Below are positions 1 to 64,000 of a DNA stretch of 64,000 bases, piece after piece. Positions within the stretch are counted from its first letter, which is position 1, and each line of letters begins with the position of its first letter. Under the pieces are notes generated by a model. It searched no databases and was not told the DNA's origin. It saw only the letters and a program-made list of their open reading frames with translations. A program made the translations under genes and the position numbers. The DNA is from Bacteroidota bacterium. Its GTDB lineage: Bacteria > Bacteroidota > Ignavibacteria > Kapaibacteriales > DASPKH01. Location of the stretch: positions 4,620 through 68,619 of the forward strand of contig JAZKFS010000020.1 in assembly GCA_040386315.1 (NCBI GenBank), read 5' to 3'.

Positions 1-1660
1 TGCCTGTATTATTACGGAAGGTAAAATGAACAGTTTTTTTCTTTTCACTTGCTACTGATAGAACTTTATCCGACGATTTATCACGATAAGCAATTCCTGC
101 AATATCCGAAGGATAGGTAAGTGTTGCTGGCTGTGACATCATAATATAATATCCGTTTCCCGCTCTCATTGAATCAAGCGCTTTTATGCCGAGCGCAGGC
201 CAATATACTTTTCCGTCATTATCCCGCGCCGCTACCAATGCTGTAGAAATTCCGCCAAGCGCACTTGCAATATCAATATTCGACCTGCGCAAATACGAAA
301 CAAGATTCCAACCCTTTTCAAGTGAAAGTCCTGTTGCTTCAGGAATTGATTTTAAACCGCGAATAGGCAATGCACTTCCTGCCAACATATATGCCTGATA
401 ACCATGCTGAAAATTCCATCCTCCAATTTCATTAATTCCAAGCGACGGCCAGTAAATATCACCCGCTCCATTTTTCATAAGTAAAAGCGATGGTTGGATT
501 GTCGCCGTAATTACATCAAGATTTGTTGTTTCGGGCAGGACATAGCTTGAAAAAGTATTCCATCCGGCATTTAAAGAAAGCGTTTGTGTCATATTTACGC
601 GAACGCCAAGCGAGCTGAGAACATACACATTATTTTTTGAGTAAAGCGCTGAGCCGCTTTGATATGTAGCAAGTGCATTGTAGCTTGTTCCGGTTTCCCC
701 ATCCCAAACCTTGTAAAGTAAAGTATCTCCCGGCGCAAATCCGTCTTTAATTGTGGTCTGGTCATTATCGCCCCAAACGGTCAGTGTGAGATTTTCACCT
801 TGCCACATGCCATAGCCACCGGAAATTGTATCTGCTCCGCTTACAAAGAAAACCCCGACAGCATCGCCTTTTGTAAGTAATCGCGTCCCAGTACTTGGCT
901 TGATAGCTTTAGGAATTGCAATAGTTGCGCTATTTCCTGTATTTGATGTGAAATTCCAAGTATCTGGTGGTGCAGCTGAAACTAAGCCATTTAATGTGAT
1001 AATGATTGAATCTGACAAGCAATTTACATTATATGTTCGTAAAACTAAATTAGCAGTATAGCTACCTGGATTTTGTGCAGTGAATTGAATTTTAATACTA
1101 TCTTGAGGGGAGGTAGTAAGAGGAAATTTATCTTTATTGATAATTACAAATGGTGAAGCTGTTGAAACAGAGGTTATAGTAACTGGAATTCCAGACTGAG
1201 AAAGTTGTATTGTAGTATCAATAATTTGCGTAGAGGTTTTAGATAGATTTATCTGGTTAGGTAAAATCTGTCCATTCTCGGGTCTATACAAAACTACAGA
1301 CTCACATTTGACTACTAAAGCAAATGTGTCACCATTGCCAGTAGTTAATTTGAAAGTATGTAAAAATAAACCTGATGTTTGAGGAGTACACCCCACTGCT
1401 GATGAGATAGCTCCACCAGCGACCAAAACAGTATCGTCTAAACGTGCTTTATTCATTTGGAAGATGCCACTACTTTCAGGCGCGAAGTTTCTTATTGAAA
1501 GCGCACTTATCCCGAAGTTTTCAAAAGTAACAGCTAATACTTTTGAATTTCCTACACAAATTTTACCAAAATCTAATGTATCAGGATTAAAGCCTACCTG
1601 AGCCAAGGCAATATCAAATGAAAAAATGAGGAAAGCAAATAAGAATAAAATTCGCTTCAT
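1..1660 (-). CDS. Secreted protein, N-terminal part only (gene runs off the left edge); signal peptide plus beta-sandwich (choice-of-anchor-D/ASH-like) region
   Basis: My own minus-strand translation from the ATG at 1660-1658 gives MKRILFLFAFLIFSFDIALAQVGFNPDTLDFGKICVGNSKVLAVTFENFG... The frame stays open to position 1. No competing ORF of 60 aa or more is listed between 400 and 1750. Composition is T/S/N/G-rich and K-poor, like the other surface proteins here. Confidence 0.6.
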   Translation of the reverse strand, partial: MKRILFLFAFLIFSFDIALAQVGFNPDTLDFGKICVGNSKVLAVTFENFGISALSIRNFAPESSGIFQMNKARLDDTVLVAGGAISSAVGCTPQTSGLFLHTFKLTTGNGDTFALVVKCESVVLYRPENGQILPNQINLSKTSTQIIDTTIQLSQSGIPVTITSVSTASPFVIINKDKFPLTTSPQDSIKIQFTAQNPGSYTANLVLRTYNVNCLSDSIIITLNGLVSAAPPDTWNFTSNTGNSATIAIPKAIKPSTGTRLLTKGDAVGVFFVSGADTISGGYGMWQGENLTLTVWGDNDQTTIKDGFAPGDTLLYKVWDGETGTSYNALATYQSGSALYSKNNVYVLSSLGVRVNMTQTLSLNAGWNTFSSYVLPETTNLDVITATIQPSLLLMKNGAGDIYWPSLGINEIGGWNFQHGYQAYMLAGSALPIRGLKSIPEATGLSLEKGWNLVSYLRRSNIDIASALGGISTALVAARDNDGKVYWPALGIKALDSMRAGNGYYIMMSQPATLTYPSDIAGIAYRDKSSDKVLSVASEKKKTVHFTFRNNTG

Positions 1661-1749
1661 TAGTAGCTCCGGGGTTGTTTTATTATCGTTTAGGTATTCC
1701 TGAAAATTAAGAAATAATTTTTCATTTAAATATCAATTCTTTTAAAAAC

Positions 1750-2565
1750 CTACTTCATCTTCAAAAGATACGTCGCCTCAAGCGCAAGGATTTCCTTCAC
1801 GCCGGGAATGCTTTTCAAAGGAGTGAGCGGAATGGCGGGCAGCCCGAACTTCATTTTAAAAACCGGGCGCAGCAGGTAATAATCTTCGCGCACAATATCG
1901 TAACCCGCCGAGCGCGCCGCTTTTAAAAACTTCCCCGCCGACAGGCGAATTCTTTTTAAACGATGCACTTCCTCCTTATCCACCTCATGCGCATCGCCCG
2001 AATCCACAATCGCGCTGAAAAACGGTTCCGGCAGCAGGTGCACATACGGCAGCTTGCCGAGCGCATTTTTTAAAATGTGCTGATGCCCGCCATAGGGCGA
2101 ATTATACGGCGGAAACGTCACGAGCAGGTGCCCGCCGGGTTTCAGCACCTTGCGGATATTGCGGATGGCCAGCTCCGCGTCGTCCAGGTGCTCTATCACA
2201 TCACGCAAAATCGCCAGGTCAAACGCATTCCGCCAGTGCCCCTTCGGCTCCGCACCTAAAATATCATGCTCGCTGAATTCAATGCCAAGCCCGAGCTTAT
2301 TGCTAATCTGCTGCCCGATGCCGATGCGGTACGTCGCAATATCCGTTCCCGCCGTCAGCCCCGCACCCGCCTCTTTAAAAGCCATCAGAACGCCGCCTTC
2401 CGCCGCGCCGATTTCCACCACCGCGTCCCCGCTTTTAAAGCCGCCATGCTGCCGCACATACGGCACCAGCACATCGCGCCCCAGCTGAAACTGATAGCCC
2501 CAGTAATATTTGTCATTTGACGTAATATCGGGCGCCGCGTTGATTGTTTGTAATATATCGGGCAT
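1750..2565 (-). CDS. Class I SAM-dependent methyltransferase
   Basis: 271-aa ORF. SAM-binding motif I VVEIGAAEGG, acidic loop TDI, post-I/II motifs ILRDVIEHL and LKPGGHLLVTFPP. Confidence 0.85.
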   Translation of the reverse strand: MPDILQTINAAPDITSNDKYYWGYQFQLGRDVLVPYVRQHGGFKSGDAVVEIGAAEGGVLMAFKEAGAGLTAGTDIATYRIGIGQQISNKLGLGIEFSEHDILGAEPKGHWRNAFDLAILRDVIEHLDDAELAIRNIRKVLKPGGHLLVTFPPYNSPYGGHQHILKNALGKLPYVHLLPEPFFSAIVDSGDAHEVDKEEVHRLKRIRLSAGKFLKAARSAGYDIVREDYYLLRPVFKMKFGLPAIPLTPLKSIPGVKEILALEATYLLKMK

Positions 2566-2610
2566 TGTTGTTTTTAAAATTCTATTTTTTAAATGCTTTT
2601 AAAAAGTATT

Positions 2611-2633
2611 GTCATTCCGGCTTGTCCGGAATC
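2611..2633. repeat. Short GC hairpin repeat of the GTCATTCC...GGAATC type
   Basis: gtcATTCCGGcttgtCCGGAATc: 7-bp stem, 5-nt loop. It has the same GTCATTCC/GGAATC ends as the hairpins at 2683-2706 and 2802-2825. Confidence 0.7.
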
Positions 2634-2680
2634 TTTCTTCAATCGTGAGCAATTCGCGTCAAATCAATTCTTTTTTACGT

Positions 2681-2825
2681 CTGTCATTCCCCTGAAAAGG
2701 GGAATCAACGACAGTTAGACGCGCCAAGTTATAATATTCGTTTTAAAACCGGCACTTTTAGAAGATGTATTGCACTATTTTCCAACTTCTTCTAGCGTTG
2801 ATTCCCCTTTTCAGGGGAATGACAG
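2681..2825. repeat. MITE-like 145-bp element bounded by perfect 30-bp terminal inverted repeats; each arm is itself a hairpin
   Basis: 2681-2710 ctgtcattcccctgaaaaggggaatcaacg is the exact reverse complement of 2796-2825 cgttgattccccttttcaggggaatgacag. The inner flank GAATCAACGCTAGAAG recurs at 45523-45538. No ORF lies inside. Confidence 0.7.
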
Positions 2826-2852
2826 TTTTATTATGAAGAAGTTTTAAAAGCC

Positions 2853-4022
2853 CTAACTCTTCGCTAAAATCTCTTTAAAAATTCCACCGATCTTTGAAAA
2901 ATCATTCGACTCCTTCGCCTCGCGCGCACCTTTTTTAAAAGCTTCAATATTGGAATTTTTAAAAAAGTCAATCAGCGCCTGCGCGAATTTTTCAACATCA
3001 TGCGGCGGAACAACAATCCCCGCACCCGTTTTTAAAACCTCTTCCGCCAGTCCACCAACATCTGTTGCCACAACCGGTTTTTCAAAACCGAAAGCGATTT
3101 TCACAATGCCGGACTGCGTTGCGGAAATATACGGCAGCGCAACGACGTCCGCCGCCGTGTAGTAGAGCGGAATATCCTCATTCGGCACGTACTCGTTTAT
3201 CATCGTGATGGAAGCTTCAGTGCCGCTCTGTTTAATGAGCGCGTGATATTCTTCCACATTTTCGTACGACTCACCAACGATGAGCAGATGTGCGTCTGGC
3301 ACCTTTTTTAAAACCGCCGGAAACGCCGCAATCAGGTCGCGCAAACCTTTGTACTTGCGAATATAACCGAAAAAAAGAATTACATTTTTGTTTTTTAAAA
3401 CGAGCTTTTCTTTCGCGCTTTCAGGCGTCCACGTTTGCGCGGCGTTTTCGCTTGTGTGAAAAAGCGGGAGCGTGGATTGCCAGATGGGTTTTCCGCCAAA
3501 CATACTTTTTAAAAAGTCGCGAACAGAATCGGACAGCGTGAGGAAAGCGTCGGCGTGGCGCAGCGCGATTTTCGTGAGGAAAGTATCAATGAAACGCGCT
3601 TCGTGGGAAATCACATTTTCCGTGATGAAAAGCACTTTTATTCCGGCCTTTTTTAAAATTCCCGCAATAATATTATACGCCATTCCGAAAAATGGCTGAT
3701 ACCAGTCAAAAGCAACAAGGTCAGGTTTTAAAAGCAGGATTTCGCGCGCAGTTTTGTACCACGTGAGGGGATTTATCGAGTCAATCGTGCGATGAACAGG
3801 ATGCGGTTTTGCCGGGACCTTGCTCACGTCTTCCTGCCGAACACCGGGGAAAAGCAATTGCGGATAAAGCCGCGTAAAGGAAAAAACCTCCACGTCGAAG
3901 TCTTTTACAAGCTGTTCGTAGAGGTTGCCGACGAAGAGTGCCGGGCCGCCGCGATACGGATACGCAGGGCCGACGATGACGATTTTCTTTTTAAAAGAAT
4001 CGTTTTTTAAAAGATCACTCAT
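2853..4022 (-). CDS. Glycosyltransferase family 4 (GT-B, retaining type)
   Basis: The ORF is listed as 2853..4052. The likely start is MSDLLK at 4022, which forms an ATGA overlap with the stop of the upstream GT9 gene. N-terminal GPAYPYRGG, C-terminal E-x7-E region FGFEKPVVATDVGGLAEEV. Confidence 0.85.
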   Translation of the reverse strand: MSDLLKNDSFKKKIVIVGPAYPYRGGPALFVGNLYEQLVKDFDVEVFSFTRLYPQLLFPGVRQEDVSKVPAKPHPVHRTIDSINPLTWYKTAREILLLKPDLVAFDWYQPFFGMAYNIIAGILKKAGIKVLFITENVISHEARFIDTFLTKIALRHADAFLTLSDSVRDFLKSMFGGKPIWQSTLPLFHTSENAAQTWTPESAKEKLVLKNKNVILFFGYIRKYKGLRDLIAAFPAVLKKVPDAHLLIVGESYENVEEYHALIKQSGTEASITMINEYVPNEDIPLYYTAADVVALPYISATQSGIVKIAFGFEKPVVATDVGGLAEEVLKTGAGIVVPPHDVEKFAQALIDFFKNSNIEAFKKGAREAKESNDFSKIGGIFKEILAKS

Positions 4023-5116
4023 CGCTCTACAGAAGCTGATACCGAGCGGCACACAGCGTCAAAAATCTGGTCTGTTCCGAGTGAATCCATGCACTGATAG
4101 CTTGGATTCGTACATTTCGGGCTGTAAAAGCAGTGACATGGGTTTTTCGGCTGGATGATCTCGCCGCGCCCGTACAATTCAAATTCGTAAGGATTAAAAA
4201 TATTATTGAATAGCACCAAGTGCTTTTTTAAAGCGATGGCGATGTGCATTGCCATTGTTACGCCCGAAACGATCACGTCGCACTCATTCATGAGTGAGAT
4301 GAATTGTGGCAGTGGGAATTGCCCTGCATAATAGGCGCCCGTTTCTTTTGAAAGATTTGTATTGAAATCGTGCTCATCCTTACCGCCGAGAAGTATTGGG
4401 CAAAAACCAGCCTTCTGGAGCTTTACGATAAGATCAGCCCAAGACTCGCGCGGCCAGAGACGGGAAATCCAGCGCTCACCGCAACCTGTATTTAAACCGA
4501 TAATTGGTCTTCCGCCGGAAGGAATGCGCCAGTCAATTTTTTCGACATCGCGAAGCAGATATTCTTCGCCTTTAAATTCCCAACCGCAAATCTCGAACGC
4601 TTCCTGAACGTATGATTTTTTATTATTCTGATTGATGTCATCGAAAATTCCAGTAACGAATTTATGTTCTGCACGCGCATCAACGGGCGATGGCTTTCCA
4701 TTTTTTAACGTAAAACCGATCTTTTCCGGCGCATCAAGCATTTTTAAAAGCGCGCATGCGGAAGCATCTTTATCAAGATTTATGATCGTATCAAATTCCG
4801 TTGCCCGCAGGACGAGAATTGACTCATCATTGAATTTTAAAGGACGGTGAACATTTTTTGGCAAAAACTCCGGCGTATGCGTTACCCACCAGATAGCGGC
4901 ATTCGGGTATTCCTGCTGGATTTTTAAAAGCAGCGGCGTTGTACGGATCACATCACCAATTGCCCCAAGTTTTATAATAAGAATAGATTTCTGCTGCGGC
5001 TTATAAAAACTACAACCGTCGCAATGCACACCATATTCCTTGTGCGGAGCGCATGGTATATCTCCGCGAAAATGCAGGCAGTTTTCATGAATCTTGATAT
5101 TATTTAATACCTGCAT
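4019..5116 (-). CDS. Glycosyltransferase family 9 (heptosyltransferase-like) with Cys-rich N- and C-terminal extensions
   Basis: GT9 signature ILIIKLGAIGDVIRTTPLL plus the GVTMAMHIAIAL region. It is flanked by CLHFRGDIPCAPHKEYGVHCDGC and CHCFYSPKCTNPSYQC. Confidence 0.8.
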   Translation of the reverse strand: MQVLNNIKIHENCLHFRGDIPCAPHKEYGVHCDGCSFYKPQQKSILIIKLGAIGDVIRTTPLLLKIQQEYPNAAIWWVTHTPEFLPKNVHRPLKFNDESILVLRATEFDTIINLDKDASACALLKMLDAPEKIGFTLKNGKPSPVDARAEHKFVTGIFDDINQNNKKSYVQEAFEICGWEFKGEEYLLRDVEKIDWRIPSGGRPIIGLNTGCGERWISRLWPRESWADLIVKLQKAGFCPILLGGKDEHDFNTNLSKETGAYYAGQFPLPQFISLMNECDVIVSGVTMAMHIAIALKKHLVLFNNIFNPYEFELYGRGEIIQPKNPCHCFYSPKCTNPSYQCMDSLGTDQIFDAVCRSVSASVER

Positions 5117-5119
5117 ATT

Positions 5120-5911
5120 TTAAAACCTGTATTGTAGTAAAAAGGAAACAAGCATATTGTGGATATACCCTTCGTGATCATCTGGATATGGTAGTGGAGC
5201 TTCGCTATTGTCAGGAGTAAAGAGTTCACCTCGCGCGTGATCGCGGCCGATTAGATTGACTATGCCATATCCGGCACTAAAATTAACATAAATCGGGTCG
5301 GAAATTTCACCATCTATACCAAGGCGTACAGCGCCGCCAAGACGGAAGGCGTCCGGTTTTTTCTCTCCATGTCCTATATCTAAAACTATATTATCGCCCA
5401 ATCGAACCCAGCGAAAATCAAACTGCTTGGCAATAATAAAGGCTCCTCTGGCTTCTATACCTGCATATATCCGCGCATCTCCGGGTGGATACTCTAAGAA
5501 CGCATATTCTGTACCAAGTACAAGTGTCGGCATATCTACAGGATATTTAATAAAGTATGTGGACGCGGCGAGTTGGATACGCTGTACACCACGCAGGAAA
5601 TAATAATCCAGGCCGGTGGTTATTCTCAGCTTTCTCTTAGTATCTATGCCGTACAGCATCCTTAACGATAACCCTACCTGCTGGCCGTCAAATCCCGCCC
5701 CGGGCACTTCGCCTTCCTGATGCGGCACGATATTTTCAAGTGCGGCATTCTCGTTCACGATCCACATAGTCGTCAGACCGCCGGTAAGCTGGAAATTCCG
5801 GTTGGTCTGCGCTTTTAAAGGTATAGACAAAAGCGCTATAAAAATAACGGCAAATGCGGTTTTATACAATCGTAATGCGATATGATCCATTATATTACTT
5901 TTTAAAAGCAC
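5120..5911 (-). CDS. Hypothetical outer-membrane beta-barrel protein
   Basis: Signal peptide ending ...LSIPLKAQ, alternating amphipathic beta-strand pattern, G/Y-rich, C-terminal LLQYRF (terminal aromatic typical of OMPs). Packed with no gaps between the GT2 and GT9 genes. Confidence 0.55.
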   Translation of the reverse strand: MLLKSNIMDHIALRLYKTAFAVIFIALLSIPLKAQTNRNFQLTGGLTTMWIVNENAALENIVPHQEGEVPGAGFDGQQVGLSLRMLYGIDTKRKLRITTGLDYYFLRGVQRIQLAASTYFIKYPVDMPTLVLGTEYAFLEYPPGDARIYAGIEARGAFIIAKQFDFRWVRLGDNIVLDIGHGEKKPDAFRLGGAVRLGIDGEISDPIYVNFSAGYGIVNLIGRDHARGELFTPDNSEAPLPYPDDHEGYIHNMLVSFLLQYRF

Positions 5912-5913
5912 AA

Positions 5914-7020
5914 TTAATACAGGCGTTCCTGGATGTTATATTTAAAATTCTGCATGGAATTTTTTACGATCAATTCCGCGATCAGGCCGATGGAAATAAG
6001 TTGTACTCCTACAATTATCAGGCCAATCCCAAAGATAGCTAACGGGCGATTGCTCAGATTCGTTTTTCCGAGCACCCACTCAATCGTCAGGTAAAGGTCA
6101 ATTAAAAACCCAATAAGCGCCAAAAGCGCTCCAACCGTCCCAAAAAGGTGAAGCGGACGCTTAGTGTATCGTGTGGTAAAAAGTACCGTCAGGAGGTCTA
6201 AAAATCCTTTTAAAAACCTGCTCGCGCCAAATTTAGAATGGCCGTGAATACGCGGATGATGCTGTACAGGGATTTCCGTTACTTTAAAACCATCCCAATG
6301 AGCAAGTGCGGGAAGGTAACGGTGCATCTCGCCATAAACCTGAAGTGATTTTACCACTTCACGGCGATAGCCTTTTAAACCACAGTTAAAATCATGCAGT
6401 TTTATACCGCTGGCTTTGGATGTTACCCAATTAAAAAATTTTGATGGGAGAGTTTTACTGATCGGATCATATCGTTTTTTCTTCCAACCCGATACCAGGT
6501 CATAACCGCTTTTTAAAGTTTCAAGCAGCGCAGGAATTTCAGCGGGATCATCCTGCAGGTCGGCATCCATTGTAATTACATATTTTCCGCGCGCATCTGC
6601 AAATCCAACCGCAAGCGCTGCGGATTTACCATAATTACGGCGAAACCTGATGGCTTTAAAACGTGGATTACGGCGGTTTAGATCACGAATTACCTGAAAT
6701 GAAGTATCGGTCGAACCATCATCAATGAATAACACTTCCCACGCATTTTGCGCAACTACCTGAAGCTGCGTTTCAAGGCGCGCGGCAAGCTCCGGCAGTG
6801 AGCCCTCTTCGTTTAAAAGTGGAATTACTACTGAAATATAGATTGGCTCCGGCCTGTCATTGCGTTGTTGCTGCTCGCGAGGCTTTTTAAAAGGCTTATC
6901 GGGGTAGCGGCGCTCACGCGGTGCTCCGCCTGTCTGGTTTTCCTTAGCGGCAGGAGGTGTAAACGCCTGTGCTTTTCTTTTTTCCTGTGATCTATGTGGC
7001 TCTGTTTGATCGTGTGGCAA
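5914..7020 (-). CDS. GT2 polyprenyl-phosphate glycosyltransferase (ArnC/GtrB/DPM1-like) with a basic N-terminal extension of about 70 aa
   Basis: ISVVIPLLNEE...FIDDGSTD...ITMDADLQDDP catalytic motifs and two C-terminal TM helices. The N-terminus is K/R/Q/P-rich, with no internal start codon before the GT2 core. Confidence 0.85.
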   Translation of the reverse strand: MPHDQTEPHRSQEKRKAQAFTPPAAKENQTGGAPRERRYPDKPFKKPREQQQRNDRPEPIYISVVIPLLNEEGSLPELAARLETQLQVVAQNAWEVLFIDDGSTDTSFQVIRDLNRRNPRFKAIRFRRNYGKSAALAVGFADARGKYVITMDADLQDDPAEIPALLETLKSGYDLVSGWKKKRYDPISKTLPSKFFNWVTSKASGIKLHDFNCGLKGYRREVVKSLQVYGEMHRYLPALAHWDGFKVTEIPVQHHPRIHGHSKFGASRFLKGFLDLLTVLFTTRYTKRPLHLFGTVGALLALIGFLIDLYLTIEWVLGKTNLSNRPLAIFGIGLIIVGVQLISIGLIAELIVKNSMQNFKYNIQERLY

Positions 7021-7202
7021 ACTAAGCTTCTCCTTTTTAAAAACAATTTTTGTGCTTCGTAGCGCTGGCAGAAATTACTATTTAACGAAACTTTTCAAGC
7101 AATAATACTACAAATGTAATTTCAATTTACTACAAAATACAGATTTTATAGGTTTAAACAAAAAAAGGTGGCCATTTCGACTACCTTTTTAAAAGATTTT
7201 CT

Positions 7203-9614
7203 TTATCCCAGCGCAGCTATTTCACTCAATTCATTGTGTGCAACTTCATGTGCAGTATAGAATTGCTGGCGGCTATCCAGTTCAAACGTTCCTGCATATT
7301 CATGTTCGTACGTAATATTCGGCGCCGTACCCGCTGCTACGAAAACCGCTCTCGCCTGAAGCTCAACTTTTTCGCCTGTATCTACGTAGCGCGCATCTTC
7401 CCGTTTTTGATGCCTTTCAAAAACCACGCTTTCTACTGCACCATACTGATCTAATTTTGCCTCGTACGGAGAGAGATTTTCCGCAATGTAAATTCCTTCG
7501 CGAAGCGCTTCAATTACTTCTTCATGATTTAAACGATAGGCCGGAGAGTCCTGTAGCATTTTTCGATACACTAGTGTAACGCCGCCCCATTGATTTAAAA
7601 GCGGGAGAAAATTCGGTTTTTCACCTGCGGCTACTGCGCGTTCACGTTCCTGCTGGATCAGCTTTCCATGTTCGTAAAACCGCTTTCCGATAACTAATTC
7701 TTCTTCATCATACATTTTCCAGAACTCATCTTCGCCCATCTGCTCTTTTAAAAGATCAGCGCGTTCTGCAAATTTTTCCACCTGGACCGGGTAATATGCG
7801 AGCGTTTCCGTTGCAGTATCGGTACCGGTCAGTCCGCCACCGATCACGATTGCCGGGAGTTGAACCTGGAGATTTGCCAAAGAATCTTTCTTTGCAGCGC
7901 CGGTTAATTGCAGCGCCATCAGAAAATCCGACGCTTTGCGAATTCCGCGGCTGATATTATTTTTCATGGAAATGATCGTCGGGCGTCCTGCTCCTGCTGC
8001 CAGGGCTATATGGTCAAATCCCATTTCCCACGCATCTTCTATCAGCATCGTTCCGCCAAAACGGACTCCATCGAGGATTTTAAAAGAATTACGGCGCTCT
8101 AAAATTAAATGTAAGACTGTAAGAAAATTCTTATCCCACCTCACTGTAATTCCATATTCACTTACACCACCAAAACCTTCCAAAACACGCTCGTCCAATG
8201 GACGCTCGATCTCTTTTGAAAAATCGTACACCGGCTCTGAAATATCCCGTTCCAGAATATCTTTTAAAGCTTCTACTTTTAAACCTTCCACGCCAACAAC
8301 GGCGAAACCTTCATTTAAAAGATGATTACATAACGTATATCCGGCAGGGCCTAACCCAACAACGAGAACCTTCTTTCCATTATACGGAATCGGCGCCGGA
8401 CGTTCGATCTTTAAAGGATTCCACCGAGTCAGCAGTGCGTAAATTTCAAAACCCCACGGCAGGCGAAGCACATCGGTCAGGATAGAGGTTTCCACCTTTG
8501 GAATATTCACCGGCTCCTGCTTTTGAAAAATGCACGCTTTCATACAATCATTGCAAATACGGTGTCCCGTTCCCGCGCACATCGGATTGTCAATTGCGAT
8601 CATCGCAAGCGCGCCGATGGAGAAGCCTGTGCCTTTCAGCTTGTGCATTTCACTGATGCGCTCTTCCAGCGGACATCCCGTCAACTTAATGCCAAGCGGA
8701 TTCAGCTTCAATTCCCCTGTTTTTTCTTTTAAACCATGCGAGCACGAATCTTTCTCCCGCTCGTGGCAGATCAGGCAGTATTCAATTTCCTTCATGGATT
8801 CGCGCAGCGTACCGCGATTGTCCGTCAGTTTAAAACCGTCACGCCTGTGAAGTTTATGCTCCGGCCCGATCATGATTTCAGGAATTTTCGCATTCGCCCT
8901 TTCTACTTCCACAAGGTTTTCAAAATTCAGTTTTTCCGGCGCCCACGAACTCAACCAATTTTTAAAACTTTCCGGGTAAAGGAATCTTCGTAAGAAATAG
9001 TATTCCTCAAGCTGCGCTAATGCTTCTTTTGCTTTTTCGGTTACGGTATCTTTTTCCTGCGCGTCAGATTCAAAAGTTTTTAAAACATTCTCACGAAATC
9101 TGCCATTTACAGCATCCTGCATTTCCTCTACAACGGCAGCGAAGGCAAGCTCTTCATCATTATTCCACGGCAGGTTTTTAAAAGCTCCGGTTTGAAAATT
9201 CTGATAGAATTGCTCTAATTCTTTTAAACGTTCTTCTGTCTGAATTTGGGGAACATCCTTTTTACGGATCATTCCTTTTTTAACAAAATTCATTTTAAAA
9301 CGCATCACAAGCTGCTCATTGCTGAGCCGGCCATGCAGAATTTCCACTTCACCTTCGATTTTAAAAAGCTTTATGAGGAACATTTCCAAAGCTTTTCCGG
9401 CATTGATCAGGATTTCCGAGATCTGTGGTTGAGTCTTGCCCGCACCGGAATTCCCCCGATATTCATCAAAGTTTTTAAAACCATCGGGATCGATAGTATC
9501 ATAGAAAAGATTGAATTCTTTTAAAAGATCATGCAGGCGATAGGGATCATACAGATCCGAATATGTAAATCCTTCGATCCCCAGATTCTCTAATATTTGT
9601 TGTTCCTGATTCAT
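7203..9614 (-). CDS. Large Fe-S/FAD-NAD(P) oxidoreductase (GltD/pyridine-nucleotide-disulfide-oxidoreductase-like C-terminal half; uncharacterized N-terminal half)
   Basis: 803 aa. Cys clusters CLICHEREKDSCSHG, CPLEE and CAGTGHRICNDCMKAC, followed by the Rossmann motif KKVLVVGLGPAGYTLCNHL and a second nucleotide-binding region IVIGGGLTGTD. Confidence 0.6.
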   Translation of the reverse strand: MNQEQQILENLGIEGFTYSDLYDPYRLHDLLKEFNLFYDTIDPDGFKNFDEYRGNSGAGKTQPQISEILINAGKALEMFLIKLFKIEGEVEILHGRLSNEQLVMRFKMNFVKKGMIRKKDVPQIQTEERLKELEQFYQNFQTGAFKNLPWNNDEELAFAAVVEEMQDAVNGRFRENVLKTFESDAQEKDTVTEKAKEALAQLEEYYFLRRFLYPESFKNWLSSWAPEKLNFENLVEVERANAKIPEIMIGPEHKLHRRDGFKLTDNRGTLRESMKEIEYCLICHEREKDSCSHGLKEKTGELKLNPLGIKLTGCPLEERISEMHKLKGTGFSIGALAMIAIDNPMCAGTGHRICNDCMKACIFQKQEPVNIPKVETSILTDVLRLPWGFEIYALLTRWNPLKIERPAPIPYNGKKVLVVGLGPAGYTLCNHLLNEGFAVVGVEGLKVEALKDILERDISEPVYDFSKEIERPLDERVLEGFGGVSEYGITVRWDKNFLTVLHLILERRNSFKILDGVRFGGTMLIEDAWEMGFDHIALAAGAGRPTIISMKNNISRGIRKASDFLMALQLTGAAKKDSLANLQVQLPAIVIGGGLTGTDTATETLAYYPVQVEKFAERADLLKEQMGEDEFWKMYDEEELVIGKRFYEHGKLIQQERERAVAAGEKPNFLPLLNQWGGVTLVYRKMLQDSPAYRLNHEEVIEALREGIYIAENLSPYEAKLDQYGAVESVVFERHQKREDARYVDTGEKVELQARAVFVAAGTAPNITYEHEYAGTFELDSRQQFYTAHEVAHNELSEIAALG

Positions 9615-9657
9615 CGTAACTATTTCTTTTAAAAACTTTTCCTTTTAAAAACTTCAA

Positions 9658-10476
9658 TTATTGCTTTATAAATCGTTGAATTTTTTTGTCGGTATCTGTT
9701 GTAATAACGATCGCATAAACTCCAGCTGGCAGATTATTCAGGTCAATTGGTTTTAAAGGGAGTGCTTCTCCTGATAAAACAGTTTGCCCTGTTACTGATA
9801 TGATCGAATATTTCGTAATATTATCCGAATGAATGAACAGCTTGTCTTGCGCAGGATTTGGATAAATACTTAGTACAGCATCTTGATTATTCGTTTTAAA
9901 ATCCTCGACTGATTCAGGTTCTGGCGACATATTAAAATGAACCGTGATACGGAGATTTTCTATATTTTCATTCGTATAGAGCGCTTCGGTTGAATCTTTT
10001 AAACTGATATTGATAATATTTCCTGTCACTAAATCCTGAATTCTTGCTGAATCTATATATTGTGAAAGTGGTTGCCATCTGATATAAAAATCTTTATAAC
10101 TGTCATCTTTATCACCCTGACGAACCGGCCCGGGCGCGATTCCCAAATCGTATGTCTTTGTAAACTGAGTTGTACTTTCAAATCCGCGGAAATCTCTATA
10201 GCTATAAATATTCAAATCCATTATTGTATCATAGAATGCAAAACGCCCACCCAACCCACTTGGCGGATAGCCAGGGTAAATGTCCTTTTCACCTAAAGCT
10301 TTATCGTAGCCATCAGTAGCTCCTTTTTTTATGCCAAATTCCAATGGAACGACAATGGTTTGTCCCGGTTTGCCGGATAGCATCATTTTAATAGTAATGC
10401 TATCAGGTTGGGCAAATGCAGAACTATAGCTAATTACCAGTGCTATAAATATTTTTAAAAGATTCTTTCCAGTCAT
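9658..10476 (-). CDS. T9SS C-terminal-sorting-domain secreted protein (last gene of the cargo operon)
   Basis: ORF listed as 9658..10521. The likely start is MTGKNLLKIFIALVISYSSAFAQ at 10476. The C-terminus YPNPAQDKLFIHSD...AGVYAIVITTD...RFIKQ matches the Por/T9SS tail pattern. Confidence 0.75.
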   Translation of the reverse strand: MTGKNLLKIFIALVISYSSAFAQPDSITIKMMLSGKPGQTIVVPLEFGIKKGATDGYDKALGEKDIYPGYPPSGLGGRFAFYDTIMDLNIYSYRDFRGFESTTQFTKTYDLGIAPGPVRQGDKDDSYKDFYIRWQPLSQYIDSARIQDLVTGNIINISLKDSTEALYTNENIENLRITVHFNMSPEPESVEDFKTNNQDAVLSIYPNPAQDKLFIHSDNITKYSIISVTGQTVLSGEALPLKPIDLNNLPAGVYAIVITTDTDKKIQRFIKQ

Positions 10477-10502
10477 ATCTACACCTCTTACGTAGAAGAT
10501 AT

Positions 10503-10542
10503 GTATAAAAATGGGCAACAACGGATTGCGCCATTGTTGCCC
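10503..10542 (-). terminator. Hairpin plus U-tract downstream of the 1029-aa gene (intra-operon terminator/attenuator)
   Basis: GGGCAACAA (10513-10521) pairs with TTGTTGCCC (10534-10542) across a 12-nt loop. On the minus strand it is followed by ATTTTTATAC. Confidence 0.5.
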
Positions 10543-10579
10543 ATTGTAGAATTAATTTTCCTTTTTAAAGGAATATTTC

Positions 10580-13500
10580 TTAGTGCGTTACAGTAATTGT
10601 GCGAACGATTACTGTTTCACCAGCAACGAATTTTACAAGATACTGTCCGCTTGGAAGTGTGCTTGCATTGAATGTCAATTCCTGAGTTGCTCCAGCTACT
10701 GCTCCACTAACAAGAGTTTGTACTTCCTGTCCAAGAGCATTAAATACTTTTACAGTAGCTACACCAGCATTAGGCATAGAATATGTAATTGTAGCAACAT
10801 TTGAAACCGGGTTTGGAGATACTTTTACATCAAAGTTAGCTGCACCATTGCTTGCCTGAAGCAATTTAATAGTACCTACTTTCTTATCTGCAATTTGAAC
10901 GCTCTCTCCTTTTCCAATATTACCAATGATTTCGCCTGTAGCTGCATTTACCACTGTATATTGAGCATTTGTGTTTTCAACTGCTACGTTTACAGGATAT
11001 TCTGCACCCTGGATTCTGATCGCTGCATTACCAGTAGCAACACTGCTGTTATTAGTAAAGCGTACATCGAATAGATCAGCCGGAGGTAGTGGCGGTAATT
11101 CAAATGATTCAGTATTTACTGTTGGATTTGCTATGTATAATGAACCATTATGTGTAGCATCAGTAATACTGATCTTTGCACTATTTGCATATACTTCCTG
11201 ATTGCTGACAGTATTAGCACTATTTCCACGGGTTTCAGCAATTAGCTTAAGGAATGCTGAACCTTCAGTTACTTTTAACCAGTAGCCAAGCCCTGGAACG
11301 AGTTCAGAAACTTCAACATACCCACGATCTGTCACATATCCGTACACTCCACCAGTTCTGCGTGGCGTCGGCTGTCCAGCAATTGGATCAAACTGAATTC
11401 TGTCAATATTTACCGGTACTGATAAACTACCGATAGTATTCCATCCGGTTGAGATATTTACTTCATCGCGGAAATCAATTCTCTGAAGGCGCGTACCAGC
11501 AACTTTATTGTCAACTACCGGGCCAAATCGAACAAAGTATCCAATTCCAACTTTAGGAACTGCTGCATCCTGATAAATTCCTTTTGAGTAAATAATCGGT
11601 TGCTCAGTTAAGCGATTAGGATAGATATCATCCCAGCTCGTGCTTGACGGACGTACCGGAAGAGAAAGTAAATTCCAACCTCTTCTTGTTACCGGATATT
11701 CAATTACTTTTGGTAATGTATATTCAATAATAAAGGAGCTAATAGCAGCATCGTTAATTGTAATTGAGCGACGTGTACCACCTAATCCCGTTCCTGCTGT
11801 ACGCAGGTCAAAGCTAAAGCGTGTTCCATTTAATGTATCACGAATAAATAGTTGTCCTTCGCTTGGGAAATCTTCGGTATCATACGTGACCGTTACCTGT
11901 GATGTCGTAAAGCCAGCACCACGCTCAAAACGTACTTTATAGATTAGCGTAGTATCTGCATTAACGTTCCGTATATCACGAGATTCATACATTCCTGTTA
12001 AATCTCCCAGGCCATTTACGTGATCTGTAACTTCAGGATTTGTGCTGTATAAACGTGCGCTGAAAACTCCTGTGCCCTGAGGATCAGGATATGGAAATTC
12101 TCCAAACAATGTATCTACACCATCTGTTGCACGTAATCCGGTTCCGATCATTAATTTTGAAGTAACCGATCCGGCACCAACACGTGTAATATCAAAACGG
12201 ATACCTGTTCCACCACCATTTGTATTATTTGGCTCGTTCGGACGGCGAACATTGATATATGTTACTTTCAAACGAACCGGTGTAAATTCTGCAGATGCTG
12301 AACGAAATGTGATATAGCCCACATAGATACCTGTAGCATCCAAATCGTCCTTAATCTGAGGATCAAGTTCATTTGGATCTACTACGATACGGAAATTCAA
12401 TAATGGATCTTTCTGTGTTGTTACAGTTTGATCGGCATTTTGAAATCCAGGACCTCCAGGTCCAAGAATACCATTATCAATGTAATCTATCTCACCAAAT
12501 CTTCTAGCAGAAGGAATTGGGTTTTTTGCGCCAAAGGTTAAAAACTTTAACCATTTTGAGCTTGACTCAACACTAATATCTGTGAGGCGTGTAAAAGATA
12601 TTGACGGATCCGCGATAACATTGATCGCCTGTGTACCCCGGCTGTTTGCTAAATTTGGATTGATTGTTGCGCCATCTTCTACTACTATTGGAGTAGTTAA
12701 CTCCCATAAAGTATTGGAAAGTTGACGCACTTTAGCATCTAAACCAACATTCGGTAAGAAAGAAAAGCGCGGAACATCTGTAACTACTGCATAAATCACA
12801 CCCGGCTTAATCGGTTCTGCCGGATTTGAAAGACGATCTAATCCAGCAAGTCCAAAATTGAGGTCACCTACTGCCGGAGTAGGATACTCAGGAGTTCCTG
12901 GGAATGGGGACTGCTGAGCTATATTTAAGTCATTATACCGTAATGTATCGTTAGTAATAATGATAGGAGTATTTGTTGTACCAACTCCTGAGCTTGTTCC
13001 TACTACACGAAAACGGATATATAATAATTCCTGAAACTCACGTGCATTACAATCAACAGATTTATCATATGGATCTGTTTGTCCTGCTGCGGTAGTCGGA
13101 GCTAAGGGCTTTGTAGAAGCTCCTGCAATACGGATTCTTCTACCGAAGAAGCGGTTAGGAGTTACTACACCAAGACTTGTCTGATATGTATCATCCTCTG
13201 TATCATCAAAGCTAAGATCAAATTCTCTTGCAAGTGAATTAGTATCACTGGAAAGCGGGCCAAAACGCTCAAGGCCTACTGCTCTAAAAATACGCTCATC
13301 GTATTGTACTTTAAACTGAAAGCTATAAATCGGCGTAGCATTGAACCTAGGGTCAATACCATTTAAAAAGCAATTTTTTATAAATACAGGCACAAGGATT
13401 TCCCGAGGCTCACTATTTAAATTTATTGCTTTCGGTACATATATCCGGTCATCCGGATAATTTGTCCCATTCCCAGTTGAGTTGGGATTTGGACGGGATA

Positions 13501-13636
13501 TCAAGCTCAATTGTGGAACTTGCGGTCTAAGTAGCTGTGCCTGAGCAAATGAGCTGCCACAGATGACCATGCCCATAATCAAAGCGAAAGCTTTCAGGAG
13601 ACTATTTCTCCCTTGTAACGGATACCAGTTTTGCAT
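10580..13636 (-). CDS. Large T9SS cargo protein with a cohesin-like N-terminal module
   Basis: ORF listed as 10580..13669. The signal peptide is best from M12 (MQNWYPL...ICGSSFAQA). The cohesin-like stretch is ILVPVFIKN...IYSFQFKVQYDERIFRAVGLE. T9SS tail: SPNPVSNVATITYSM...GQYLVKFVAGE...ITVTH. Confidence 0.8.
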   Translation of the reverse strand: MQNWYPLQGRNSLLKAFALIMGMVICGSSFAQAQLLRPQVPQLSLISRPNPNSTGNGTNYPDDRIYVPKAINLNSEPREILVPVFIKNCFLNGIDPRFNATPIYSFQFKVQYDERIFRAVGLERFGPLSSDTNSLAREFDLSFDDTEDDTYQTSLGVVTPNRFFGRRIRIAGASTKPLAPTTAAGQTDPYDKSVDCNAREFQELLYIRFRVVGTSSGVGTTNTPIIITNDTLRYNDLNIAQQSPFPGTPEYPTPAVGDLNFGLAGLDRLSNPAEPIKPGVIYAVVTDVPRFSFLPNVGLDAKVRQLSNTLWELTTPIVVEDGATINPNLANSRGTQAINVIADPSISFTRLTDISVESSSKWLKFLTFGAKNPIPSARRFGEIDYIDNGILGPGGPGFQNADQTVTTQKDPLLNFRIVVDPNELDPQIKDDLDATGIYVGYITFRSASAEFTPVRLKVTYINVRRPNEPNNTNGGGTGIRFDITRVGAGSVTSKLMIGTGLRATDGVDTLFGEFPYPDPQGTGVFSARLYSTNPEVTDHVNGLGDLTGMYESRDIRNVNADTTLIYKVRFERGAGFTTSQVTVTYDTEDFPSEGQLFIRDTLNGTRFSFDLRTAGTGLGGTRRSITINDAAISSFIIEYTLPKVIEYPVTRRGWNLLSLPVRPSSTSWDDIYPNRLTEQPIIYSKGIYQDAAVPKVGIGYFVRFGPVVDNKVAGTRLQRIDFRDEVNISTGWNTIGSLSVPVNIDRIQFDPIAGQPTPRRTGGVYGYVTDRGYVEVSELVPGLGYWLKVTEGSAFLKLIAETRGNSANTVSNQEVYANSAKISITDATHNGSLYIANPTVNTESFELPPLPPADLFDVRFTNNSSVATGNAAIRIQGAEYPVNVAVENTNAQYTVVNAATGEIIGNIGKGESVQIADKKVGTIKLLQASNGAANFDVKVSPNPVSNVATITYSMPNAGVATVKVFNALGQEVQTLVSGAVAGATQELTFNASTLPSGQYLVKFVAGETVIVRTITVTH

Positions 13637-13681
13637 AATGCTTTCTCCTAATTTTGTAAATAGGACCATTGAATAAAAACT

Positions 13682-14878
13682 TTATTTATTAAGTGTTATA
13701 ATTTCCCTTGTATTAGTAAATACATTCCTTATAACTGCGATGTATTTACCTGCCTCTAATGAATTTTTATCTATAATTATGGAATTTCCTGTACTTCTGT
13801 ATTTTCCTCTTAATTGGCCCAGGATTGAATATACCATAATTTCATATCTGTCATCTATCTCTATTTTCCAGCTATCTTTTAAATCCTCTACTTTCCATTC
13901 TTTTATATTATTTATTCTATCTATTGTATTAATGATCTTTTTTTGGTTTGTAACTGAGATTGACACACTATCTTTTAAAAAAGAAACACACGAGCAATCA
14001 TTTATATCTTTTAAAACCACATTTATGCTACTTACTTCATTTGTATCTCTTTCTCTTTTAAAAACTGCTTTAATCTTGCGATCTACTGCTGAATTTGTAT
14101 CCAGATTTTTAAAAGAAATTTCAACTCCCGTTATTGTTGAGTCCACTTTTACAATTTCAATATCTTGCGTCTCTGCTGCTATTTGTGATATTTTAAAACT
14201 GGATGTATTATAATCCACTTTTAAAATCCCCTCCCTTAGCTTTGTTCCAGTCGAGGCATTTATAGAAAATATTACCTGCTGAGTAAGAATGCTATCATTA
14301 AAATTTAAACTATCTTGTGATGCTTTTACAGAAGCAAATCTTTTTAAAGACTTTCCTTCCTGCACCAGTACTTTTGCATTTACCGTATCGGTAATCGGCC
14401 TTTTAAATTCTATATCAAAATATGATATTTCTACATTAACTGTATCTGCACATGTGCTTAGCACAGTACCCAGGAAGGCTATCAGTGGTTCACTCCCTGT
14501 TACAGGAATATCTTGGATATTTCCACCTGTCGCTCTTACCACTCCTTTACCGGCAAAGTAACCCTGGGTTGGAAATCCTGTAAATTTTTCACTAAGAGTT
14601 CCACTTGTCAACACCTGATCAAACTTTATTTTATTTTGATCAAATTTTAATTCTATGTCAAAGTACAGTAAACTATCACTTTTTAAAACTTGTCCTATTT
14701 GTCCTACTTGTCCTAATGATACAGCTACCACTACCCGCTTACTTCCCGAGCAAACATCTACTGTATCAACTGCATATGCAGATATTGTTGCTACTTGCGC
14801 CATCAGGGGCTGCGCACTGATAATTAATATCAGTGGCAGCACCCATGTAAGCACTTTTTTTAAAAGCAATTGCTGCAT
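13682..14878 (-). CDS. AT-rich, K-rich T9SS-tail secreted protein with a cohesin-like N-terminal module
   Basis: Signal peptide MQQLLLKKVLTWVLPLILIISAQPLMAQ. VVVAVSLGQ...LLYFDIELKFDQNKIKFDQVLTSG. C-terminus IMVYSILGQ...AGKYIAVIRN...ITLNK. Confidence 0.7.
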   Translation of the reverse strand: MQQLLLKKVLTWVLPLILIISAQPLMAQVATISAYAVDTVDVCSGSKRVVVAVSLGQVGQIGQVLKSDSLLYFDIELKFDQNKIKFDQVLTSGTLSEKFTGFPTQGYFAGKGVVRATGGNIQDIPVTGSEPLIAFLGTVLSTCADTVNVEISYFDIEFKRPITDTVNAKVLVQEGKSLKRFASVKASQDSLNFNDSILTQQVIFSINASTGTKLREGILKVDYNTSSFKISQIAAETQDIEIVKVDSTITGVEISFKNLDTNSAVDRKIKAVFKRERDTNEVSSINVVLKDINDCSCVSFLKDSVSISVTNQKKIINTIDRINNIKEWKVEDLKDSWKIEIDDRYEIMVYSILGQLRGKYRSTGNSIIIDKNSLEAGKYIAVIRNVFTNTREIITLNK

Positions 14879-14879
14879 C

Positions 14880-16823
14880 TTAACGAATTACAACAAGTGT
14901 TTTATTCATTGTCATACCTTCTCCTTGTAGGCGATAGGTATATGTACCGGCTCCTACTGAATTACCGCTGTCGTCTGTTCCATTCCATTCAGTTACATTC
15001 ATTCCCTTATCCATCAGACCTGCTTTTAAAGTTTTCACTTTATTACCAAGCATATCAAATATAGCAAGTTCGTAATTTCCATTTTGTGGAATTGCAACTG
15101 TAATAGAAGTTGTATTAACTACAGGATTTGGATAGTTAGATAATGCTTGTGTATTTGCATTTTCATCCTTATTTACCAATATCGACTGTCCTGACTTTTG
15201 ATTATCATTAAATCGAACTTCATTTATTGTTAAGCTTGCATCTGAAGTTTTTACAGTAATATAGGCAATTGGCTCGTTTGCATTAAATTCGCCAGTTGCA
15301 CTGATTACTACAGTACTTCCATTCCCTTCAATAAGCACCTTGTTTTCACCAAGTTCTACGCCACTAACTTCAAGAATCTCTCCGTTCACGTTGAATTTGG
15401 TTGCAATAGCGCCTTTAGCAAAACCATTTAATTGTACAGGGATACGATATGTATTTCCATCTACATTAACTGGTGTTCCGATTGCTACATCATTTGCAGA
15501 CTTTTCATTAACACCAGCACGTCCGTAAGGGATAATGGTGTCAAGCAACCAAGGAAGTGTTGGTACACGTCCTGACATGTATAGCATAATTAAAGCAGCA
15601 TCATATTCCGTTGCTTCGAAGAAGAATGATGGATTTCCTGCAAGAAATGGCAAAGAATTATCTGGTGCCACATTTGTTAAATCATAATCAGACAGATTAC
15701 GATTTATCACCGAGCGACGGTAACGTGGTACATCAGTTGAGTTATCAGCACTTCTTGTAGAAAAATAATACCGACCGTTATGATTTACATCTCCATGAAA
15801 AGCATTGCGCTCGCGAAGACTATCTAATGGACGATTCATTGCTTGTGCACGTAGGATAACGCGAGCATCATTCACTGTTACAAAACGATTCTGTGGTAAT
15901 CCACGGTGCTTACCAACCTGTGAAAGATCAGCATCGCCATCACCCCAACCACTTACAAGAAGACGTACATTTACACTTAGACGGACAACAGTGTCACTAC
16001 CACCTGAAGGCTGCCATAAATTTGAAAGGCGTGTACTTGTACGAGCTGTATTAATGTTACCATTAAACTCAAGTGCATTAATATAATCTCCATTTTCCCC
16101 TTTAATTCCAACTGACGCGCCTTGAGTTACTACAGTTGAACCGTTTCCACCAATTTGTCCGTATGCAAATTCAATATCACCTTGAAAATTGTTTGTATTT
16201 CCTAATCTTAGGCTATCTGACTCATATAGATAAAGTTGAAAATTAGCAACACTTGATGGAATAAGCTCATTATTAATATTCAAATTTTGCCATTGCACTA
16301 TAAATGCATTTCTGAATGTCCCGCTTCCATCATTTACAGAACGTGTTCCATAAGAAATCTCTGATGGCAAATACTGTGATTCACCAAGTGTTCCCGGACC
16401 TTTACGATAATAGTGATCTCCAAAAAATGGAGCAACAATATTTACCGGTTGTGTATTTGTAAACAGTGACTGAGGATTATCTGCCGGAATATTAGGTGGC
16501 TGTGTTTTCGTAAACAACACAAATCCATTAATATTTATCCAGACATCACTATAAAGCGTACCATTATAAGAAAATTGGAATGGTAGATTAACTCGAACAT
16601 ACCCATCATCTCTATCAGCAGGATCACTTGATCCAATCTGTGGGGGAAGTCTAAAGTCGTCAGCAGGCAGGACTGTCTTGCTAACCAGTGGAGTATAAGG
16701 ACGATTGCCTACTTTGGTAGCAGCCCTAAAATCCGCCGTAACATCTGCCTGTGCCTGTTGTGTAGTTGCGCCAAAGTATAAACCTAGAGCTGCACCTACT
16801 GCCAGAAGGACACGGTATTTCAT
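14880..16823 (-). CDS. T9SS cargo protein with dockerin-like Ca-binding segments and a cohesin-like module
   Basis: Signal peptide ...TTQQAQA. GDGDADLSQ...VNDARVILRAQAM and HGDVNHNGRYYF...EYDAALIMLYMSG. YRIPVQLNGFAKGAIATKFNVNGEILEVSGVELGE. T9SS/FlgD-Ig-like tail YPNPVVNTTSITV...FDMLGNKVKTL...GTYTYRLQGEG. Confidence 0.8.
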   Translation of the reverse strand: MKYRVLLAVGAALGLYFGATTQQAQADVTADFRAATKVGNRPYTPLVSKTVLPADDFRLPPQIGSSDPADRDDGYVRVNLPFQFSYNGTLYSDVWININGFVLFTKTQPPNIPADNPQSLFTNTQPVNIVAPFFGDHYYRKGPGTLGESQYLPSEISYGTRSVNDGSGTFRNAFIVQWQNLNINNELIPSSVANFQLYLYESDSLRLGNTNNFQGDIEFAYGQIGGNGSTVVTQGASVGIKGENGDYINALEFNGNINTARTSTRLSNLWQPSGGSDTVVRLSVNVRLLVSGWGDGDADLSQVGKHRGLPQNRFVTVNDARVILRAQAMNRPLDSLRERNAFHGDVNHNGRYYFSTRSADNSTDVPRYRRSVINRNLSDYDLTNVAPDNSLPFLAGNPSFFFEATEYDAALIMLYMSGRVPTLPWLLDTIIPYGRAGVNEKSANDVAIGTPVNVDGNTYRIPVQLNGFAKGAIATKFNVNGEILEVSGVELGENKVLIEGNGSTVVISATGEFNANEPIAYITVKTSDASLTINEVRFNDNQKSGQSILVNKDENANTQALSNYPNPVVNTTSITVAIPQNGNYELAIFDMLGNKVKTLKAGLMDKGMNVTEWNGTDDSGNSVGAGTYTYRLQGEGMTMNKTLVVIR

Positions 16824-16872
16824 AATTACTCCTTTATTTTTTTTAAATTATTATCGTATTAGTAATCTTGCT

Positions 16873-16898
16873 GAGGGTTCTTTATATAAAGAACCCTC
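16873..16898. promoter_or_regulatory. Perfect 26-bp palindrome between the giant adhesin gene and the next operon gene (RNA hairpin, no U-tract)
   Basis: gagggttctttat|ataaagaaccctc: the reverse complement of the first 13 nt equals the last 13 nt exactly. It lies in the 91-bp spacer 16824-16914. Confidence 0.6.
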
Positions 16899-16914
16899 CT
16901 GCAAAACATTATTC

Positions 16915-19900
16915 TTAGCGAATAATCATCATCTGACGTGTCATATTCACTGAACCACTTGATAGACGCGCTACATACATACCTGACGGTAATGCTATGC
17001 CATTTCCATCTTTTGCATTCCATTCTATTACGTTTGCAGTCCCTGCAGGATAGAATCCGCTAAAGTCAGCTACTTTGCTTCCTAAAGCATCAAATATCTC
17101 AAACGTTACCTTTCCTTCTACAGGAAGAGTAAATTGCATTTTCGTGCTGCCTGAGAATGGATTAGGTATGTTTTGGAAAGATTCGCTATTGAATCCTGCT
17201 ACCGGCTGCTCGTCTTCTACGCCACTTGCAAAGTCATATCTAATAACGAAGTTGCTTATCGCGTCACGGAAGATAGTAACAGTAATTGTACCATCAGCAG
17301 CGCTTGTATCAACATTGATATCTTGAGCACTACGAGATGCACCTGTTCTCATATTGATCGCAAAGATATTACCCTGCGAGCTACCATCTAATAACCACCA
17401 TGAACTTCCTGCCGGGTTGCGTACTGCATCAGTTTTTGCTGGAACATTATTTTTATTCCATTTGATGGTTACAGGATAATTAGGCGAGGTATTTCCAACT
17501 ACATCACCCGCCTGGAAGCGGCCTTTGTAATATGCTTCGCCGATCACCCCAGCTACTGCTCTTGGGAAAATATCCCTTAGGGCACCATTTGACGAAGGTA
17601 TTGTCCAACGAGTGTCATACACATCAATTGGTGGAATTGGAGGTAATTCATATTCACAATAGTTAGAATCGAGTTTACCTACTGCATTTGCAGATTCACC
17701 AGTTGTAGCATTGACTGCTGTACCCCATTCAATAACCTGGAATGCGCCTTTGCTATTTGAAATAGTCATTGGTACAATAAAGTCTGTTGGTTGAGATACA
17801 TTAATTTTATAGCTGATTGTCCTTCTTGCTCCAGCTTTATCTGTTGCTGTAATGTAAAGAGTTGCTTTACCTTGAGCATCAAGAGTATCCTGGAAGTTCG
17901 TAGCTGTAATCGTCAGGGTTACTGAATCCGTTGTCTGAGGTCCCGAAATCACACTTGGGGTAACTGTAAAGCCACTTTCAGTTGTAATTGTAACGGTCTC
18001 ATTTCCATTAGTTCCCTTACGTGTAAGATCAATATCTCTAAGCACGATTGTGCCAGTATATGATTTACCAATCTCAATACATTGGACAGTCGGAATTGCA
18101 GTTAGGATCGGAGGATGATTTACAGCTATTACGCGAATTGTGAATGTGCGTACATCTGTTAACCCGCCTTCATCTTTTACAACTACCGTAAATGTTACGG
18201 TTGTATCGTTAAATGGCAAGTCTGTTACACGTGGTGTTCCAAAAAGAATTCCACTTACAGGATCAATCTTTAACCAGTTTGGCGCTGTTTTTGAATTGCG
18301 CACATCGAATGAACCTGCTTCATCTGCGAAACACTCATCACGAGGGATAAATGTGCTTGTATCGTTAGCATAAAGCAATTTGAATCTCTGATCCTGGCCG
18401 AAGTTTGGATCTGTTACACGGACTCGACGTAGTGAATCAAGAAGTGCTATATTATAATCCTGATCTTCGATTGCATCAGGGAAAGTAGCATTCTCAATAC
18501 GTGGAGCAACGTTTACCATTACACGGCGTGTAAGTGTATTAATTCTTCCATGCCCATCATTAACCACAAATGTTACAGTAGTATCGGTATTTAGAGCACC
18601 TTCAAACTGACGTACCGGGGTTAATAAATTATATGCCTGAGCTGAATCAATTCTAATACTTAGCTGCCCTGCTGATGTAAAGTCTGCACCAAATGGATCC
18701 AGAGCATTAAAATCACCATATTGTCTAAAGTACTGATTAGACATCCAGGTAGGACGTACTAGAGTCACTTCATCTGTTACTGAATCAGTTGGATTACGGC
18801 GAAGTGCAATTGATTGGAATCCATAAGCTGTTTTACCATAACGGAAGTCCCAACCGCGTGCTGCTGCTGCCGCATCTTCAGCTTCATCATCAGTCTGAAG
18901 GTCAATCTGGAAACGTAGTTTATCTGTTAAATTTGCAACAAGCATCTCATCTGTTCCACACTTATAAACATTCTGTGTGAAGATAGGATTAGTATCTGTT
19001 ACAAATACTCTAAACTGATATGTAGCTATTGAATTAGCACCTACATTAATTGTATCTTGTTGTAAGTAGCGTGCATTCGTTACATCATAAGCTTCCGCAT
19101 GGAAATATGGCGGGAAGATATTAATATATCGTGCAATAACACTATCAGCTAATCCTGCGGCACGTAATGAATCCAATGTGTTGATATTTGGCGGGAAATT
19201 ACGAATTCCTACCGTTACCATTTCACCACCCGGAACCACAAATGGATTCGTTGGACGGCCACCAAGAACACGATAGCCACGTGCACCGAATGCTGTTCCC
19301 TGTGAAGCATTGATTGTTGTATCAGTTAGCCAATATGAAAGTCCAGATCCCGGCTCTACACTATATGTATAGGTTAGTTGCGTGAAATCATTTGGAGTCA
19401 ATACTGAACGCGGATCGTAGAAGATATTTGAATCTACTCCGCTGATTGTAAAGATTGAATCACGTCCCGGAGCACGTTCTAGATCATTTACATCACGAGG
19501 ATATGTTCTATCTTCGCTTACAAAGATCATATTACGCAACTCTACCGGCAGAAGATTACGCAGGTTGTTGATGTTACCTGTAAATACTGGAGGAGGTGTT
19601 GAAACTCCTACGTTAAATACTAACGCATCATCATAAGCTGCATTTACACCTTCATTCCAAAGTACCGTACGAGAAACTACCCGAACTAAATCTCCATTTG
19701 CAACCGGTAACGCTCTATAGCGCTCACCAGCCCAGAAATTAATACGATTCACCCTGTTTTGATCAATCTGACTATTGTCATCGTTTGATATTGGAAGGCG
19801 AGGACGATTGCTAAACTGAACTCCAAACTCGTTTGGAGCGCCTAAGACATTCGAACCAGCCTCATACCGGCGTCCGACTAGTGCTGCCGCATCTTCATTT

Positions 19901-22900
19901 GCTCCATTCTGAGCTAATTGAGCTAACAACTCACGTCCACTACCTAAGTTTGCTAATCCTTCAGCCGAACGGCGGAATGTCGTATTACCAGTTCTATTTG
20001 CTGAATCTGGTAGCATTTCAATCCGTCCTCTGAATATCTCGCTAGACGTTGTGACTTGGCGAAGATTCGCACGTACAAAGTCACCCGTTGTTTCGTTGAT
20101 TACGAAGAATACAGTTTCATTAACTGTAGGAGCATTTGGATGATCCTGGTTACTCAACTCTGCTGTTCCGCTATAATTAGCGCGTGTTTCAAGGAATAAA
20201 GGATAACCAATTGGCTGGTCGCCCTTGAATTCACTTTGCAGAGCATTGATATTAGCATCAACTTCAGCTACAAATGGATCACGTCCTAAACGGCGTACAT
20301 AGCGATTAAATGAAGGCGAACCCGCAGTATTTGTAAAACGACGAATTGATTTTGGAATACCTACAGCAAAGTCCTCAATCGGTGACATGCGACGACGTGA
20401 ATAATCAGCTGTCTTAATGTCCGTACCTTTATCAAAAAGATCATATATACGGCCCTGCATTAATAGTTTCTCTGGAATACTATTTGCAGCCGGTGTATTT
20501 TGATTATCAAATGCTATGTTGCCAACAGGAATTGGCGTATAGTTAAAACGTTGAGAGGATTCAAACGGCCCTTGCTCTTTAGGATTTGAACTATTGCGGA
20601 TATAACGCAAATGCGTAGTACCGTCACCAGCTACAAAGAAAGTCTCCTGAAGAGTTCCTGATTCCGGTAGTATTGTCGTTACCGGTGCTTCAGTCTGGCC
20701 CCAGTAATTACCGCGAAGAGTATCAACACCACCACTTCCAATAAGGCCGGTTGACGAAGTTCCTTTTGTATTAGGAGCATCAGGAAGGCGAATCAGAAAG
20801 CGTGCTGTATTATCATACATTGAATTCGCAGCAATGCTTGAAGAAGCATACGGAAGAGGCCCGATAATTTCTCCATAGAGAATTGCTCCCGCAAGATCAC
20901 TTGATGCAGGGTTTTCTCTGAAAGCCGAAGTTGTCCGGATATATGGCCCTGTAATTGCATTCTGCTCACGGCCTGTATCAGATAATGCAGTATTATTAGT
21001 AATAAGTGAGCGCTGGAATACTAATTTTAGATCGTAGTTATCTGAATATACCGCTGCTCCTGTGAATGCAGTATTATTTTGAATACGCACGCGATTAAAG
21101 ATAATAGAATCAGTACGACCGATATTATTTGTTGAAGCTTCATCAAGAATGTAAATAGCACCACCTAAGCCGGTACCGTTTTCAGGTAATCCTACGCCAG
21201 GGTGTGTACGTACTACATCACCTAATTGAGTTGTTCCTGTACCAAGCTGTGCAAGATTTACAACAGCTTCATTATCAATGAATCGTGTAAGCATCCGTGC
21301 ATCAGGCGGCGTAATTGCTGAAGCAGCATTTGTAAATACTTCATTTGACGAAGTAAATGTCGTTGCTTCACCTGATGGCAAGGTTGTTAACTGATCTAAG
21401 TCTGTTAACATATATCGTCTGGAATCATCACCAGGGCTAACCATTGCTACTGCTCCACCATTACTAAAGTTTGCGGTATTCATTACGAATTCCACTCCTT
21501 TTAGAACATTAAGAGTAGCGTTTAGCGTATAGATGGCACCACCACCACGAACCAACGCACGGGATGAAGCTTGAAGAGTTGCATCTGAAGTATCAACAAA
21601 TCTTCCTAGACCTACCACATTGCTGTCCAAGATAGCACGAACTATTTGTACATAGCGGCGCGCTAATGGCAAAGCCGGATCAATATTTAATGTAATAGCA
21701 CCACCGGAATACCCTGCTGTATTACGTGTAAATTCTACACGGAATGGGCGTGAATAACCAATAACCAGGTTACCTGATACACCACCAGCTCCATATACGG
21801 TCATGTTTTTCTGAGCATAGATAGCACCACCATGAAAGGTAGCTACGTTACGATCAAATACAACATTATACCCATAGTTGCGAGTTAAGATAAGTGCATC
21901 AGATCCACCAATGATTGGTGATGGGCGTACTTCGCTCAATGTCGCTGAATTACCAACGAAGATAGCACCGCCTCTTGAAGCTCTGTTGCTTAAGTAGTGT
22001 GATGGATATCTTGAATCAAGCGTCTGACCGCCACGAACCTGTAAACGTCCTGCAGTAGCATCTACATAAATAGCTCCACCCATTGAATAGCTCAATGAAT
22101 TTGTACCTGCAGTAGGATTATCACTGATAAATGGAACAATCGCTTGATTAGCATTGAATCTACCGGCAATTGTTACAGATGTCTGCTCACCTACATATAG
22201 TGCACCACCACGCGCTCCCAATGTACCTGCATTATTCTGAAGATTGTTAGCAATGTTACCGCTAAAGTTAATATAATCATTAGAACCGGTAGAAATACCA
22301 TTAACATCATTATTAACACCTAATGCCACTTCAATAGCACTTCCACCATTAGCAGCACTTGCACCGGCAATAACCATTGCCCCACCAAATGCCTGATTTC
22401 TGGCAGCTGTTCCATTAAAGGTTGCAGCATTATTTACATCGTCAGTTAAGATCGTACCTACACCCGGTACAAATATCTGGCGAACATTTGCATTAATTAC
22501 TCTATTTGCATCAAAGTTTAACTGACGAACACGTCCTAATAACACCGCTAAACGTGCATCATCCACACCTTGACGCTGTACATCTGTAAATGGCTCAGCT
22601 GTTGCCGTAGCAAGATTATCAATTGCAGGAATAGCCTGAACTACGGCTGCACCGGTTGAATTTTCAGTTACAGCACCGTTTGCAGTACCAGGATAATTCG
22701 GAAGCGCTGCTGTTGATACAGTTGGAAATAGTCCAGTTCCAACCGGAGCTTCCAGAAGTTGAAGAGCACCACCGCGATTACGGGCAAAGTTGTTTGTGAA
22801 ATTACAGTTTACAAGCCACGTACGTGACGAGAAACTTGTAAGAGCACCACCACCACCATTAGAACGTGAACGTAAATCATCATTTACTGCTGCACGTGCT

Positions 22901-23847
22901 GCTGTTGTTCCACCAGCTTGGTAATAATCTCTTCTATCTACTGTAGTATCTTTGCGGAAATCTTGAAAATTTACGTCACGGAAAAATGCAGCCCGTGCAC
23001 CCGGAAGAACAACGATATGTCCATACTCACGCGAGAAAGCGTTTACACGGCGACCTTTAAAGGTAATCGTTGATGGAGTAATATTTACACTACTACCATT
23101 TGCACGGAGGAATGATTGAATATTAATGTTTGGGTCAGTATTTGCAAACCGTAAGCGAGCTGCTGTATAAAGCAACGCTGCTTCAGGAGTTGCAAGAAAC
23201 TGCGGAGAATTCGTTGTTGCAGTCGGGTCACTTAAGTTTATTAAGTTACGATTACGCGAATTCGCTGTACCACCGGTTTGACCAGGAGCAAGCGTAGTAT
23301 CCAGGACAACGTTATAAACAAAATTATTTTTGCCTGAATTTGCAGTATTACGATTTCCTGCTACAGTTACCTCATTCGGTGTTGAAATTGTAAACACACC
23401 CGGAGATAAAAAGAAACCAGGATCAGCAAAACCATAAGGGCGCTGGATGCCCGGAGTTACCGGGTCTAGATCAACGTTAATAAAATTAACATTGTTGTAT
23501 GTTACCGACATACGCCCGTCAGCGATAATACGCCCGCCGGTCGAGTCAATCATACGGCCGTTATCGGTAAACTCTACAGTTGTACCCGGCTCAATAATTA
23601 AAGTACCGCCAATAGTATATGTACCATTGACGCGATAGAGAGTATCTCTCAAAAATACTCGGACTTCGCCGGGACTGACACGCCCATTGACTTCCGCAAT
23701 TGGCGGCGCAGCAAACACTTCAGAAGCTGAAAGTGCAAGCACCATCCATAAAGCTAAACGAAACAAACGTTGCATAGAACCTCCGTTTGGTAAAAAAGAA
23801 TTAACCACATTATTACTATTATTTATAATTTTTAAATCTGTTTTCAT
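16915..23847 (-). CDS. Giant (about 2300 aa) T9SS-secreted adhesin: Pmp-like right-handed beta-helix repeats, Ig/cadherin-like (He_PIG-type) domains, T9SS tail
   Basis: About 10 GGA[ILV] repeats, often with an FxxN context (NRGGALQLL, RGGALYVGE, MGGAIYVDA, RGGAIFVGN, HGGAIYAQK, SGGAITLNI, GGGAIYTLN, LGGAIYILD). APNWLKIDPVSGILFGTP...VVVKDEGG. Tail IPNPFSGSTKMQF...FEIFDALGSKV...GMYVARLSSG. The real start may be the second ATG at 23775 (MQRLFRLALWMVLALSASEVFA). Confidence 0.85.
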   Translation of the reverse strand: MKTDLKIINNSNNVVNSFLPNGGSMQRLFRLALWMVLALSASEVFAAPPIAEVNGRVSPGEVRVFLRDTLYRVNGTYTIGGTLIIEPGTTVEFTDNGRMIDSTGGRIIADGRMSVTYNNVNFINVDLDPVTPGIQRPYGFADPGFFLSPGVFTISTPNEVTVAGNRNTANSGKNNFVYNVVLDTTLAPGQTGGTANSRNRNLINLSDPTATTNSPQFLATPEAALLYTAARLRFANTDPNINIQSFLRANGSSVNITPSTITFKGRRVNAFSREYGHIVVLPGARAAFFRDVNFQDFRKDTTVDRRDYYQAGGTTAARAAVNDDLRSRSNGGGGALTSFSSRTWLVNCNFTNNFARNRGGALQLLEAPVGTGLFPTVSTAALPNYPGTANGAVTENSTGAAVVQAIPAIDNLATATAEPFTDVQRQGVDDARLAVLLGRVRQLNFDANRVINANVRQIFVPGVGTILTDDVNNAATFNGTAARNQAFGGAMVIAGASAANGGSAIEVALGVNNDVNGISTGSNDYINFSGNIANNLQNNAGTLGARGGALYVGEQTSVTIAGRFNANQAIVPFISDNPTAGTNSLSYSMGGAIYVDATAGRLQVRGGQTLDSRYPSHYLSNRASRGGAIFVGNSATLSEVRPSPIIGGSDALILTRNYGYNVVFDRNVATFHGGAIYAQKNMTVYGAGGVSGNLVIGYSRPFRVEFTRNTAGYSGGAITLNIDPALPLARRYVQIVRAILDSNVVGLGRFVDTSDATLQASSRALVRGGGAIYTLNATLNVLKGVEFVMNTANFSNGGAVAMVSPGDDSRRYMLTDLDQLTTLPSGEATTFTSSNEVFTNAASAITPPDARMLTRFIDNEAVVNLAQLGTGTTQLGDVVRTHPGVGLPENGTGLGGAIYILDEASTNNIGRTDSIIFNRVRIQNNTAFTGAAVYSDNYDLKLVFQRSLITNNTALSDTGREQNAITGPYIRTTSAFRENPASSDLAGAILYGEIIGPLPYASSSIAANSMYDNTARFLIRLPDAPNTKGTSSTGLIGSGGVDTLRGNYWGQTEAPVTTILPESGTLQETFFVAGDGTTHLRYIRNSSNPKEQGPFESSQRFNYTPIPVGNIAFDNQNTPAANSIPEKLLMQGRIYDLFDKGTDIKTADYSRRRMSPIEDFAVGIPKSIRRFTNTAGSPSFNRYVRRLGRDPFVAEVDANINALQSEFKGDQPIGYPLFLETRANYSGTAELSNQDHPNAPTVNETVFFVINETTGDFVRANLRQVTTSSEIFRGRIEMLPDSANRTGNTTFRRSAEGLANLGSGRELLAQLAQNGANEDAAALVGRRYEAGSNVLGAPNEFGVQFSNRPRLPISNDDNSQIDQNRVNRINFWAGERYRALPVANGDLVRVVSRTVLWNEGVNAAYDDALVFNVGVSTPPPVFTGNINNLRNLLPVELRNMIFVSEDRTYPRDVNDLERAPGRDSIFTISGVDSNIFYDPRSVLTPNDFTQLTYTYSVEPGSGLSYWLTDTTINASQGTAFGARGYRVLGGRPTNPFVVPGGEMVTVGIRNFPPNINTLDSLRAAGLADSVIARYINIFPPYFHAEAYDVTNARYLQQDTINVGANSIATYQFRVFVTDTNPIFTQNVYKCGTDEMLVANLTDKLRFQIDLQTDDEAEDAAAAARGWDFRYGKTAYGFQSIALRRNPTDSVTDEVTLVRPTWMSNQYFRQYGDFNALDPFGADFTSAGQLSIRIDSAQAYNLLTPVRQFEGALNTDTTVTFVVNDGHGRINTLTRRVMVNVAPRIENATFPDAIEDQDYNIALLDSLRRVRVTDPNFGQDQRFKLLYANDTSTFIPRDECFADEAGSFDVRNSKTAPNWLKIDPVSGILFGTPRVTDLPFNDTTVTFTVVVKDEGGLTDVRTFTIRVIAVNHPPILTAIPTVQCIEIGKSYTGTIVLRDIDLTRKGTNGNETVTITTESGFTVTPSVISGPQTTDSVTLTITATNFQDTLDAQGKATLYITATDKAGARRTISYKINVSQPTDFIVPMTISNSKGAFQVIEWGTAVNATTGESANAVGKLDSNYCEYELPPIPPIDVYDTRWTIPSSNGALRDIFPRAVAGVIGEAYYKGRFQAGDVVGNTSPNYPVTIKWNKNNVPAKTDAVRNPAGSSWWLLDGSSQGNIFAINMRTGASRSAQDINVDTSAADGTITVTIFRDAISNFVIRYDFASGVEDEQPVAGFNSESFQNIPNPFSGSTKMQFTLPVEGKVTFEIFDALGSKVADFSGFYPAGTANVIEWNAKDGNGIALPSGMYVARLSSGSVNMTRQMMIIR

Positions 23848-23885
23848 TATTTTCTTAACTGATGTACAGGTATGTATTGGATAGT

Positions 23886-24608
23886 TTATTCAATTACCGT
23901 GCCAAGTCTTCCGAGAGCGCTTTTTGCTAAGCCGGAAAACTCAGTATATTCATTCTGACCGACAACTTCACGATACAGTTTTTCTGCTTTCTGCTTATCA
24001 TTTGCTTTTTCATAAGCCAGAGCAGCAAAGTATTTATATCGTTCTTCAAGTCCTATTTCTGCTCCGGCAGATGCTGCTTTTTCATATAGTTCCGCAGCAT
24101 TTTTAAAATCTCCCTTCTCTTCCTTAGCAGCGGCAAGGCCGGCCTGTGCACCCGCCTGTACTAATGGAGAATCCGAATCATCAGCATCTTCAAAATATTT
24201 CACTGCCTGATCGGCTTTGCGTTGCGCCAGCATTGCATTGCCTGCATAAAGGGCCGCTACATTTCCGGTTTCCGTCCCATCATAATCACGAACAATCCTC
24301 TCCAAACCATATACGCTTTGACCACGAACTTTGCGTGAAGGATCGCCTTTTAAAGCTTTTTCATAATCTCCTGCATCATAATATTCACGAATGCGAGAGA
24401 GCGCCAAGGCTCCTTCATTCGTTTTTGCTTCGTTCTGTGAACGGAAAAACAGCCAGGCAGCAGCGGCTATCAGTACAACTGCCGTAATGCCTCCAATCAG
24501 TTTGAGGTTTTCCTGAAGTTTCGTCCGTACATTTTGAAGCTGTGTATCTTCAGCTGTAGTCTCTTCAGCATCGTATACCGCTACATTTCCTTTTGGATTT
24601 GTATCCAT
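23886..24608 (-). CDS. Membrane-anchored TPR-like protein (YfgM-type architecture)
   Basis: ORF listed to 24674. The likely start is MDTNPKGN at 24608. One TM helix (IGGITAVVLIAAAAWLFF) followed by TPR-like helical repeats (AALYAGNAMLAQRKADQAVKYFE, AAELYEKAA, ALAYEKANDKQKAEKLY). Confidence 0.6.
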   Translation of the reverse strand: MDTNPKGNVAVYDAEETTAEDTQLQNVRTKLQENLKLIGGITAVVLIAAAAWLFFRSQNEAKTNEGALALSRIREYYDAGDYEKALKGDPSRKVRGQSVYGLERIVRDYDGTETGNVAALYAGNAMLAQRKADQAVKYFEDADDSDSPLVQAGAQAGLAAAKEEKGDFKNAAELYEKAASAGAEIGLEERYKYFAALAYEKANDKQKAEKLYREVVGQNEYTEFSGLAKSALGRLGTVIE

Positions 24609-24677
24609 TATCCTTCTCGCTTTCTGGTGATTTTGGAATATTAAAAGATTTTTTAAACACTCTTGGGATAACAATAG

Positions 24678-24751
24678 TGCGCCCGAAGGGGATCGAACCC
24701 CCAGCCTTTGGAATCGGAATCCAACGCTCTATCCAATTGAGCTACGGGCGC
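24678..24751 (-). tRNA. tRNA-Arg (anticodon CCG)
   Basis: The reverse complement folds as a cloverleaf: acceptor GCGCCCG/CGGGCGC, D arm GCTC-AATTGGATA-GAGC, anticodon arm TTGGA-TTCCGAT-TCCAA, T arm with the TTCGATC loop, discriminator A. No encoded CCA. Confidence 0.9.
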
Positions 24752-24765
24752 CTCTACATTATTAT

Positions 24766-25016
24766 TTTTAAAAGACTGCTGCTAATCTTTTAAAAGCAAG
24801 TTGCAAATATAGCAGTCCCAAGCTCAAAAACAAATGAATTTTTTTTTAAAGTTTTTTTAAAAAGCAAATTTTGTGGAAAACTTTTCTACTTTCCCTTTTA
24901 AAAAGTGTCAGGTTTTTTTCATAGTGTCAGGTTTATTACACACTTTTTATTCTGACACTTTACACTTTTTAAAAAATCTTTTAAAAACTTGTTTTAAAAC
25001 TTCACGGTTTTTAAAA
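24766..25016. repeat. Array of 8 TTTTAAAA copies (E1 terminator / tRNA promoter region)
   Basis: Copies start at 24766, 24788, 24855, 24896, 24967, 24979, 24992 and 25009. Confidence 0.85.
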
Positions 25017-27198
25017 CAGCAGCTTTAATATCTTCAGAATTTAAAAGAGTGGCAGTTTCCAAAACTTTTGAAAAACCAACCGGAGTAAATTTAGAACCAA
25101 CACGAGCAACAGGAGCATCCAGATAGCGGAAAAGCTCTTCGCCAATAGCAGCCGCAACCTCACCACCAAATCCACCCATCACTTTATCTTCATGCGCGAC
25201 AATTGCACGGCCTGTTTTCTTCACGGATTCAAAAACTCTTTCCTTGTCCCATGGAGAAAGCGAACGTAAGTCAATGACCTCTAACGAAATACCGTCCTTT
25301 TCGAGTTCCCCCGCAGCTTTTAAAGCGATATGAACGGCGTTTCCGTAGGAAATGACCGTTGCAGCTGTTCCTTCACGGCGAACTTTTGCTTTTCCAAATG
25401 GAATTATAAAATCTTCGCCCGGAATGGAAGCGGACGTTCCGCGGAAATTATACAAGAATTTCGGCTCTAAAAACATCGTCGTTCCGCGTGAACGAATCGA
25501 ATTGCGCATAAGCCCGATAGCGTCATCCGCAAACGCCGGACACACCACGCGAATTCCCGGCAGCGTCGTAAATGTTCCTTCCAAATTCTGGGAGTGGTAC
25601 AAACCGCCTTGGATATAACCACCGCTCGCCAGGCGAATAACGATATTCGGCGAAAACTGCCCTTTCGTGCGCCAGTAATCATGCGAGCACTCAATCAACT
25701 GCTCCATTGCCGGCCAGAAATAATCCGCGAATTCCGCGCCTTCTACCACAACGCGAATATCGTCTCTATACCGCGAGAAACCATTTGCTGTTCCAACGAT
25801 ATAATCTTCAGCTATCGGCGCGTTGAAAACACGCTCATTGCCGAATTCATCGAGCAAACCTTTGCAAACGTTAAAAATACCCTGCTTTTTCTTCGACGCT
25901 ACGTCCTGTCCCCAAAGGAAAGTATTTTCATTGCGGCGGAATTCCTCGATGAGCGTCTGATTAATTGCTTCGCGAAGCATCAGTTGCGGCTCTTCCGGCT
26001 TGCTGGTATATTTTGCTTCGGAATTATCGTCGTAATTCACGATCGGGTCAGGAAGCAAAAACTGCGAATACGATTCCGGGGCAGGGTCAGCCGCAGCTTC
26101 ACCACGGTCAGCCGCAGCGTAAATCGCTTTCACGTTTTCGTCTTCCAGCTCTTTAATTTGCTCGTCTGTTAGGATTCCTTTTTCAATCAGCAGCGCGCGC
26201 ATACGAGTAAGCGGGTCACGGGCGCGAACTTCCTCAATTTCTTCTTTCGTGCGATAAAGCTCCTGATTGTCAGAATTCGAATGCGAGCCGATACGGTCGC
26301 AATCTGCGTGGACCATCGCCGGGCCTTCGCCGGAAAGCACATAATTACGAGCTTCCTGCATCGCGCGGAATGAATCGAACGGGTCACGTCCGTCACAGTT
26401 GATAATTTTTAAATATTTAAAACCAACGAAATTGTCTGAAATATTCGTATTCGCCGACTGCTCGTGAACCGGAACGGAAATCCCAAATTTATTATTCTGA
26501 ATCACGAAAATCACCGGAAGGCGTTCGCGCGAAGCTCCATTCACGGCTTCATAGAAATATCCTTCAGAGCAAGCCGACTCACCGCCGGAATAAATTGAAA
26601 TCTCGTCGCCTTTATATTTTTTAATCGCGCGCGCTACACCGGCTGCGTGCTGCGAGTGATTTCCCGTGCAGCTCGAACCGTTCTGAATACGGATAGACGG
26701 TTTTGCAAAGTGATTGCTCATGTGACGTCCGCCGCCGGCAACATCTCCGTCCTTGCTCAAACCGTTTAAAATTAGTTCATCAACCGTGATTCCCGCCGCC
26801 AAACACGTCATCATGTCGCGGTAATACGGGAAAAGAAAATCTTTTCCCTGGCGGAAAGTCAAACCGGTTGCCAACTGAATCCCGTCATGTCCCGCGAACG
26901 GCGCATGATACGACCAGCCCTTCGCCACTTTTAAATACATCGCAGCTTTTTCATCCAGGCGACGTCCAAGATGCATCATTTTGTACCACTCGATTATCGT
27001 CGCGTTATCAAAACCCGTCGTATCGAATGTGCTGAAATGATTCACCGGCTGCTTTGCTTCAGCAGGTTTTGCAGTTGATTTCCCGTTTTTAGCGGGCGCA
27101 GTTTTATTATTAGAGCCATTCACAGCGGGCTTTTGAGTACCATTTGCTTTTGGCTTTGTTTCTTTAATTGGAGCTTTTGCTTGAGATTTCGTTGCCAT
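24994..27198 (-). CDS. Branched-chain 2-oxoacid dehydrogenase E1 component, fused alpha+beta subunits (TPP-dependent)
   Basis: 734 aa. Alpha part with the TPP motif GGESACSEGYFYEAVN, beta part REAINQTLIEEF...FLWGQDV and the C-terminal transketolase-like domain. K/A/P-rich N-terminal extension of about 55 aa. Confidence 0.85.
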   Translation of the reverse strand: MATKSQAKAPIKETKPKANGTQKPAVNGSNNKTAPAKNGKSTAKPAEAKQPVNHFSTFDTTGFDNATIIEWYKMMHLGRRLDEKAAMYLKVAKGWSYHAPFAGHDGIQLATGLTFRQGKDFLFPYYRDMMTCLAAGITVDELILNGLSKDGDVAGGGRHMSNHFAKPSIRIQNGSSCTGNHSQHAAGVARAIKKYKGDEISIYSGGESACSEGYFYEAVNGASRERLPVIFVIQNNKFGISVPVHEQSANTNISDNFVGFKYLKIINCDGRDPFDSFRAMQEARNYVLSGEGPAMVHADCDRIGSHSNSDNQELYRTKEEIEEVRARDPLTRMRALLIEKGILTDEQIKELEDENVKAIYAAADRGEAAADPAPESYSQFLLPDPIVNYDDNSEAKYTSKPEEPQLMLREAINQTLIEEFRRNENTFLWGQDVASKKKQGIFNVCKGLLDEFGNERVFNAPIAEDYIVGTANGFSRYRDDIRVVVEGAEFADYFWPAMEQLIECSHDYWRTKGQFSPNIVIRLASGGYIQGGLYHSQNLEGTFTTLPGIRVVCPAFADDAIGLMRNSIRSRGTTMFLEPKFLYNFRGTSASIPGEDFIIPFGKAKVRREGTAATVISYGNAVHIALKAAGELEKDGISLEVIDLRSLSPWDKERVFESVKKTGRAIVAHEDKVMGGFGGEVAAAIGEELFRYLDAPVARVGSKFTPVGFSKVLETATLLNSEDIKAAVLKTVKF

Positions 27199-27227
27199 AG
27201 TTTCCTCTGGAAGGAAATTCCTATATT

Positions 27228-27296
27228 TTTTAAAACCTTGTTTTTAAAAACTTTTTACTATTTGAGATACCGACTTTTTAAAAGATTCTTTTAAAA
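27228..27296. repeat. 4 TTTTAAAA copies in the 98-bp ilvE/E1 spacer
   Basis: Copies start at 27228, 27242, 27276 and 27289. Confidence 0.85.
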
Positions 27297-28262
27297 TCAA
27301 TTATGCTCTACCGCAGCTTTTTTATCCGAACTGAATTTTTCAAAATCCACATACGTCAGCCAGCCGTGGTCATCTTTTCCGTCACATACGATTGAGAAGA
27401 ATTTGTCCTGAATTTTATGCGTAATTTCACCCACTGTTCCATCACCGATTTTAATTCCATCTACCGAACGAACCGGAGTAATTTCAGCCGCTGTTCCCGT
27501 AAAGAAAATCTCGTCTGCTGTATACAGCGATGCACGTGGAACAGAACCTTCAATCACTTCGTAGCCCATTTCTTTCGCCAGCGTAATAATGGAAGCACGT
27601 GTAACGCCCGGCAAAATTGAAGCTCCAAGTGACGGGGTAATGATTTTTCCATCAGCAACAAAAAAGATATTCTGACCGCTGCCTTCGCTTACGCAACCAT
27701 TTCCGTCAAGCGTGATTCCTTCTGAATATCCGTGACGATGCGCCTCGATTTTTACAAGCTGCGAATTCAGGTAATTTCCGCCCGCTTTTGAAATTGTCGG
27801 CATCGTGTTTGGTGAAATCCTATTCCAGCTCGAAACGCCAACATCTACGCCTTCGCGAATTGCATCTTTGCCGAGATATTTGCCCCAATTCCACGTTGCG
27901 ATAATCAGCTCAACCGGGCAATTTAAAGGAAAAACACCAAGTTCTTCATAGCCGCGATATGCAAGCGGGCGAATGTAGCATTCCTCAATATGATTTTTCC
28001 CGACAATATCAAGCGTCGCCTGGCAAATCTCATCAACAGAATATGGAAGGTCAGCGTAGTAAATCCGCGCCGAATGATACAGCCGCTCGATATGCTCGCG
28101 CAGGCGGAAAATCGCCGTTCCCTTCGGAGTTTTGTACGCGCGGATGCCTTCAAACCAGCTCGAACCGTAGTGCATTACGTGCGAAAGTACATGTATTTTC
28201 GCATCGTCCCAGCGCACAAATTCGCCGTTCATCCATATATAATCTGTCTTTGGCAGAGGCAT
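27297..28262 (-). CDS. ilvE: Branched-chain-amino-acid aminotransferase (class IV PLP enzyme)
   Basis: MNGEFVRWDDAKIHVLSHVMHYGSSWFEGIRAY..., TISKAGGNYLNSQL, GVTRASII, EIFFTGTAAEITPV. Confidence 0.9.
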   Translation of the reverse strand: MPLPKTDYIWMNGEFVRWDDAKIHVLSHVMHYGSSWFEGIRAYKTPKGTAIFRLREHIERLYHSARIYYADLPYSVDEICQATLDIVGKNHIEECYIRPLAYRGYEELGVFPLNCPVELIIATWNWGKYLGKDAIREGVDVGVSSWNRISPNTMPTISKAGGNYLNSQLVKIEAHRHGYSEGITLDGNGCVSEGSGQNIFFVADGKIITPSLGASILPGVTRASIITLAKEMGYEVIEGSVPRASLYTADEIFFTGTAAEITPVRSVDGIKIGDGTVGEITHKIQDKFFSIVCDGKDDHGWLTYVDFEKFSSDKKAAVEHN

Positions 28263-28275
28263 AGTGTTCCTCGTT

Positions 28276-28387
28276 TTTTAAAAAGAATACGGTGAAAAAT
28301 CGCAGCTCTTTTTAAAAGCTTTCATAAAATTTTTACTTTTAAAAACTTTACAAAAGCTTTTGAAAACTGCTTTCCTGTTTTTTAAAA
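28276..28387. repeat. 4 TTTTAAAA copies in the gatB/ilvE spacer
   Basis: Copies start at 28276, 28310, 28337 and 28380. Confidence 0.85.
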
Positions 28388-28419
28388 CCCCCTTTCAACC
28401 CAACTGCTATGCGCTCTTT

Positions 28420-29868
28420 TTATGCTTGCTCTAAATGCTTTTTCAATGTTTCTGTCACAAGGCGCGGATTGCCCTTGCCCTGCGTGGCTTTTAAAACTGT
28501 TCCGACCATAAACCCGAAAAGATTCGTGCGACCGGCTTTATATTCTGCCACTTTATCCTGATTTTCTTTTAAAAAGTTGATGACCAGCTCATCAATCATT
28601 CCCGTATCGGAAACCTGCGCCAATCCGCGCTTTTCAACGATTTCCTTCGGCGATTCACCTTTTAAAACATCAGGGAAAATTTCCTTCGCGATTTTACTGC
28701 TAATCACATCCGCCGCGAAAAGGTCAACCAATTCCGCCAGCAATCTCGGCTGAACTCCGGTTTCCTGCGCTTCGATTTTTTTATCGCTCATAATGCGCAT
28801 CACGTCCGTCATCACCCAGTTGCTTACGAGTTTAAAACGGTCTTTCGATTTTTCAGCAAGGAATTCGCAGCACTCTTCAAAATACGCCGCGAGAGATTTT
28901 TCCTCAACCAAAACCGCCGCATCATACTCCGGCAAACCATACTGGTTTTTAAAACGGTCACGTTTTGCGCCCGGCAGCTCCGGCAGCTCATGCTTCACGC
29001 GATGAATCCACGCCTCGCTCACATTCACCGGCACTAAATCCGGCTCCGGGAAATATCTGTAATCGTGCGCTTTTTCCTTCGTACGCATTTCACGGGTTTG
29101 CTGCTTGCCCGCGTCCCACTGAAGCGTAATCTGGCGAACTTCACCACCCGATTTCGTCAGCTCGATTTGCCGCTGAATTTCATATTCCAGCGCTTTTTCC
29201 ACGTTGCGAAAACTATTCAAATTCTTCACTTCGGTGCGAGTGTACAGCTTATTATCGCCCTTCGGACGAACCGACACGTTCGCATCACAGCGCAGCGAAC
29301 CTTCTTCCATATTCCCGTCGCAAATCCCAAGATACATCACGGTCTGGCGGATATGCGCGAGATATTTATACGCTTCCTGTGGCGTGCGGATATCCGGCTC
29401 GGACACAATCTCAATCAGCGGCACACCCGAACGGTTCAAGTCCACAAGCGTGTCAATATCAAGGTCGTGAATGGATTTACCCGCGTCTTCCTCCATGTGA
29501 ATCCGCGTAATCCCAATTTTCTTTTTTGCGCCATCGTGCTCGATTTCCACATGACCATCATAGCAAATCGGGTCTTCATACTGCGAAATCTGGTAGCCCT
29601 TCGGCAAATCCGGATAGAAATAATTTTTGCGCGAAAAAGTCGAAACCGGGCGAATATTGCAATTCGTCGCCAAGCCCATTCTTAATGTGTACTCGACAAC
29701 ATTATTATTCAAAACCGGCAAACATCCCGGATGCCCGAGGCACACCGGACACGTATTCGTATTCGGCGAAGCGCCATACACCGTCGAGCAACGGCAAAAC
29801 GCCTTCGTCGCTGTCAGCAACTGAACGTGAACCTCAAGGCCTATGACCGCTTCAAAATCTGCGTGCAT
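28420..29868 (-). CDS. gatB: Asp-tRNA(Asn)/Glu-tRNA(Gln) amidotransferase subunit B
   Basis: EAVIGLEVHVQL, KAFCRCS...NTNTCPVCLGHPGCLPVLN, RIHMEEDAGK, and a C-terminal YqeY-like tail. Confidence 0.95.
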   Translation of the reverse strand: MHADFEAVIGLEVHVQLLTATKAFCRCSTVYGASPNTNTCPVCLGHPGCLPVLNNNVVEYTLRMGLATNCNIRPVSTFSRKNYFYPDLPKGYQISQYEDPICYDGHVEIEHDGAKKKIGITRIHMEEDAGKSIHDLDIDTLVDLNRSGVPLIEIVSEPDIRTPQEAYKYLAHIRQTVMYLGICDGNMEEGSLRCDANVSVRPKGDNKLYTRTEVKNLNSFRNVEKALEYEIQRQIELTKSGGEVRQITLQWDAGKQQTREMRTKEKAHDYRYFPEPDLVPVNVSEAWIHRVKHELPELPGAKRDRFKNQYGLPEYDAAVLVEEKSLAAYFEECCEFLAEKSKDRFKLVSNWVMTDVMRIMSDKKIEAQETGVQPRLLAELVDLFAADVISSKIAKEIFPDVLKGESPKEIVEKRGLAQVSDTGMIDELVINFLKENQDKVAEYKAGRTNLFGFMVGTVLKATQGKGNPRLVTETLKKHLEQA

Positions 29869-29915
29869 CTATTGAAAATCTTTAAAATTTTATCGTAAAT
29901 CTTTGTCAATTCTCT

Positions 29916-30163
29916 TTTTAAAAACTCCGCATAATCTTTTAAAGACCGCGCCTTCACAAGACTTAGTAGCTTTTACAGGCATTACGCGAAAGTCTGCAAA
30001 GATACGAAAAACATTCTAAACTTTATGTTTCACGCCGCGAGGATTTTTAAAAAGTGTAGTTTTAAAAACCTTTTAAAAAGAAATTCATAACAATTTGGTA
30101 ACATTGCCGCAGAATCATTGTTTTAAAAGCAAATCATCGCACTTTTTAAAAGAGTTTTTAAAA
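29916..30163. repeat. 7 TTTTAAAA copies in the divergent gatB / phosphatase promoter region
   Basis: Copies start at 29916, 30045, 30060, 30071, 30121, 30144 and 30156. Confidence 0.85.
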
Positions 30164-30167
30164 GAAC

Positions 30168-30839
30168 ATGCCCGAACCACGGCGCTTCGTCATCTCCGAC
30201 ATTCACGGCTGCGCAAAAACATTCCGTGCGCTTTTACAAAAGATTCATCTGCATAAAACCGACACGCTCTACCTGCTCGGCGACTACGTCAATCGCGGCC
30301 CCGACAGCAAAGGCGTTTTAGACTACGTTTTTAAACTTTTAAAAGCCGGCTACGATGTGCGCGCCTCGATTGGAAATCACGATGAATTGTTAATCCGCGC
30401 GTATGAATTTCCTGAAGTAATTGATTTTTTTAAAAAGGGAAAAGCAGGAAAGCGAACGCTGAAGAGTTTTGATGTGAAAAGCGCAGACCAGATTCCGGCG
30501 AAATATTACGAATTTTTGAAAACCCTGCCGCTGTATTTTCTCCTCGATGACTTCGTGCTCGTCCACGCCGGCCTGAACTTTTCAAAAGACGACCCATTCG
30601 AAGACATCGGCGCAATGATGTGGACGAAAAACCACCGCGTTGTCCGCAAGCGGATAGGCGGCCGGCGCATCATCTCCGGACACTCCCCCAAGAAAAAAGA
30701 CGCCATCGCCAAAAGTCTTTTAAAAGACAAAATCTTCATTGACAACGGCTGCGTAAAAACAAAAGTCGGCGGGATGGGGAGTCTGTGTGCGCTGGAGCTG
30801 AATGCGATGAAATTGTATTTTCAGGATAATGAGGAGTAG
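30168..30839 (+). CDS. Metallophosphoesterase (PPP-family Ser/Thr phosphatase / ApaH-like)
   Basis: FVISDIHGC, GDYVNRGPDS, GNHD, VHAG and GH motifs in the canonical order. Confidence 0.8.
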   Translation: MPEPRRFVISDIHGCAKTFRALLQKIHLHKTDTLYLLGDYVNRGPDSKGVLDYVFKLLKAGYDVRASIGNHDELLIRAYEFPEVIDFFKKGKAGKRTLKSFDVKSADQIPAKYYEFLKTLPLYFLLDDFVLVHAGLNFSKDDPFEDIGAMMWTKNHRVVRKRIGGRRIISGHSPKKKDAIAKSLLKDKIFIDNGCVKTKVGGMGSLCALELNAMKLYFQDNEE

Positions 30840-30843
30840 ATTT

Positions 30844-33800
30844 TTAAAAAGATTGTACAGAAATAGAGGTCGTTTCCTGTGATTTATTCCGATGCTTCAC
30901 AGCATTTTCGCCATCGCCAATCGCTTCATACGCTTCGGCGAGTGTAATGTGAATTTTCCGCTCATCGCTTTTCGCATTACTTTCTGTCACGATTTCCAGG
31001 CTTTCTTTTAAAAGCCCGATCGCTTCGTTAACTTTCCCGGTTTTTAAAAGGATGTTTGCGGTTTCCGTCAGGCACGACGCTTCGCCCATTGTATTTCCGA
31101 TCGCGCGGAAAATGGCGAGCGCTTCGGCCAAGTATTCCAGCGCTTTTTCATTGTCTTCCTGCCGCACGAATGCACCGCCGAGTTTTAAAAGCGTGAGCGC
31201 TTCACCTTTTTTATCGCCGATCTTCCTGCGCAGGTCTAAACTTTTAAAATGATAATCGAGCGCGGTGGCATTATCGCCGAGATGCGCGTAATACGAACCA
31301 ATATTATTCAGCGAACTCGCCTCGCCGAATTTATCGCCAAGCTCACGTTTTATCTCCAGGCTTTGAAACTGATAATTCAGCGCGCGTTCGTGTTCGCCCA
31401 TCGCGCTGTAGAGATTGCCGATATTATTCAGCGCGAAGGACTGCGACTGACGATTGCCATTTTCCTCGTGCATTTTCAGGCTTTGCAGGTAATGTTTTAA
31501 AGCGCGCTGGTGCTCGCCCATGTTTTTAAAAGCATTGCCGATATTATTATGCGAAGCGGCAACGCCAAATTCATCACCGGAGGCCTCAAACATTGCCTGG
31601 CTTTGCTGCGCATATTGGAGCGATTTCGGGTAATTTCCCAGATCATAATACACGGTTGAAAGACGGTTAAAACTGGATGCTTCGCCTTTTACATCGCCGA
31701 TCTTTTTAAAAATCGCGGCAGATTCTTCAAATTTTGCAATTGCCGCCGGTTGCAATCCAACTCGCCAGTAACACGTCGCCGCATGCTGAATACTTGTGGC
31801 AAGCCCGATCGTATAGCCCATTTTCTCGGAAAGGCGATATGTCTCATCGCAGATTTTTAAAGCTTCCTGCGGGTCAATTTTCGACTTGTACATCGCCAGC
31901 GAATTCAGCGCGTCAATGCGTTCGGTTTCCAGCGAAAGCGTTTTGATCTTTTCTTCTAAAGCGCGAATTGTGTCAGGAATGGAATGCGTGATTTCCGCTT
32001 CATTTGCAAGCGGGATCTCAAACAAAAATGCTGCGCCGTGGCCGGGTTCGCTTTCGCACCAGATCTTCGCGTTCATCGCTTCGCTGAGTTTTTTTACGAT
32101 CGAAAGTCCAAGCCCGGTGGATGATTCGCCACCCGTTGGCAAAGCCGAAAGCCGGGCGAATTTTCCGAATAATTTTTGCTTGTCGTCATCATTCAACCCC
32201 GGCCCTTCGTCCTGCACTTTTAAAACCGCCGTTTTTAAAACGCTTTTTTCGATGCTGATAGTGACGGATTTTCCATGCGGCGAATATTTTATGGCGTTGG
32301 AAATAAGATTGTCGAGAACTTCCTGGAGTGCGTGTTTATCAGCTTTTACCGTAAGCGAATGAAGCTGCGTTTTAAAAACAATCGAAATATTTTTAGCATT
32401 TGCGCGCTCGCGATATTCTTCACTGAGCTGCCGCGCGATGGAAACAATATCCAGCACTTCCAGCGAAATATTGATCTTACCCGACTCAATTGCATTCACG
32501 TCCAGCAGGTTTGAAACGATGTCGCGCATCCGCGTTGCCGTTGTTTCGATGGACTTAATTTTATCGAGAATTTTCTCTTTTGAAAACCTGTCGTAGTAGC
32601 GCGAAAGGATTTCCGACGAAAGAATAATCGCAGCAAGCGGATTTTTTAAATCATGCGCCGCGATGCCGAGAAATTCATTTTTTTCGTTATTTAATTCCGT
32701 CAGATATTGATTCGCTTCCAGCAGATTTTTATTTAAAGCTTCGGTTTCTTCCTGCGAATCCACAAGCCGCTCGTTCAGCATTTGCACTTTTTCGAGTGCC
32801 TGCGCAATTTCCACATTTTTTAAACGGTAGATTTCCGCATTTAAAGCTTCTCGTTCAGCTTTTTCCTTATCGCGTTTTAAAATTGAAATCCTGTCTGCCA
32901 GCGCAACGGAAAGCAAGACAACTTCAAGCGCCGAGCCAACCTGAACGCCATATTGCGTGATAAGATTATTCGGCAAAACGCCAACCGTTTTTAAAACAAA
33001 AATGAAAAGCCCGGCGACAAACACAGCCCACGCGCTCACATAAAACCGCGCCGGACGATAGCCGTTTTTCAAACTCAAAATCGCCGCCGCGATCACCATT
33101 CCAACAAACGGAAATGCCATCGCAATTGCAATACGGATGAGAACGGAATATTCTATAAAAAGCGAAAGCGCGATCAGCAGCAGACTTGAGTACATCTGCC
33201 ACGTGATGAATTTATTAAGCTTCGGAGTGTTGACTTTAGTGTTTAAAAATTCCTTCGTAAAAATGAGCGCAAAACACTGAAACGCAAACGCGGAAAACAT
33301 CAGCGCTTTATTCGCCCACCACGGCGACTGCGGCCATAGATATTCAAACGACAGCCCGTTGATCGTCATTTGAAAAAGCGTGAAAAACACGAGGTAGCCG
33401 GTGTAGGAAACGTAGGTGCGGTCGCGCAGGAAGATAAAAACGGAGAGATTGTACAGCACCATGATAAGCATAATGCCGTAATACAGCCCAAGCACGATCT
33501 GCTCTTCGTGGTCTTTCGCGATGAATGCCTGCATGCTCCAGAGCGTGAGCGGGATCTGCACCGAACCGCTTGTTTGCAGGCGCATGTAGTAGGTGTTCGA
33601 CGTGTTTTTTTCGAGAGGAAGGCGGAAAATAATATTGCGGTGCTTCAGCTCGCGCATTGAAAACGGGAATTTATCGCCCGAGGCAACTTTTTTAAAACTT
33701 CCGTCCAGCTGCGCTGTATAAAGCTGTGCTTCATCAAGAACGGGATAGCTCAGTTCCAGCAGCCATTCAGCCGATTCTTCCAGCGAATTAACCACCGTAA

Positions 33801-34071
33801 AGCGCACCCAAAAAGCAGATTTCGTCAGGCCGTAGCCCGGCACATCTTCCTTGCTTTTTAAAAACTTTCCTGAATTTTCGGGCGACGAAACATTTGCAAT
33901 GGTGAGCTTCCCGGCTTTATCCTCCAGAATTTCAAGATGTTTACCAAGCACAACTTTGCCGGCTTTGTCGCTGAGCACAGCCGTTTCCTGCGCCGCGCCT
34001 TTAAAAGGCAGACAGCACAGGAGGAAAACGAATATTTTTAAAAACTGCGGAAGGCGCGGCTGTGCTGTCAT
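30844..34071 (-). CDS. Sensor histidine kinase: 7TMR-DISM extracellular domain, 7 TM, HisKA/HATPase, and a C-terminal TPR array of about 330 aa
   Basis: 1075 aa. Signal peptide and periplasmic domain, seven hydrophobic helices (aa about 190-400), coiled coil, H-box IAAHDLKNPL, N/G boxes NLISNAIKYSP...DEGPGL...GLGLSIVKKL, then about 8 TPR-like repeats (NNIGN.Y...G....AL.Y..QSL). Confidence 0.85.
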   Translation of the reverse strand: MTAQPRLPQFLKIFVFLLCCLPFKGAAQETAVLSDKAGKVVLGKHLEILEDKAGKLTIANVSSPENSGKFLKSKEDVPGYGLTKSAFWVRFTVVNSLEESAEWLLELSYPVLDEAQLYTAQLDGSFKKVASGDKFPFSMRELKHRNIIFRLPLEKNTSNTYYMRLQTSGSVQIPLTLWSMQAFIAKDHEEQIVLGLYYGIMLIMVLYNLSVFIFLRDRTYVSYTGYLVFFTLFQMTINGLSFEYLWPQSPWWANKALMFSAFAFQCFALIFTKEFLNTKVNTPKLNKFITWQMYSSLLLIALSLFIEYSVLIRIAIAMAFPFVGMVIAAAILSLKNGYRPARFYVSAWAVFVAGLFIFVLKTVGVLPNNLITQYGVQVGSALEVVLLSVALADRISILKRDKEKAEREALNAEIYRLKNVEIAQALEKVQMLNERLVDSQEETEALNKNLLEANQYLTELNNEKNEFLGIAAHDLKNPLAAIILSSEILSRYYDRFSKEKILDKIKSIETTATRMRDIVSNLLDVNAIESGKINISLEVLDIVSIARQLSEEYRERANAKNISIVFKTQLHSLTVKADKHALQEVLDNLISNAIKYSPHGKSVTISIEKSVLKTAVLKVQDEGPGLNDDDKQKLFGKFARLSALPTGGESSTGLGLSIVKKLSEAMNAKIWCESEPGHGAAFLFEIPLANEAEITHSIPDTIRALEEKIKTLSLETERIDALNSLAMYKSKIDPQEALKICDETYRLSEKMGYTIGLATSIQHAATCYWRVGLQPAAIAKFEESAAIFKKIGDVKGEASSFNRLSTVYYDLGNYPKSLQYAQQSQAMFEASGDEFGVAASHNNIGNAFKNMGEHQRALKHYLQSLKMHEENGNRQSQSFALNNIGNLYSAMGEHERALNYQFQSLEIKRELGDKFGEASSLNNIGSYYAHLGDNATALDYHFKSLDLRRKIGDKKGEALTLLKLGGAFVRQEDNEKALEYLAEALAIFRAIGNTMGEASCLTETANILLKTGKVNEAIGLLKESLEIVTESNAKSDERKIHITLAEAYEAIGDGENAVKHRNKSQETTSISVQSF

Positions 34072-34175
34072 AAAAAATGGGGTGGTGAAACCTTTTTAAA
34101 ACTTCTTTTAAAAGGAAATTTGGGAATTCTTTTAAAAACCTAAGCTCAAATATACCAATTATTTGCCTTTTAAAA
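34036..34175. repeat. 5 TTTTAAAA copies spanning the kinase start / mutase-subunit stop
   Basis: Copies start at 34036, 34094, 34106, 34130 and 34168. Confidence 0.85.
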
Positions 34176-35580
34176 CATCAATCGTCCCACGAATCTGAAA
34201 CAGCTTCCGTGCGATATCCGATTGCTCTTCAGTATGTTTGTCGTAGCGCTTGCTATCTTCCGCGATTTCTGCCAAATATCTCGTTCTCTCCGGCGGAATA
34301 ATATGGATTTTCTCACTCATTTCAGCGGTAATTTCATATTTTGAAGCCCAGTCGAGCTTCATTTTCTCAGTGATCTTATTGATAATTGCGCGGTACAAAG
34401 AATTCGTGCCGGGGTCATTAAACTGCGCAGCAATTGATCCATACACCGGCATTTCCTCAAGCGGCTTGCCGAAAAGCTGGCGGCTGCGCTGATACTGCTT
34501 GCGCACGTCGCGGATCGCATCGAGTGCACCACGTTTGTCAAATTTATTTAAAGCAATAATATCGGCATAATCAATCATGTCAATTTTTTCAAGCTGCGTC
34601 GCGGCACCATATTCCGGCGTCATCACGTAAAGCGACACGTCGGCGATTTCCGTGATTTCCGAATCGCTCTGGCCAATTCCCGCCGTTTCTACAATTATCA
34701 GGTCAAAGCCCGCAGCTTTTAAAACTTCCAGCGATGTCTGCACATTTTTGTTTAGCGCCACGTTTGCTTCGCGCGTAGCGAATGAGCGCATGTATACGCG
34801 ATCGTTGCTCACGGAATTCATGCGAATCCTGTCGCCCAAAAGCGCACCACCCGTTTTGCGTTTCGACGGGTCAACTGACACAACAGCAATTGTTTTATCT
34901 TTAAAATCCACGAGGAATCGGCGAACAAGCTCATCCGTCAACGAGGATTTCCCCGCACCGCCCGTTCCGGTAATTCCCAGAACGGGAATTACTTTTTCTT
35001 CAGCCGCACCCTGTAGCCCTTTTAAAAACTTCGCGCTTTCTTCCGGATTATTTTCAATGAGCGTAATCGCCTGCGCGATCGCCAGCGGATTCTTTTTAAA
35101 AACTTCGCTCTGCAGATTGTTTTTAAAAGTCACCGGCGTTTCATAGTCCGACTGCTGGATTACGTCGTTGATCATTCCCTGCAAGCCTAGCGAACGTCCG
35201 TCATCCGGCGAATAAATTCGCGTGATTCCGTACTTGTGCAATTCATCAATTTCTGTGGGCAGGATCGTTCCACCGCCGCCGCCGAAAATCTTGATGTGCC
35301 CTGCACCACGTTCTTTTAAAAGGTCGAACATATATTTAAAATACTCAACGTGACCGCCCTGGTAGCTCGTGATCGCGACAGATTGTGCGTCTTCCTGTAT
35401 CGCGCAGTCCACGATCTCCTGCACTGAGCGGTTATGCCCGAGGTGGATCACTTCCGCGCCCGTGCCTTGCAAAATTCGGCGCATGATATTAATTGCCGCG
35501 TCGTGCCCGTCGAAAAGCGATGCGGCTGTGACGATGCGGACTTTATTTTTTGGTTTGTATGCTTCGGCAGGGGTGGTCAT
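34159..35580 (-). CDS. B12-binding domain + MeaB-type G-protein chaperone (equivalent to the N-terminal two domains of fused isobutyryl-CoA mutase IcmF)
   Basis: 473 aa. Cobalamin DxHxxG motif [13 protein letters not shown] with ...VIHLGHNRS...ITSYQGGH. P-loop [26 protein letters not shown]. Confidence 0.8.
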
Positions 35581-35614
35581 ATATTTTTTTAAAAGTAAAG
35601 TTTTTAAAAGTGCT

Positions 35615-37111
35615 TTAAAAATGAAACTGACCGCTTATATAAAGAACGGTTGCAGTAAGATTATGCGATAAAGCGGGAATTGAATTACTATATTTACGCC
35701 CAAAATTTTCAACTGATGCATCATATTTCGGCGTTACAAAATCCGGCACCACATGTTGGCGTACCGATACATGATATGATACACTCGGAGTTACATAATA
35801 TCCAACTGAACCACCTATCATCCACCCGATTAAAGATTCAGCCTTTTCAAATATCAGCGGCGGCTGGGGTTGAATTCCTTCATCCGCAGGAGCAGGGTAC
35901 GTAAGCCTGCCATTTACACTAGCATTTGTAACTGTAGCTCCAAGTGCAATGGAGGTTTCAAATCCTGCCGGGCTTAAAACCAATGGCGAATTAATGATGA
36001 ACACTCCATATACTGTACCTGATAGGGTGCGTACTGCATAGAAATCCTGATCTTCAGGAAACGGCTCATTGAGTAATTTACCCGGTAAGAACTCAGCCCC
36101 GATACGTAAGCGACGTGTTATAGAATATTCAGCATTAATGGTGTAGCCAAAATAGCGTGTTAAATTAATCTCCGTTGGAGACTTGATATCAGGAAGTGCG
36201 GCGGCTAATCCCAGGGACAGATGAAATCTTTTCATATATGTCTTGGTTTCTTCATCAGTGATTGGAAGCTTGCTCTCTTTTAATGCCTCTGCTGTTTCGA
36301 TTGATCGTTTCACTTCCGGTGGAATTCGTATAGTATTATTAATGATAGATTCACTCTCCAGTATACTTTGCCATTGATTAAAGATCTCCTTTCTCCTTCC
36401 GATTATTATATCGGAGTATTGGGTGTATCCATATAGCGCGCCATAACCTGCGCCTAGAAGCATACTTGGAACTATATCTATACTATTATACTGCCTGCTA
36501 ATCCTCTCCATAATATACCACCCTAAGGCTCCCGCTGTAGCTACGGTTCCGGCTTTTACTGAAGTATTCAGCAGTGGCCGGTCTTTAAAATGGATTTTAT
36601 CAATATCCTGAAATGAAATAACCTGAATATTCTTCTCTGCTTCACGCCAGCTATATTTCTCGGAATTCTTCCAGATTCCGAGCAAGGAATCATTGACGAA
36701 TAATAAGCGACCGCTAATATCTCTACCTTCGCTTGTCACCCGCACTACTTTTCCATCCGCCGGTTCTATTTCAGATATTCTGACATATTTCCGTACTACA
36801 GGATTTGCTTTAAATCTTTCCGGCTCTTCAGCATTCTCGATGTATGACTTTATTTCTTCTGCATCTTTAAAGCTGATCGTAAAGTTTGTATCATTACGCT
36901 CTTTTCTGGTAATGATTATTGTAATAGAATCAGCGTTTTTCTCAGCTCTTGCCGATACAAATCGTCCAATATCATAAAACAGTCCGAAATATACACGTTC
37001 ATCCGCATCTATTCCATCACCTACACGTTCACTTATCCTATACTTTTCGCTCTGACCAAAACTTACTACAAATCCGATAAAAAATATAACTACAATCCTT
37101 ACCAATAGCAT
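35615..37111 (-). CDS. Hypothetical envelope protein (signal peptide, probable C-terminal beta-barrel)
   Basis: ORF listed to 37144. The likely start is [20 protein letters not shown] at 37111. The C-terminal third has alternating strand-like segments and ends ...LYISGQFHF. Confidence 0.5.
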
Positions 37112-37155
37112 TTTCAAATCTCTGTAATGAATTCTAAAGCACAAAATTACGAAGT

Positions 37156-37327
37156 TTTTAAAAGATTATTCTGTTTGTCATCTGTTTTTTAAAAGAAAGC
37201 CAATATACTCTTTTAAAAGCTTGTTGTAAAAATGTTTTTAAAAGGATTTTACCAGCGAACAAAGCGTTAATTTTGTAATCTTTTATAAATTTATAAATCC
37301 TTGTAAAACTTTGTCAATCTTTTAAAA
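37156..37327. repeat. 5 TTTTAAAA copies in a divergent promoter region
   Basis: Copies start at 37156, 37187, 37211, 37236 and 37320. Confidence 0.85.
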
Positions 37328-37336
37328 ATAGAAATT

Positions 37337-38614
37337 ATGTTCAGACCAGTTTCCCCAGCCGAAGCCGTTTCCGTGATAAAATCGGGCGACCGCGTGTATG
37401 TGCACAGCGTTGCCGCCGCGCCGCAAGTTCTTATTAATGCTATGACCGAACGTGCGAATGAACTTAAAAACGTAGAAGTTGTGCATCTTCATACCGAGGG
37501 CAATGCGCCGTATGCTGCGCCCGGGATGGAAGAGAGTTTTTCGGTGAATGTGCTTTTTACGGGTGCAAATGTGCGTGAGGCGGTGCAGAGTGGCCGCGCG
37601 AATTACGTTCCGGTATTTTTGAGCGAGGTTCCGGCGCTTTTCCGCTTGAAAATTCTACCGCTCGACGTAGCGCTGGTGCAGGTTTCTGTGCCGGATAAGC
37701 ATGGATATTGTTCGCTTGGAATTTCCGTTGATGCCACGCTTGCGGCGGTGCAGTCGGCGAAAGTGACGATTGCGCAGATGAACCCGCAGATGCCGCGCAC
37801 GCATGGTGACAGTATGATCCATATCAGCAAATTCCACGCGTTTATTGAGGCGGACGAGCCGCTGTGCATTCATGAAGAGCATCCGCCGTCGGAGGACGAA
37901 CTCGCGATTGGGCGTCATGTAGCGGAATTGATTGAAAACGGCGCGACGCTGCAAATGGGTATTGGCGCGATTCCGAACGCGGTTCTGGCGTCGCTCACGA
38001 ATCATAAAGGGCTGGGAATCCACACGGAAATGTTCTCTGACGGCGTGATTCCGCTGGTGGAGCGTGGCATTATCACGGGCGAGCACAAGAAAATTTATAA
38101 AAATAAAATCGTGTCGGGTTTTGTGATGGGCACGCGAAAATTGTACGATTTTATTGACGACAATCCGAAGGTCGCCATGCTCGACATCGCGTATGTGAAC
38201 GACACGGCGAATATCCGCAAAAACCCGAAAGTAACGGCGATAAATAGCGCAATCGAGGTGGACCTGAGCGGGCAGGTGTGCGCGGACACTATCGGCACGC
38301 GGCAGTTTTCCGGTGTGGGTGGGCAGATGGACTTTATCCGCGGGGCATCGCTCTCGGAAGGCGGCAAGCCGATAATCGCGCTGCCATCAGCTACAAAGCG
38401 CGGCGAATCACGCATCACGACGTTTTTAAAACAGGGCGCAGGCGTTACAACCACGCGCGCGCACGTGCACTACATCGTAACGGAATACGGAGTGGCCTAT
38501 CTCTACGGGCGCAACATGGCGCAGCGTGCCAAAGCGCTCATCGCCATCGCACATCCCGACCACCGCGAACGCCTTGAACGCGAGGCGCATGAGGCGCGGT
38601 TGTTGAGGTTTTAA
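37337..38614 (+). CDS. Acetyl-CoA hydrolase/transferase family enzyme (4-hydroxybutyrate / butyryl-CoA:acetate CoA-transferase type)
   Basis: 425 aa. LQMGIGAIPNAV, HTEMFSDG, NSAIEVDLSGQVCAD...SGVGGQMDF, TTRAHVHYIVTEYG. The TAA stop lies inside a TTTTAAAA copy (38609). Confidence 0.8.
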   Translation: MFRPVSPAEAVSVIKSGDRVYVHSVAAAPQVLINAMTERANELKNVEVVHLHTEGNAPYAAPGMEESFSVNVLFTGANVREAVQSGRANYVPVFLSEVPALFRLKILPLDVALVQVSVPDKHGYCSLGISVDATLAAVQSAKVTIAQMNPQMPRTHGDSMIHISKFHAFIEADEPLCIHEEHPPSEDELAIGRHVAELIENGATLQMGIGAIPNAVLASLTNHKGLGIHTEMFSDGVIPLVERGIITGEHKKIYKNKIVSGFVMGTRKLYDFIDDNPKVAMLDIAYVNDTANIRKNPKVTAINSAIEVDLSGQVCADTIGTRQFSGVGGQMDFIRGASLSEGGKPIIALPSATKRGESRITTFLKQGAGVTTTRAHVHYIVTEYGVAYLYGRNMAQRAKALIAIAHPDHRERLEREAHEARLLRF

Positions 38615-38689
38615 AAAAGTGTTTTTAAAGGAATATTTTTAAAATGAAATCCTGCTTTCGGGCGGGATTTTTAAGAGAGTGTTTATACG

Positions 38690-39277
38690 ATGTCAGTAAG
38701 CCAGCTTCTTCAGGTAATGAAATATATGTCTCCCGGCATCCCGGATGAGGAATTGGATAACTTACTGCTAATGCTGAGCGAAGGACAGGTTTCCCGTGGT
38801 GAGCATCTTGTGACTGCAGGCCAGAATTTCAGGTTTATAAACTTTATTACGAAGGGTGCTGCCAGGATGTATCACCTTCATAAAAACGGGAACGAAACGA
38901 ATATAATTCTTGGTGTGGAAAATGACTTCGTCCAGGATTATGAAAGCCTGATAAAAGGGAAGACCTCTGATTTTTATGTTCAGGCGACCGAAGATTCATC
39001 CTTTATTCATATTGATTATAATAAATTTGAAGAATTGTTGGGCTCTACCAAACACTGGGAACACTGCGGACGGATGATAAATCAGTTCGTACTGCTCGGT
39101 GTTTTCGCTAGCGCGCAATCCTTTATGTTTTTGACGCCGCAGGAACGCTATCTGAAACTACTCCGTGAGCAGCCCCGCCTTATACAGCGGTTTTCGCAGG
39201 AACACATTGCGTCGTATCTTGGCATAAAACGTGAATCTCTGAGCCGGATAAAAAATCGCGTAGCACGACGATTTTAA
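38690..39277 (+). CDS. Crp/Fnr-family transcriptional regulator
   Basis: 195 aa. N-terminal cNMP-binding-like beta-roll, C-terminal HTH QEHIASYLGIKRESLSRIKNR. Confidence 0.75.
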   Translation: MSVSQLLQVMKYMSPGIPDEELDNLLLMLSEGQVSRGEHLVTAGQNFRFINFITKGAARMYHLHKNGNETNIILGVENDFVQDYESLIKGKTSDFYVQATEDSSFIHIDYNKFEELLGSTKHWEHCGRMINQFVLLGVFASAQSFMFLTPQERYLKLLREQPRLIQRFSQEHIASYLGIKRESLSRIKNRVARRF

Positions 39278-39366
39278 CCAAAGTCACATATTTTTATACC
39301 GTCGGCTCTGCATTTTTGTTTTTATAAATAACCACATTTTTAAAAACATCAATCGGAGAATTCCTA

Positions 39367-39846
39367 ATGAAAATTACCATCAGGGAAGCCGCACTGTGGC
39401 TTGGCATGTTTTTCTTTTCCATTCTCATCGGGGCGACAATATACCAGATGCTCGTCATCGTACCCGAGTTCACGCGCGACATACCTCATTCAATGATAAA
39501 CTTCGCCCGGGGCAATATCCACACCTTTGCTTTTTGGGCATCGCCTATCCTGCCGGTGGGGTTCTTTCTTGTAGTAATTGCCCTTGTTCTCAACTGGAAG
39601 ACGCCGCGAAAAAAATGGCTGATTTTTTCAATTTCACTGGCTGTCGTGGGAGAAATAATAACTATTCTCCTTGTTTATCCGCAGCTGAAGCTAATGGGCC
39701 TTCTGGACGGAATGCCAACTACCGATGTTTCTCTTCTGGCCGCAACTATAAAAAACTTCGTTGTAGCCGACCAACTCAGATTTTTCCTGCTGGCAATTCC
39801 TTCATTTTTCTTTTATCTCAAGGCACTGACTATAAGAGTTGAGTAG
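39367..39846 (+). CDS. Small integral membrane protein (4 TM; DUF1772-like)
   Basis: 159 aa with four hydrophobic helices. The overlapping alternate-frame ORF 39396..39842 is rejected. Confidence 0.5.
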   Translation: MKITIREAALWLGMFFFSILIGATIYQMLVIVPEFTRDIPHSMINFARGNIHTFAFWASPILPVGFFLVVIALVLNWKTPRKKWLIFSISLAVVGEIITILLVYPQLKLMGLLDGMPTTDVSLLAATIKNFVVADQLRFFLLAIPSFFFYLKALTIRVE

Positions 39847-39866
39847 TTGTTTAAAAAAAAGAAAAA

Positions 39867-39989
39867 GGAATCCAGCGGATTCCCATGTTTATAGAAAATA
39901 TGTCCGAATAATGTTTGTGCGACCCCAGCCGGGGTCGAACCTTTTTAAAAATGCTTTGGAGCTATAAATCTGTAATCCCTCTGGGATTA
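39867..39989. repeat. Three consecutive short GC-stem hairpins (REP-like), two of them followed by T-runs
   Basis: GGAATCCagcGGATTCC (39867-39883), CGACCCCagccGGGGTCG (39920-39937, then aaccTTTTT), TAATCCCtctGGGATTA (39973-39989, then TTTTT). Confidence 0.6.
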
Positions 39990-40051
39990 TTTTTAAAAGA
40001 AGTTTTTCTGTAATTTTAAAAAGTGCTTTTTAAAAATTATCACTGAGCTTT

Positions 40052-41035
40052 ATGTCTGAAGAAAAGCTGACACCGACGCGTTTAGTTTTTATACCGTTTT
40101 TGATTATTTCTATTCTATTTCCAGTAATTTATAGCCTCCTACATTGGCTGCTTCTTACGAATTACGAAATTTTTGAATTTGACATTTTGGTTGATTATTT
40201 TCTACCAATATTGCTTGCTTTGGGACTTTACGTAGTATTTATAAATTCACGGATTGACTTATTAGACCATACAATAACAGATAATGTGCATTATGATGGA
40301 GGGAAATTTCTTTTTATAATTGCGGCGATAGGGATTACAGTACCAACGATAATTCTTCAGAAGACCGTTCATGAAATAGCAGGAAAGATAACTGAGCTAG
40401 GAGCAATCAGCGAAATCAAGCAGCACCGACCGACAAAATATTATAATTTGAAAAGTTATTTCATAGAAAAGAATTATCCTGGAATTTATACAAATGAATG
40501 GAATTATAAACTTAACACCAATTTTGATGTATATATAGTCGCTCCTATACTGAATTCTGCTCAGGATACTAATTTGCCAAAGTATGATGCTTGGATAGGA
40601 AAAATTTATCGCTTTGATATTGATAAAAATGAAAACAGCAAGGTGAAGGAACAAGCATTTGAGAGTTTCACTAATAAAAGCATCGAAAGTTTTAAAAATA
40701 GTACGTTTACCGGCTTTAATCATTTGGAGCGAATGCGACAAGACGTTTCGGCTTATCAGCTAGCGGCATATCAAACTGATAAGGCAGATACGGAGCCGAT
40801 AATTTTTGAGGCAAAGTTTGAACCTTTTGAAGCAAGAGCAGAGGGTGACTTAGAGCTTTGTATTTTTATTTACTGTATTTCAACGGCAGCATTCTTTTTC
40901 TTAACCTATAATAAACCATTTAATAAATACAGGTTAAGCCGCTTTTTAAAAATTCCTTACGAAGATCAACGCCAACCTGTAAGAGACCCGAATTACAAAT
41001 CAAAAAAACGTCGCAATCGCTCGCAGAATCTTTAA
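40052..41035 (+). CDS. Hypothetical membrane protein (AT-rich orphan)
   Basis: 327 aa. Several N-terminal TM helices, one late TM, basic tail [13 protein letters not shown] recognise no motif. Confidence 0.45.
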
Positions 41036-41111
41036 AATCCAAACAAACCTCTCCATATTTCGTCCTTGTGTCGTAAATTTGCAGGAGTTTTTAAAAACAA
41101 CGGACAGCACT

Positions 41112-43139
41112 ATGCAAACCCAATCTACGACCGGACATACAGATAATATTACGAATGGAAAAAACGGCCACGCAAATGGCCACGGGAGCGAACTTGTCGC
41201 CGAGCTGGAGCGTCGCTATGCGGAGCTGGAGGCACGGCTTTCGCCCGATGTGCGCGAGCTGCTTAAAGGGTGGGAAGCCAAAAAGCAAAATTACCTTGAT
41301 GAGAATTTCACCTACACCGTTCGTGGGAAGGATATTAAGGTGAAAAATTCTACGAAGTCGCTCAGCCAGCTCGATATTCCGAAGGTGTCCGTGCCGAAGT
41401 ACAAGGATTGGGGCGAAATCGTGAGCTGGTCGCTGCAGGAGAATTTCCCCGGCGAATTTCCGTACACGGCGGGCGTGTATCCTTTTAAAAGGCAGGGCGA
41501 AGACCCGACGCGGATGTTTGCCGGAGAAGGCGGGCCGGAGCGCACGAACCGCCGTTTTCACTATCTGAGCTTAGGAATGCCGGCCGCGCGCCTTTCGACG
41601 GCGTTTGACTCGGTGACGCTGTATGGCGAAGACCCCGATGAGCGCCCGGATATTTACGGCAAAATCGGCAATTCCGGCGTTTCTATCGCGACGCTTGATG
41701 ATGCGAAAAAGCTGTATTCGGGTTTTGACCTGTGCGCGCCAACAACGTCTGTTTCCATGACGATTAACGGCCCGGCGCCAATGCTGCTCGCGTTTTTTAT
41801 GAATGCGGCGATTGACCAGCAGTGCGAAAAATATATTGTTGAAAATGGTCTTGAAACTGAAATTGAACAAAAATTAGAAGATATTTTTAAAAAGAAAGGA
41901 ATCGAGCGTCCGCGCTACAGCGGCGACCTGCCGGAAGGAAATAACGGCCTCGGGCTGAGGCTTCTTGGCGTGACGGGCGACGAAGTTCTGCCAGCTGACG
42001 TGTACGCAAAATGCAAGCAAACCGCGCTGCAATCGGTTCGCGGAACGGTGCAGGCGGACATTTTAAAAGAAGACCAGGCGCAGAATACGTGTATTTTTTC
42101 GACGGAATTTGCGCTGCGCATGATGGGCGATATTCAGCAGTATTTTATTGAGAAAAAAGTCCGCAATTTCTACTCGGTTTCCATTTCGGGTTATCACATT
42201 GCCGAGGCCGGTGCAAATCCTGTTACGCAGCTTGCGCTCACGCTTTCCAATGGTTTTACCTTTGTGGAATATTACCTTTCGCGCGGTATGCACATTGACG
42301 ATTTCGCGCCGAATCTTTCCTTTTTCTTTTCAAACGGCATTGACCCGGAATATTCCGTGATTGGCCGCGTGGCGCGCCGCATCTGGGCAAAAGCCATGAA
42401 GAACAAGTACGGCGGCAACGAGCGCTCGCAGATGCTGAAATATCACATCCAGACCTCGGGACGTTCGCTGCACGCGCAGGAAATTGATTTTAACGACATC
42501 CGCACGACGCTACAGGCGCTCTATGCGATTTACGACAATTGCAATTCGCTCCACACGAACGCGTACGACGAAGCAATCACAACGCCAACGGAAGAGTCCG
42601 TTCGCCGCGCCGTAGCTATCCAGCTTATCATCAACCGCGAGTTGGGTTTAGCCAAAAATGAAAATCCGCTCCAGGGCAGCTTTATTATTGAAGAATTGAC
42701 CGACCTTGTAGAAGAAGCTGTTTTAAACGAATTTAATAAGATTGCTGAACGTGGTGGCGTTCTTGGCGCGATGGAAATGATGTACCAGCGGAATAAAATC
42801 CAGGAAGAATCGCTCTACTACGAAATGCAAAAGCACACGGGCGAATATCCAATCATCGGCGTGAATACATTCCTCAGCAGCAAGGGTTCGCCGACGGTTA
42901 TCCCGCAGGAAGTAATCCGCTCGACTGACGAAGAAAAGCAATTCCAAATCAACACCGTTCGCACTTTTCAAAAGCGCAATGAAGCACATTCAGAAACAGT
43001 TTTAAAAGATTTGCAAAGCGTCGCGGTGCGCAATCAGAATATTTTTGAAGGTCTGATGGAAGCGGCGAAGGCGTGCTCGCTTGGGCAGCTTTCTCATGCG
43101 CTGTATCAGGTTGGCGGGCAGTATCGGCGGAATATGTAG
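41112..43139 (+). CDS. Acyl-CoA mutase substrate-binding (TIM-barrel) subunit, IcmF C-terminal-type (isobutyryl-CoA-mutase-like)
   Basis: The ORF is listed from a TTG at 41079; the first ATG is at 41112. [50 protein letters not shown] (methylmalonyl-CoA mutases have NTYIYPP here, from memory), [28 protein letters not shown]. Confidence 0.8.
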
Positions 43140-43346
43140 GAATTTTAAAAAGCTTTTTTTTAAAGCTCTTTTGCTTCATTGCAGAAGGGCTTTTTGCTTT
43201 TTAAATCACTTCTTTTAAAAAGGTATAATTAAAAAACAATATGAAATAATACAGTATTTCGGTATTTTGCTGAATATTACAAAAAAACAGTTTATAGAAA
43301 AGAAACTTTCTGCCTATATTCTTTTAAAGATCATTATGAGTTTTTT

Positions 43347-44936
43347 ATGAACTCGCCACCTATAACTGATAAAAATACTCCTCCCGAAGATGAATGGCCG
43401 GATAACTTTGGCTATCAGTTGCTGTTTGAAAAGCACCCGAATCCGATGCTTATTTTTTCTCTCGCTGATTTTACAATTCTCAATATCAATCCGGCCGCAA
43501 TAGAAAAATACGGTTACTCACGCGAGGAGTTTTTAAAACTCACCATGCTGGACATTCGCCCCGCAGAGGACAAAGAGTTTTTCCTGAATTTCATGGCTTC
43601 GGCAGAAAAGAATTTTCGTATAAATGGCCACTGGCGCCATCAGAAAAAAAACGGAGAAATAATTTTTGTGCAGGTTTCTTCCCAGCCGATTACGTGGCAG
43701 GGGAAGGAAGCACGGATTTTTTCCATCAACGATATTACCGAGCTTAAAAACACCGAATACCGGCTGCGTGAATCAGAGAAATTATATAAACATGTTATTG
43801 AAAACGCTGGCGATTATATTTATACCACTGACGCCAACGGATATTTTCTTGACGCAAACGAAGCAGCTTTAAAAGTATCCGGCTATACACTGGAAGAGCT
43901 GCACGGATATAGATATATTGACCTCATCGCACCCGACTTTCGCAAAAAAATCGCCTATCGCTATATGCGGCAGTTTTTAAACCAGGAAAAATCCCTTCAT
44001 GTGGAATTTCCTTTTGTTACCAAATCCGGCGCTATCAGGTGGTTCGGACAGTATTCTACCTTGATTTGTAAAGAGAGCGAACCGGTTGGATTTCACGTCA
44101 TCGGTTACGATATTACCAGCCGGAAAATCGCAGAAGTGGAACTCAATAAAGCCAATATCGCACTTGAGCGCCGCGTAGAAGAGCGCACAGGAGAGCTTGG
44201 CAAAACGCTGGAGCGCCTGCAGGGAGCGCTTGAAAGGGAAAAGGAATTGAGCGAATTAAAATCGCGGTTCGTTACGATGATCTCGCATGAATTTCGCACA
44301 CCGCTGACGAGCATTCTTTCTAATACTGAGATCCTGCAACGCTATGGAGAACATATTGAAAAGCCCAAACGTGAGAAAATGTACACCGTCATAGTAGAAT
44401 CCATCCGCCACATGACGCATCTTCTGGAAGATGTGCTGGAATTCAGCCGGGCAAATCATACAAAACTTTCATTTCATCCCGACTCTCACAATCCGCTCAC
44501 AGTATTTGAGGATATCGTCGAGCAGGCACGCACCATCCATAGCGAACGGGAGATTTTACTTCAATTTTCCGGGAAACGCGAGAATGTTTGTTTTGAGCGG
44601 AAATTGTTGCGTGTAATTGTTACAAATCTTCTCTCCAACGCTTTAAAATACTCACCGAAAACTTCCCCAGTCGAGATCACTCTCCACGTCGAAGAGCGCA
44701 CCATGCACTTTACAGTTTCCGACTACGGAATAGGAATGAATGAGGAAGAATTACAAAATCTCTTCGAGCCATTCTATCGCGGAAAATCTGTCGAAACGAT
44801 TCATGGCACAGGACTCGGGCTTTCCATCGTACAGCAAAGTGTAGAGCGGCATGATGGCAAAATTTCCGTGCAAAGTGAAGCAGGGAAGGGAACACGCTTT
44901 TCCGTAGAACTTCCCATATCAGAAGTGCACGCCTGA
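43347..44936 (+). CDS. PAS-PAS sensor histidine kinase (cytoplasmic)
   Basis: 529 aa. Two PAS-like modules, H-box MISHEFRTPL, HATPase NLLSNALKYSP...DYGIGM...GTGLGLSIV. Confidence 0.85.
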   Translation: MNSPPITDKNTPPEDEWPDNFGYQLLFEKHPNPMLIFSLADFTILNINPAAIEKYGYSREEFLKLTMLDIRPAEDKEFFLNFMASAEKNFRINGHWRHQKKNGEIIFVQVSSQPITWQGKEARIFSINDITELKNTEYRLRESEKLYKHVIENAGDYIYTTDANGYFLDANEAALKVSGYTLEELHGYRYIDLIAPDFRKKIAYRYMRQFLNQEKSLHVEFPFVTKSGAIRWFGQYSTLICKESEPVGFHVIGYDITSRKIAEVELNKANIALERRVEERTGELGKTLERLQGALEREKELSELKSRFVTMISHEFRTPLTSILSNTEILQRYGEHIEKPKREKMYTVIVESIRHMTHLLEDVLEFSRANHTKLSFHPDSHNPLTVFEDIVEQARTIHSEREILLQFSGKRENVCFERKLLRVIVTNLLSNALKYSPKTSPVEITLHVEERTMHFTVSDYGIGMNEEELQNLFEPFYRGKSVETIHGTGLGLSIVQQSVERHDGKISVQSEAGKGTRFSVELPISEVHA

Positions 44937-44951
44937 GTTCTTTTAAAAACG

Positions 44952-44984
44952 AAAAACGCCGCCTTTTTTAAAAGCAGCGTTTTT
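44952..44984. terminator. Bidirectional hairpin between convergent genes, with TTTTAAAA at the apex
   Basis: AAAAACGCCGC (44952-44962) and GCAGCGTTTTT (44974-44984) are complementary with one mismatch. The loop contains the TTTTAAAA at 44966. A- and T-runs lie on both sides. Confidence 0.5.
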
Positions 44985-45007
44985 AAAGATATTTTCTTTT
45001 AAAAATC

Positions 45008-45382
45008 TTAATTCTGCGAATGCAGCGCCATTTTATTCCCTTCGCTGTCAATGAATACCGCGCAATGTCCATACTCCGGCGTGATCTCCGTTTTTGGCAT
45101 GATCACTTTTCCACCCGCCGGCTCGATACGATTTAAAACATCTGTCAGGTCATTGCCGCAATTCAAATATACCATTGTACCGTCAGCGCTTGGTTTGTAA
45201 CCTTCGCCTGCTACCACTGCACCGCTCACTCCGCCGCCTGCGAAAAAGCCCATGTCAAGATTGCCCATTTTATTGACGGATAAATCCGCTTGCAGGATCT
45301 CGCTATAGAATTTCACAGCGCGGTTGAAATCCGCTGCGGGGATTTCAAACCAGTTTATCGCATTTGGTTTTTGCTCTTCCAT
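45008..45382 (-). CDS. VOC-family (glyoxalase/bleomycin-resistance fold) protein
   Basis: 124 aa. INWFEIPAADFNRAVKFYSEIL...FIDSEGNKMALHS, typical of small VOC proteins. Confidence 0.7.
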   Translation of the reverse strand: MEEQKPNAINWFEIPAADFNRAVKFYSEILQADLSVNKMGNLDMGFFAGGGVSGAVVAGEGYKPSADGTMVYLNCGNDLTDVLNRIEPAGGKVIMPKTEITPEYGHCAVFIDSEGNKMALHSQN

Positions 45383-45506
45383 CGTCTTTCCTCTTTTAAA
45401 AAAATGTTTGGTGAAATATGCTGGTGAGCGAAACTTACTAAAGATTTTGGTACTGAAACTGTTAAGATTTAGATAAATATTAAAAGTCTTTTAAAAGCAT
45501 TTTGTA

Positions 45507-45586
45507 ATTCTGAGTAGAGCGAAGAATCAACGCTAGAAGTTCGCGTTAGGATATTCCGCCGTAGATTCTTCGCTCTGCTCAGAATG
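45507..45586. repeat. Inverted-repeat element of the same family as 2681-2825
   Basis: ATTCTGAGTAGAGCGAAGAATC (45507-45528) against GATTCTTCGCTCTGCTCAGAAT (45565-45586): 22-bp arms, 1 mismatch. The inner flank GAATCAACGCTAGAAG is shared with the 2.7-kb element. Confidence 0.7.
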
Positions 45587-45605
45587 AAATTTTCCGTTTT
45601 AAAAA

Positions 45606-46199
45606 CTACTTATAAAAATACTTCGGCGCCCACTCACCCGCGCCGTTTTCCAGCAAGTCGAATAAATACCACACGCTGCAATAATTATCGCCGGGGCCGA
45701 ATTCATCTTTGGCGACACGCGTGATATTGCCCATGAAATCCTTTTTAAAAGTGGAAACGCCGGGACCCACATAGCTCATGCCGTCCTGCACATACGCAAA
45801 ACCCATGTCGGTCGTAAATTCCTGCGTGGCGTCGCTCATCATCACGAATTCCCAGCCGCGGCTCCCGGCAAATTCGCGCTGCACGTCGGGTTCGTCCGGC
45901 GAGACAACGACGAAGGCGGCACGGTCGTTCAGGTGCTGCCACACGCCGTTGAAACCGTCGGCCCAGAGCGTGCAGTAGGAGCAGCGCTTGCCCATGTTGT
46001 GAATGAGGATCAGCTCATCGCGCTCGCCGAAAAGCTCCGCCAGCGACACGTCCGCGCCGTCCCAGTCTTTAAAAGAATATTCCTTTGTCATCGGCTCGGG
46101 CTGTGATTTTTTCAGCTCCAGCAGGCGACGCTGCCGTTCGGCGATCTCGTCGGTAAGCTGCTTGATTTCTTCTTCGCGGGTGAGTTCTGCGGTTTCCAT
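45606..46199 (-). CDS. Thioredoxin-fold protein, DUF899-like
   Basis: 197 aa. N-terminal coiled region, then ...LILIHNMGKRCSYCTLWADGFNG... Confidence 0.55.
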   Translation of the reverse strand: METAELTREEEIKQLTDEIAERQRRLLELKKSQPEPMTKEYSFKDWDGADVSLAELFGERDELILIHNMGKRCSYCTLWADGFNGVWQHLNDRAAFVVVSPDEPDVQREFAGSRGWEFVMMSDATQEFTTDMGFAYVQDGMSYVGPGVSTFKKDFMGNITRVAKDEFGPGDNYCSVWYLFDLLENGAGEWAPKYFYK

Positions 46200-46333
46200 C
46201 GGTGTAATTCCAATGTTTTTAAAAACGTCTGGTGAATTTTGTGCTGTGGCAAATTAGGAAAGTTTTGTGAGGTTTTAAAAGAATTTTTTTCGTAGTTTTT
46301 GGGAAATGTTAAATGCGAACTTTTTAAAAAGAA

Positions 46334-46840
46334 ATGAAAAAGAAACTGTTCTATATTTCGCTTGTAATTTTAATCCTGTTTTTCCAGCCTGCATTTCAAA
46401 GACCACCAATTGAAATTCAGATTCCAATTTTAAAATTTATTATTCAATTCTCATTTTATCTCGCTTTAGCCACTTTATCAGTTATTACTGTTTTAATAAT
46501 TCCGGAAAAAATTTCGGAAAAATCTTTCCAGATATTTGCTGTTATTCCAGTTATTCCATTTTTCTTTTTTGCGCTTTTCGGCTTGATCTTTTCCACATTT
46601 AGTTCAAATTCATTTTATAAAGACCAATATTCTTATATAAACGCCGTAACAAATGAAAAATATATTGATCAATATAATGACCAAGGTGCATTGGGCGGTA
46701 CTTCACGTTTGATTCATGCACAGGAAATTCTTGGCGATAAGATTCGCTGGTTTAATAATGTTAATTCTCAAAATTTACCAAAAGGGAAATGGTATGTTTT
46801 TGAAAATGATAGTTTAAAAGATTCAATTCTTGTCCATTAA
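46334..46840 (+). CDS. Hypothetical membrane protein (AT-rich orphan)
   Basis: 168 aa with three N-terminal hydrophobic helices. No recognisable motif. Confidence 0.4.
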   Translation: MKKKLFYISLVILILFFQPAFQRPPIEIQIPILKFIIQFSFYLALATLSVITVLIIPEKISEKSFQIFAVIPVIPFFFFALFGLIFSTFSSNSFYKDQYSYINAVTNEKYIDQYNDQGALGGTSRLIHAQEILGDKIRWFNNVNSQNLPKGKWYVFENDSLKDSILVH

Positions 46841-46971
46841 CTTTCCCTTTTTAAAAACTCCCTTCTCCGTATCTTTGCGGATTAAACTTTTTCACCGAAA
46901 GTAACTATCTTCACACCAGATGTTTTATTGAATGGAAGTTGCTTTTAAAAACTATTCGGGCTTTATAAAAA

Positions 46972-49689
46972 ATGAAAAAAGTGCTTATTATTCTGGGCGG
47001 GCTGCTCGTTGTTTTTGTTGGCGCGCTCGTGGCGGTTCCTCTCTTTTTTAAAGATGAGATCACGGCGCTCGCCAAGCAGACTATCAACAAAAATCTGAAG
47101 GCGGACGCGGATTTTAAAAGCGTGGATGTGTCGCTGCTGAAGGATTTTCCGCGGCTGCATTTTGCGATGGAAAATTTTTCCGTGGTGAACCGTGCGCCTT
47201 TTAAAGACACGCTGGCGTACATTCCGTCGCTGGGCGTTTCGCTCGATGCGTGGGATTATATCACGTCGCAGAAGGTTTCGATTCTCGCGGTGAATGTCGA
47301 AAAGCCGCGCATCAACGCGCATATTTTAAAAGATTCCACCAAAAACTGGGATATTTTTATTGCCAGCGACAAGCCGGGTTTTGCTTCTACGCAAGTTGAT
47401 AAAATTTTAAAAGATATTTCCGGTGAACTCCAGGAGTTTTCGGTGAATGATGCGACTATTATTTTTACCGATGATGCGGGTAATAAATCTGCGCTTTTAA
47501 AAAACTTTTCAGCCAGCGGAAACGGCGATTTTTCAAAGCAGGTTTTCGTCCTCGAAACAGAAGCGAACGGGCTGACAAGCTTTACTTATGGCGGCATTCC
47601 ATTCCTGCGTGAAGCTGTTACAAAACTCAACGCCGACCTGCAATTTGACATGACGAAAAAGCAAATTCTTTTAAAAGAAAACAACCTGCTTTTAAACGAT
47701 TTGCCTGTTGGATTTTCCGGCACGGTTGACCTTTTGGAAAATGATGCGTACGGCGTGAACATAGATTTTAAAGCAAAGGAAAGTTCTTTTAAAAACTTTT
47801 TGTCGCTCATTCCGGCGTTTTACACGAATAAAGTGAAGGATTTTAAAAGCTTAAAAACTGCCGGAACGATGGCGCTTCAGGGAGCGGTGAAGGGAACATA
47901 TTCCGACAAAACTTTGCCTGGATTTAACGCTACACTTCAGCTCAATAACGGCATGTTTCAATATCCTGATTTGCCGTCGGCAGTGCGAAATGTTGCGGCG
48001 GACGTGCGTATAACCAATCCTGACGGCGTGCCGAATAACGCGGTTGTGGACGTTCGCCGCGGCCATGCGGAAATGGACGGTGACCCGTTTGATGCGAAAC
48101 TGCTTTTAAAAACGCCGATTTCTGACCCGTATATTGACGGTGCTTTTAAAGGAAAAATCAACCTTACGAACGTAAAAAAATTCTTCCCGCTTGAGCCGGG
48201 AACAGACGTGGGCGGAATTGTTGGTGGTGAGATAGTTTTAAAAGGAAACCTTTCGATGCTGGAAAATAAGCAGTACGAACGCTTCACCGCACAAGGCGCG
48301 GGCTATGCGCAAAACCTCGTTGTGAAAAGTCCGCAACTTGCCGAAACGGTGACAATTCAAAACGCAAATCTCGCTTTTTCGCCACAATCTGCGCAACTGA
48401 CAAACCTCGCGATGAAAATTGGCGGAAGTGATTTAAGTGGTTCGGGACGGTTGGATAATTTGCTGGCATATGTGCTTAAAGATGAAGAATTACGTGGCGA
48501 AATGAGCGTAAATTCCAACGTGATGAACCTCAATCCGTGGATGCCGAAGGAAACGAAAGCATCGCAGCAATCGGCGTCAACGCAAAAGCAATTTGACAAA
48601 ACGCTTGTGACGGATTTGCCCGAAAATCTGAATTTTAAAATCAACGCCGTGATGAACCGCGTTCTGTATGATAACCTGATTTTATCGAACGTGAAGGGAA
48701 TTCTGACGCTGGCGAATAAAATTCTGCGCATCGAGCAGAGCCAGATGGATTTGCTTGGCGGGAATATGGCGATGAGCGGCACGTACAATACGCAAACGCC
48801 GGGCAAACCGCAGTCGGCGCTGGATATGACGGTCACGAATTTCAGCTTTGCGGAAACCTACAAAGCATTTGCTACGGCGAAAGCGTTCGTGCCGTTCATG
48901 GAGCTGCTTAAAGGAAGCTTTAATGCGAAAATGCAGTTTGCCACTGACCTTGACGGAACGCTGATGCCGATTTTTCCGTCGGTGACGAGCGTTGGCGGGC
49001 TGGCGATTGACCAGGTGCGCGTGGAAGGTTTTAAGCCGTTTGCAAAGGTTGCCGAGCTTTTAAAAATGCCGGAGCTGGCGAATCCACAGCTTACGAATAT
49101 CAAGCCGAGTTATAGAATTGAAAAAGGGCGGCTGTTCCTTCCGGCGTTCGCTTTTAAAGTTGGCGATAAAGACGTGACGATGAGCGGTTCGAGCGGGCTG
49201 GACAAAACGATTGACTACGTAATGAATATGAAAGTGCCGACGGGAACGCTGGCGTCGCAAGCAAATCAGGCGCTTTCGGGGCTTTTAAAAACAAATATCA
49301 GTGCAATAAAAAGTTCGACGGTGGACGTTGCGATAAAAATCACGGGAACATTCGACAACCCTAAAATATCAACAACGCTCGGCAACGTCGTTCAAGACCA
49401 GATTGATAACACAAAACAAGCGCTCGAAGACGAAGCAAAGCGCCGCCTCGACGAAGAAAAAGCCAAAATTGACCAGCGTTTAAAAGATGAAGAAGCGAAA
49501 CTGCGCGACAAAGTAAACACAGAAGCGGAAAAAGCAAAGCAGCAAATCGAAGCAGAAAAAGAGAGATTGCGCCAAGCCGCTGAAGCCGAGAAAGAACGCC
49601 TCCGCAAAGAAGCTGAAGCGGAAAAAGAGCGTTTGAAAAAGAAAGCGGAAGAGGAATTGAAGAAGAGATTTCCGTTTAAAAAGCCGTAG
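46972..49689 (+). CDS. AsmA-family outer-membrane-biogenesis protein with a K/E-rich coiled-coil tail
   Basis: 905 aa. N-terminal anchor MKKVLIILGGLLVVFVGALVAVPLFF, a long beta-rich body, and the C-terminal tandem EAEKERLR(Q/K)xA x3 encoded at about 49540-49650. Confidence 0.7.
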   Translation: MKKVLIILGGLLVVFVGALVAVPLFFKDEITALAKQTINKNLKADADFKSVDVSLLKDFPRLHFAMENFSVVNRAPFKDTLAYIPSLGVSLDAWDYITSQKVSILAVNVEKPRINAHILKDSTKNWDIFIASDKPGFASTQVDKILKDISGELQEFSVNDATIIFTDDAGNKSALLKNFSASGNGDFSKQVFVLETEANGLTSFTYGGIPFLREAVTKLNADLQFDMTKKQILLKENNLLLNDLPVGFSGTVDLLENDAYGVNIDFKAKESSFKNFLSLIPAFYTNKVKDFKSLKTAGTMALQGAVKGTYSDKTLPGFNATLQLNNGMFQYPDLPSAVRNVAADVRITNPDGVPNNAVVDVRRGHAEMDGDPFDAKLLLKTPISDPYIDGAFKGKINLTNVKKFFPLEPGTDVGGIVGGEIVLKGNLSMLENKQYERFTAQGAGYAQNLVVKSPQLAETVTIQNANLAFSPQSAQLTNLAMKIGGSDLSGSGRLDNLLAYVLKDEELRGEMSVNSNVMNLNPWMPKETKASQQSASTQKQFDKTLVTDLPENLNFKINAVMNRVLYDNLILSNVKGILTLANKILRIEQSQMDLLGGNMAMSGTYNTQTPGKPQSALDMTVTNFSFAETYKAFATAKAFVPFMELLKGSFNAKMQFATDLDGTLMPIFPSVTSVGGLAIDQVRVEGFKPFAKVAELLKMPELANPQLTNIKPSYRIEKGRLFLPAFAFKVGDKDVTMSGSSGLDKTIDYVMNMKVPTGTLASQANQALSGLLKTNISAIKSSTVDVAIKITGTFDNPKISTTLGNVVQDQIDNTKQALEDEAKRRLDEEKAKIDQRLKDEEAKLRDKVNTEAEKAKQQIEAEKERLRQAAEAEKERLRKEAEAEKERLKKKAEEELKKRFPFKKP

Positions 49690-49720
49690 TTGTTGACTTA
49701 AGTTTTAAAAAGTTTTTAAA

Positions 49721-49756
49721 GGGCAGATTTTTAAAAGAATCTGTCCTTTTTTATTT
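49721..49756 (+). terminator. Rho-independent terminator of the AsmA-like gene, with TTTTAAAA forming the loop
   Basis: GGGCAGATT (49721-49729) pairs with AATCTGTCC (49738-49746; one G-U). The loop overlaps the TTTTAAAA at 49729. It is followed by TTTTTTATTTTT. Confidence 0.65.
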
Positions 49757-49853
49757 TTAAAATGAAATAAGATTTTAAAGGTTTTATGGTTAAAAGAAAA
49801 GCATAAAAGCATATTTTTGTACGCTATCATTTTTATCTTTTAAAAACTCTCTT

Positions 49854-51950
49854 ATGAAAATACGCTTTCTTTTTCTATTCCTACTATGTTCAGTATTGAC
49901 GCCGGCTTATTCGCAGAATAAAATCTACTGGCAGGAAAATTTTGATAAAAATGAGCGGGGATGGCTGACCGGAGACCGCGGTATTTTCTCTGGAAAGATA
50001 GAAAACGGAAAGTATATTTTCACTCAAAAGAGGGAAGGTTCGTTTGGGTTTCAATTTAAAAGTGTTCCTCTTGATCCTGACAAGGATTTCACCATTGAGT
50101 CGGTGATCACGCAAATTGAAGGTACAGATAATAATGGATTTGGAATTGTCTGGGGCGCTCTTGATATAAACAACTTTAATATTTGCCTCGCCAAGAGTAA
50201 CAGCATGTACGCTGTATTTATAGTGCGGGATGGCAGATTGCAGGTTATTAAAGACTGGACAAAAGCTGATTTTGTAAAGCCGACGGGAGAAAAGAATACT
50301 TTTAAAATTATCCAAAAAGGGAAGAATCTGCAATTCCTTTTAAATGATAGCGAGGCATTTTCGGGACAGGCGCCCAAGTTTGCAGGCACGAATCTGGGGA
50401 TAATTACCCTGACTGCGATGACAATAGCATGTGAAGGGATCACGGTAAAACAGGATAATCCTATTAATGTTGTTCCTAAAATAAAAAAGGGAGTTTTAAA
50501 AGAAAATCTGGGTGAAAATATTAACAATCAGTATGAGCAGGTTGTGCCGGTCATAGCGCCGGATGGAAACACGCTTTATTGGTCAACGAGCTTTTCCCCT
50601 GAAAATACCGGCGGGGCATTAGATGGAGAGGAAATATGGTATTCAACCTTACAGAACGGAAAGTGGAGTAAATATAAGAATATTGGCAGGCCTTTGAATA
50701 ACAGGGAGCCGAATTGGGTGATCTCCGTAACACCCGATAATAACACCATGCTGATAGCCAATCAATATCGAGCAAACGGTGAGTCCAATGGTGGCGGCCT
50801 TTCTCAGACGCATCGAACAAAAGACGGCTGGAGTCTTCCTGAAAATGTCAATATTAAAAATCTGGACAATCGCGGTACTTCCTATAATTTCTGCCTTTCT
50901 AATGACCGAAAAATTCTTCTCATGACAATAAAGCGCGGCGATACGTACGGCGGTAATGATGTGTATGTATGTTTTTTGCAGGCGGACGGATCGTGGTCTG
51001 AACCAAAAAATTTAGGAAAGACGATCAATACATTTGCTGATGAACTCACGCCATTCCTGGCAGCGGATGGTATTACGCTTTACTACAGTTCGATGGCAAA
51101 ACCCGGCTATGGCGATGCAGATATTTTTATGTCCAAACGGCTTGATGATTCCTGGACAAACTGGAGCGAACCTAAGAATTTAGGCCCTGAGATCAATTCA
51201 CCAATGAGAGATGCCGGTTTTACTCTGACTGCTTCCGGTGAATATGGCTACCTGACATCTTCCAGCAATTCGCTTGGCGGTAGTGATATTTTTAGAATGA
51301 AAATACCCGATGCGATTAAACCAGAGCCTGTTGTGCTGGTATATGGGAAGGTTTTAAATAGTAAAACGAAAGAACCGCTTGAGACAAATATCATCTATCG
51401 CGAACTTTCTACGGATAAGGAAGTCGGCCTTGCACGCTCTAATCCAAGCGACGGAAGCTACAAAATCATCCTCCCGGCAGGACGCGCGTATAGCTTTCTC
51501 GGAGCAAAAGAGAATTTCTATTCCATCAGTGAAAATTTTGACGTAAAAAAACTTTTAAAGTACAAGGAAATTGAAAAAAATCTATTTTTAACTCCCGTGG
51601 AAGTCGGCGCAACAATCCTTTTAAACAATATTTTCTTTGATTTTGGAAAAGCTGTTCTGCGCTCTGAATCATTTCCTGAACTCGCCCGCGCGGTAGATTT
51701 TTTAAAACTCAACCCACAGATCAGCGTGGAAGTGAACGGCCATACGGACAATGTTGGCAATGACGCTAACAATCAAAAGCTCTCGGAAGACCGCGCAAAA
51801 GCTGTCGCAGATTATCTCGTTTCTAAAAATATCCCACGCGAACGGATTTCTTCAAAAGGGTACGGAAAAACCAAGCCAATTAAAACCAATGATACAGAAG
51901 AAAATCGCCAGTTTAACCGCCGTGTGGAGTTTACGATTTTAAAGAAATAG
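49854..51950 (+). CDS. OmpA-family envelope protein with TolB-like (PD40/WD40-like) beta-propeller repeats
   Basis: 698 aa. Signal peptide ...LTPAYSQ, repeated ...NT..DE..P.ls.DG..LYfsS... units, C-terminal OmpA domain FDFGKAVLR...NGHTDNVGNDANNQKLSEDRAKAV...NRRVEF. Confidence 0.8.
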   Translation: MKIRFLFLFLLCSVLTPAYSQNKIYWQENFDKNERGWLTGDRGIFSGKIENGKYIFTQKREGSFGFQFKSVPLDPDKDFTIESVITQIEGTDNNGFGIVWGALDINNFNICLAKSNSMYAVFIVRDGRLQVIKDWTKADFVKPTGEKNTFKIIQKGKNLQFLLNDSEAFSGQAPKFAGTNLGIITLTAMTIACEGITVKQDNPINVVPKIKKGVLKENLGENINNQYEQVVPVIAPDGNTLYWSTSFSPENTGGALDGEEIWYSTLQNGKWSKYKNIGRPLNNREPNWVISVTPDNNTMLIANQYRANGESNGGGLSQTHRTKDGWSLPENVNIKNLDNRGTSYNFCLSNDRKILLMTIKRGDTYGGNDVYVCFLQADGSWSEPKNLGKTINTFADELTPFLAADGITLYYSSMAKPGYGDADIFMSKRLDDSWTNWSEPKNLGPEINSPMRDAGFTLTASGEYGYLTSSSNSLGGSDIFRMKIPDAIKPEPVVLVYGKVLNSKTKEPLETNIIYRELSTDKEVGLARSNPSDGSYKIILPAGRAYSFLGAKENFYSISENFDVKKLLKYKEIEKNLFLTPVEVGATILLNNIFFDFGKAVLRSESFPELARAVDFLKLNPQISVEVNGHTDNVGNDANNQKLSEDRAKAVADYLVSKNIPRERISSKGYGKTKPIKTNDTEENRQFNRRVEFTILKK

Positions 51951-51961
51951 CATTAAAATAA

Positions 51962-51992
51962 AAAAGGCAGGTTTTTACAAGATCTGCCTTTT
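51962..51992. terminator. Bidirectional terminator hairpin between convergent genes
   Basis: AAAAGGCAG (51962-51970) pairs with CTGCCTTTT (51984-51992) across a 13-nt loop. The A-run and T-run are part of the arms. Confidence 0.6.
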
Positions 51993-52005
51993 CTTGTTTT
52001 AAAAC

Positions 52006-52545
52006 CTAATCATGCTTCGTATAAATCAGTTTCGTCGTGTCAAATCCGCTTGATTGTGCAATTCCCACAAGCTGATTTTTCACAACATCATTCATCTGCG
52101 GCGTGCGTGAGAGCAGCCATAAATACTCACGGCTCGGCGTTCCTACAAGCGCGTGCTGGTAATTCTCGTCCACATATAAAATCCAGTAATCTCCGCTGAA
52201 TGGCCAGAAAAATGTGACTTTTAATTTCGAATTCGTTGTTTTGTCCACGACTTCAGCTTTTCCTTCCACATCTTCCATTTCACCATCGCTTTTTAAACAT
52301 TTATTATACACTTTTATCGTGCCGTCGTCATTGAGCGAATATTCGGCGAATGTATTGCGGCAGCCGGATTCCTCGCGGAAAGGCAGGCGCGCGACTTCAT
52401 ACCATTTCCCGGTATATTTCTTTAAATCTACATTTTTTGCGGTTTCAAGCGGCGGATACTTGTCGTCCTTTTTTAAAAGAAAATACGAGCCGGCGAAAAT
52501 TGCCGCAGCCGCCGAACCCATGATAATTTTATTCCGTGTTTTCAT
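52006..52545 (-). CDS. blc: Bacterial lipocalin (Blc-like)
   Basis: 179 aa. YTGKWYEVARLPFREE...C.NTFAEYSL...YWILYVDENYQHALVGTPSREYLWLLSR. Confidence 0.85.
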   Translation of the reverse strand: MKTRNKIIMGSAAAAIFAGSYFLLKKDDKYPPLETAKNVDLKKYTGKWYEVARLPFREESGCRNTFAEYSLNDDGTIKVYNKCLKSDGEMEDVEGKAEVVDKTTNSKLKVTFFWPFSGDYWILYVDENYQHALVGTPSREYLWLLSRTPQMNDVVKNQLVGIAQSSGFDTTKLIYTKHD

Positions 52546-52633
52546 TGTTTTTTAAAAGTCGTTTTTAAAAGTTTGTACGGAAACGTTATTTTGGCATAAA
52601 GTATTCCGCACTTTTCAGAAATCTTTTAAAAAC

Positions 52634-53020
52634 ATGAGCAGAAAAAACATCTCCAGCGGCGCTCCGTGGGAAGCAACTGTCGGGTATTCACGCGCTGTAA
52701 AAGTCGGAAATTTAATTTTTGTGGCGGGAACGACTGCAACAAATTTTGACGGGGAAATTGTTGGAATTGGTAATGCGTATGAGCAAGCTGTTTTCGTTTT
52801 AAAAAAGATTGAAACAGCTTTAAAAGAAGCTGATGCGTCTTTTAAAAACGTCGTTCGCACGCGGATTTTTGTGAAAAATATGGACGACTGGGAAAGTATC
52901 GGACGCGCTCACGGCGAGGTTGAAGTCCGTGCGCGTGTCAGCGTCGTCGTCGTTGAGGTGAGCCGGTTTATACACAATGATATTTTGGTGGAAATTGAAG
53001 TTGATGCGGTGATTGATTAA
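52634..53020 (+). CDS. RidA/YjgF-family protein with an atypical V/R/E-rich segment
   Basis: 128 aa. SSGAPWEATVGYSRAVKVGNLIFVAGTTA..., VVRTRIFV..., ...ILVEIEVDAVID. The segment GEVEVRARVSVVVVEV (about 52915-52965) looks unlike the family as I remember it. Confidence 0.75.
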   Translation: MSRKNISSGAPWEATVGYSRAVKVGNLIFVAGTTATNFDGEIVGIGNAYEQAVFVLKKIETALKEADASFKNVVRTRIFVKNMDDWESIGRAHGEVEVRARVSVVVVEVSRFIHNDILVEIEVDAVID

Positions 53021-53027
53021 GTCGTTT

Positions 53028-53100
53028 TTTTAAAACGAAAAAAGGTTTTAAAAGAATTGCTCTTTTAAAACCTTTTGCTTTTTAGAATCTATTTTTAAAA
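53028..53100. repeat. 4 TTTTAAAA copies in an 82-bp spacer between convergent genes
   Basis: Copies start at 53028, 53046, 53073 and 53093. Confidence 0.85.
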
Positions 53101-53102
53101 AC

Positions 53103-53477
53103 TTAGTCCAGCATCAGTTCCGGCATTGCAAAATGCTTTTCGGTTGCGCGGTGGAGAGCTGTTTCTGTGATGTACGAGTGAGAGTCATTCCACACTGCCG
53201 CGCCATCTTTAAGCAAAATGACCTGCGGGCTTTCGTGGCGGACGTTTAAATGTTCTGCGGCTTTATTTGAAGCGGGGCGCGCTGCCTGAACGGTAATCAC
53301 GTAGTGCTCTACGTCATCGTGCGCGTTTTGGAAATACGAATGAAATTCGTCAAAAGCATTGGCGCTGACAGGACATGTCACGCTGTGTTTAAAAAGCACA
53401 ATCGGCTTTTGGTGTGATTTTTCCATCACGTTGTTGAATTCTTCGATTGTACGAATCTGAGTAATGCTTTTGTTCAT
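53103..53477 (-). CDS. YtxJ-like monothiol thioredoxin-fold protein (bacillithiol-system type)
   Basis: 124 aa. PIVLFKHSVTCPVSANAFDEF with a single active-site Cys in the TCPxS context. Confidence 0.7.
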   Translation of the reverse strand: MNKSITQIRTIEEFNNVMEKSHQKPIVLFKHSVTCPVSANAFDEFHSYFQNAHDDVEHYVITVQAARPASNKAAEHLNVRHESPQVILLKDGAAVWNDSHSYITETALHRATEKHFAMPELMLD

Positions 53478-53516
53478 AAGCCCCTGGGAGGAAAAAGGTT
53501 TATAAAAATTTTCACA

Positions 53517-53552
53517 TAAAAAAAGCAGAACAACTGCTTAAATTGTTCTGCT
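53517..53552 (-). terminator. Rho-independent terminator of the metalloprotease gene
   Basis: AGCAGAACAA (53524-53533) pairs with TTGTTCTGCT (53543-53552) across a 9-nt loop. On the minus strand it is followed by a run of 7 U. Confidence 0.8.
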
Positions 53553-53572
53553 CTAACGATTTCCGATTTTCT

Positions 53573-56248
53573 TTATTGTTTTTCGCTTCCGAACATCATC
53601 ATTGGAGCCTGCTGCTGATTTTGCTTTCCTTCCAAAGCCAGCTTAATATCCTGCAAAATATGCTCGCGGTGCGCCGCAGTTTCTACGTCGCCGCCTTTTG
53701 CCGATGCCAGCATTTTCTGGATATTCTTAAGCGAATAGAGAGCCATGCTTTGCGAAGGATTGTCATATTGCCCCCACATAGCCCTTCCTTTTACCATGTC
53801 AATCAGGTCGCCAACGTATTCGAGCTGCAGATTCTGGCGGAATGTATTGACCGCGCTCTTCGCATCATCTTTAAAAATTGCATTCGTGAGATCAGTCATG
53901 TACTCGCCGAGAGTATATTGATTGCCATAATTTTTTGTGTCATTAATTCTTTTTAAAACAACAGGACTGGTCAGGTGCATGAGAACACCGCGCTGCATAT
54001 TCAAAGCCCGGTCATAAATTTTCGGGTCGCTGCCAACGTTGAATCCACGGCGCTGCGGCTGTAGATATGCGTATAGTCCATCCCAGCTTTTAAAAGCATC
54101 CGGCGCAAAAAGATGTTTTGAAATTGCTGTCATCGCGCGCTTCTGGTCTGCATATGGAACAGGCGTATATGGCTGGGTTGCGCCCGGCTGGCCGATCATC
54201 GAACGGTCGATATACACGCCGCCGATGTAGCGGGAAATAATTCCCGCCGCTTCAGCTTTTTGTGATGACATCCAGAAGAATGCATCACGCATGTCATGAT
54301 ATGATTTGCCGGGTTCGGAATAGCGCGTTTTTACTGTTTTTAAAAGCGTGTCAACGAACTGCATTCTTTCGACCGAATAGCTGATGGCATCGCCGGACAT
54401 ATCACCGATCATGACGCGCGGGTCTATTCCGCTGTAACCCGGAACGCGCATGTCGTCGGCATCATTTCCAAAGGTCAGCTGTGGGTCGGATGAACGTGCG
54501 AGGATTCCGGCCAGGCGAATTTTTTCCGCTTCTTCGCTTTCGCTTGCAGGCGAGTAGCCGAATTCAATTGCCCAATTGTCGTACGGCCCGGGCGTCGTTG
54601 TGAAATACTGTCCCTGGTTAGATTTGTCAAGTGCAAGGTTCACGGCAGGATAGTCCATCACCGAACCCGTTAGACCAACTTCCGCTGTGCGTGCAGCATT
54701 GTGAATATCAGCAGGCATCCAGATCTGGCTTGATTTCATGTTGTGGTTCAAGCCCATTGTGTGGCCCATTTCATGCAGTACAAGGTAGTAGAGAGATTGT
54801 TTTAAAAACTCGCTTTGCTCCACTTCAGAAAGGCTTCGCGCTTTTAAAGCCGCTTTGCCGAAAAGTGACTGCATGCGCACATAATCTCCTGCGGCGCATC
54901 CTTTGCTGTGGTTGTGGAATTTCTCGAATTCTTCATAGCTTTTAAAAGTGCCGCTTTTCATTGCATCGTAGGCATCCATGTGGGAAAGCCCCGCACGGTC
55001 AAACAGCTTTTCCGAAGCTGTGCGGTTCACCATATAGACATATTCGAGCATGATGTCAGCACCAAGGATTTGTCCCGTGCGCGGGTTTGCAAAGCTCGGG
55101 CCGTAGCCGCCAAACGGAGGATTCGGCGAAGACGTCCAGCGGAGCACATTGTAGCGAATATCGCCCGCATCCCAGTCCGCATCGTCCGGCTGCACTTTCA
55201 TCACCACCGCGTTTTTAAAACCTGCTTTTTCAAACGCTTTATTCCAAGCGTTCCCGGCGTCGATAATCGTCTGACGGAATTCCACTGGCGTTGTATTTTC
55301 CACCCACCACGTAATTGGCTCAACAGGTTCGGAAAGAGCTGCGGTCGGGTCTTTTTTCACAAGATTCCAGCGGTTGATTACATCGCGATACGGCGTAACA
55401 CTTGCTGATGTCATGTCATCAACCTGCTGTCCAAAGTATCCAACTCGCGGGTCGTCGTAGCGCGGTTTAAAATCATTTTTCGGCGCTTCAAGCAGCGTGT
55501 GCTGGACCTTTACACTCACGTAGCGGTCGTCCGTTACCTCAGAGCCGCCGCTTACCATCGGATACGGATTTTCGTACACATACTCGGAAACGACATTCGT
55601 ATTTTCAGGATAGTTTTTTAAAGAAACATATTTCGTTTTTTCGCGGCTGAGATGCCCGAGATTAAAGAACATCTGTCCCATCATTCCCGGCCACGGCGAA
55701 GGTTTGATCTGCGAGATATTTTCTGTTAAAAAGAGATCGTCCGCTTTTATCAGGAACTCAGCCTTATTAGAATCCTGCGCTGCAATTCGCTGCGACATGA
55801 ACGGCGATTTGCTGATATTCGCTCCCGCCGCTTTTGAAATCGCGTTATTCGGGTCAAAGTAGAAATTCGGATTTTCGGTTGTAAATTCAATCCGGTCATA
55901 ATATTTATTCACCGAAAAAATCTTGCTGTCGCGGTACACGCCACGGTTCAGCCACAGCGACGCAGGACCGTCAACGGTTTGGCTGAAATAAATAAACTCC
56001 TTCCCGATCTGGTCTTTTTTCACGAGCAGGTACGCCGAACCCGATACGGTGTCCTGATAAATCGTGAAAAGCCCGTCAATTTTGCGGCAGGATTTCACCG
56101 TTTCCCCGATGCTTTTCGGCTTGTCGCCCTTGCCGCCGCCCATCATGGACATATCGCCCCCGCCACCTTCGAACATAAACGGCGGCTGAGCCTGAGTAGC
56201 ACACGCGCCAAGCGACAGCGCTGCAACTATGGAAAGAAGTTTTTTCAT
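53573..56248 (-). CDS. Secreted/lipoprotein zinc metalloprotease (large HExxH family, DUF4953/DUF5117-type architecture)
   Basis: 891 aa. Lipobox-like LSLGAC. Zinc site LVLHEMGHTMGLNHN, then downstream GSVMDY. Confidence 0.8.
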   Translation of the reverse strand: MKKLLSIVAALSLGACATQAQPPFMFEGGGGDMSMMGGGKGDKPKSIGETVKSCRKIDGLFTIYQDTVSGSAYLLVKKDQIGKEFIYFSQTVDGPASLWLNRGVYRDSKIFSVNKYYDRIEFTTENPNFYFDPNNAISKAAGANISKSPFMSQRIAAQDSNKAEFLIKADDLFLTENISQIKPSPWPGMMGQMFFNLGHLSREKTKYVSLKNYPENTNVVSEYVYENPYPMVSGGSEVTDDRYVSVKVQHTLLEAPKNDFKPRYDDPRVGYFGQQVDDMTSASVTPYRDVINRWNLVKKDPTAALSEPVEPITWWVENTTPVEFRQTIIDAGNAWNKAFEKAGFKNAVVMKVQPDDADWDAGDIRYNVLRWTSSPNPPFGGYGPSFANPRTGQILGADIMLEYVYMVNRTASEKLFDRAGLSHMDAYDAMKSGTFKSYEEFEKFHNHSKGCAAGDYVRMQSLFGKAALKARSLSEVEQSEFLKQSLYYLVLHEMGHTMGLNHNMKSSQIWMPADIHNAARTAEVGLTGSVMDYPAVNLALDKSNQGQYFTTTPGPYDNWAIEFGYSPASESEEAEKIRLAGILARSSDPQLTFGNDADDMRVPGYSGIDPRVMIGDMSGDAISYSVERMQFVDTLLKTVKTRYSEPGKSYHDMRDAFFWMSSQKAEAAGIISRYIGGVYIDRSMIGQPGATQPYTPVPYADQKRAMTAISKHLFAPDAFKSWDGLYAYLQPQRRGFNVGSDPKIYDRALNMQRGVLMHLTSPVVLKRINDTKNYGNQYTLGEYMTDLTNAIFKDDAKSAVNTFRQNLQLEYVGDLIDMVKGRAMWGQYDNPSQSMALYSLKNIQKMLASAKGGDVETAAHREHILQDIKLALEGKQNQQQAPMMMFGSEKQ

Positions 56249-56259
56249 AGCGAAAACCT

Positions 56260-56380
56260 TTTTAAAAGAAATATGAAGAAGCGAAGTGTGTGGCTTTTTA
56301 AAAAACGAGCAGACGTAAAATATGAAAGAAGAGTTTTTAAAACAAATTTATTTTGTTAAATAATTGTGAATATTTTAAAA
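56260..56380. repeat. 4 TTTTAAAA copies upstream of the metalloprotease gene
   Basis: Copies start at 56260, 56296, 56335 and 56373. Confidence 0.85.
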
Positions 56381-56405
56381 ACTCTTCCCAATATCCGTAA
56401 ATATA

Positions 56406-59078
56406 TCAATCTACTAAAATTACGGAATATGTTATAGCGCTACCTGTATGCTGATTTAAAAGAGTATAGAAATATGCTCCAACCGGAAGACTGCTCATGG
56501 GAATTGCCAGCTTGCCAGAATATGCCTCCGCTGTCGTTTTAAAAACTACCTTTCCCAGAATATCAGAACAGGATATGCTGTACAAGCATTTATCTGTCGT
56601 ACTGCACTCATCCTGGAGCATAAATGTAACATTTTTGTCCGCACTTTTTGAGAATGGATTTGGATAAATGAAGCCCGCACGGAGCGTATCCTGTGGAATT
56701 TCAACATCGGTCTTTTTAAAAGTTGTTATTGGTTTTAAAATGATATTATCTGCCAATAAACTGTATTCAAAACCTTTTGGATTTTTACCGACACTTTTAA
56801 AAGTAATTGTGTGGTTACCTTTTTTAAGGAAAATACTACTGTCAATAAGAATTTCCGGTGAACGGATCGGGTGTCCGAAATCCAAATCAACATACCCGTC
56901 AAAATACGCCAATGGAATACTGTCTATTTGGATTTCATACTGTCCATAGCGTGAACCCATTGTTAAAAAGGTTGATAGTCGAAATGTATCTGTATCGGGA
57001 AGGGAAAATATAAAGGTGACATGTCCTCCACTATCCGGATAAAAAAAGAAAGCATTTTGTTGACTCCACTTTTCGTAACTCCAGTAGCCCAAACTAGTAC
57101 TCGGCTCTCCAACTCCCGATACCATTTCCTTTACGGTCATGTCTTCTATTTCATAATTAAGGGTTCTCGTTTTAAAAAATGTATTAAGGGAAAGTACTGT
57201 AAGGCCATTGGAAGTCACACCTTCAACATGGTAATATCCTGTGTCAATTTGTGGGATCGTAACATATGTTTGAAAAGAATACGAGGAATCAGCCTTTGCA
57301 GAGCCACAATGAATTCCATTTACATACAGCTTAATATTTTCATTAAGTGCAAATCCTTTCCCGATTATAGCTAAGGTATCACCGTGATATAACCCATGAG
57401 GCAATGAATCCTTACGGCAATACATAAGAGGGCTATTTAATATCGCAATCTTATGTGTGTATTTTTCATTATTAATTTCAAGATCATATAATCCGGCTTT
57501 AAAAATATCTGAGACTGTTGTAGTAATTTTAAAAGCTCCTTTGTCATCACACTGAGCTGAAAATATTTCTACTCCATTAAGTTTTCCTATTACCTGCTCC
57601 TGAAAATCATATCCACTCCCGGCAATTTGCCATGTCTGGTCAGATACAATTGTATCGGTGTTAGTCCAGTAGCGCGTCCATTGTTTATAAAATAATCCAA
57701 CAGTTCTATAAGGCGCCGGAAAATCGTTACTTACTCCATGTTCCCAATCTATATCCAAGGACTTTTTAAAATCAATAGCATCCAGGCAATGAAACCTGTA
57801 CATAAATTTTAAATGTGTCGGGCAGCCGGCAAATGGTAGTGCAAATGCCCCATCAAAAAAATACCATCCACCATTGAAATAATCTTCTGTGCCCGGATAT
57901 TCCATATAATTTTTAGGCATTGAATCTATGGTGATGTGTGGATTGCCTTCGAGATACGTTGGAAGGTTTTTGCCTTTTTGACGGACATCCATGATAGTTC
58001 CTATGTACCGTCCTTGTCCTCTTGTCTTGGCAACCTGATGATAAACTTTATATTTTGCCTTATCTATGGAATTAAATTGAGCAAAGAAATATCCGTGCTT
58101 TTGTATATCAATTTTTTTATCAAAGTATTCAACCTTACTTTCAATTTTAACATTTTTCCTACCTCTGTTAATAAGACGGAGATGAGCATTAACAGCAAAT
58201 GGCATGGGAAAATAAGCAGTAAGGCCTGAATCTATAGAAGCATGGATATAGTATGATGTAATATTGCGCAGACTATCCGATACCAAAAAGAAATCACTGA
58301 CCGGAACATCTACGGCAGGATACGGCGAATTATCCCAGAAGATCTGCAAAATCAGGCTATCTGCTATTAAATCTTTGTAACTATCTAATTTCAGATGTAT
58401 AGCGCTAATGATTCCACTTTTATTAATATCTGCTAATAGTAGCGTATCTGAGTATTTCATAGATTTTGATTGGATAGCGGAAGCCATCTCTACACTATAC
58501 TCAGGTTGTCTCCTTTCCCATGCATCTTCGGCTATTTTCTGCTGTAGCGCTAGTTCCGTTGTAGTATCCATGGTAAAGCGAGGGGGCGTTATCTCAAGTG
58601 GTAAAGGGCGCCATGAAACAGCCCAGAACAAACACCAGGGCGGTGAGTTTGATGTAATATAAATACGGAACTTACTTTGGTATGCCATCTGCACATTACA
58701 TATTATTCCTCCCGACATCATTGTATCTAAAGGTGCTCGGAGTAACCCGTGATTATTTTTTGAAAACAAATCTAATGTTTCTGAAATAACAAGTTTATCA
58801 TCAATCCAGATATTTATAGTGTCATCTAATATCACACCGGGATTTGTCCAATCGAAAGTAAGCCATATATGAGTTATTATCCCCGAGCCCGAATCCTGTA
58901 TATTACGCGCACTCGGGCTTATTCCGCTTGAAAATTTCTGCGGATACAGCGAATCAATATAGGTAATGGCCAATGGGTCGGTAAGGCGCTGATACGGATT
59001 GATTTGTCCATAAAGAGCACAAGAAGTGAAATACAGGAATGCAGTAAGGCATATTTGCCGGATACATTTATTTTTCAT
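56406..59078 (-). CDS. DUF2961 (GH172-like) domain protein with a T9SS C-terminal sorting domain
   Basis: ORF listed to 59120. The likely start is MKNKCIRQICLTAFLYFTSCALYGQ at 59078. LEGNPHITIDS...EYPGTEDYFNGGWYF resembles the DUF2961 core. Tail YPNPFSKSADKNVTF...GAYFYTLLN...VILVD. Confidence 0.65.
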   Translation of the reverse strand: MKNKCIRQICLTAFLYFTSCALYGQINPYQRLTDPLAITYIDSLYPQKFSSGISPSARNIQDSGSGIITHIWLTFDWTNPGVILDDTINIWIDDKLVISETLDLFSKNNHGLLRAPLDTMMSGGIICNVQMAYQSKFRIYITSNSPPWCLFWAVSWRPLPLEITPPRFTMDTTTELALQQKIAEDAWERRQPEYSVEMASAIQSKSMKYSDTLLLADINKSGIISAIHLKLDSYKDLIADSLILQIFWDNSPYPAVDVPVSDFFLVSDSLRNITSYYIHASIDSGLTAYFPMPFAVNAHLRLINRGRKNVKIESKVEYFDKKIDIQKHGYFFAQFNSIDKAKYKVYHQVAKTRGQGRYIGTIMDVRQKGKNLPTYLEGNPHITIDSMPKNYMEYPGTEDYFNGGWYFFDGAFALPFAGCPTHLKFMYRFHCLDAIDFKKSLDIDWEHGVSNDFPAPYRTVGLFYKQWTRYWTNTDTIVSDQTWQIAGSGYDFQEQVIGKLNGVEIFSAQCDDKGAFKITTTVSDIFKAGLYDLEINNEKYTHKIAILNSPLMYCRKDSLPHGLYHGDTLAIIGKGFALNENIKLYVNGIHCGSAKADSSYSFQTYVTIPQIDTGYYHVEGVTSNGLTVLSLNTFFKTRTLNYEIEDMTVKEMVSGVGEPSTSLGYWSYEKWSQQNAFFFYPDSGGHVTFIFSLPDTDTFRLSTFLTMGSRYGQYEIQIDSIPLAYFDGYVDLDFGHPIRSPEILIDSSIFLKKGNHTITFKSVGKNPKGFEYSLLADNIILKPITTFKKTDVEIPQDTLRAGFIYPNPFSKSADKNVTFMLQDECSTTDKCLYSISCSDILGKVVFKTTAEAYSGKLAIPMSSLPVGAYFYTLLNQHTGSAITYSVILVD

Positions 59079-59092
59079 TGAGATTAGCGTGC

Positions 59093-59227
59093 TTTTAAAA
59101 GAAGTAGAGATAAGCTGCAAGATATGAAATAGTTTTTAAAAACCAATATTCCAGAACTCTTTTTAAAAGCCGATTCAGCTATTTCTCATAATTTTGCTTT
59201 TAAAACGTCACTGCATTCTTTTAAAAA
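59093..59227. repeat. 5 TTTTAAAA copies in a divergent promoter region (DUF2961 gene / prfC)
   Basis: Copies start at 59093, 59134, 59162, 59199 and 59220. Confidence 0.85.
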
Positions 59228-59247
59228 CCACCTGACTCTAAACCCAA

Positions 59248-60825
59248 ATGTCACAACTCGATAAAGAAATTTCACGCCGCCGGACTGTTGCTATCATCTC
59301 ACACCCGGATGCGGGGAAAACCACGCTCACGGAAAAGCTGCTTTTATATTCCGGCGCAATCCATACAGCCGGAAACGTAACAGGCGGAAAGCGCACCACA
59401 ACGACGTCTGACTGGATGGCTATTGAGCAGCAGCGCGGGATTTCGGTATCGTCGAGTGCAATGCGTGTGGAGTATGGCGATGTACTTTTAAATATCCTCG
59501 ATACGCCGGGTCACCAGGATTTTTCCGAGGATACATACCGAACACTGATGGCAGTGGACTGCGCGATAATGCTTCTGGACGCGGGGCGTGGTGTGCAGGA
59601 GCAGACCATTAAGCTTTTTAAAGTGTGCCGCGACCGTGGGATTCCGATTATCACGTTCATCAATAAAATGGACAGGCCGGCGCTTGACCCGTTCGAGCTG
59701 CTGGATAATGTTGAAAAAGTGCTGGGCATTACGGCTGTTCCGCTGACGTGGCCGGTGGGCGACGGGCCGCAGTTCCGCGGTGTGTACGAGCGTAGCGACA
59801 AACGTTTTCACCTGTTTGAAAAAACGACGGGCGGTATGTATAAAGCGCCAGTTTCGATCTCGGACATTAATGATGAATATATCAAAAATCTGCTTGGCGG
59901 AACGGCTCACGCAAAGCTACTTGAAGATTTGGAAATGATCGAGCACGTGCTCCCGCCATTTGATATGGAAGCGTTTTTAAAAGCGGAAATCACGCCGGTT
60001 TTCTGGGGAAGCGCGATTACGAATTTCGGCGTTGAAAGCTTTTTGCAGCATTTAATTGACCTTGCGCCACCGCCGCAGCCTTTAAATTCTTCCGCCGGAA
60101 AAATTGAACCGGAAAAGGATTTCTTTTCAGCATTTGTCTATAAAGTGCAGGCAAATATGAATAAATCGCACCGCGACAGGATTTCCTTTGTGCGAGTAAT
60201 CTCTGGCAGATTCGAGCGCGGCATGACGGTGAAGCACCCGCGTTCCGGCAAGGAAGTGAAATTGAATTACCCGTTCCAGCTATTCGGACAAGACCGTGAA
60301 ATCCTTGATGAAGCATTTCCCGGCGACGTAATGGGTTTGACGAATCCGGGATTATTCTCTGTTGGCGATGTAGTCACGAGCGGACAGGAATTTTCCATTC
60401 CGCATTTTCCGCGTTTCGCACCGGAGATTTTCGCGCGTGTATATCCGGCGAGCCATTCCTACAGCAAGTCTTTCCGTAAAGGGATTGAGCAGCTCGGCGA
60501 GGAAGGCGTTATCCAGATTTTTACCGATGCAGAAGGCAGCCCATCGCCGCTTGTCGCCGCCGTTGGTGAACTCCAGTTACAGGTTTTCACGTGGCGAATG
60601 GAAGCTGAATATAATGAGAAAGTGACGTTGGAAAGATTGCCATTTACGCGCACGCGCTGGCTGGGTTCTGATGTTCGCCCGGCCACGGCTACGACAATCG
60701 CTTATGACGAAAAAGGCCGCGCGGTTGCACTTTTTAAAAGCGACTGGGAAATGGCGTATGCAGTGGAACGCACTCCGGGATTGGTTTTACTTGAAACGCC
60801 GCAGCAGGAAGAAGTTGTAAAGTAG
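59248..60825 (+). CDS. prfC: Peptide chain release factor 3 (GTPase)
   Basis: RRTVAIISHPDAGKTTLTEKLLL, DTPGHQDF, NKMDR. Length is 525 aa. Confidence 0.95.
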   Translation: MSQLDKEISRRRTVAIISHPDAGKTTLTEKLLLYSGAIHTAGNVTGGKRTTTTSDWMAIEQQRGISVSSSAMRVEYGDVLLNILDTPGHQDFSEDTYRTLMAVDCAIMLLDAGRGVQEQTIKLFKVCRDRGIPIITFINKMDRPALDPFELLDNVEKVLGITAVPLTWPVGDGPQFRGVYERSDKRFHLFEKTTGGMYKAPVSISDINDEYIKNLLGGTAHAKLLEDLEMIEHVLPPFDMEAFLKAEITPVFWGSAITNFGVESFLQHLIDLAPPPQPLNSSAGKIEPEKDFFSAFVYKVQANMNKSHRDRISFVRVISGRFERGMTVKHPRSGKEVKLNYPFQLFGQDREILDEAFPGDVMGLTNPGLFSVGDVVTSGQEFSIPHFPRFAPEIFARVYPASHSYSKSFRKGIEQLGEEGVIQIFTDAEGSPSPLVAAVGELQLQVFTWRMEAEYNEKVTLERLPFTRTRWLGSDVRPATATTIAYDEKGRAVALFKSDWEMAYAVERTPGLVLLETPQQEEVVK

Positions 60826-60877
60826 TTTTGAGTGGTAAGTGTTTAGTTTTAAATTTTGTTTAAATATGTTTTTAAAA

Positions 60878-61693
60878 CTATTCTTTCTCAAAAAAGTAAT
60901 CGGTTTTGCTCGGTAATTGGCGGCTTTTAAAACCAAATTTTTTCATGTACTCCAGGATTTGCGGCTTCTCTGTCTGATCATGAAGTATTTCACATACGAT
61001 CCGCATTCGCTTATTCTCTGCCAGCAGGTTTTTCATTCCTTTTAAAACTTCAAGTTCGTGGCCTTCCACATCAATTTTTATCAGGTCAATTTCACCCGTC
61101 GCGACATTATTTTCTTTTAAAAATTCATCAATTGAGATCGTTGGAATGGTAAGTGTCTGAGCGCTCTTCGTACTATCGGAAACAATTTTTGACATGCTCG
61201 AATTTGTCGCCGATATTTCAAATGTCATCTCTCCTTTGGCCGATGAAACTCCTTTATTGACCGCAACAACTTTATCGGACATCGCATTCAGCGCAATATT
61301 CTGTGTCAGATATGTATACGGTTCGGGCGTTGGCTCAAAAGCATACGCCTTTTGTGCGGTTTTTCCGGCAACAATGCTCCACTTACCGATATGCGCGCCA
61401 ATATCCAGGAAAACTCCCCGGCAGCTTTTAAAAATCTCCGCCAAACCCTCTTCGTGCATCGGATTTATGCTGTAATCATAATCTGAATGCGACTTTATTT
61501 TCCATTTTCCCAGGTTATTTTGGAGGATGTAATCTTCTTTAAAAAGATACGGAAGTGGAAGTTTGGTTTTAAAAGTTTTATTGATGAGCAGGACAGGGAT
61601 TTTTACAAACTTCTCCAGCGCATATTTAATTTTAAAAGGCAGCGGAGCGTTGATCTCTTTAAAAATATAGGTAAGATAATCCGGCAGGTTCAT
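60878..61693 (-). CDS. FkbM-family methyltransferase
   Basis: The ORF is listed from a TTG at 61762; the first ATG (MNLPDYL) is at 61693. VFLDIGAHIGKWS...AYAFEP...IDLIKIDVEGHELEVLKG. Confidence 0.8.
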   Translation of the reverse strand: MNLPDYLTYIFKEINAPLPFKIKYALEKFVKIPVLLINKTFKTKLPLPYLFKEDYILQNNLGKWKIKSHSDYDYSINPMHEEGLAEIFKSCRGVFLDIGAHIGKWSIVAGKTAQKAYAFEPTPEPYTYLTQNIALNAMSDKVVAVNKGVSSAKGEMTFEISATNSSMSKIVSDSTKSAQTLTIPTISIDEFLKENNVATGEIDLIKIDVEGHELEVLKGMKNLLAENKRMRIVCEILHDQTEKPQILEYMKKFGFKSRQLPSKTDYFFEKE

Positions 61694-61778
61694 AGACGAA
61701 GTTTTTTTTAAGCACAAAGAATTAATTCGGAGCAAAGTTAACCATAAAAATTCAACACTCAAAACTCACCATTCAAAA

Positions 61779-62735
61779 CTACTCCCACGTATAGCCGATC
61801 ATCAGCCGGAGTCCTGCGAAATACTGCCGCCAGTTTGCATCTTTTAAAATTGATGTCTGCGGGAGAATTGCACACACCTCAGCGCTTGCAGTAACAGGCC
61901 CAAGTGTACCGCCCCAGCCGATGGCAACATCATAGGCATACCGAAAGCTATTGAGTTCGCTTAGGCGAACATCATTCATGAGTTGCACGGTATCTCTATC
62001 ATTGGCATAGCGCAGTTCGTCTTTTGCGTTAGCGATCTGTACATATTGTGTTGTGCTGCTGTACAGAGCGTAGTATCCCGTCACTCCGCCATAAAGATAA
62101 TAATATGAGGCCAGCCCGCCAAACTCTGTCGCGCTCAGGAATGCTCCATAAATGGGAAGCGTAAATCCGGCTGAACCTTTTAAAAGATATTCATTCATGG
62201 CAATAACGCTAACTTCCTTCAAAGGCTGCCGGTGGCCTGCAAGGTCAAGATATTCGCGCGATTCGTCATTTGAAAACAGCATGGAATTGTTATGATCAAA
62301 TCCTGCGCCCAAACGGATAATACCCGGAAATGGGAGGTAACGCTGATATGCCAAACCGTAGTGTATTGTTTCGTGTTCAGGAAATTCATCATTCCGTTCT
62401 TTGCTGCCGGGTTCTATAAATTCCCGCTGCTCATCGCTTGTAAATGCATCAAAATTTGTGAACGGATATTTTGTATTTTTAAAGCTTTTCGAGCGGATAT
62501 CATGCGCCCGCTCTATGTAAAAATTAGGCCAGGCCGAACTGCCTCCTGCATAGAATATCGTCTGCCCCGGGCTTGGCGTTGGGAACCAACCTTTTGAATA
62601 ATGCCCGATCAGGTCGCTTTCAAATTCAAAATTTTCAGGATACAAGCCCTCTTCGTCTGTTGTGTCCTGCGCTTTTAAAAACGTCGTAGCGGCAAATATC
62701 AGCAGAATTATTTTTAAAACGCTTTTAAAAATCAT
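61779..62735 (-). CDS. Hypothetical outer-membrane protein
   Basis: ORF listed to 62798. The likely start is MIFKSVLKIILLIFAATTFLKAQ at 62735, directly after the upstream stop. G/Y/A-rich strand-like C-terminal half ending ...LMIGYTWE. Confidence 0.5.
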   Translation of the reverse strand: MIFKSVLKIILLIFAATTFLKAQDTTDEEGLYPENFEFESDLIGHYSKGWFPTPSPGQTIFYAGGSSAWPNFYIERAHDIRSKSFKNTKYPFTNFDAFTSDEQREFIEPGSKERNDEFPEHETIHYGLAYQRYLPFPGIIRLGAGFDHNNSMLFSNDESREYLDLAGHRQPLKEVSVIAMNEYLLKGSAGFTLPIYGAFLSATEFGGLASYYYLYGGVTGYYALYSSTTQYVQIANAKDELRYANDRDTVQLMNDVRLSELNSFRYAYDVAIGWGGTLGPVTASAEVCAILPQTSILKDANWRQYFAGLRLMIGYTWE

Positions 62736-62737
62736 CT

Positions 62738-63421
62738 TCACGGGATCACCATCATCTGTTGAAGCGCTTCGCCGGAATTCGTGAAGAGCCGCACCCAATA
62801 CACACCCGCCGCAAAATTCACATCCGGAATAATTGAAAATGTATGAATCGTTGCTGTCTGCTCGCCAAGGTCTTTTAAAAGAATTTCTTTTCCCAAAAGC
62901 GTATAAAAACCAAACGTAACATTTGACGTTTTATCAAGCCGGTACGCCCACGTAATTTCCTGCCCGCGCGATGCCGGATTTGGAAAACCCTCTATCAATG
63001 TTGCGGGGCGAATGTATGGTAGTGGCGCACCAATTGATTCCGTGATAATTATTCCTTTAAAATCGCTCACCGCAATTCCGTCGATCGTCACATTTTTAAA
63101 AGAAATCTCACACACGGAATCCGAACCCGCAAGCGCTTCCCCTTTTAAAAATATCGTGTCGCGTGCCGAAAAACTGAACGAATAGACAGAATCATTTTCC
63201 CTTTTTAAAACAACAGAATCTGCTTTTAAAAACTCTTCGGGATAAAAAACCGTTGGATTGCTGAGCAAAAACTGTCCGGAAATTTTCACAATTTCCTCGT
63301 CAGGTTTATCAACGATCAGGCGCAATTCCACCTTCTCGCCAACGATCCCGTGCGCCGTATCAGACTGCGCGAATGCAAAAGTTTTTAAAAGGAAAAAACT
63401 AAAAAGTATTATTTTTTTCAT
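62738..63421 (-). CDS. Small T9SS-tail secreted protein with a cohesin-like body
   Basis: 227 aa. Signal peptide MKKIILFSFFLLKTFAFAQ. VELRLIVDKP...ISGQFLLSNPTVFYPEEF. Tail FPNPASRGQEITWAY...AGVYWVRLF...MMVIP. Confidence 0.7.
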   Translation of the reverse strand: MKKIILFSFFLLKTFAFAQSDTAHGIVGEKVELRLIVDKPDEEIVKISGQFLLSNPTVFYPEEFLKADSVVLKRENDSVYSFSFSARDTIFLKGEALAGSDSVCEISFKNVTIDGIAVSDFKGIIITESIGAPLPYIRPATLIEGFPNPASRGQEITWAYRLDKTSNVTFGFYTLLGKEILLKDLGEQTATIHTFSIIPDVNFAAGVYWVRLFTNSGEALQQMMVIP

Positions 63422-63423
63422 GC

Positions 63424-64000
63424 TTATTTATCTGTAATAATAAATTCCGTGCGCCTGTTTTTCCGGCGATTTTCTTCCGTATCATTTTTTGCAACAGGGC
63501 TGTTTTCACCAAAACCTTTTGACTTCAGTCGCGACTTGGCAATTCCCATTTTTAAAAGCGCGTTCATCACCGATTCGGCGCGATCTTCGGAAAGTTTCAT
63601 ATTTGATTCTGCACTTCCCTCATTATCCGTATGTCCGCGAACTTCAATTTTCAACGAAGAATAATTTTTTAAGACATCTGCAATTTCCTGAATTCGTGGT
63701 TGCGATTGAGCTTTAATTTCCGCGCTTCCCGATTCAAATTCAATATTCACCAGCGCAATGCTTCCCGTTTCGTCAAACTTTGAAAAAACCGAGCGGTCGT
63801 ACTCGCCCGATGCTTTTAAAACGTCGCCCAGCTCGGGGATTTTTAAAATCACATTTGCCGTATGGAGCGCCTCGCATTGCGGCGGCGTATAGGTTATTTT
63901 ATAATAATTATTCAGCGAACGGTAAATATCAGCGAAAACGTACGGAAATTCCTTGTTGGAATAGATCCTGTAAAACCGCCCGCCGGAATATTGCGAAAGG
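63424..64000 (-). CDS. OmpA-family protein, C-terminal part only (gene runs off the right edge)
   Basis: The listed ORF begins at a GTG (63852), but I checked the same frame codon by codon and it stays open to 64000 (...YRIYSNKEFPYVFADIYRSLNNYYKITYTPPQCEALHTANVILKIPE...). OmpA_C motifs: FESGSAEI...GHTDNEGSAESNMKLSEDRAESV...NRRTEF. Confidence 0.75.
   Translation of the reverse strand, partial: LSQYSGGRFYRIYSNKEFPYVFADIYRSLNNYYKITYTPPQCEALHTANVILKIPELGDVLKASGEYDRSVFSKFDETGSIALVNIEFESGSAEIKAQSQPRIQEIADVLKNYSSLKIEVRGHTDNEGSAESNMKLSEDRAESVMNALLKMGIAKSRLKSKGFGENSPVAKNDTEENRRKNRRTEFIITDK

Follow-up and report, generated by a model that had tools for sequence, protein, structure and literature searches.

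T4A4, an A/T-only palindromic octamer iterated at high density in an uncultured Kapaibacterium-like clade

The DNA analyzed here (64,000 nt, referred to as the window) belongs to an uncultured Kapaibacterium/Ignavibacteria-like clade of the FCB group, and the genome has 43% G+C and prefers the codons TTT, AAA, and TTA. The window includes gatB, an aminotransferase IV gene, an E1 dehydrogenase gene, a tRNA-Arg gene, a histidine kinase gene, and the genes of two large T9SS-secreted proteins (Table 1). Dispersed over it are exact copies of the palindromic octamer TTTTAAAA (T4A4), the first at 1740 and the last at 63841, at a density of 3,360 per Mb, or about 1 per 300 bases; a computed recount reproduced exactly the number (about 215) and the end positions given in a first-pass annotation of the sequence.

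Table 1. Distribution of T4A4 along the window
Feature	Position	Strand	Remarks
Whole window	1..64000	.	215 dispersed TTTTAAAA: 131 within genes, the other 84 in spacer or gene-boundary DNA
Motif-free tract, two large T9SS-secreted proteins	14880..23847	-	0 copies in 9 kb
Spacer array, 8 copies	24766..25016	.	E1 dehydrogenase gene to tRNA-Arg
Spacer array, 4 copies in 98 nt	27228..27296	.	Aminotransferase IV to E1 genes
Spacer array, 4 copies	28276..28387	.	gatB to aminotransferase gene; positions largely conserved in L081, partly in L207
gatB, 4 coding copies	28420..29868	-	Copies at 28489, 28567, 28660, 28947
Divergent-promoter spacer, 7 copies	29916..30163	.	
7TMR-DISM/TPR histidine kinase gene, 14 coding copies	30844..34071	-	
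Divergent-promoter spacer, 5 copies	37156..37327	.	
Convergent-gene spacer, 3 copies in 71 nt	44941..45004	.	Promoter presumably not required
Convergent-gene spacer, 4 copies in 82 nt	53028..53100	.	
Spacer array, 4 copies	56260..56380	.	
Divergent spacer array, 4 copies	59134..59226	.	

Markov models of the window predict 2.7 (order 0), 9.6 (order 1), 12.3 (order 2), or 25.4 (order 3) copies of TTTTAAAA, and at order 3 it is the top outlier of all octamers (z = 37.6). This is the rank that the first-pass annotation had anticipated, although the maximal-order model that it proposed is uninformative (209 expected), since the 7-mers it draws on derive from the TTTTAAAA copies. The octamer AAAATTTT has 10 copies, as had been estimated; of the positions listed for it, 28326 and 47171 were right, and 6424 and 53504 should read 6435 and 53505. 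The remaining 15 A/T-only palindromic octamers have 0 to 12 copies each. One-off variants do number in the dozens as described (TTTTAAAG, 33 copies; CTTTAAAA, 19; TTTTAAAC, 15; TTTTAAAT, 14; GTTTAAAA, 11; ATTTAAAA, 10), in excess where position 1 or 8 is altered (102 copies) and at background where position 2, 3, 6, or 7 is. The motif is exactly an 8-mer with a mild, symmetric flank preference, a pyrimidine at -1 (T, 101; C, 70) and a purine at +1 (A, 78; G, 77), rather than the weak C/G flank first reported. No consensus extends past 10 nt, and there is no regular tandem unit. The spacing is irregular, as noted previously, with a lower bound that can now be added: across all clade sequences, start-to-start distances are never below 9 bp.

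Genes contain 131 of the copies (61%), in two reading frames, and the other 84 lie in non-coding DNA (spacers and gene boundaries; 3.9 kb, 21 per kb), so that about 17% of spacer DNA is made of T4A4. Nearly all spacers of at least 30 nt carry 1 to 7 copies, independent of the orientation of the flanking genes. A copy lies within 20 nt downstream of the stop codon in 22 of 41 genes, an excess of only about 2.5 standard deviations, and within 20 nt upstream of the start codon in 18 of 41, near the approximately 14 of 41 that we estimate from spacer density. The copy at 24992 provides the stop codon of the E1 dehydrogenase gene, and those at 24766 and 24788, in the tRNA-Arg leader, are conserved in three strains. 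A few copies lie between imperfect inverted, terminator-like flanks (e.g., 44958 to 44990 and 49725 to 49750).

Shuffling of synonymous codons yielded 15.8 ± 3.3 coding copies of TTTTAAAA, versus the 131 observed. The octamer spells 79 of the 94 [FLIV]-L-K tripeptides and 52 of the 55 x-F-K-[IMTNKSR] peptides, i.e., 84 to 95% of compatible codon contexts are used, and LK and FK dipeptides are 1.5- to 1.7-fold enriched. Almost all positions permitted by coding constraint are now occupied. The motif-free T9SS-secreted proteins contain 1.6 to 2.9% Lys and at most one codon-compatible site; their orthologues in L081 and L207, two other assemblies of the clade, likewise lack the motif and are very divergent (dS, 1.5 to 1.8). 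When copies are oriented by transcript, the flanks remain symmetric. Palindromic extension falls short of the shuffled null, with at most three extra paired bases at any copy. T4A4 is a DNA-level feature and not one of composition, codons, peptides, or RNA hairpins.

Five further assemblies of the clade (L081, L207, L258, L260, and L367) carry T4A4 at 2 to 5 per kb. Densities are similar across independently assembled samples (NCBI, JGI, ENA, and three Logan SRA runs), contrary to the assembly artifact that the first-pass annotation had considered. Syntenic relatives with 75 to 78% E1 protein identity have 0 to 2 copies per 22 kb, and enrichment was found in none of 80 GTDB species scanned. 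T4A4 is limited to one clade and arose after that clade diverged from its nearest sequenced relatives.

Between strains, T4A4 sites are retained more often (11 of 11 in the comparison with L081, 20 of 26 with L207) than arbitrary 8-mers (45 to 62%), whereas spacer copies turn over. All four gatB copies are conserved in L081 and L207, and at three of them the clade has Lys and syntenic outgroups have another residue. Over gatB, E1, and a TPR gene, outgroups carry other residues at six of seven clade-conserved sites; creation of the motif altered amino acids. A histidine kinase homologue in L260, which belongs to another lineage and is 60% identical, shares four T4A4 positions and has about five of its own. 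In one of the shared positions the motif persists but is displaced by 1 nt, so that the residue switches between Leu and Phe. At one spacer site, L081 differs from both other strains in three of four adjacent bases (AATA or ATGA to TTTT) between identical flanks.

The closest parallels are with HIP1 (GCGATCGC) and alternate HIPs of cyanobacteria, likewise exact palindromic octamers, lineage restricted, and found in genes and spacers at hundreds to thousands of copies per Mb. Both HIP1 and T4A4 are conserved between genomes above controls and have one-off variants that fall mainly at the two outermost positions, and the function of each is debated (for HIP1, methylation-linked repair, nucleoid structure, or transformation). 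In contrast to HIP1, which is 75% G+C, T4A4 is pure A/T, occurs in Bacteroidota/FCB rather than cyanobacteria, and is about 10 times denser in spacers, where it forms arrays. It offers no cytosine for methylation or deamination, and since it lacks GATC and CGATCG, it cannot be read by the HIP1 methyltransferases DmtA and DmtC. It is at least as dense, as the first-pass annotation had held: 3,360 per Mb in the window versus 300 to 2,700 per Mb for HIP1 (PMC4390886), with an overall range of 3.4 to 4.8 versus 0.3 to 2.7 per kb. The DUS of Neisseriaceae and USS of Pasteurellaceae, oligomers recognized by uptake systems (PMC4390886, introduction), are also short, exact, clade-specific words over-represented genome-wide, enriched in spacers and present in genes with tolerated peptides, and explicable by drive without per-site benefit. 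They are, however, non-palindromic 9- to 12-mers no denser than about 1 per kb, often in inverted terminator pairs, whereas T4A4 is a palindromic 8-mer at 3 to 5 per kb with no hairpin context.

Other systems share less. RAATTY (CtsM) of Campylobacter jejuni is an A/T-rich palindrome marking self DNA for natural transformation (PMC10046745), but it is a degenerate 6-mer whose methyl group is the signal, and it is not reported as hyper-iterated, being common because the genome is A/T rich. Chi (RecBCD/AddAB), another short over-represented word, functions in recombination and can serve as a self-DNA mark; it is asymmetric, G rich, co-oriented with replication, and only few-fold over-represented, and a palindrome has no orientation to convey. 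REP/BIME, MITEs, and CRISPR repeats are repeated and often intergenic, but they form 20- to 150-nt units with hairpins or regular spacing outside genes; T4A4, whose consensus ends within about 10 nt, whose dyad is not extended, and whose copies are 61% genic, was rejected as a CRISPR array, REP, MITE, hairpin, or tandem array, and the earlier exclusion of the first three stands. Because it is DNA level, clade specific, conserved, and an exact 8-mer without hairpin, MITE, REP, or tandem-array character, T4A4 is a lineage-specific highly iterated palindrome of the same class as HIP1 and DUS/USS. All computable properties (density, presence in genes and spacers, codons, lineage specificity, conservation, and outer-position variants) agree with that analogy, which the first-pass annotation had drawn. 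Full-text literature searches retrieved no description of the motif, in line with its statement that it knew of no described system with this motif. T4A4 stands as an independent counterpart, made of A/T only, to the HIP1 of cyanobacteria and to DNA uptake sequences and, we conclude, is a duplex-DNA signal with a putative two-fold symmetric protein reader.

We tentatively favor, by analogy with DUS/USS, a role in which T4A4 tags self DNA for natural transformation and recombination, possibly being read only when adenine methylated. Fragments or alleles bearing T4A4 would be taken up and recombined preferentially, and the motif would spread by molecular drive, without benefit at each site, until protein constraint halts it. 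Modeling by the Redfield laboratory reportedly found that uptake bias alone suffices to accumulate such motifs. Drive up to protein constraint would explain the motif share of spacers, the use of 84 to 95% of compatible codon contexts, and the motif-free, Lys-poor secreted proteins. Reading may require methylation as for RAATTY, since C. jejuni imports only DNA methylated at that palindrome (PMC10046745), and for methylated HIP1 in Synechococcus, with which transformation rose >100-fold (bioRxiv 10.1101/2024.09.10.611283); DNA uptake genes co-vary with HIP1 abundance (bioRxiv 10.64898/2026.06.24.733823). Synonymous divergence within the clade is a mosaic (for ilvE, dS is 0.38 with one strain but 1.65 with another), which we count, as probable gene exchange inside the clade, for the uptake reading. 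Values of dS are 1.5 to 2.0 for the T9SS gene without T4A4 and for the motif-poor TPR gene, which has a single copy, compared with 0.4 to 0.6 for their mostly motif-rich neighbors; this association is confounded, given that rapid evolution is usual for surface proteins. Counting against an uptake tag, arrays of 3 to 8 copies per 100- to 300-nt spacer would be surprising if uptake gains little from additional copies, and a palindromic 8-mer at this density without hairpins is unlike known DUS/USS. About 100 kb of clade DNA inspected held housekeeping and T9SS genes only, with no competence, pilin, methyltransferase, or nuclease genes.

Biased repair or gene conversion is a somewhat unlikely alternative, in which a sequence-specific enzyme pair would resolve near-cognate mismatches toward T4A4, converting each site within the cell. 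The exact palindrome fits such an enzyme pair, the near-saturated codon contexts and dense spacer clusters fit a site-independent process, and the L081 spacer site, with three adjacent changes to TTTT, fits conversion. Classical type II enzymes (DraI/AhaIII) recognize the inner hexamer, TTTAAA, and the pair could be, for example, an orphan m6A methyltransferase (TTTAAA or T4A4) with a nicking or mismatch repair partner, after Elhai's HIP1 model. The predominance of variants at positions 1 and 8 is also the HIP1 pattern (PMC4390886). However, pure A/T excludes 5mC/4mC deamination, and Vsr-type repair of deaminated 5-methylcytosine, the only well-understood such route, therefore cannot apply; no methyltransferase or nickase was seen within the ~100 kb. 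Moreover, T4A4 sites are conserved like those of HIP1, for which Xu et al. took conservation to argue for selection over continual replenishment (PMC5861425).

It is unlikely that T4A4 is the binding code of an abundant symmetric DNA-binding protein, nucleoid associated or globally architectural, that would organize or insulate the chromosome through sites under selection. The motif is reportedly straight and A4T4 bent (Hagerman), and its flexible central TpA step is distinctive. Occupancy of nearly all spacers in any gene orientation, the copies after stop and before start codons, the 9-bp minimum distance, and conservation above background are consistent with such a protein, as is a nucleoid-structure role proposed for HIP1 (PMC5861425). 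Distances between copies show ~12-bp phasing within the window, but independent clade regions did not reproduce it (at 12 bp, P = 0.45). Copies before start codons are little more frequent than spacer density predicts, and the excess after stop codons is only the 2.5 standard deviations given above. Nucleoid proteins seldom require an exact 8-mer, and selecting some 10,000 sites singly on a short branch, amino acid changes included, would be costlier than drive.

An RNA-level signal, with UUUUAAAA as a site of RNase cleavage, pausing, or termination or as an A/U-rich enhancer of translation, or with copy pairs forming A-U hairpins, is very improbable. Copies are frequent in 5' leaders and directly after stop codons, a few have the terminator-like flanks described above, and Bacteroidota-type genes lack Shine-Dalgarno sequences and favor A-rich leaders; yet a strand-specific signal needs no perfect palindrome (1 in 256 octamers), and the symmetric flanks, the deficit of palindromic extension, and the genic copies in two frames speak against it. 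That T4A4 is nothing special (composition, codon or amino acid usage, a mobile element, tandem repeats, or assembly artifact) is refuted, despite an A/T-only word matching the preferred codons, by the Markov and AAAATTTT counts, the codon-preserving shuffles, lower-G+C relatives lacking enrichment, the absence of a longer consensus or tandem unit, and the concordant assemblies. TTTTAAAA is also locally dense in iteron or satellite arrays of other public phage and metagenome contigs (L176, L120, L329, L305, L276, L288, and L380), but these are tandem 12- to 31-bp repeats with conserved spacers over a few hundred bp, neither dispersed nor in codons.

The palindromic octamer TTTTAAAA (hereafter T4A4) occurs exactly 215 times in the window, a density of 3,360 per Mb, and its copies run from 1740 (first) to 63841 (last), in agreement with the count and end positions reported in the first-pass annotation. 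The composition-matched control palindrome AAAATTTT was found in 10 copies, the number given there, and equal enrichment of unrelated A/T octamers is not seen, the other 15 A/T-only palindromic octamers having 0 to 12 copies. Given the base composition (A = 0.278, T = 0.290), an order 0 model predicts 2.7 copies of T4A4, and Markov models of orders 1, 2, and 3 predict 9.6, 12.3, and 25.4, for observed/expected (O/E) ratios of 80, 17.5, and 8.5 at orders 0, 2, and 3, respectively. Under order 3, T4A4 is, as had been predicted, the strongest octamer outlier in the window (z = 37.6), and the octamers ranking behind it are only words that overlap it. A maximal-order Markov model, which had been proposed as a check, expects 209 copies versus the 215 observed and proved uninformative, because the 7-mers and other sub-words themselves derive from T4A4; orders 0 to 3 and codon-preserving shuffles were used in its place.

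The hexamer TTTAAA is present in 338 copies versus 57 for AAATTT, with 33 to 73 TTTAAA copies expected under orders 0 to 2 and 151 under order 3. The unit is the 8-mer, since T precedes 82% of the TTTAAA copies and A follows 75%. Bases flanking the octamer show preference only: T, C, G, and A stand at position -1 in 101, 70, 26, and 18 of the 215 copies, and A, G, C, and T at position +1 in 78, 77, 42, and 18. One-mismatch variants number 102 at positions 1 and 8, 13 at 2 and 7, 31 at 3 and 6, and 52 at 4 and 5, the last count leaving out shifted copies. Individual variants are raised at positions 1 and 8 (10 to 33 copies each) and also at the center (TTTGAAAA, 18 copies), and those at positions 2, 3, 6, and 7 are near background (0 to 9 copies).

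The window is dense prokaryotic coding DNA, with 41 genes over ~94% of its length and one tRNA-Arg gene; its genes include those for glycosyltransferases, T9SS cargo, gatB, a 2-oxoacid dehydrogenase E1, methylmalonyl-CoA mutase and MeaB, histidine kinases, and RF3. T4A4 is concentrated in the spacers, where 84 copies lie in 3,919 non-coding bases or across gene boundaries (21 per kb) and occupy about 17% of spacer bases. Nearly all spacers of at least 30 nt contain 1 to 7 copies regardless of how the neighboring genes are arranged (tandem, divergent, or convergent), and the TAA within T4A4 is the stop codon of 4 genes. Genic copies occur at 2.2 per kb and in two frames only, NTT-TTA-AAA (79 copies) and NNT-TTT-AAA-ANN (52 copies), the two that avoid an in-frame TAA. 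When synonymous codons were shuffled gene by gene, with protein and codon usage kept, 15.8 ± 3.3 copies were obtained (maximum, 25) versus the 131 observed in genes; T4A4 is therefore a feature at the DNA level. The T4A4 spelling is used in 79 of the 94 [FLIV]-L-K tripeptides and 52 of the 55 x-F-K-[IMTNKSR] tetrapeptides, with TTA making up only 22% of Leu codons overall. The dipeptides LK and FK are over-represented 1.66- and 1.52-fold, and KL and KF are depleted. Genes free of T4A4 encode mostly Lys-poor secreted proteins nearly without compatible peptides. No overall Lys enrichment of housekeeping proteins was found relative to the outgroups; the amino-acid changes linked to T4A4 are confined to the sites themselves. 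Third-position G+C spans 0.22 to 0.72 among neighboring genes of the window and gene G+C 0.29 to 0.56, a heterogeneity that is unusual within one contig and has no simple match to T4A4 density, as in the example listed first among the genes of the table.

On the basis of T9SS sorting domains and E1 best hits (labeled Ignavibacteria, Candidatus Kapaibacterium, and Kapabacteria), the host belongs to the Kapaibacterium/Ignavibacteria part of Bacteroidota, the genus-level placement coming from protein best hits. T4A4-bearing regions of the same clade, covering about 180 kb including overlaps, carry 2 to 4.8 copies per kb outside the window and represent several species-level lineages with a dS of about 0.45 between them; the lineage of L260 to L262 is more distant, its histidine kinase being 60% identical to that of the window. 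No T4A4 enrichment was detected at the E1-orthologue loci of 80 GTDB species (59 to 76% identity), and the highest outgroup densities, up to 0.5 per kb, belong to genomes of 30 to 33% G+C in which AAAATTTT is about equally frequent. The two syntenic outgroups (L203 and L204; 75 to 78% E1 identity) share with the window the gene order gatB, aminotransferase, E1, TPR gene, and giant T9SS protein, and they contain 2 and 0 copies per 22 kb. T4A4-negative neighbors of the clade include GCA_046328995.1, DRR046818, JADJXV01, and JACPWH01. With relatives saturated and outgroups without the motif, T4A4 is therefore real, genome-wide, and limited to one clade.

Features of the window and T4A4-bearing loci of the same clade (positions are those of the window unless a source is named)
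Feature	Position or source	T4A4 copies	Remarks
Gene with low GC3	13682-14878	8	GC3 0.24
T9SS protein, 2,310 aa	16915-23847	0	1.6% Lys, one potential site
ilvE	27297-28262		dS 0.38 to L081, 1.65 to L207
7TMR-DISM/TPR histidine kinase	30844-34071	14	Replaced by 4HBT thioesterase in L207
509-aa ORF	35615-37144	0	Replaced by LigT-like gene in L207
MITE-like element	2681-2825		Arms of 30 nt in perfect inversion (CTGTCATTCCCCTGAAAAGGGGAATCAACG and reverse complement), separated by 85 nt
Second long inverted repeat, in spacer	45478-45614		Arms 55 nt, 75% complementary, core CATTCTGAGCAGAGCGAAGAATC and reverse complement
Related element upstream of gatB	L207, about 6950-7130		Arms GTCATTCCCGCGGAGGCGGGAATC
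Recurring words upstream of E1	about 24900-24960		GTGTCAGG and CCTGACAC; kept in L081 and L207
tRNA-Arg(CCG)	24677-24810	2 in leader	Bacteroidetes-type -7 box (TATATTTG) upstream
L081	Logan SRR24788683	31 / 15 kb	About 91% nt identity
L207	JGI 3300043546 contig Ga0485821_000007 (985 kb)	62 / 22 kb	
L258	Ga0485821_000007	66 / 13.9 kb	About 85 kb from L207
L208	Logan SRR35182696	26 / 13.9 kb	
L260-L262	JGI 3300020202, GCA_035628175.1, an ENA assembly	10-13 / 2.3-3.2 kb	
L367	Metagenome contig with T9SS genes	35 / 11.3 kb	

A motif-cluster scan of JGI metagenomes returned, among the matches listed, mostly satellite or iteron arrays, with only L367, L274, and perhaps L366 as clade-like contigs. 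Exact-protein matching at the ends of the window gave nothing but short Logan contigs. Two IMG/VR scans yielded no T4A4-saturated phage, their hits being either tandem iteron arrays or chance matches in A/T-rich sequence, and dispersed T4A4 in another lineage was found neither in IMG/VR nor among the JGI metagenome matches listed. In the unrelated contigs L329, L305, L276, L288, and L380 (metagenome) and L176 and L120 (IMG/VR), TTTTAAAA is the core of tandem 12- to 31-bp repeats with conserved spacers. Such repeats occur in phage, giant-virus, and A/T-rich contigs, several of those named coming from one sample (Ga0041059; 24 to 31% G+C), and their iteron or satellite arrays are a different phenomenon from dispersed T4A4. 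The T4A4-saturated contig DASPKH010000177.1 (L260/L261), which carries an FCB-type histidine kinase, lies in a MAG labeled "Patescibacteria group bacterium" (GCA_035628175.1), where it is probably mis-binned.

Lineage-specific gain of sites, a possibility raised in the first-pass annotation, is borne out by ortholog alignments of gatB, E1, and the TPR gene, in which outgroups encode other residues at 6 of 7 clade-common sites. The changes from outgroup to clade (e.g., F-I/M to F-K, VL-A to VL-K, V-R/K-K to V-L-K, and D-Y-T to D-F-K) mean that creation of T4A4 altered proteins. Three strains have identical sequence at the E1 site and at each of the 4 gatB sites. Between the histidine kinases of the window and the L260-L262 lineage, 4 T4A4 positions are common, and each lineage has about 5 of its own, which also show residue changes; one common site is kept with a 1-nt shift and another residue (GTT-TTA-AAA versus GTT-TTT-AAA). 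In well-aligned blocks, strain comparisons of a few tens of sites found that L081 keeps 11 of 11 window copies intact and L207 keeps 20 of 26, together 31 of 37, versus 53 to 62% and 45 to 46%, respectively, for arbitrary 8-mers of the same blocks.

Spacer alignments show copies kept within diverged flanks. Turnover there proceeds by point changes of TTTTAAAA to CTTTAAAA, TTTTAGAA, or TTTTAAAG, by 1-nt indels (TTTTCAAAA), and by insertions that bring new copies, and one L081 spacer copy was created by a clustered change of 3 of 4 bases; the number per spacer is nevertheless similar among strains (e.g., 4, 5, and 6 or 4, 7, and 5). Between the window and L081, dS is 0.38 to 0.62 for gatB, E1, MeaB, and ilvE; among clade members it is 1.5 to 2.0 for the TPR gene, which has one copy, and the giant T9SS gene. 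This mosaic of dS across 16915 to 24674 and across ilvE indicates allelic replacement or recombination within the clade.

The T4A4 signal resides in duplex DNA and is symmetric, exact, and retained; it was acquired recently and rapidly and is present wherever constraint permits. We suggest that T4A4 may be a self-DNA tag, spread by molecular drive via biased uptake and recombination and possibly read in methylated form, and we put this mechanism forward tentatively, at somewhat less than an even chance. Drive is preferred because ~10,000 sites per genome and amino-acid changes on a short branch fit it over site-by-site selection, and because of the allelic exchange in the clade and existing precedents. 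Campylobacter jejuni accepts only DNA that carries methylation at RAATTY, an A/T palindrome (PMC10046745), methylated HIP1, the highly iterated palindrome of cyanobacteria, raises transformation >100-fold (bioRxiv 10.1101/2024.09.10.611283), and uptake genes co-vary with HIP1 abundance (bioRxiv 10.64898/2026.06.24.733823). Against an uptake model, the uptake words known so far lack symmetry, are longer, and occur less often, whereas T4A4 is a palindromic octamer; moreover, spacers with clusters of 3 to 8 copies would not be anticipated where additional copies contribute little to uptake.

Methyltransferase-linked biased repair, as in Elhai's HIP model (PMC4390886), would account for the site-autonomous saturation and for the tolerance of variants at the outer positions, but the cytosine chemistry is impossible in T4A4, and we consider this explanation unlikely. 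No DNA methyltransferase and no competence gene was found in the clade DNA examined (about 100 kb), and searches of the window with Pfam, NCBIfam, and PADLOC found no gene for a DNA methyltransferase, nuclease, competence protein, or nucleoid protein; the two SAM methyltransferases of the window lie in glycosyltransferase contexts and have only generic SAM-binding fold matches.

Likewise unlikely, in our estimation, is a binding code of an abundant architectural protein, which is consistent with the arrays at gene boundaries, the conservation of sites, and the minimum start-to-start distance of 9 bp in all clade regions. Its best specific support is a ~12-bp phasing in the window among T4A4 copies that are at most 100 bp apart (power, 10.9; reached by 0 of 500 jittered nulls), but this phasing is absent from the independent clade regions L258, L367, L260, and L274 (P = 0.45 at 12 bp) and, being unreplicated, is not relied on. 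A strand-specific RNA signal is unlikely, the flanks in spacers between co-directional genes being symmetric to transcription ([T,G] 11 versus [C,A] 10), and RNA-level, compositional, and artefact readings are together effectively excluded.

Several familiar identities were discarded. Perfect palindromy extends beyond the 8 bp by a mean of 0.32 bp, compared to 0.45 ± 0.05 with permuted flanks, no window copy has at least four extra paired bases, and repeat finding gave no consensus past ~10 nt, families sharing the octamer and one or two flanking bases only. T4A4 is therefore not a hairpin, cruciform, or terminator, for which dyad extension is below the null, nor a REP or MITE, for want of an extended consensus, nor a tandem array, for want of one past ~10 nt. 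The statement in the first-pass annotation that the copies are not a CRISPR array, REP, or MITE thus stands: there is no unit of at least 20 nt, spacing in the window is irregular, and 131 of 215 copies are genic. A promoter or leader position is countered both by the fact that T4A4 stands no more than 20 nt ahead of the start in 18 of 41 genes, which is near the spacer-density prediction, and by the filling of spacers between convergent genes. Chi-type sites are asymmetric and strand-biased with replication direction, whereas T4A4 is without strand bias because it is its own reverse complement. A type II restriction target of the DraI/AhaIII type (TTTAAA) would be expected to be avoided or neutral, and that hexamer is over-represented.

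Work on highly iterated palindromes goes back 30 years and has dealt almost exclusively with HIP1 of cyanobacteria; their function is disputed. Members of this class are palindromic octamers that exceed all other octamers in genome-wide over-representation, with an O/E of 15 to 300. Further marks of the class, as defined on HIP1, are cognate orphan DNA methyltransferases for the motif core and a periodicity of 10 to 90 kb along the chromosome. Uptake words are represented by the DUS of Neisseriaceae and the USS of Pasteurellaceae. The claimed likeness to HIP1 is apparent in the descriptive traits of T4A4, namely, its rank as top octamer, its density, its conservation, and its outer-position variants. 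HIP1 density is 300 to 2,700 per Mb (PMC4390886), and HIP1 conservation was tested by Xu et al. (PMC5861425). T4A4 sites, too, are kept above control words between related genomes, in genes and spacers, and one-off variants fall preferentially at the two outermost positions. However, T4A4 is not HIP1, as sequence, phylum, and possible readers differ: HIP1 is GCGATCGC or a CGATCG/GATC derivative in a cyanobacterium, and T4A4 is TTTTAAAA in a Kapaibacterium/Ignavibacteria-like host. The likeness to DUS and USS is one of distribution and codon accommodation, T4A4 being likewise clade-specific, over-represented in genes and spacers, and fitted into codons; inverted pairs that form terminator hairpins are frequent in DUS and USS but not in T4A4. 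What defines DUS and USS is biased uptake, by a receptor such as ComP in a naturally competent host; in the uncultured lineage of T4A4, the mosaic dS speaks for allelic exchange only. A full-text literature search found no account of T4A4, in line with the earlier statement that no described system was known to have this motif.

There is close to an even chance, in our judgment, that T4A4 reflects a genome-wide recognition system not described before, which would have arisen recently in a single clade of Kapaibacteriaceae, of genus or family rank, and whose reader would be a symmetric protein with no relation to the Neisseria DUS receptor or to the methyltransferases of HIP1. A putative reader with two-fold symmetry is implied, and some 17% of spacer DNA, along with many codons, would have been rewritten through biased uptake, recombination, or repair. 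If so, highly iterated palindromes would have originated a second time, independently, with T4A4, and such palindromes would need no cytosine-methylation chemistry, since T4A4 is without cytosine. As an independent, all-A/T case in a different phylum, T4A4 separates general traits (sharp palindrome, codon rewriting, conservation, and outer-position tolerance) from those specific to cyanobacteria (GATC/CGATCG methylation and cytosine chemistry). Because T4A4 is young, syntenic relatives at ~77% protein identity being without it, a comparison of T4A4-positive and -negative genomes should give few candidate readers; this comparison is impossible for the phylum-wide HIP1. T4A4 is also a strong signature for binning and host assignment in the clade, and it serves as a warning that protein sequences can be reshaped by k-mer outliers.

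Other elements were noted in the same DNA. The element with GTCATTCCCGCGGAGGCGGGAATC arms, related to the MITE-like element, is missing from the corresponding site of the window and is an insertion polymorphism; the second long inverted repeat possibly belongs to the same family. The 509-aa ORF had no Pfam, NCBIfam, or PADLOC match. This ORF and the 7TMR-DISM/TPR histidine kinase, each with a different gene in its place in L207, are cases of gene-content polymorphism. The recurring words upstream of E1 look like an operator. Both T4A4 copies in the tRNA-Arg(CCG) leader are kept, spacer included, in all three strains (window, L081, and L207).

What the first reader, a model, noticed from the sequence alone, without database searches (positions are those of the whole stretch)
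10461..24100. The large T9SS-cargo genes are completely free of the genome's signature octamer
Seen directly:
- I found zero TTTTAAAA in 10461-13972 (3.5 kb), 14866-24100 (9.2 kb) and 1-1739 (1.7 kb).
- These stretches are the 1029-aa, 647-aa and 2310-aa cargo genes, the truncated secreted gene at the left edge, and their internal spacers (13637-13681, 16824-16914, 23848-23885).
- The rest of the window's coding DNA has about 130 copies in about 46 kb. At that rate about 35-40 copies would be expected in these regions.

Why this is odd:
- Elsewhere, poorly conserved secreted proteins are the most motif-rich. The small T9SS protein 62738-63421 has 6, and the 398-aa gene 13682-14878, embedded in the same operon, has 8.
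- Spot checks suggest these genes also differ compositionally, at about low-40s %GC with A/T-ending codons, against about 50-58% in neighbouring housekeeping genes.

Possible readings (inference):
- The genes were acquired recently and have not been 'ameliorated' to the motif.
- They undergo a different recombination or repair regime.
- The motif or its binding factor is selected against in them.

Caveats:
- These proteins are K-poor, which lowers the opportunity for the motif.
- Several ordinary 1-2 kb genes also have zero or one copy (E1, ilvE, the 509-aa envelope protein, Crp).
Basis: partly seen in the sequence, partly recalled or inferred. Interest (0 to 1): 0.75.

Follow-up and report, generated by a model that had tools for sequence, protein, structure and literature searches.

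The report
Old surface-protein genes untouched by signature octamer
Three large secreted-protein genes lack every copy of a DNA word that saturates the rest of this genome, not because they are foreign but probably because long-standing constraints on these genes reject both halves of the word.

Summary
TTTTAAAA occurs 215 times in the window, about 9 expected. It occurs zero times in 1-1739, 10461-13972 and 14866-24100.

The favoured reading, recent acquisition, is refuted.
- The operon (TPR, 2310-aa, 647-aa, 398-aa, 1029-aa and 287-aa genes) is syntenic in every relative for which DNA beyond the 647-aa gene was fetched (L081, L083, L084, L086, L089, L090). Thirty-eight relatives keep the 2310-aa gene beside E1.
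- Two sister genomes also carry the octamer, and their three cargo orthologues also have zero copies.
- Synonymous divergence among the three genomes is saturated, and neighbouring genes gained lineage-specific copies over the same period.

The cargo genes sit at the neutral baseline: 0.3 copies expected from codon shuffling. They show no active depletion of related words. Mutational substrate is not limiting. Substrate, regression or density nulls predict about 29-38 copies, Lys-scaled nulls about 10-14, and the weakest null about 3.

Two constraints are specific to these genes and predate the octamer:
- They are Lys-poor, and each in-frame copy needs an AAA Lys codon.
- They avoid T runs on the coding strand, at about half the expected frequency.

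My inference is that selection on the coding sequence blocks the substitutions that create the motif.

The exemption is not general to T9SS cargo: a 904-aa cargo gene carries 8 copies.

The parts
16915..23847 (-). 2310-aa T9SS type A cargo gene ('giant'; polymorphic-membrane-protein repeats, He_PIG Ig domain). It has 0 motif copies.
   Evidence: ORF and motif count. TIGR04183 sorting domain scores 26.4 bits against a cut-off of 23, and there is a POMP repeat. Full-length orthologues at 43-79% identity are found across Kapaibacteria and Ignavibacteria-like genomes. Lys 1.6%, Arg 6.8%, GC3 0.26. Runs of exactly four T: 8 observed against 32.7 expected.
14880..16823 (-). 647-aa T9SS cargo gene (NIDO-like domain, FlgD-Ig domain, sorting domain). 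It has 0 motif copies.
   Evidence: TIGR04183 33.9 bits. Lys 2.9%. Orthologues in the sister genomes also have 0 copies.
10580..13669 (-). 1029-aa T9SS cargo gene. It has 0 motif copies.
   Evidence: TIGR04183 36.5 bits. Lys 3.0%. Orthologues in the sister genomes also have 0 copies.
13682..14878 (-). 398-aa gene embedded in the operon, 1 bp from the gene upstream and 12 bp from the gene downstream. It has 8 motif copies and serves as the internal control.
   Evidence: Lys 8.5%, GC3 0.24. It is 41-44% identical among the three motif-bearing genomes, with lineage-specific motif gains. It is Lys-rich in the AT-rich motif-less relatives L089 and L090 (5.7-8.8%), but only 1.3% in the GC-rich L084, where the whole proteome is Lys-poor.
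9658..10521 (-). 287-aa small T9SS cargo gene at the end of the operon. It has 2 motif copies.
   Evidence: The motif copies are lineage-specific in the window genome and in L083.
23886..24674 (-). TPR protein gene, the first gene of the conserved block. It has 1 motif copy.
   Evidence: It is conserved upstream of the giant gene in every relative examined.
24677..24751 (-). tRNA-Arg(CCG) between the E1 gene and the operon.
   Evidence: The same tRNA sits at the same position in L081, L083, L084, L086 and L089, so it is not an island junction.
24766..25016 (.). Intergenic cluster of 8 motif copies, 7 upstream of the tRNA and operon and downstream of E1 and the eighth (25009) inside the 3' end of E1.
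2..1660 (-). Truncated secreted-protein gene at the left edge (553 aa in the window; the contig ends about 216 bp further on). It has 0 motif copies.
   Evidence: Its orthologue P0122 carries the sorting domain and has 1 motif copy. Taken alone, this gene's zero is not significant.
56406..59120 (-). Counter-example: a 904-aa T9SS cargo gene (DUF2961 plus sorting domain) with 8 motif copies.
   Evidence: Lys 6.3%, GC3 0.32.
10461..13972 (.). Motif-free interval of 3.5 kb.
14866..24100 (.). Motif-free interval of 9.2 kb.

Best explanation
**Where the octamer occurs.** The octamer is a lineage-specific, highly iterated palindrome. It has spread through this genome and its two sisters, and it is absent from all other relatives examined.

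**How it spreads (shown).**
- New copies arise by point substitution at positions that tolerate change.
- Inside genes the word can be read in only two frames: [F/L/I/V]-Leu-Lys (NTT TTA AAA) or x-Phe-Lys-[A-starting codon] (NNT TTT AAA ANN). The third frame contains a stop codon.
- Every in-gene copy therefore needs an AAA Lys codon and puts a run of at least four T on the coding strand.

**What the three genes are (shown).** The 2310-, 647- and 1029-aa genes are old, vertically inherited members of a conserved surface-protein operon. In relatives that never had the octamer they are already:
- Lys-poor. In seven of the eight relatives checked at operon level (32 GTDB loci, L089, L090), and in all relatives but one for the giant gene versus E1 and gatB, they have clearly less Lys than their neighbours; the exception is the GC-rich L084/L086 clade, where the whole proteome is equally Lys-poor.
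- Depleted in coding-strand T runs through their choice of synonymous codons.

**Why they are empty (inferred).** Selection on the coding sequence rejects substitutions that would build either half of the word. The genes therefore stay at the neutral baseline of about 0.3 copies while everything around them fills up. They are untouched; they have been neither imported nor cleansed.
For: **Not foreign**
- Full-length orthologues of the giant protein occur throughout the group.
- Thirty-eight relatives keep the giant gene within 10 kb of E1.
- The whole gene order from gatB to the oxidoreductase gene is identical in L081, L083 and L089. L084, L086 and L090 share it only as far as the 287-aa gene.
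- tRNA-Arg is conserved at the same spot.
- The cargo genes' tetranucleotide signature is no more deviant than that of other low-GC3 resident genes.

**Long exposure to the process**
- The sister genomes carry the motif (60 copies in 26.9 kb and 52 in 23.3 kb) and have 0 copies in all three cargo orthologues.
- dS among the three genomes is at least 1.4 for the operon and the oxidoreductase gene.
- The 398-aa, 287-aa and oxidoreductase genes show 16 single-lineage motif sites. At that rate about 12 per lineage are expected in the cargo genes.

**How copies arise**
- They arise by in-situ substitution without indels. Most of these substitutions create the Lys residue.
- In the other genes, 126 of 139 compatible peptide contexts carry the motif.

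**Neutral state of the cargo genes**
- Motif: 0 observed against 0.3 expected. TTTAAA: 8 against 6.3. One-mismatch words are at expectation.

**Substrate is not limiting**
- In the motif-less relative L089, cargo orthologues have as many near-motif sites per residue as their neighbours. That substrate predicts about 34-37 copies.

**Constraint 1: Lys-poverty**
- Cargo Lys is 1.6-3.0% here, against 6-8.5% in the neighbours.
- The same split holds in the AT-rich motif-less L089 and L090: cargo 3.4-4.3% against 5.7-9.2%. In the 32 GTDB loci the giant orthologue has less Lys than E1 and gatB in all but one locus (gatB of L049). In the GC-rich L084/L086 clade the whole proteome is Lys-poor and the operon-internal split is absent.
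- Despite GC3 of 0.26, K/(K+R) in the giant protein is about 4 SD below the GC trend.

**Constraint 2: T-run avoidance**
- In the window's cargo genes, runs of exactly four T number 34 against 63.6 expected (z = -4.7). A runs are not depleted.
- In 38 motif-less giant orthologues the ratio is 0.51, and in 647-aa orthologues it is 0.77.
- In 377 other ORFs the ratio is 1.03-1.27, whatever their length or Lys content.

**Gene-level resolution**
- The motif-rich 398-aa gene lies 1 bp and 12 bp from the exempt genes.
Against: **The two constraints do not fully account for a strict zero.**
- Cargo Lys is about 2.6-fold scarcer and T runs about 2-fold scarcer. Simple scaling still predicts roughly 6-14 copies per genome.
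- None of 118 variable Lys residues in the cargo genes lies in a motif, against 18 of 197 in the neighbours (p = 2e-4).
- Of 12 non-stop sites within one mismatch of the motif in the cargo genes, none is completed. In the other genes about 40% are.
- None of the 8 compatible peptide contexts in the cargo genes of the three genomes is realised, although most of those contexts are young.

**Other low-Lys genes do carry copies.** Gene 61779-62798 has 2.4% residual Lys and 5 copies.

**The link is inferred.** I have not tested whether the two constraints cause the exclusion. The reason for T-run avoidance is unknown, and the nature of the process that spreads the motif is unknown.

**Sampling limit.** Only three related lineages carry the motif, so the replication is not fully independent.
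Confidence: 0.55

Rival explanations
1. Active exclusion at the DNA level. The octamer is a working DNA site, for example for a binding protein, a methylase and repair pair, or uptake or recombination. Having it inside this operon's large genes is harmful, so copies are purged as they arise. On this view the extreme Lys-poverty in the motif-bearing clade is partly a consequence of that purging.
For: - The shortfall persists after Lys-based normalisation.
- No near-motif site in the cargo genes is completed.
- K/(K+R) in the giant protein is about 4 SD below the trend for its GC content.
- For HIP1, motif-poor resident genes have been attributed to selection against the motif, and HIP1 frequency falls with transcript abundance (PMC3025956, PMC5861425).
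Against: - Related words (TTTAAA, the 7-mers, the one-mismatch words) occur at neutral expectation in the cargo genes.
- The low K/(K+R) is shared with the motif-less L084/L086 clade.
- T-run avoidance is no stronger in the motif-bearing clade (0.31-0.49) than in the outgroups (0.34-0.79).
- T-run avoidance is strand-asymmetric, whereas the DNA site is symmetric.
- The 398-aa gene, with 8 copies, is co-transcribed in the middle of the operon.
Confidence: 0.17
2. Pure lack of opportunity. The proteins' amino-acid composition makes the word nearly impossible, so zero copies needs no selection or history to explain it.
For: - Synonymous shuffles give 0.3 expected copies in 13.6 kb of cargo coding DNA. 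The analytic codon model gives 0.2-0.4.
- Only 3 compatible peptide contexts exist in 4539 residues, which matches expectation from composition.
- If the ninefold enrichment seen in the other genes is applied to this baseline, only about 3 copies are predicted, giving P(0) of about 0.07 per genome.
Against: - In the other genes most motif copies were made by changing the protein, including creating the Lys. Present-day composition is therefore partly a result and cannot serve as a fixed limit.
- Near-motif substrate in motif-less orthologues predicts about 34-37 copies.
- The regression on residual Lys predicts 29-30 copies.
- The zero recurs in three genomes that are saturated at synonymous sites.
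Confidence: 0.12
3. A different recombination or transformation regime. The motif spreads by biased uptake or gene conversion between relatives, and these genes do not take part, for example because their alleles are too divergent.
For: - dS is mosaic. The gatB-ilvE-E1 block is at 0.36-0.6 while the operon is at 1.4 or more, and ilvE in L081 is a divergent allele. This shows recombination among these lineages.
- Neisserial uptake sequences are reported to be depleted in regions under diversification (bioRxiv 2025.10.24.684340).
Against: - The oxidoreductase, 398-aa and 287-aa genes share the deep divergence (dS of at least 1.3) and are motif-rich, with lineage-specific gains.
- The exemption follows gene borders inside one operon.
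- New copies do not arise preferentially near existing ones.
Confidence: 0.08
4. Recent horizontal acquisition or a chimeric assembly join, with no time yet for amelioration to the motif.
For: - GC3 is low (0.22-0.26) and a tRNA gene flanks the block.
- There is mild tree discordance. The cargo genes are closest to the L084/L086 clade, whereas the housekeeping genes are marginally closer to L001/L002.
- In cyanobacteria, absence of HIP1 is used as a marker of foreign genes (PMC3025956).
Against: - Synteny is identical in independent assemblies.
- The tRNA is conserved in place.
- Orthologues occur group-wide.
- Low GC3 and low Lys content are ancestral to the family.
- The genes have been present through saturating divergence while their neighbours gained copies.
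- Any transfer would have to pre-date the split of the three motif-bearing genomes, and it would not explain why the embedded 398-aa gene filled up.
Confidence: 0.03

Closest known systems
HIP1-poor ('HIP1-less') genes in Synechococcus elongatus PCC 7942 (Delaye et al. 2011, PMC3025956; Xu et al. 2018, PMC5861425)
   Same: - A palindromic octamer is hugely over-represented, forms in situ by mutation, and occurs in both coding and non-coding DNA.
- A minority of long genes have far too few copies for their length.
- The published explanations are foreign origin or selection against the motif. Genes for rRNA, ribosomal proteins and highly expressed products lack it, and its frequency falls with transcript abundance.
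   Different: - The word here is TTTTAAAA, not GCGATCGC, and the host is a Kapaibacteria-like member of the Bacteroidota/Chlorobi group, not a cyanobacterium.
- The motif is confined to a narrow clade.
- The exempt genes are neither alien nor shown to be highly expressed.
- Two gene-specific constraints that pre-date the motif can be identified here.
- I did not look for any cognate methyltransferase.
DNA uptake sequences (DUS/USS) of Neisseriaceae and Pasteurellaceae, as summarised in bioRxiv 2025.10.24.684340
   Same: - Short words occur at about one or more per kb across the genome, including in coding DNA.
- They sit preferentially at poorly conserved positions, in the reading frames that cost least.
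[quoted passage not shown]
   Different: - Uptake sequences are not palindromes and act in one orientation.
- Their spread is tied to a known uptake receptor. Competence and uptake bias are unknown here.
- Here the fastest-evolving genes of the operon are the richest in the motif, and the exempt genes are under ordinary purifying selection (dN/dS about 0.10-0.16).
Selection against mononucleotide runs in coding DNA
   Same: Synonymous codons in the giant-gene family are chosen so that coding-strand T runs occur at about half the expected frequency.
   Different: - Only T runs are avoided, not A runs.
- The effect is specific to this gene family and does not scale with gene length or Lys content in 377 other ORFs.

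Membership tests
Recently acquired genomic island | Absent or patchy in close relatives | tested here: not met
   Full-length orthologues occur in more than 100 protein clusters. The same operon is present in L081, L083, L084, L086, L089 and L090.
Recently acquired genomic island | Insertion junction (tRNA or attachment site, integrase or other mobility genes) specific to this genome | tested here: not met
   tRNA-Arg(CCG) sits at the same position in five relatives. Pfam scans of the flanking genes found no integrase or transposase.
Recently acquired genomic island | Composition atypical for the host genome | tested here: inconclusive
   GC3 of 0.22-0.26 is low, but motif-rich resident genes share it (0.23-0.33). 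Tetranucleotide correlation with the rest of the genome is 0.45, against 0.42 for other low-GC3 residents. Cargo orthologues have lower GC3 than housekeeping genes in most motif-less relatives too.
Recently acquired genomic island | Gene tree incongruent with the species tree | tested here: inconclusive
   The cargo genes are closest to the L084/L086 clade, whereas E1, gatB and ilvE are marginally closer to L001/L002 even after Dayhoff recoding. No proper phylogeny was built. Any such event would pre-date the split of the three motif-bearing genomes.
HIP1-type highly iterated palindrome (the word whose absence is at issue) | Palindromic octamer over-represented at least 15-fold, in both coding and non-coding DNA | tested here: met
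   215 copies against 9.3 expected. 126 copies lie in ORFs and the rest are intergenic.
HIP1-type highly iterated palindrome (the word whose absence is at issue) | Copies form in situ by point substitution, not by insertion of a mobile unit | tested here: met
   Alignments of gatB and E1 with 14 motif-less orthologues show substitutions only and no indels. Flanking positions carry almost no information.
HIP1-type highly iterated palindrome (the word whose absence is at issue) | Sites conserved between genomes beyond the background rate | tested here: inconclusive
   Five oxidoreductase sites, four gatB sites and two 398-aa-gene sites are shared by all three genomes despite dS of at least 1.3 in two of those genes. 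No control octamers were scored.
HIP1-type highly iterated palindrome (the word whose absence is at issue) | Sequence GCGATCGC with cognate orphan methyltransferases, in cyanobacteria | tested here: not met
   The word is different and the phylum is different. Methyltransferases were not searched. This is an analogue of HIP1 and not a member of that family.
DNA uptake sequence (DUS/USS) | Orientation-specific non-palindromic word recognised by a competence receptor, with biased uptake | not testable with these tools
   The word is a perfect palindrome.
T9SS type A cargo | C-terminal sorting domain (TIGR04183 / PF18962) above the curated cut-off | tested here: met
   Giant gene 26.4 bits, 647-aa gene 33.9 bits, 1029-aa gene 36.5 bits, all against a cut-off of 23. 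The domain is also present in motif-bearing genes: 287-aa gene 46.3 bits, gene 62738-63421 27.7 bits, and gene 56406-59120 PF18962 29.6 bits against a cut-off of 27.

The most novel reading that the evidence does not exclude
The conserved surface-protein operon is an actively protected zone. On this reading the octamer is a functional DNA site for a binding, methylation and repair, or uptake and recombination system. Its presence inside these three genes is harmful, so selection removes every incipient copy. That selection has helped hold the proteins' lysine content far below what the genome's AT pressure predicts. If so, the pattern of exempt genes would be a direct handle on what a highly iterated palindrome does, a question still open for HIP1 after 30 years.
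Probability: 0.15. Interest if true: 0.6.

Novelty: new member of a known kind. Interest (0 to 1): 0.38.

Why it matters
- **A caution for detecting gene transfer.** Absence of a genome's signature oligomer together with odd codon usage is used as a marker of horizontal transfer, for example with HIP1 in cyanobacteria. Here both signals are present in genes that are demonstrably ancient residents.
- **How an iterated palindrome colonises a genome.** The contrast between the cargo genes and the 398-aa gene inside the same operon shows the route. The word spreads by point substitution wherever the coding sequence tolerates its two possible readings, and it rewrites proteins as it goes.
- **A natural system for further study.** The octamer itself appears to be an undescribed HIP1-like element in a non-cyanobacterial lineage with motif-free close relatives. 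That pairing is well suited to asking what drives such words.

Tried and rejected
- **Recent transfer or chimera.** Rejected on synteny, orthology, the conserved tRNA, and persistence through saturated dS.
- **Lys-scarcity alone.** A per-Lys test (0 of 118 against 18 of 197) and the regressions still predict 10-30 copies.
- **Lack of mutational substrate.** Near-motif sites in motif-less orthologues are as frequent as in the neighbouring genes.
- **A family-intrinsic ban on the encoded tripeptides.** Motif-less giant orthologues carry them at the level expected from composition, with a ratio of 1.0-1.16.
- **Active avoidance of related words.** TTTAAA, the 7-mers and the one-mismatch words are at expectation in the cargo genes.
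- **Local seeding of new copies from old ones.** Lineage-specific sites are no closer to shared sites than random positions are (median 115 bp against 129 bp, p = 0.7). The 287-aa gene gained copies from none.
- **Gene length or T9SS status as the cause.** ORFs of 1075, 905 and 904 aa carry 14, 12 and 8 copies, and the last of these is a T9SS cargo gene.
- **Lys purged in response to the motif.** The same low K/(K+R) is found in the motif-less L084/L086 clade.
- **Looking up the window's own contig beyond its edges.** This returned only a 1.2-kb fragment.
- **A metagenome scan for triple-motif clusters.** It returned mostly AT-rich unrelated contigs and a few short candidates.
- **Literature searches.** They found no report of TTTTAAAA as an iterated palindrome and none for Kapaibacteria.

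Full report
**1. The observation**

TTTTAAAA occurs 215 times in the 64-kb window, against 9.3 expected from dinucleotide-preserving shuffles. No copy lies in 1-1739, 10461-13972 or 14866-24100. The 9243-bp and 3520-bp gaps are the two largest in the window, and the next largest is 2219 bp.

The free stretches correspond to four minus-strand ORFs:
- 16915-23847 (2310 aa)
- 14880-16823 (647 aa)
- 10580-13669 (1029 aa)
- a gene truncated by the window edge (2-1660)

The three complete genes carry a T9SS type A sorting domain above NCBIfam's cut-off. The other ORFs of at least 150 aa hold 126 copies in 44.6 kb. The 398-aa gene wedged between the 647- and 1029-aa genes has 8.

One generalisation is wrong. 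Gene 56406-59120 is a 904-aa T9SS cargo gene and has 8 copies. T9SS status and gene size are therefore not what confers exemption.

**2. How unusual is the zero?**

At the density of the rest of the window, 38 copies (coding density) to 63 copies (overall density) would be expected. A Poisson gap of 9.2 kb has a probability of about 7e-12. A regression of motif count on residual lysine content across the other 33 ORFs predicts 29-30 copies. With the observed over-dispersion (2.2), P(0) is about 1e-9.

Without the genome's enrichment the picture is different. The expectation for the same DNA is 0.3 from synonymous-codon shuffles, 0.2-0.4 from an analytic codon model and 1.1 from a first-order Markov chain. 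The cargo genes are therefore not below the ordinary baseline. They are at it, while the other genes are ninefold above their own codon-shuffle expectation (126 against 14.0).

**3. What the word does in the other genes**

The word can be read in-frame in only two ways: NTT-TTA-AAA ([F/L/I/V]-L-K) or NNT-TTT-AAA-ANN (x-F-K-[I/M/T/N/K/S/R]). The third frame contains TAA.
- In non-cargo ORFs, 75 of 85 contexts of the first kind and 51 of 54 of the second kind are the motif.
- Alignments of gatB and E1 with 14 motif-less orthologues show that copies arose by substitution without indels.
- One gatB site recoded a conserved V-L-K synonymously. The other three gatB sites changed variable residues and created the lysine. 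At the single E1 site some relatives already have Lys and the Leu is new.
- Flanking bases carry almost no information, apart from a dislike of A at -1 and T at +8.

This is the behaviour described for HIP1 in cyanobacteria and for uptake sequences.

**4. Who carries it**

The E1 protein placed the window among Kapaibacteria-like members of the Bacteroidota/Chlorobi group.
- None of 80 species-representative relatives (59-76% identity) shows the enrichment, with 0-0.5 copies per kb.
- Two sister genomes do: L081/L082 (JGI 3300043546, a 985-kb contig) with 60 copies in 26.9 kb, and L083 (SRR24788683) with 52 copies in 23.3 kb.
- The nearest outgroups by operon similarity (L084, L086; GC 56%) have none. 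Two AT-rich relatives (L089, L090) have one copy each, outside the operon genes.

**5. The genes are old residents**
- The giant protein has full-length orthologues at 43-79% identity in more than 100 clusters.
- Thirty-eight relatives keep the giant gene within 10 kb downstream of E1.
- The order gatB-ilvE-E1-tRNA-TPR-giant-647-398-1029-287-oxidoreductase is identical in L081, L083 and L089. L084, L086 and L090 share it as far as the 287-aa gene.
- tRNA-Arg(CCG) is in the same place in five relatives.

These independent assemblies also exclude a chimeric join.

Low GC3 is not a foreign signature.
- Motif-rich residents share it, for example the 398-aa gene at 0.24.
- Giant orthologues have GC3 below that of E1 and gatB in most motif-less relatives.
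- Tetranucleotide z-scores of the cargo genes correlate with the rest of the genome as well as those of other low-GC3 residents do (0.45 against 0.42).

A mild discordance remains unresolved. The cargo genes are closest to L084/L086, while the housekeeping genes are marginally closer to L001/L002. Any underlying event would pre-date the three motif-bearing genomes.

**6. Exposure without uptake**

In both sister genomes the three cargo orthologues have zero copies, and the embedded gene has 2 and 5.
- Synonymous divergence among the three genomes is at least 1.4 for the operon and the oxidoreductase gene. Only gatB-ilvE-E1 is at 0.36-0.6.
- dN/dS of the cargo genes is 0.10-0.16, which is ordinary purifying selection.
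- Over the same period the TPR, 398-aa, 287-aa and oxidoreductase genes accumulated 16 single-lineage motif sites in 1750 residues. That rate predicts about 12 per lineage in the 3986 cargo residues, and none is seen.

'Not yet ameliorated' is therefore untenable.

**7. What does not explain it**
- *Mutational substrate.* In motif-less L089 the cargo orthologues have as many sites within 1-3 mismatches of the motif per residue as their neighbours. That predicts about 34-37 copies.
- *A ban on the encoded tripeptides.* Motif-less giant orthologues carry the two peptide contexts at the level expected from composition.
- *Active avoidance of related words.* TTTAAA occurs 8 times against 6.3 expected, and the 7-mers and one-mismatch words are at expectation.
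- *Local seeding.* New sites are no closer to old ones than random positions are, and the 287-aa gene gained copies from none.
- *Regional or transcriptional effects.* The 398-aa gene lies 1 bp and 12 bp from the exempt genes and has the highest density among the operon genes (6.7 per kb).

**8. What does distinguish the three genes**

*(a) Lysine.*
- Cargo Lys is 1.6, 2.9 and 3.0%, against 6-8.5% in the neighbours.
- The same split exists in motif-less L089 and L090: cargo 3.4-4.3%, against 5.7-8.8% for the 398-aa gene, about 6% for the 287-aa gene, and 7-9% for the TPR, gatB and oxidoreductase genes.
- In all 32 further relatives but one, the giant orthologue has less Lys than both E1 and gatB (in L049 it is below E1 only).
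- In the motif-bearing clade, K/(K+R) of the giant protein (0.14-0.19) is about 4 SD below the trend with GC, although GC3 has fallen to 0.26. The same value is seen in the motif-less L084/L086 clade, so it is not a response to the motif.

*(b) T runs.*
- Relative to synonymous shuffles, coding-strand runs of exactly four T are halved in the window's cargo genes: 34 against 63.6 expected, z = -4.7. A runs are not depleted.
- In 38 motif-less giant orthologues the ratio is 0.51, and in 647-aa orthologues it is 0.77.
- The ratio is 0.87-1.00 in E1, gatB, ilvE and TPR, and 1.03-1.27 in 377 other ORFs, whatever their length or Lys content.
- The motif-bearing clade (0.31-0.49) lies within the outgroup range of 0.34-0.79.

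Because this is measured against synonymous shuffles, it is a constraint at the nucleic-acid level. Because it is strand-asymmetric, it points to the transcript or its translation.

**9. Best explanation (inference)**

Each in-gene copy needs an AAA Lys codon and a coding-strand T run. Both are disfavoured in exactly these genes, and were so before the octamer expanded. Substitutions that create the motif are therefore rejected, and the genes stay at the neutral baseline. I give this a confidence of 0.55.

Its weakness is quantitative. A 2.6-fold scarcity of Lys and a 2-fold scarcity of T runs predict roughly 6-14 copies under simple scaling, not zero.
- 0 of 118 variable Lys residues in the cargo genes are in a motif, against 18 of 197 in the neighbours (p = 2e-4).
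- 0 of 12 non-stop near-motif sites are completed, against about 40% elsewhere.
- 0 of 8 compatible contexts are realised, although most of those contexts are young.

Selection thresholds may make the effect non-linear, or a further factor may exist. One speculation, marked as such: in the commoner frame the word is U_UUA_AAA, a canonical -1 slippery heptamer, and such sites would be costlier in long, expensive secreted proteins.

**10. Rivals**
- Active DNA-level exclusion of a functional site: 0.17.
- Pure lack of opportunity: 0.12.
- A different recombination regime: 0.08.
- Recent transfer or chimera: 0.03.

**11. Comparison with known cases**

The closest precedent is the set of HIP1-poor genes of Synechococcus elongatus. 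Those are interpreted either as alien or as selected against the motif: ribosomal and highly expressed genes lack it, and HIP1 frequency falls with transcript abundance (PMC3025956, PMC5861425). Neisserial uptake sequences are likewise reported to be depleted in diversifying regions and absent from recent acquisitions.

The present case belongs to the 'resident but refractory' class. It adds two measurable constraints that pre-date the motif. The octamer itself fails the defining sequence and host features of HIP1, so it is an analogue and not a member. I found no report of it.

**12. Verdict**
- The favoured interpretation, recent acquisition, is wrong.
- The remaining contrast is most simply explained by old constraints on the coding sequence.
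- Interest is moderate. The result is mainly a caution for transfer detection based on oligomer signatures, and a useful internal control for studying how this iterated palindrome spreads.

Noticed in passing
Whole window; L081, L082, L083, L088: TTTTAAAA behaves as a highly iterated palindrome, at 3.4 copies per kb and 23-fold over expectation. It is confined to a narrow Kapaibacteria-like clade and is absent from 80 species-level relatives and from the nearest outgroups. In ordinary genes 126 of 139 compatible peptide contexts carry it. A is disfavoured at -1 and T at +8. I found no published description.
   Followed up: partly
Window 24766-25016, 27228-27296, 28276-28387, 30045-30163: Almost every intergenic region holds a cluster of 4-8 copies, often 11-17 bp apart. 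Intergenic density is roughly 4-5 times the coding density.
   Followed up: no
Non-cargo ORFs of the window: The spectrum of one-mismatch variants is uneven. TCTTAAAA (0 against 5.8 expected) and TTTTAAGA (0 against 3.2) are missing, whereas many other variants are 2-12 times enriched. Positions 2 and 7 may therefore matter most to whatever maintains the word.
   Followed up: no
Window 24994-29868 against 7203-24674; L081, L083: Synonymous divergence among the three motif-bearing genomes is mosaic. The gatB-ilvE-E1 block is at dS 0.36-0.6, and everything from the TPR gene to the oxidoreductase gene is at 1.3 or more. ilvE of L081 is a divergent allele (77% amino-acid identity, against 99% between the other two genomes). 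This suggests recent recombination among these lineages.
   Followed up: partly
L084, L085, L086 (GCA_033581675.1 and ERZ6863514): The nearest outgroup clade shows a proteome-wide shift from lysine to arginine (Lys 0.4-4%, Arg 7-10%, GC 56%). For example, the orthologue of the 398-aa gene has 1.3% Lys there, against 8.5% in the window.
   Followed up: partly
Window 16915-23847 and 38 orthologues in L001-L080: The giant-gene family avoids coding-strand T runs through synonymous codon choice, at 0.51 of expectation. A runs are not avoided. 377 other ORFs in the same loci show no such effect. The cause is unknown.
   Followed up: yes
Window 56406-59120: In this 904-aa T9SS cargo gene, 7 of the 8 motif copies use the x-Phe-Lys frame. 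Elsewhere the Leu-Lys frame dominates, with 75 of 126 copies.
   Followed up: no
L168, L130, L159, L103 (metagenome contigs): These short contigs have GC of 0.40-0.47 and 2.5-4.6 motif copies per kb. They may belong to further motif-bearing organisms.
   Followed up: no
Window 61779-62798 and 62738-63421: The two listed ORFs overlap by 61 bp on the same strand. The upstream start of 61779-62798 (a TTG codon) may be mis-placed.
   Followed up: no

What the first reader, a model, noticed from the sequence alone, without database searches (positions are those of the whole stretch)
9658..23847. Five-gene T9SS cargo operon with a Pmp-like giant adhesin and possible cohesin/dockerin-like pairing modules
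- Five tightly packed co-directional genes (gaps of 91, 1, 12 and 58 bp) each encode a signal peptide and a Por/T9SS C-terminal tail.
- The first gene (2310 aa) combines about 10 chlamydial-Pmp-type GGA[ILV] beta-helix repeats with He_PIG/cadherin-like Ig domains.
- The 647-aa protein has two dockerin-like Ca-binding segments: GDGDADLSQ...VNDARVILRAQ, and GDVNHNGRY...YDAALIMLYMSG.
- The 1029-, 398- and 647-aa proteins each contain a stretch resembling the cohesin core:
  - IYSFQFKVQYDERIFRAVGLE
  - LLYFDIELKFDQNKIKFDQVLTSG
  - IATKFNVNGEILEVSGVELGE
- If these modules are real, the operon would encode a self-assembling, T9SS-exported surface complex with no obvious glycoside hydrolases. That would be an adhesion or scaffold system rather than a cellulosome.
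- The module assignments are my pattern recognition from short motifs only.
Basis: inference. Interest (0 to 1): 0.6.

Follow-up and report, generated by a model that had tools for sequence, protein, structure and literature searches.

The report
Conserved T9SS surface-protein operon with cohesins
Five neighbouring genes encode exported surface proteins built from shared modules, including cohesin-type protein-docking folds. The block keeps its gene order in all 82 related Kapabacteria-type loci examined (g2 relatives occur in 185 species genomes), so it probably builds one uncharacterised surface structure, but the proposed dockerin partner is unproven.

Summary
The five minus-strand genes are real, with the stated lengths and gaps. 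All carry signal-peptide-like N-termini and type A T9SS sorting domains. Four pass TIGR04183 directly. The 398-aa protein passes only at family level.

The dockerin idea is not established. Its calcium-loop motifs are invariant, but loop and helix are split by about 15 and 55 residues. Only weak Pfam hits occur, with no PDB or profile support.

New findings:
- The block (YfgM-like TPR gene plus five cargo genes) keeps its order in all 82 related loci. Relatives of the 647-aa protein occur in 185 species genomes.
- The proteins share two further modules.
- The giant protein is unusually conserved.
- No enzyme domain was detected.

Most likely this is a lineage-wide T9SS-anchored surface assembly. 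It is a new variant of known kinds, of moderate interest.

The parts
23886..24608 (-). YfgM-like TPR protein (240 aa from M23). It has one predicted transmembrane helix followed by a TPR_21-type domain. It is the conserved upstream neighbour of the block.
   Evidence: Pfam TPR_21 PF09976 and TPR_14. Sequence. Present upstream of g1 in 68 of 82 related loci. NCBI calls the same 240-aa protein.
16915..23847 (-). g1, giant T9SS cargo (2310-aa ORF; probable start M25 at nt 23775).
   Evidence: Orthologs in 82 of 82 loci at 41-54% identity. Mean column identity 50% across 13 orthologs. NCBI name 'T9SS type A sorting domain-containing protein'.
21148..22851 (-). g1 residues 333-900: Pmp-type GGA[ILV] repeat region of a right-handed beta-helix.
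   Evidence: 11 motifs against 0.36 expected. TIGR01376 at 24.2 bits. Chlam_PMP in 12 of 13 orthologs, best E 2e-16.
19603..20325 (-). g1 residues ~1175-1415: module homologous to the N-terminal, cohesin-signature module of g4.
   Evidence: hhalign probability 96%, E 2.7e-9, 222 columns. The g4N HMM hits g1 orthologs down to E 1e-12.
18130..18366 (-). g1 residues 1828-1906: He_PIG Ig-like domain.
   Evidence: PF05345 at 28 bits, cutoff 24. Hit in 12 of 13 orthologs.
17203..17775 (-). g1 residues ~2025-2215: 'module X', shared with g4 and g5 (motif ...ATDG..D..GE.ELPP.PP..FD.RW...).
   Evidence: hhalign probability 99.1% against g4 470-660 (E 6e-19) and 98.1% against the g5 body.
16924..17166 (-). 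g1 T9SS type A C-terminal sorting domain.
   Evidence: TIGR04183 at 26.4 bits, cutoff 23.
14880..16823 (-). g2, 647-aa T9SS cargo and the most sharply conserved family of the block.
   Evidence: 444 homologs, full length, about 40% identity. 185 species genomes encode a relative. AlphaFold model pLDDT 79.9.
15969..16733 (-). g2 residues 31-285: NIDO-like beta domain. It is duplicated in a 927-933-aa variant of the family.
   Evidence: PF06119 at 22.3 bits, below the cutoff of 25. Family consensus 22.7 bits. Confident AlphaFold domain. Duplication shown.
15498..15968 (-). g2 residues 286-442: invariant acidic-loop region (WGDGDxDxS ... ND-helix; GDVNHNGR ... YD-helix). This is the 'dockerin-like' segment, a putative Ca-binding site. 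Homology to dockerins is not established.
   Evidence: 18 invariant positions in 70 sequences. Dockerin_1 hits are sub-threshold, in 17 of 70 orthologs. No PDB dockerin found. hhalign 2.3%. pLDDT about 50-85.
15174..15491 (-). g2 residues 445-550: cohesin-like beta-sandwich (fold-level resemblance only).
   Evidence: Best Foldseek PDB hit is 2w1n, cohesin+FN3, E 7e-8. For 2jh2 the TM-score is 0.55-0.56. No sequence-level cohesin signal.
14889..15134 (-). g2 T9SS type A C-terminal sorting domain.
   Evidence: TIGR04183 at 33.9 bits.
13682..14878 (-). g3, 398-aa fast-evolving T9SS cargo: two cohesin-fold domains plus the CTD.
   Evidence: AlphaFold model pLDDT 85.3 with three beta domains.
14360..14791 (-). 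g3 residues 30-173: cohesin-fold domain 1. It contains the motif SDSLLYFDIELKFD.
13946..14338 (-). g3 residues 181-311: second beta-sandwich of the dyad, probably also cohesin-like.
   Evidence: The Foldseek alignment to the cohesin dyad spans 359 columns. The family profile aligns to cohesin 2xdh_A at positions 195-276, E 0.19.
13688..13894 (-). g3 T9SS C-terminal sorting domain (weak in this sequence, clear for the family).
   Evidence: TIGR04183 at 16.6 bits, below cutoff. Por_Secre_tail in 46 of 70 orthologs. PDB CTDs at E 1e-7.
10580..13669 (-). g4, 1029-aa T9SS cargo.
   Evidence: Orthologs in 75 of 82 loci at 31-43% identity. NCBI annotates only a 606-aa version, but the N-terminal 420 residues are conserved.
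12680..13537 (-). g4 residues 45-330: N-terminal module with a cohesin signature (PIYSFxFKxxYD). It is a probable cohesin-like module and is homologous to the centre of g1.
   Evidence: PF00963 is the top recurrent Pfam hit, in 20 of 69 orthologs, best E 8.8e-4. The sole PDB profile hit is cohesin 4dh2_A, E 0.52, at the motif. hhalign to g1 96%. hhalign to g3 domain 1 only about 25%.
11690..12262 (-). g4 residues 470-660: module X. A partial second copy lies at residues 820-950.
   Evidence: hhalign 98.8% to the g5 body and 99.1% to the g1 C-terminal region. The second copy scores 98.3% to g1.
10592..10822 (-). g4 T9SS type A C-terminal sorting domain.
   Evidence: TIGR04183 at 36.5 bits.
9658..10521 (-). 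g5, small T9SS cargo (272 aa from M16 at nt 10476): module X (residues 36-215, nt 9877-10416) plus CTD (nt 9661-9867).
   Evidence: TIGR04183 at 46.3 bits. Module X. CTD in 35 of 46 orthologs. NCBI's start matches.

Best explanation
The locus encodes five co-transcribed cargo proteins of the type IX secretion system. Together they build one lineage-specific cell-surface assembly that is conserved across Kapabacteria-type Bacteroidota.

Proposed steps:
1. Each protein crosses the inner membrane by Sec, using its signal peptide.
2. Each is recognised by the T9SS through its type A C-terminal domain. By analogy with Porphyromonas and Flavobacterium cargo, it is then left tethered to the outer surface.
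3. On the surface the proteins associate through their non-catalytic modules.

The modules are:
- a long Pmp-repeat beta-helix stalk with Ig domains (g1)
- cohesin-fold modules: two in g3, probably one in g4 with a homologous module in g1, and a cohesin-like sandwich in g2
- a shared 'module X' in g1, g4 and g5
- an invariant acidic, probably Ca-binding, segment in g2 that may be the ligand of one of the cohesins

Shown: the gene structure, the T9SS tails, the cohesin fold of g3 (on a predicted structure), module sharing, class-wide synteny and the absence of detectable enzymes.

Inferred: surface anchoring, physical association of the five proteins, and any cohesin-dockerin-type pairing.
For: - Tight spacing on one strand.
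- T9SS type A tails in all five.
- Identical gene order, TPR-g1-g2-g3-g4-g5, in every related locus long enough to show it. Detection counts out of 82 loci: g1 and g2 82, g4 75, g3 72. Relatives occur in 185 species-representative genomes.
- Recurrent Pfam Cohesin hits in g4 and g3 orthologs.
- The g2 sandwich is nearest to a cohesin+FN3 construct.
- Paralogous modules link g1, g4 and g5 at hhalign 96-99%. This is typical of subunits that evolved together.
- g1 and g2 are far more conserved than variable adhesins usually are: 50% and 44% mean column identity, with hundreds of invariant residues in g1.
- No catalytic domain was found in any of the five or their orthologs.
Against: - No interaction was tested. 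AlphaFold-Multimer was not available.
- The dockerin-like segment fails the canonical repeat geometry and all significance thresholds.
- The three or four cohesin-like modules are not detectably homologous to one another by profile comparison, except for about 25% between g3 and g4.
- Mirror-tree residual correlations between the g2 segment and the cohesin-like modules are unremarkable, from -0.09 to 0.24.
- All five proteins have their own CTD anchor, so assembly through cohesins is not required for surface display.
- Conserved synteny alone can reflect ancestry. The flanking housekeeping genes (E1 dehydrogenase, GT2, GT9) are also syntenic.
- T9SS machinery genes were not seen in the window.
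Confidence: 0.55

Rival explanations
1. The five proteins are independent surface proteins or adhesins that stay together only through shared ancestry and shared regulation. Each is anchored separately by its own CTD. The cohesin-fold modules act as generic beta-sandwich spacers or bind ligands other than anything in the operon, such as host, prey or matrix proteins or glycans. The g2 acidic segment is a structural Ca site, not a dockerin.
For: - Every protein has its own sorting and anchoring domain.
- Dockerin homology is not significant.
- There is no co-evolution signal.
- The neighbouring housekeeping genes are equally syntenic.
Against: - Gaps of 1-12 bp and an invariant gene order over deep divergence argue for a functional unit. 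Positional orthologs of g3 and g5 are only 22-36% identical yet are never lost.
- Shared paralogous modules point the same way.
- g1 and g2 are much more conserved than typical free-standing adhesins.
Confidence: 0.3
2. The locus is a cellulosome-like scaffold. The cohesins of g3, g4 and g2 recruit dockerin-bearing enzymes encoded elsewhere in the genome. This would resemble the scaffoldin-plus-CTD system inferred for Cloacimonadota.
For: - g3 has a genuine cohesin fold.
- A precedent exists for cohesin/dockerin proteins combined with a T9SS-type CTD in another FCB-group phylum (PMC8542988).
Against: - Apart from g2, no canonical DxNxNG-type dockerin loop occurs anywhere in the 64-kb window.
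- There are no carbohydrate-binding or enzyme domains in the operon.
- Kapabacteria MAGs are reported to be relatively poor in secreted glycoside hydrolases (PMC10576277).
- The rest of the genome could not be scanned.
Confidence: 0.1
3. The locus is a gliding-motility adhesin set. g1 would be a SprB/RemA-like mobile surface adhesin and g2-g5 its accessory or adaptor proteins.
For: - g1 is a giant repetitive T9SS-secreted surface protein followed by smaller co-transcribed genes. This resembles the sprCDBF arrangement (from my own knowledge of Flavobacterium johnsoniae).
- The g3 CTD profile hits RemA and RemZ CTDs in the PDB.
Against: - There is no sequence similarity to SprB, SprC, SprD or SprF beyond the CTD.
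- The CTDs are type A, whereas SprB uses a type B CTD with a PorP-like partner, and no such partner is present.
- No gliding genes are seen nearby.
Confidence: 0.07

Closest known systems
Cohesin modules of cellulosomal scaffoldins, and non-cellulosomal cohesins (Pfam PF00963; e.g. PDB 4uyp, 2vn5, 1ohz, 3l8q dyad, 2xdh, C. perfringens 2w1n/2jh2)
   Same: - The tandem arrangement resembles the ScaA cohesin dyad.
- The g3 and g4 families carry the ...F.F.l.YD... signature and give recurrent weak PF00963 hits.
   Different: - Sequence similarity is below Pfam's gathering threshold in the window proteins.
- The proteins end in T9SS sorting domains rather than SLH or sortase anchors.
- There are no CBMs or enzymes.
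- No canonical dockerin partner was identified.
- The host is a Gram-negative member of Bacteroidota.
Cloacimonadota 'cellulosome-like' system (Ca. Stygibacter scaffoldin with tandem cohesins and a CTD; PMC8542988)
   Same: It is from an FCB-group bacterium and combines cohesin modules with a C-terminal T9SS-type domain for surface attachment.
   Different: - That system has Pfam-detectable cohesins and dockerins, CBM2/CBM3 modules and dockerin-bearing hydrolases and peptidases.
- Here the modules are cryptic and no enzymes are involved.
- Here the genes form a fixed five-gene operon conserved across a whole class.
Chlamydial polymorphic membrane proteins (Pmp; TIGR01376/PF02415 repeats)
   Same: g1 has 11 GGA[ILV]-type repeats that form a predicted right-handed beta-helix.
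   Different: Pmps are type V autotransporters with a C-terminal beta-barrel. g1 has a T9SS type A CTD instead, plus Ig, cohesin-signature and module-X domains.
T9SS-secreted surface layers and adhesins (Tannerella forsythia TfsA/TfsB S-layer; Flavobacterium SprB/RemA)
   Same: These are large non-enzymatic proteins exported by the T9SS through CTDs and displayed on the cell surface, encoded in small operons (from my own knowledge). RemA and RemZ CTDs are among the PDB hits of the g3 profile.
   Different: There is no sequence similarity outside the CTD, and the module composition differs. The function of the Kapabacteria proteins is unknown.

Membership tests
T9SS type A cargo (TIGR04183 / PF18962 C-terminal sorting domain) | C-terminal domain of about 70-100 aa that matches the type A CTD model above its cutoff | tested here: met
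   g1 26.4, g2 33.9, g4 36.5 and g5 46.3 bits against a cutoff of 23. g3 scores 16.6 bits alone. However, 46 of 70 g3 orthologs hit PF18962 and the family profile hits solved CTDs at E 1e-7.
T9SS type A cargo (TIGR04183 / PF18962 C-terminal sorting domain) | N-terminal Sec signal peptide | tested here: inconclusive
   All five N-termini show a basic n-region, a hydrophobic core and an A-x-A-like site. No signal-peptide predictor was available.
T9SS type A cargo (TIGR04183 / PF18962 C-terminal sorting domain) | The host encodes the T9SS machinery, and the protein is actually secreted and anchored | not testable with these tools
   No machinery genes lie in the 64-kb window. Another CTD-bearing protein is present at 56406-59120.
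Cohesin (PF00963) | Nine-stranded beta-sandwich (jelly-roll) of about 140 aa that superposes on solved cohesins | tested here: met
   [not shown]
Cohesin (PF00963) | Sequence match to the family model above the gathering threshold | tested here: not met
   The window proteins have no hit at E<=1. Orthologs give sub-threshold hits: g4 20 of 69 (best 8.8e-4) and g3 9 of 70 (best 2.3e-5). The g3 consensus scores 15.5 bits against a cutoff of 24.1.
Cohesin (PF00963) | Binds a dockerin module | not testable with these tools
   No complex prediction or experiment was possible. Mirror-tree analysis was uninformative.
Dockerin type I (PF00404) | Two repeats of about 22 residues, each a 12-residue EF-hand-like Ca loop running directly into an alpha-helix | tested here: not met
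   In g2 the loop-like motifs (DGDADLS, DVNHNGR) are separated from the helices (VNDARVILRAQ, YDAALIMLYMSG) by about 15 and about 55 residues. The second insertion includes a predicted beta-hairpin.
Dockerin type I (PF00404) | Significant sequence or profile similarity to dockerins | tested here: not met
   The window protein has no hit at E<=1. 17 of 70 orthologs give sub-threshold hits, best E 0.0086. The family profile finds no PDB dockerin. hhalign against CelS/CelD gives 2.3% probability.
Chlamydial Pmp / type V autotransporter | GGA[ILV] / FxxN repeat units | tested here: met
   TIGR01376 at 24.2 bits, cutoff 15. 11 motifs against 0.36 expected. PF02415 in 12 of 13 orthologs.
Chlamydial Pmp / type V autotransporter | C-terminal autotransporter beta-barrel translocator | tested here: not met
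   The C-terminus is a T9SS type A CTD, and no autotransporter domain was hit.
Cellulosome | A scaffoldin with cohesins plus dockerin-bearing carbohydrate-active enzymes and CBMs | tested here: not met
   No GH, CBM or other catalytic domain is found in the five proteins or their orthologs. No other dockerin-type loop occurs in the window.

The most novel reading that the evidence does not exclude
Kapabacteria-type Bacteroidota may carry a class-wide, vertically inherited surface nanostructure. Its subunits would be exported by the T9SS and then locked together by cryptic cohesin modules and a divergent 'split' dockerin-like calcium site in g2. That would be a non-enzymatic, cohesin-based cell-surface architecture in a Gram-negative lineage, such as an S-layer-like coat or a contact apparatus. 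It would show that cohesin-dockerin-type assembly was recruited for core envelope structure rather than for polysaccharide degradation.
Probability: 0.2. Interest if true: 0.75.

Novelty: new variant of a known kind. Interest (0 to 1): 0.5.

Why it matters
Public annotation labels these genes only 'T9SS type A sorting domain-containing', 'FlgD Ig-like' or 'hypothetical'. No paper found in the library describes the locus.

- Cryptic cohesin folds in a fixed operon shared by at least 185 species genomes give a concrete, testable candidate for the main surface structure of an uncultivated bacterial class.
- They extend the range of non-cellulosomal cohesins to T9SS cargo.
- If the modules pair, this would be a natural self-assembling display scaffold on a Gram-negative surface.
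- If they do not pair, the locus is still a useful marker set and a source of new domain families: module X, the g2 acidic segment and the bacterial NIDO-like domain.

Tried and rejected
1. Single-sequence Pfam, NCBIfam and PDB searches gave no cohesin or dockerin hit. Family-level scans and structure prediction were needed.
2. Profile-profile comparison among the three flagged cohesin-like modules was not significant. They cannot be called paralogs of each other.
3. Profile searches of the PDB with the g2 sandwich and the g2 acidic segment found nothing relevant.
4. Scanning family consensus sequences against Pfam gave only g3 domain 1 against Cohesin at E 0.02. There was nothing for the g4 N-module or the g2 segment.
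5. hhalign of the g2 segment against a two-sequence dockerin profile (CelS, CelD) gave 2.3% probability. This was the best of all modules tested, but it is not significant and the profile was thin.
6. Mirror-tree partial correlations showed no standout between the g2 segment and any cohesin-like module.
7. The sigma-70 promoter and terminator scan found no more sites than in shuffled sequence. It is also inappropriate for Bacteroidota promoters.
9. I considered and rejected these identities:
   - Pmp autotransporter: there is no beta-barrel.
   - Classical cellulosome: there are no enzymes or CBMs.
   - SprB-type gliding operon: the CTD type is wrong and no similarity exists.
   - Mobile or variable adhesin island: the locus is syntenic and chromosomal, and composition shows no anomaly.

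Full report
**Observation**

The region holds five minus-strand ORFs of exactly the lengths and spacing described:

| Gene | Coordinates | Length |
|---|---|---|
| g1 | 16915-23847 | 2310 aa |
| g2 | 14880-16823 | 647 aa |
| g3 | 13682-14878 | 398 aa |
| g4 | 10580-13669 | 1029 aa |
| g5 | 9658-10521 | 287 aa |

- The gaps are 91, 1, 12 and 58 bp.
- All quoted peptide strings are present.
- Likely true starts are M25 for g1 and M16 for g5. The first is the conserved start in orthologs. The second is also NCBI's start.
- A sixth gene sits 38 bp upstream of g1. It encodes a 240-aa membrane-anchored TPR protein of the YfgM type (PF09976).
- tRNA-Arg(CCG) lies just upstream of that gene.
- Base composition shows no island-like anomaly.

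**Export signals**

- TIGR04183, the type A T9SS sorting domain, is passed by g1, g2, g4 and g5. g3 scores 16.6 bits against a cutoff of 23.
- At family level g3 clearly has the domain. 46 of 70 positional orthologs hit PF18962. The family profile hits solved T9SS CTDs, including RemA and RemZ, at E down to 1e-7.
- The N-termini look like Sec signal peptides by eye. No predictor was available.
- The 'five T9SS cargo genes' claim therefore stands.

**The giant protein g1**

- It has 11 GGA[ILVM] motifs between residues 333 and 895, against 0.36 expected from composition.
- TIGR01376 is above its cutoff.
- Orthologs hit Chlam_PMP in 12 of 13 cases (best E 2e-16) and He_PIG in 12 of 13.
- It is not a Pmp-family member, because the autotransporter barrel is replaced by a T9SS CTD.
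- It is strikingly conserved: 50% mean column identity over 13 orthologs, with hundreds of invariant positions. That is unlike a fast-evolving adhesin.

**Cohesin claim**

- Single-sequence searches found nothing.
- I collected 82 syntenic loci and extracted positional orthologs.
- Each ortholog was then scanned against Pfam.
  - For the g4 N-terminal module, Cohesin (PF00963) is the top recurrent family: 20 of 69 orthologs, best E 8.8e-4.
  - For g3 it is second only to the CTD: 9 of 70 orthologs, best E 2.3e-5.
- Family profiles searched against PDB sequences gave cohesins as the only non-CTD hits. These were 4dh2_A, aligned at the PIYSFxFKxxYD motif (E 0.52), and 2xdh_A (E 0.19). Both are individually non-significant.
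- An AlphaFold model of g3 (22-sequence alignment, pLDDT 85.3) shows two beta-sandwiches (residues 30-173 and 181-311) plus the CTD.
- Foldseek's best PDB hit for that model is the type II cohesin dyad of A. cellulolyticus ScaA, E 2.5e-10.
- For g3 this is decisive at the level of a predicted structure.
- The g2 model (pLDDT 79.9) has a confident beta-sandwich at residues 445-550.
  - Its best Foldseek hit is the C. perfringens cohesin+FN3 construct 2w1n (E 7e-8).
  - Its TM-score to the cohesin-like module 2jh2 is 0.55.
  - It has no sequence-level cohesin signal.
- The three modules are not detectably homologous to each other, apart from about 25% hhalign probability between g3 and g4.

**Dockerin claim**

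- The g2 segment 286-442 is the most conserved part of the family. The motifs WGDGDxDxS, the ND and YD residues preceding two helices, and DVNHNGR are invariant or nearly so.
- A calcium site is plausible.
- The geometry is not that of a dockerin repeat. Loop and helix are separated by about 15 and about 55 residues, and the second insertion contains a predicted hairpin.
- Pfam Dockerin_1 is the top recurrent hit among orthologs, but only at sub-threshold level: 17 of 70, best E 0.0086.
- The family profile finds no PDB dockerin.
- The family consensus has no Pfam hit.
- hhalign against the CelS and CelD dockerins gives 2.3% probability.
- AlphaFold confidence in this region is 50-85.
- A mirror-tree analysis shows no special co-variation with any cohesin-like module.
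- Dockerin identity is therefore unproven, and intra-operon pairing remains a hypothesis.

**New facts from the comparison of loci**

- tblastn of the window proteins against the 82 loci shows the same order in every locus long enough to show it: E1 dehydrogenase, TPR, g1, g2, g3, g4, g5, often followed by GT2, an unknown gene and GT9.
  - g1 and g2 were detected in 82 of 82 loci, g4 in 75 and g3 in 72.
  - g5 was detected in 48. It is under-detected because identity is only 24-34%.
- The loci come from MAGs named Kapabacteria, Kapaibacterium, Chlorobiota, Ignavibacteria or Bacteroidota.
- 185 species-representative genomes encode a g2 relative.
- g1, g4 and g5 share a module of about 150-190 aa, 'module X'. 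It lies at g1 ~2025-2215, g4 470-660 (with a partial copy at 820-950) and g5 36-215. hhalign probabilities are 98-99%.
- The centre of g1 (~1175-1415) is homologous to the g4 N-module at 96% probability, E 2.7e-9.
- A g2 variant of 927-933 aa has a duplicated NIDO-like N-domain and sits in the same synteny.
- No catalytic domain appears in any family.

**Interpretation**

The most economical reading is a co-inherited, co-transcribed set of T9SS cargo proteins that form one surface assembly. The assembly would have a beta-helix and Ig stalk (g1) and smaller subunits that carry protein-protein interaction folds (cohesins and module X).

- Surface anchoring is inferred from knowledge of type A CTD cargo in other Bacteroidota.
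- Association of the subunits is inferred from operon structure, co-conservation and module sharing.
- Rival readings are listed with their evidence: independent adhesins, a scaffold for dockerin-bearing enzymes encoded elsewhere, and a gliding adhesin set.
- The closest published analogue combining cohesins with a T9SS-type CTD is the cellulosome-like system inferred for Cloacimonadota (PMC8542988). That system has canonical modules and enzymes.

**Novelty and verdict**

- Public annotation gives only 'T9SS type A sorting domain-containing', 'FlgD Ig-like' or 'hypothetical'.
- Literature searches found no description of the locus.
- The components are of known kinds: T9SS cargo, cohesin fold and Pmp repeats. 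The combination, its cryptic nature and its class-wide conservation are new.
- I classify it as a new variant of a known kind, with interest 0.5.
Its interpretation is partly supported: cohesins and co-conservation yes, dockerin and pairing unproven.

Noticed in passing
window 7203-9614 (-): An 803-aa Pyr_redox_2 protein lies between g5 and the GT2 gene. It appears at that position in only 4 of the first 82 related loci (L009, L058, L062, L065), plus L083. It looks like a lineage-specific insertion into an otherwise conserved g5-GT2-unknown-GT9 run.
   Followed up: partly
L011 and L052 (both on contig BPHJ01000001.1, Kapabacteria KatS3mg039): One genome carries two copies of the whole TPR-g1-g2-g4-g5 block. 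They lie about 23 kb apart in opposite orientation. g3 was detected by tblastn only in L011. Only the L052 copy is preceded by the E1 dehydrogenase gene.
   Followed up: no
window 10580-13669 (-): NCBI annotates g4 as only 606 aa (MES2764879.1). The N-terminal ~420 residues of the 1029-aa ORF are conserved in 69 orthologs and carry the cohesin-signature module. The public gene model is therefore probably truncated.
   Followed up: partly
L083 10001-12784; proteins P0016-P0032 (927-933 aa): A sub-lineage has a g2 ortholog with a tandem duplication of the NIDO-like N-terminal domain. The locus is otherwise identical.
   Followed up: partly
window 13682-14878 (-), g3 residues C43, C143, C295, C297: g3 orthologs are only about 24% identical on average, yet four cysteines are invariant or nearly so, including a CxC motif at the end of the second sandwich. 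These may form disulfides or a metal site.
   Followed up: no
window 56406-59120 (-): A further T9SS cargo gene lies here: a 904-aa protein with DUF2961 and a Por_Secre_tail domain. It is unrelated to the operon.
   Followed up: no
window 24677-24751 (-): tRNA-Arg(CCG) sits between the E1 dehydrogenase gene and the YfgM-like TPR gene. The 262-aa TTG ORF call for the TPR gene abuts it, so the real start is the later M23.
   Followed up: partly
window 10580-13669 (-), g4 residues ~660-830: This is a conserved beta-rich stretch with repeated GWN(L/T)(L/I)S/G...P and PG(L)GYW(I)K motifs. It has no Pfam match in 59 orthologs and may be an undescribed domain.
   Followed up: no
window 30844-34071 (-): A 1075-aa hybrid sensor lies about 7 kb upstream of the block. 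It combines 7TMR-DISM extracellular and 7TM domains, a histidine kinase and C-terminal TPR repeats.
   Followed up: no
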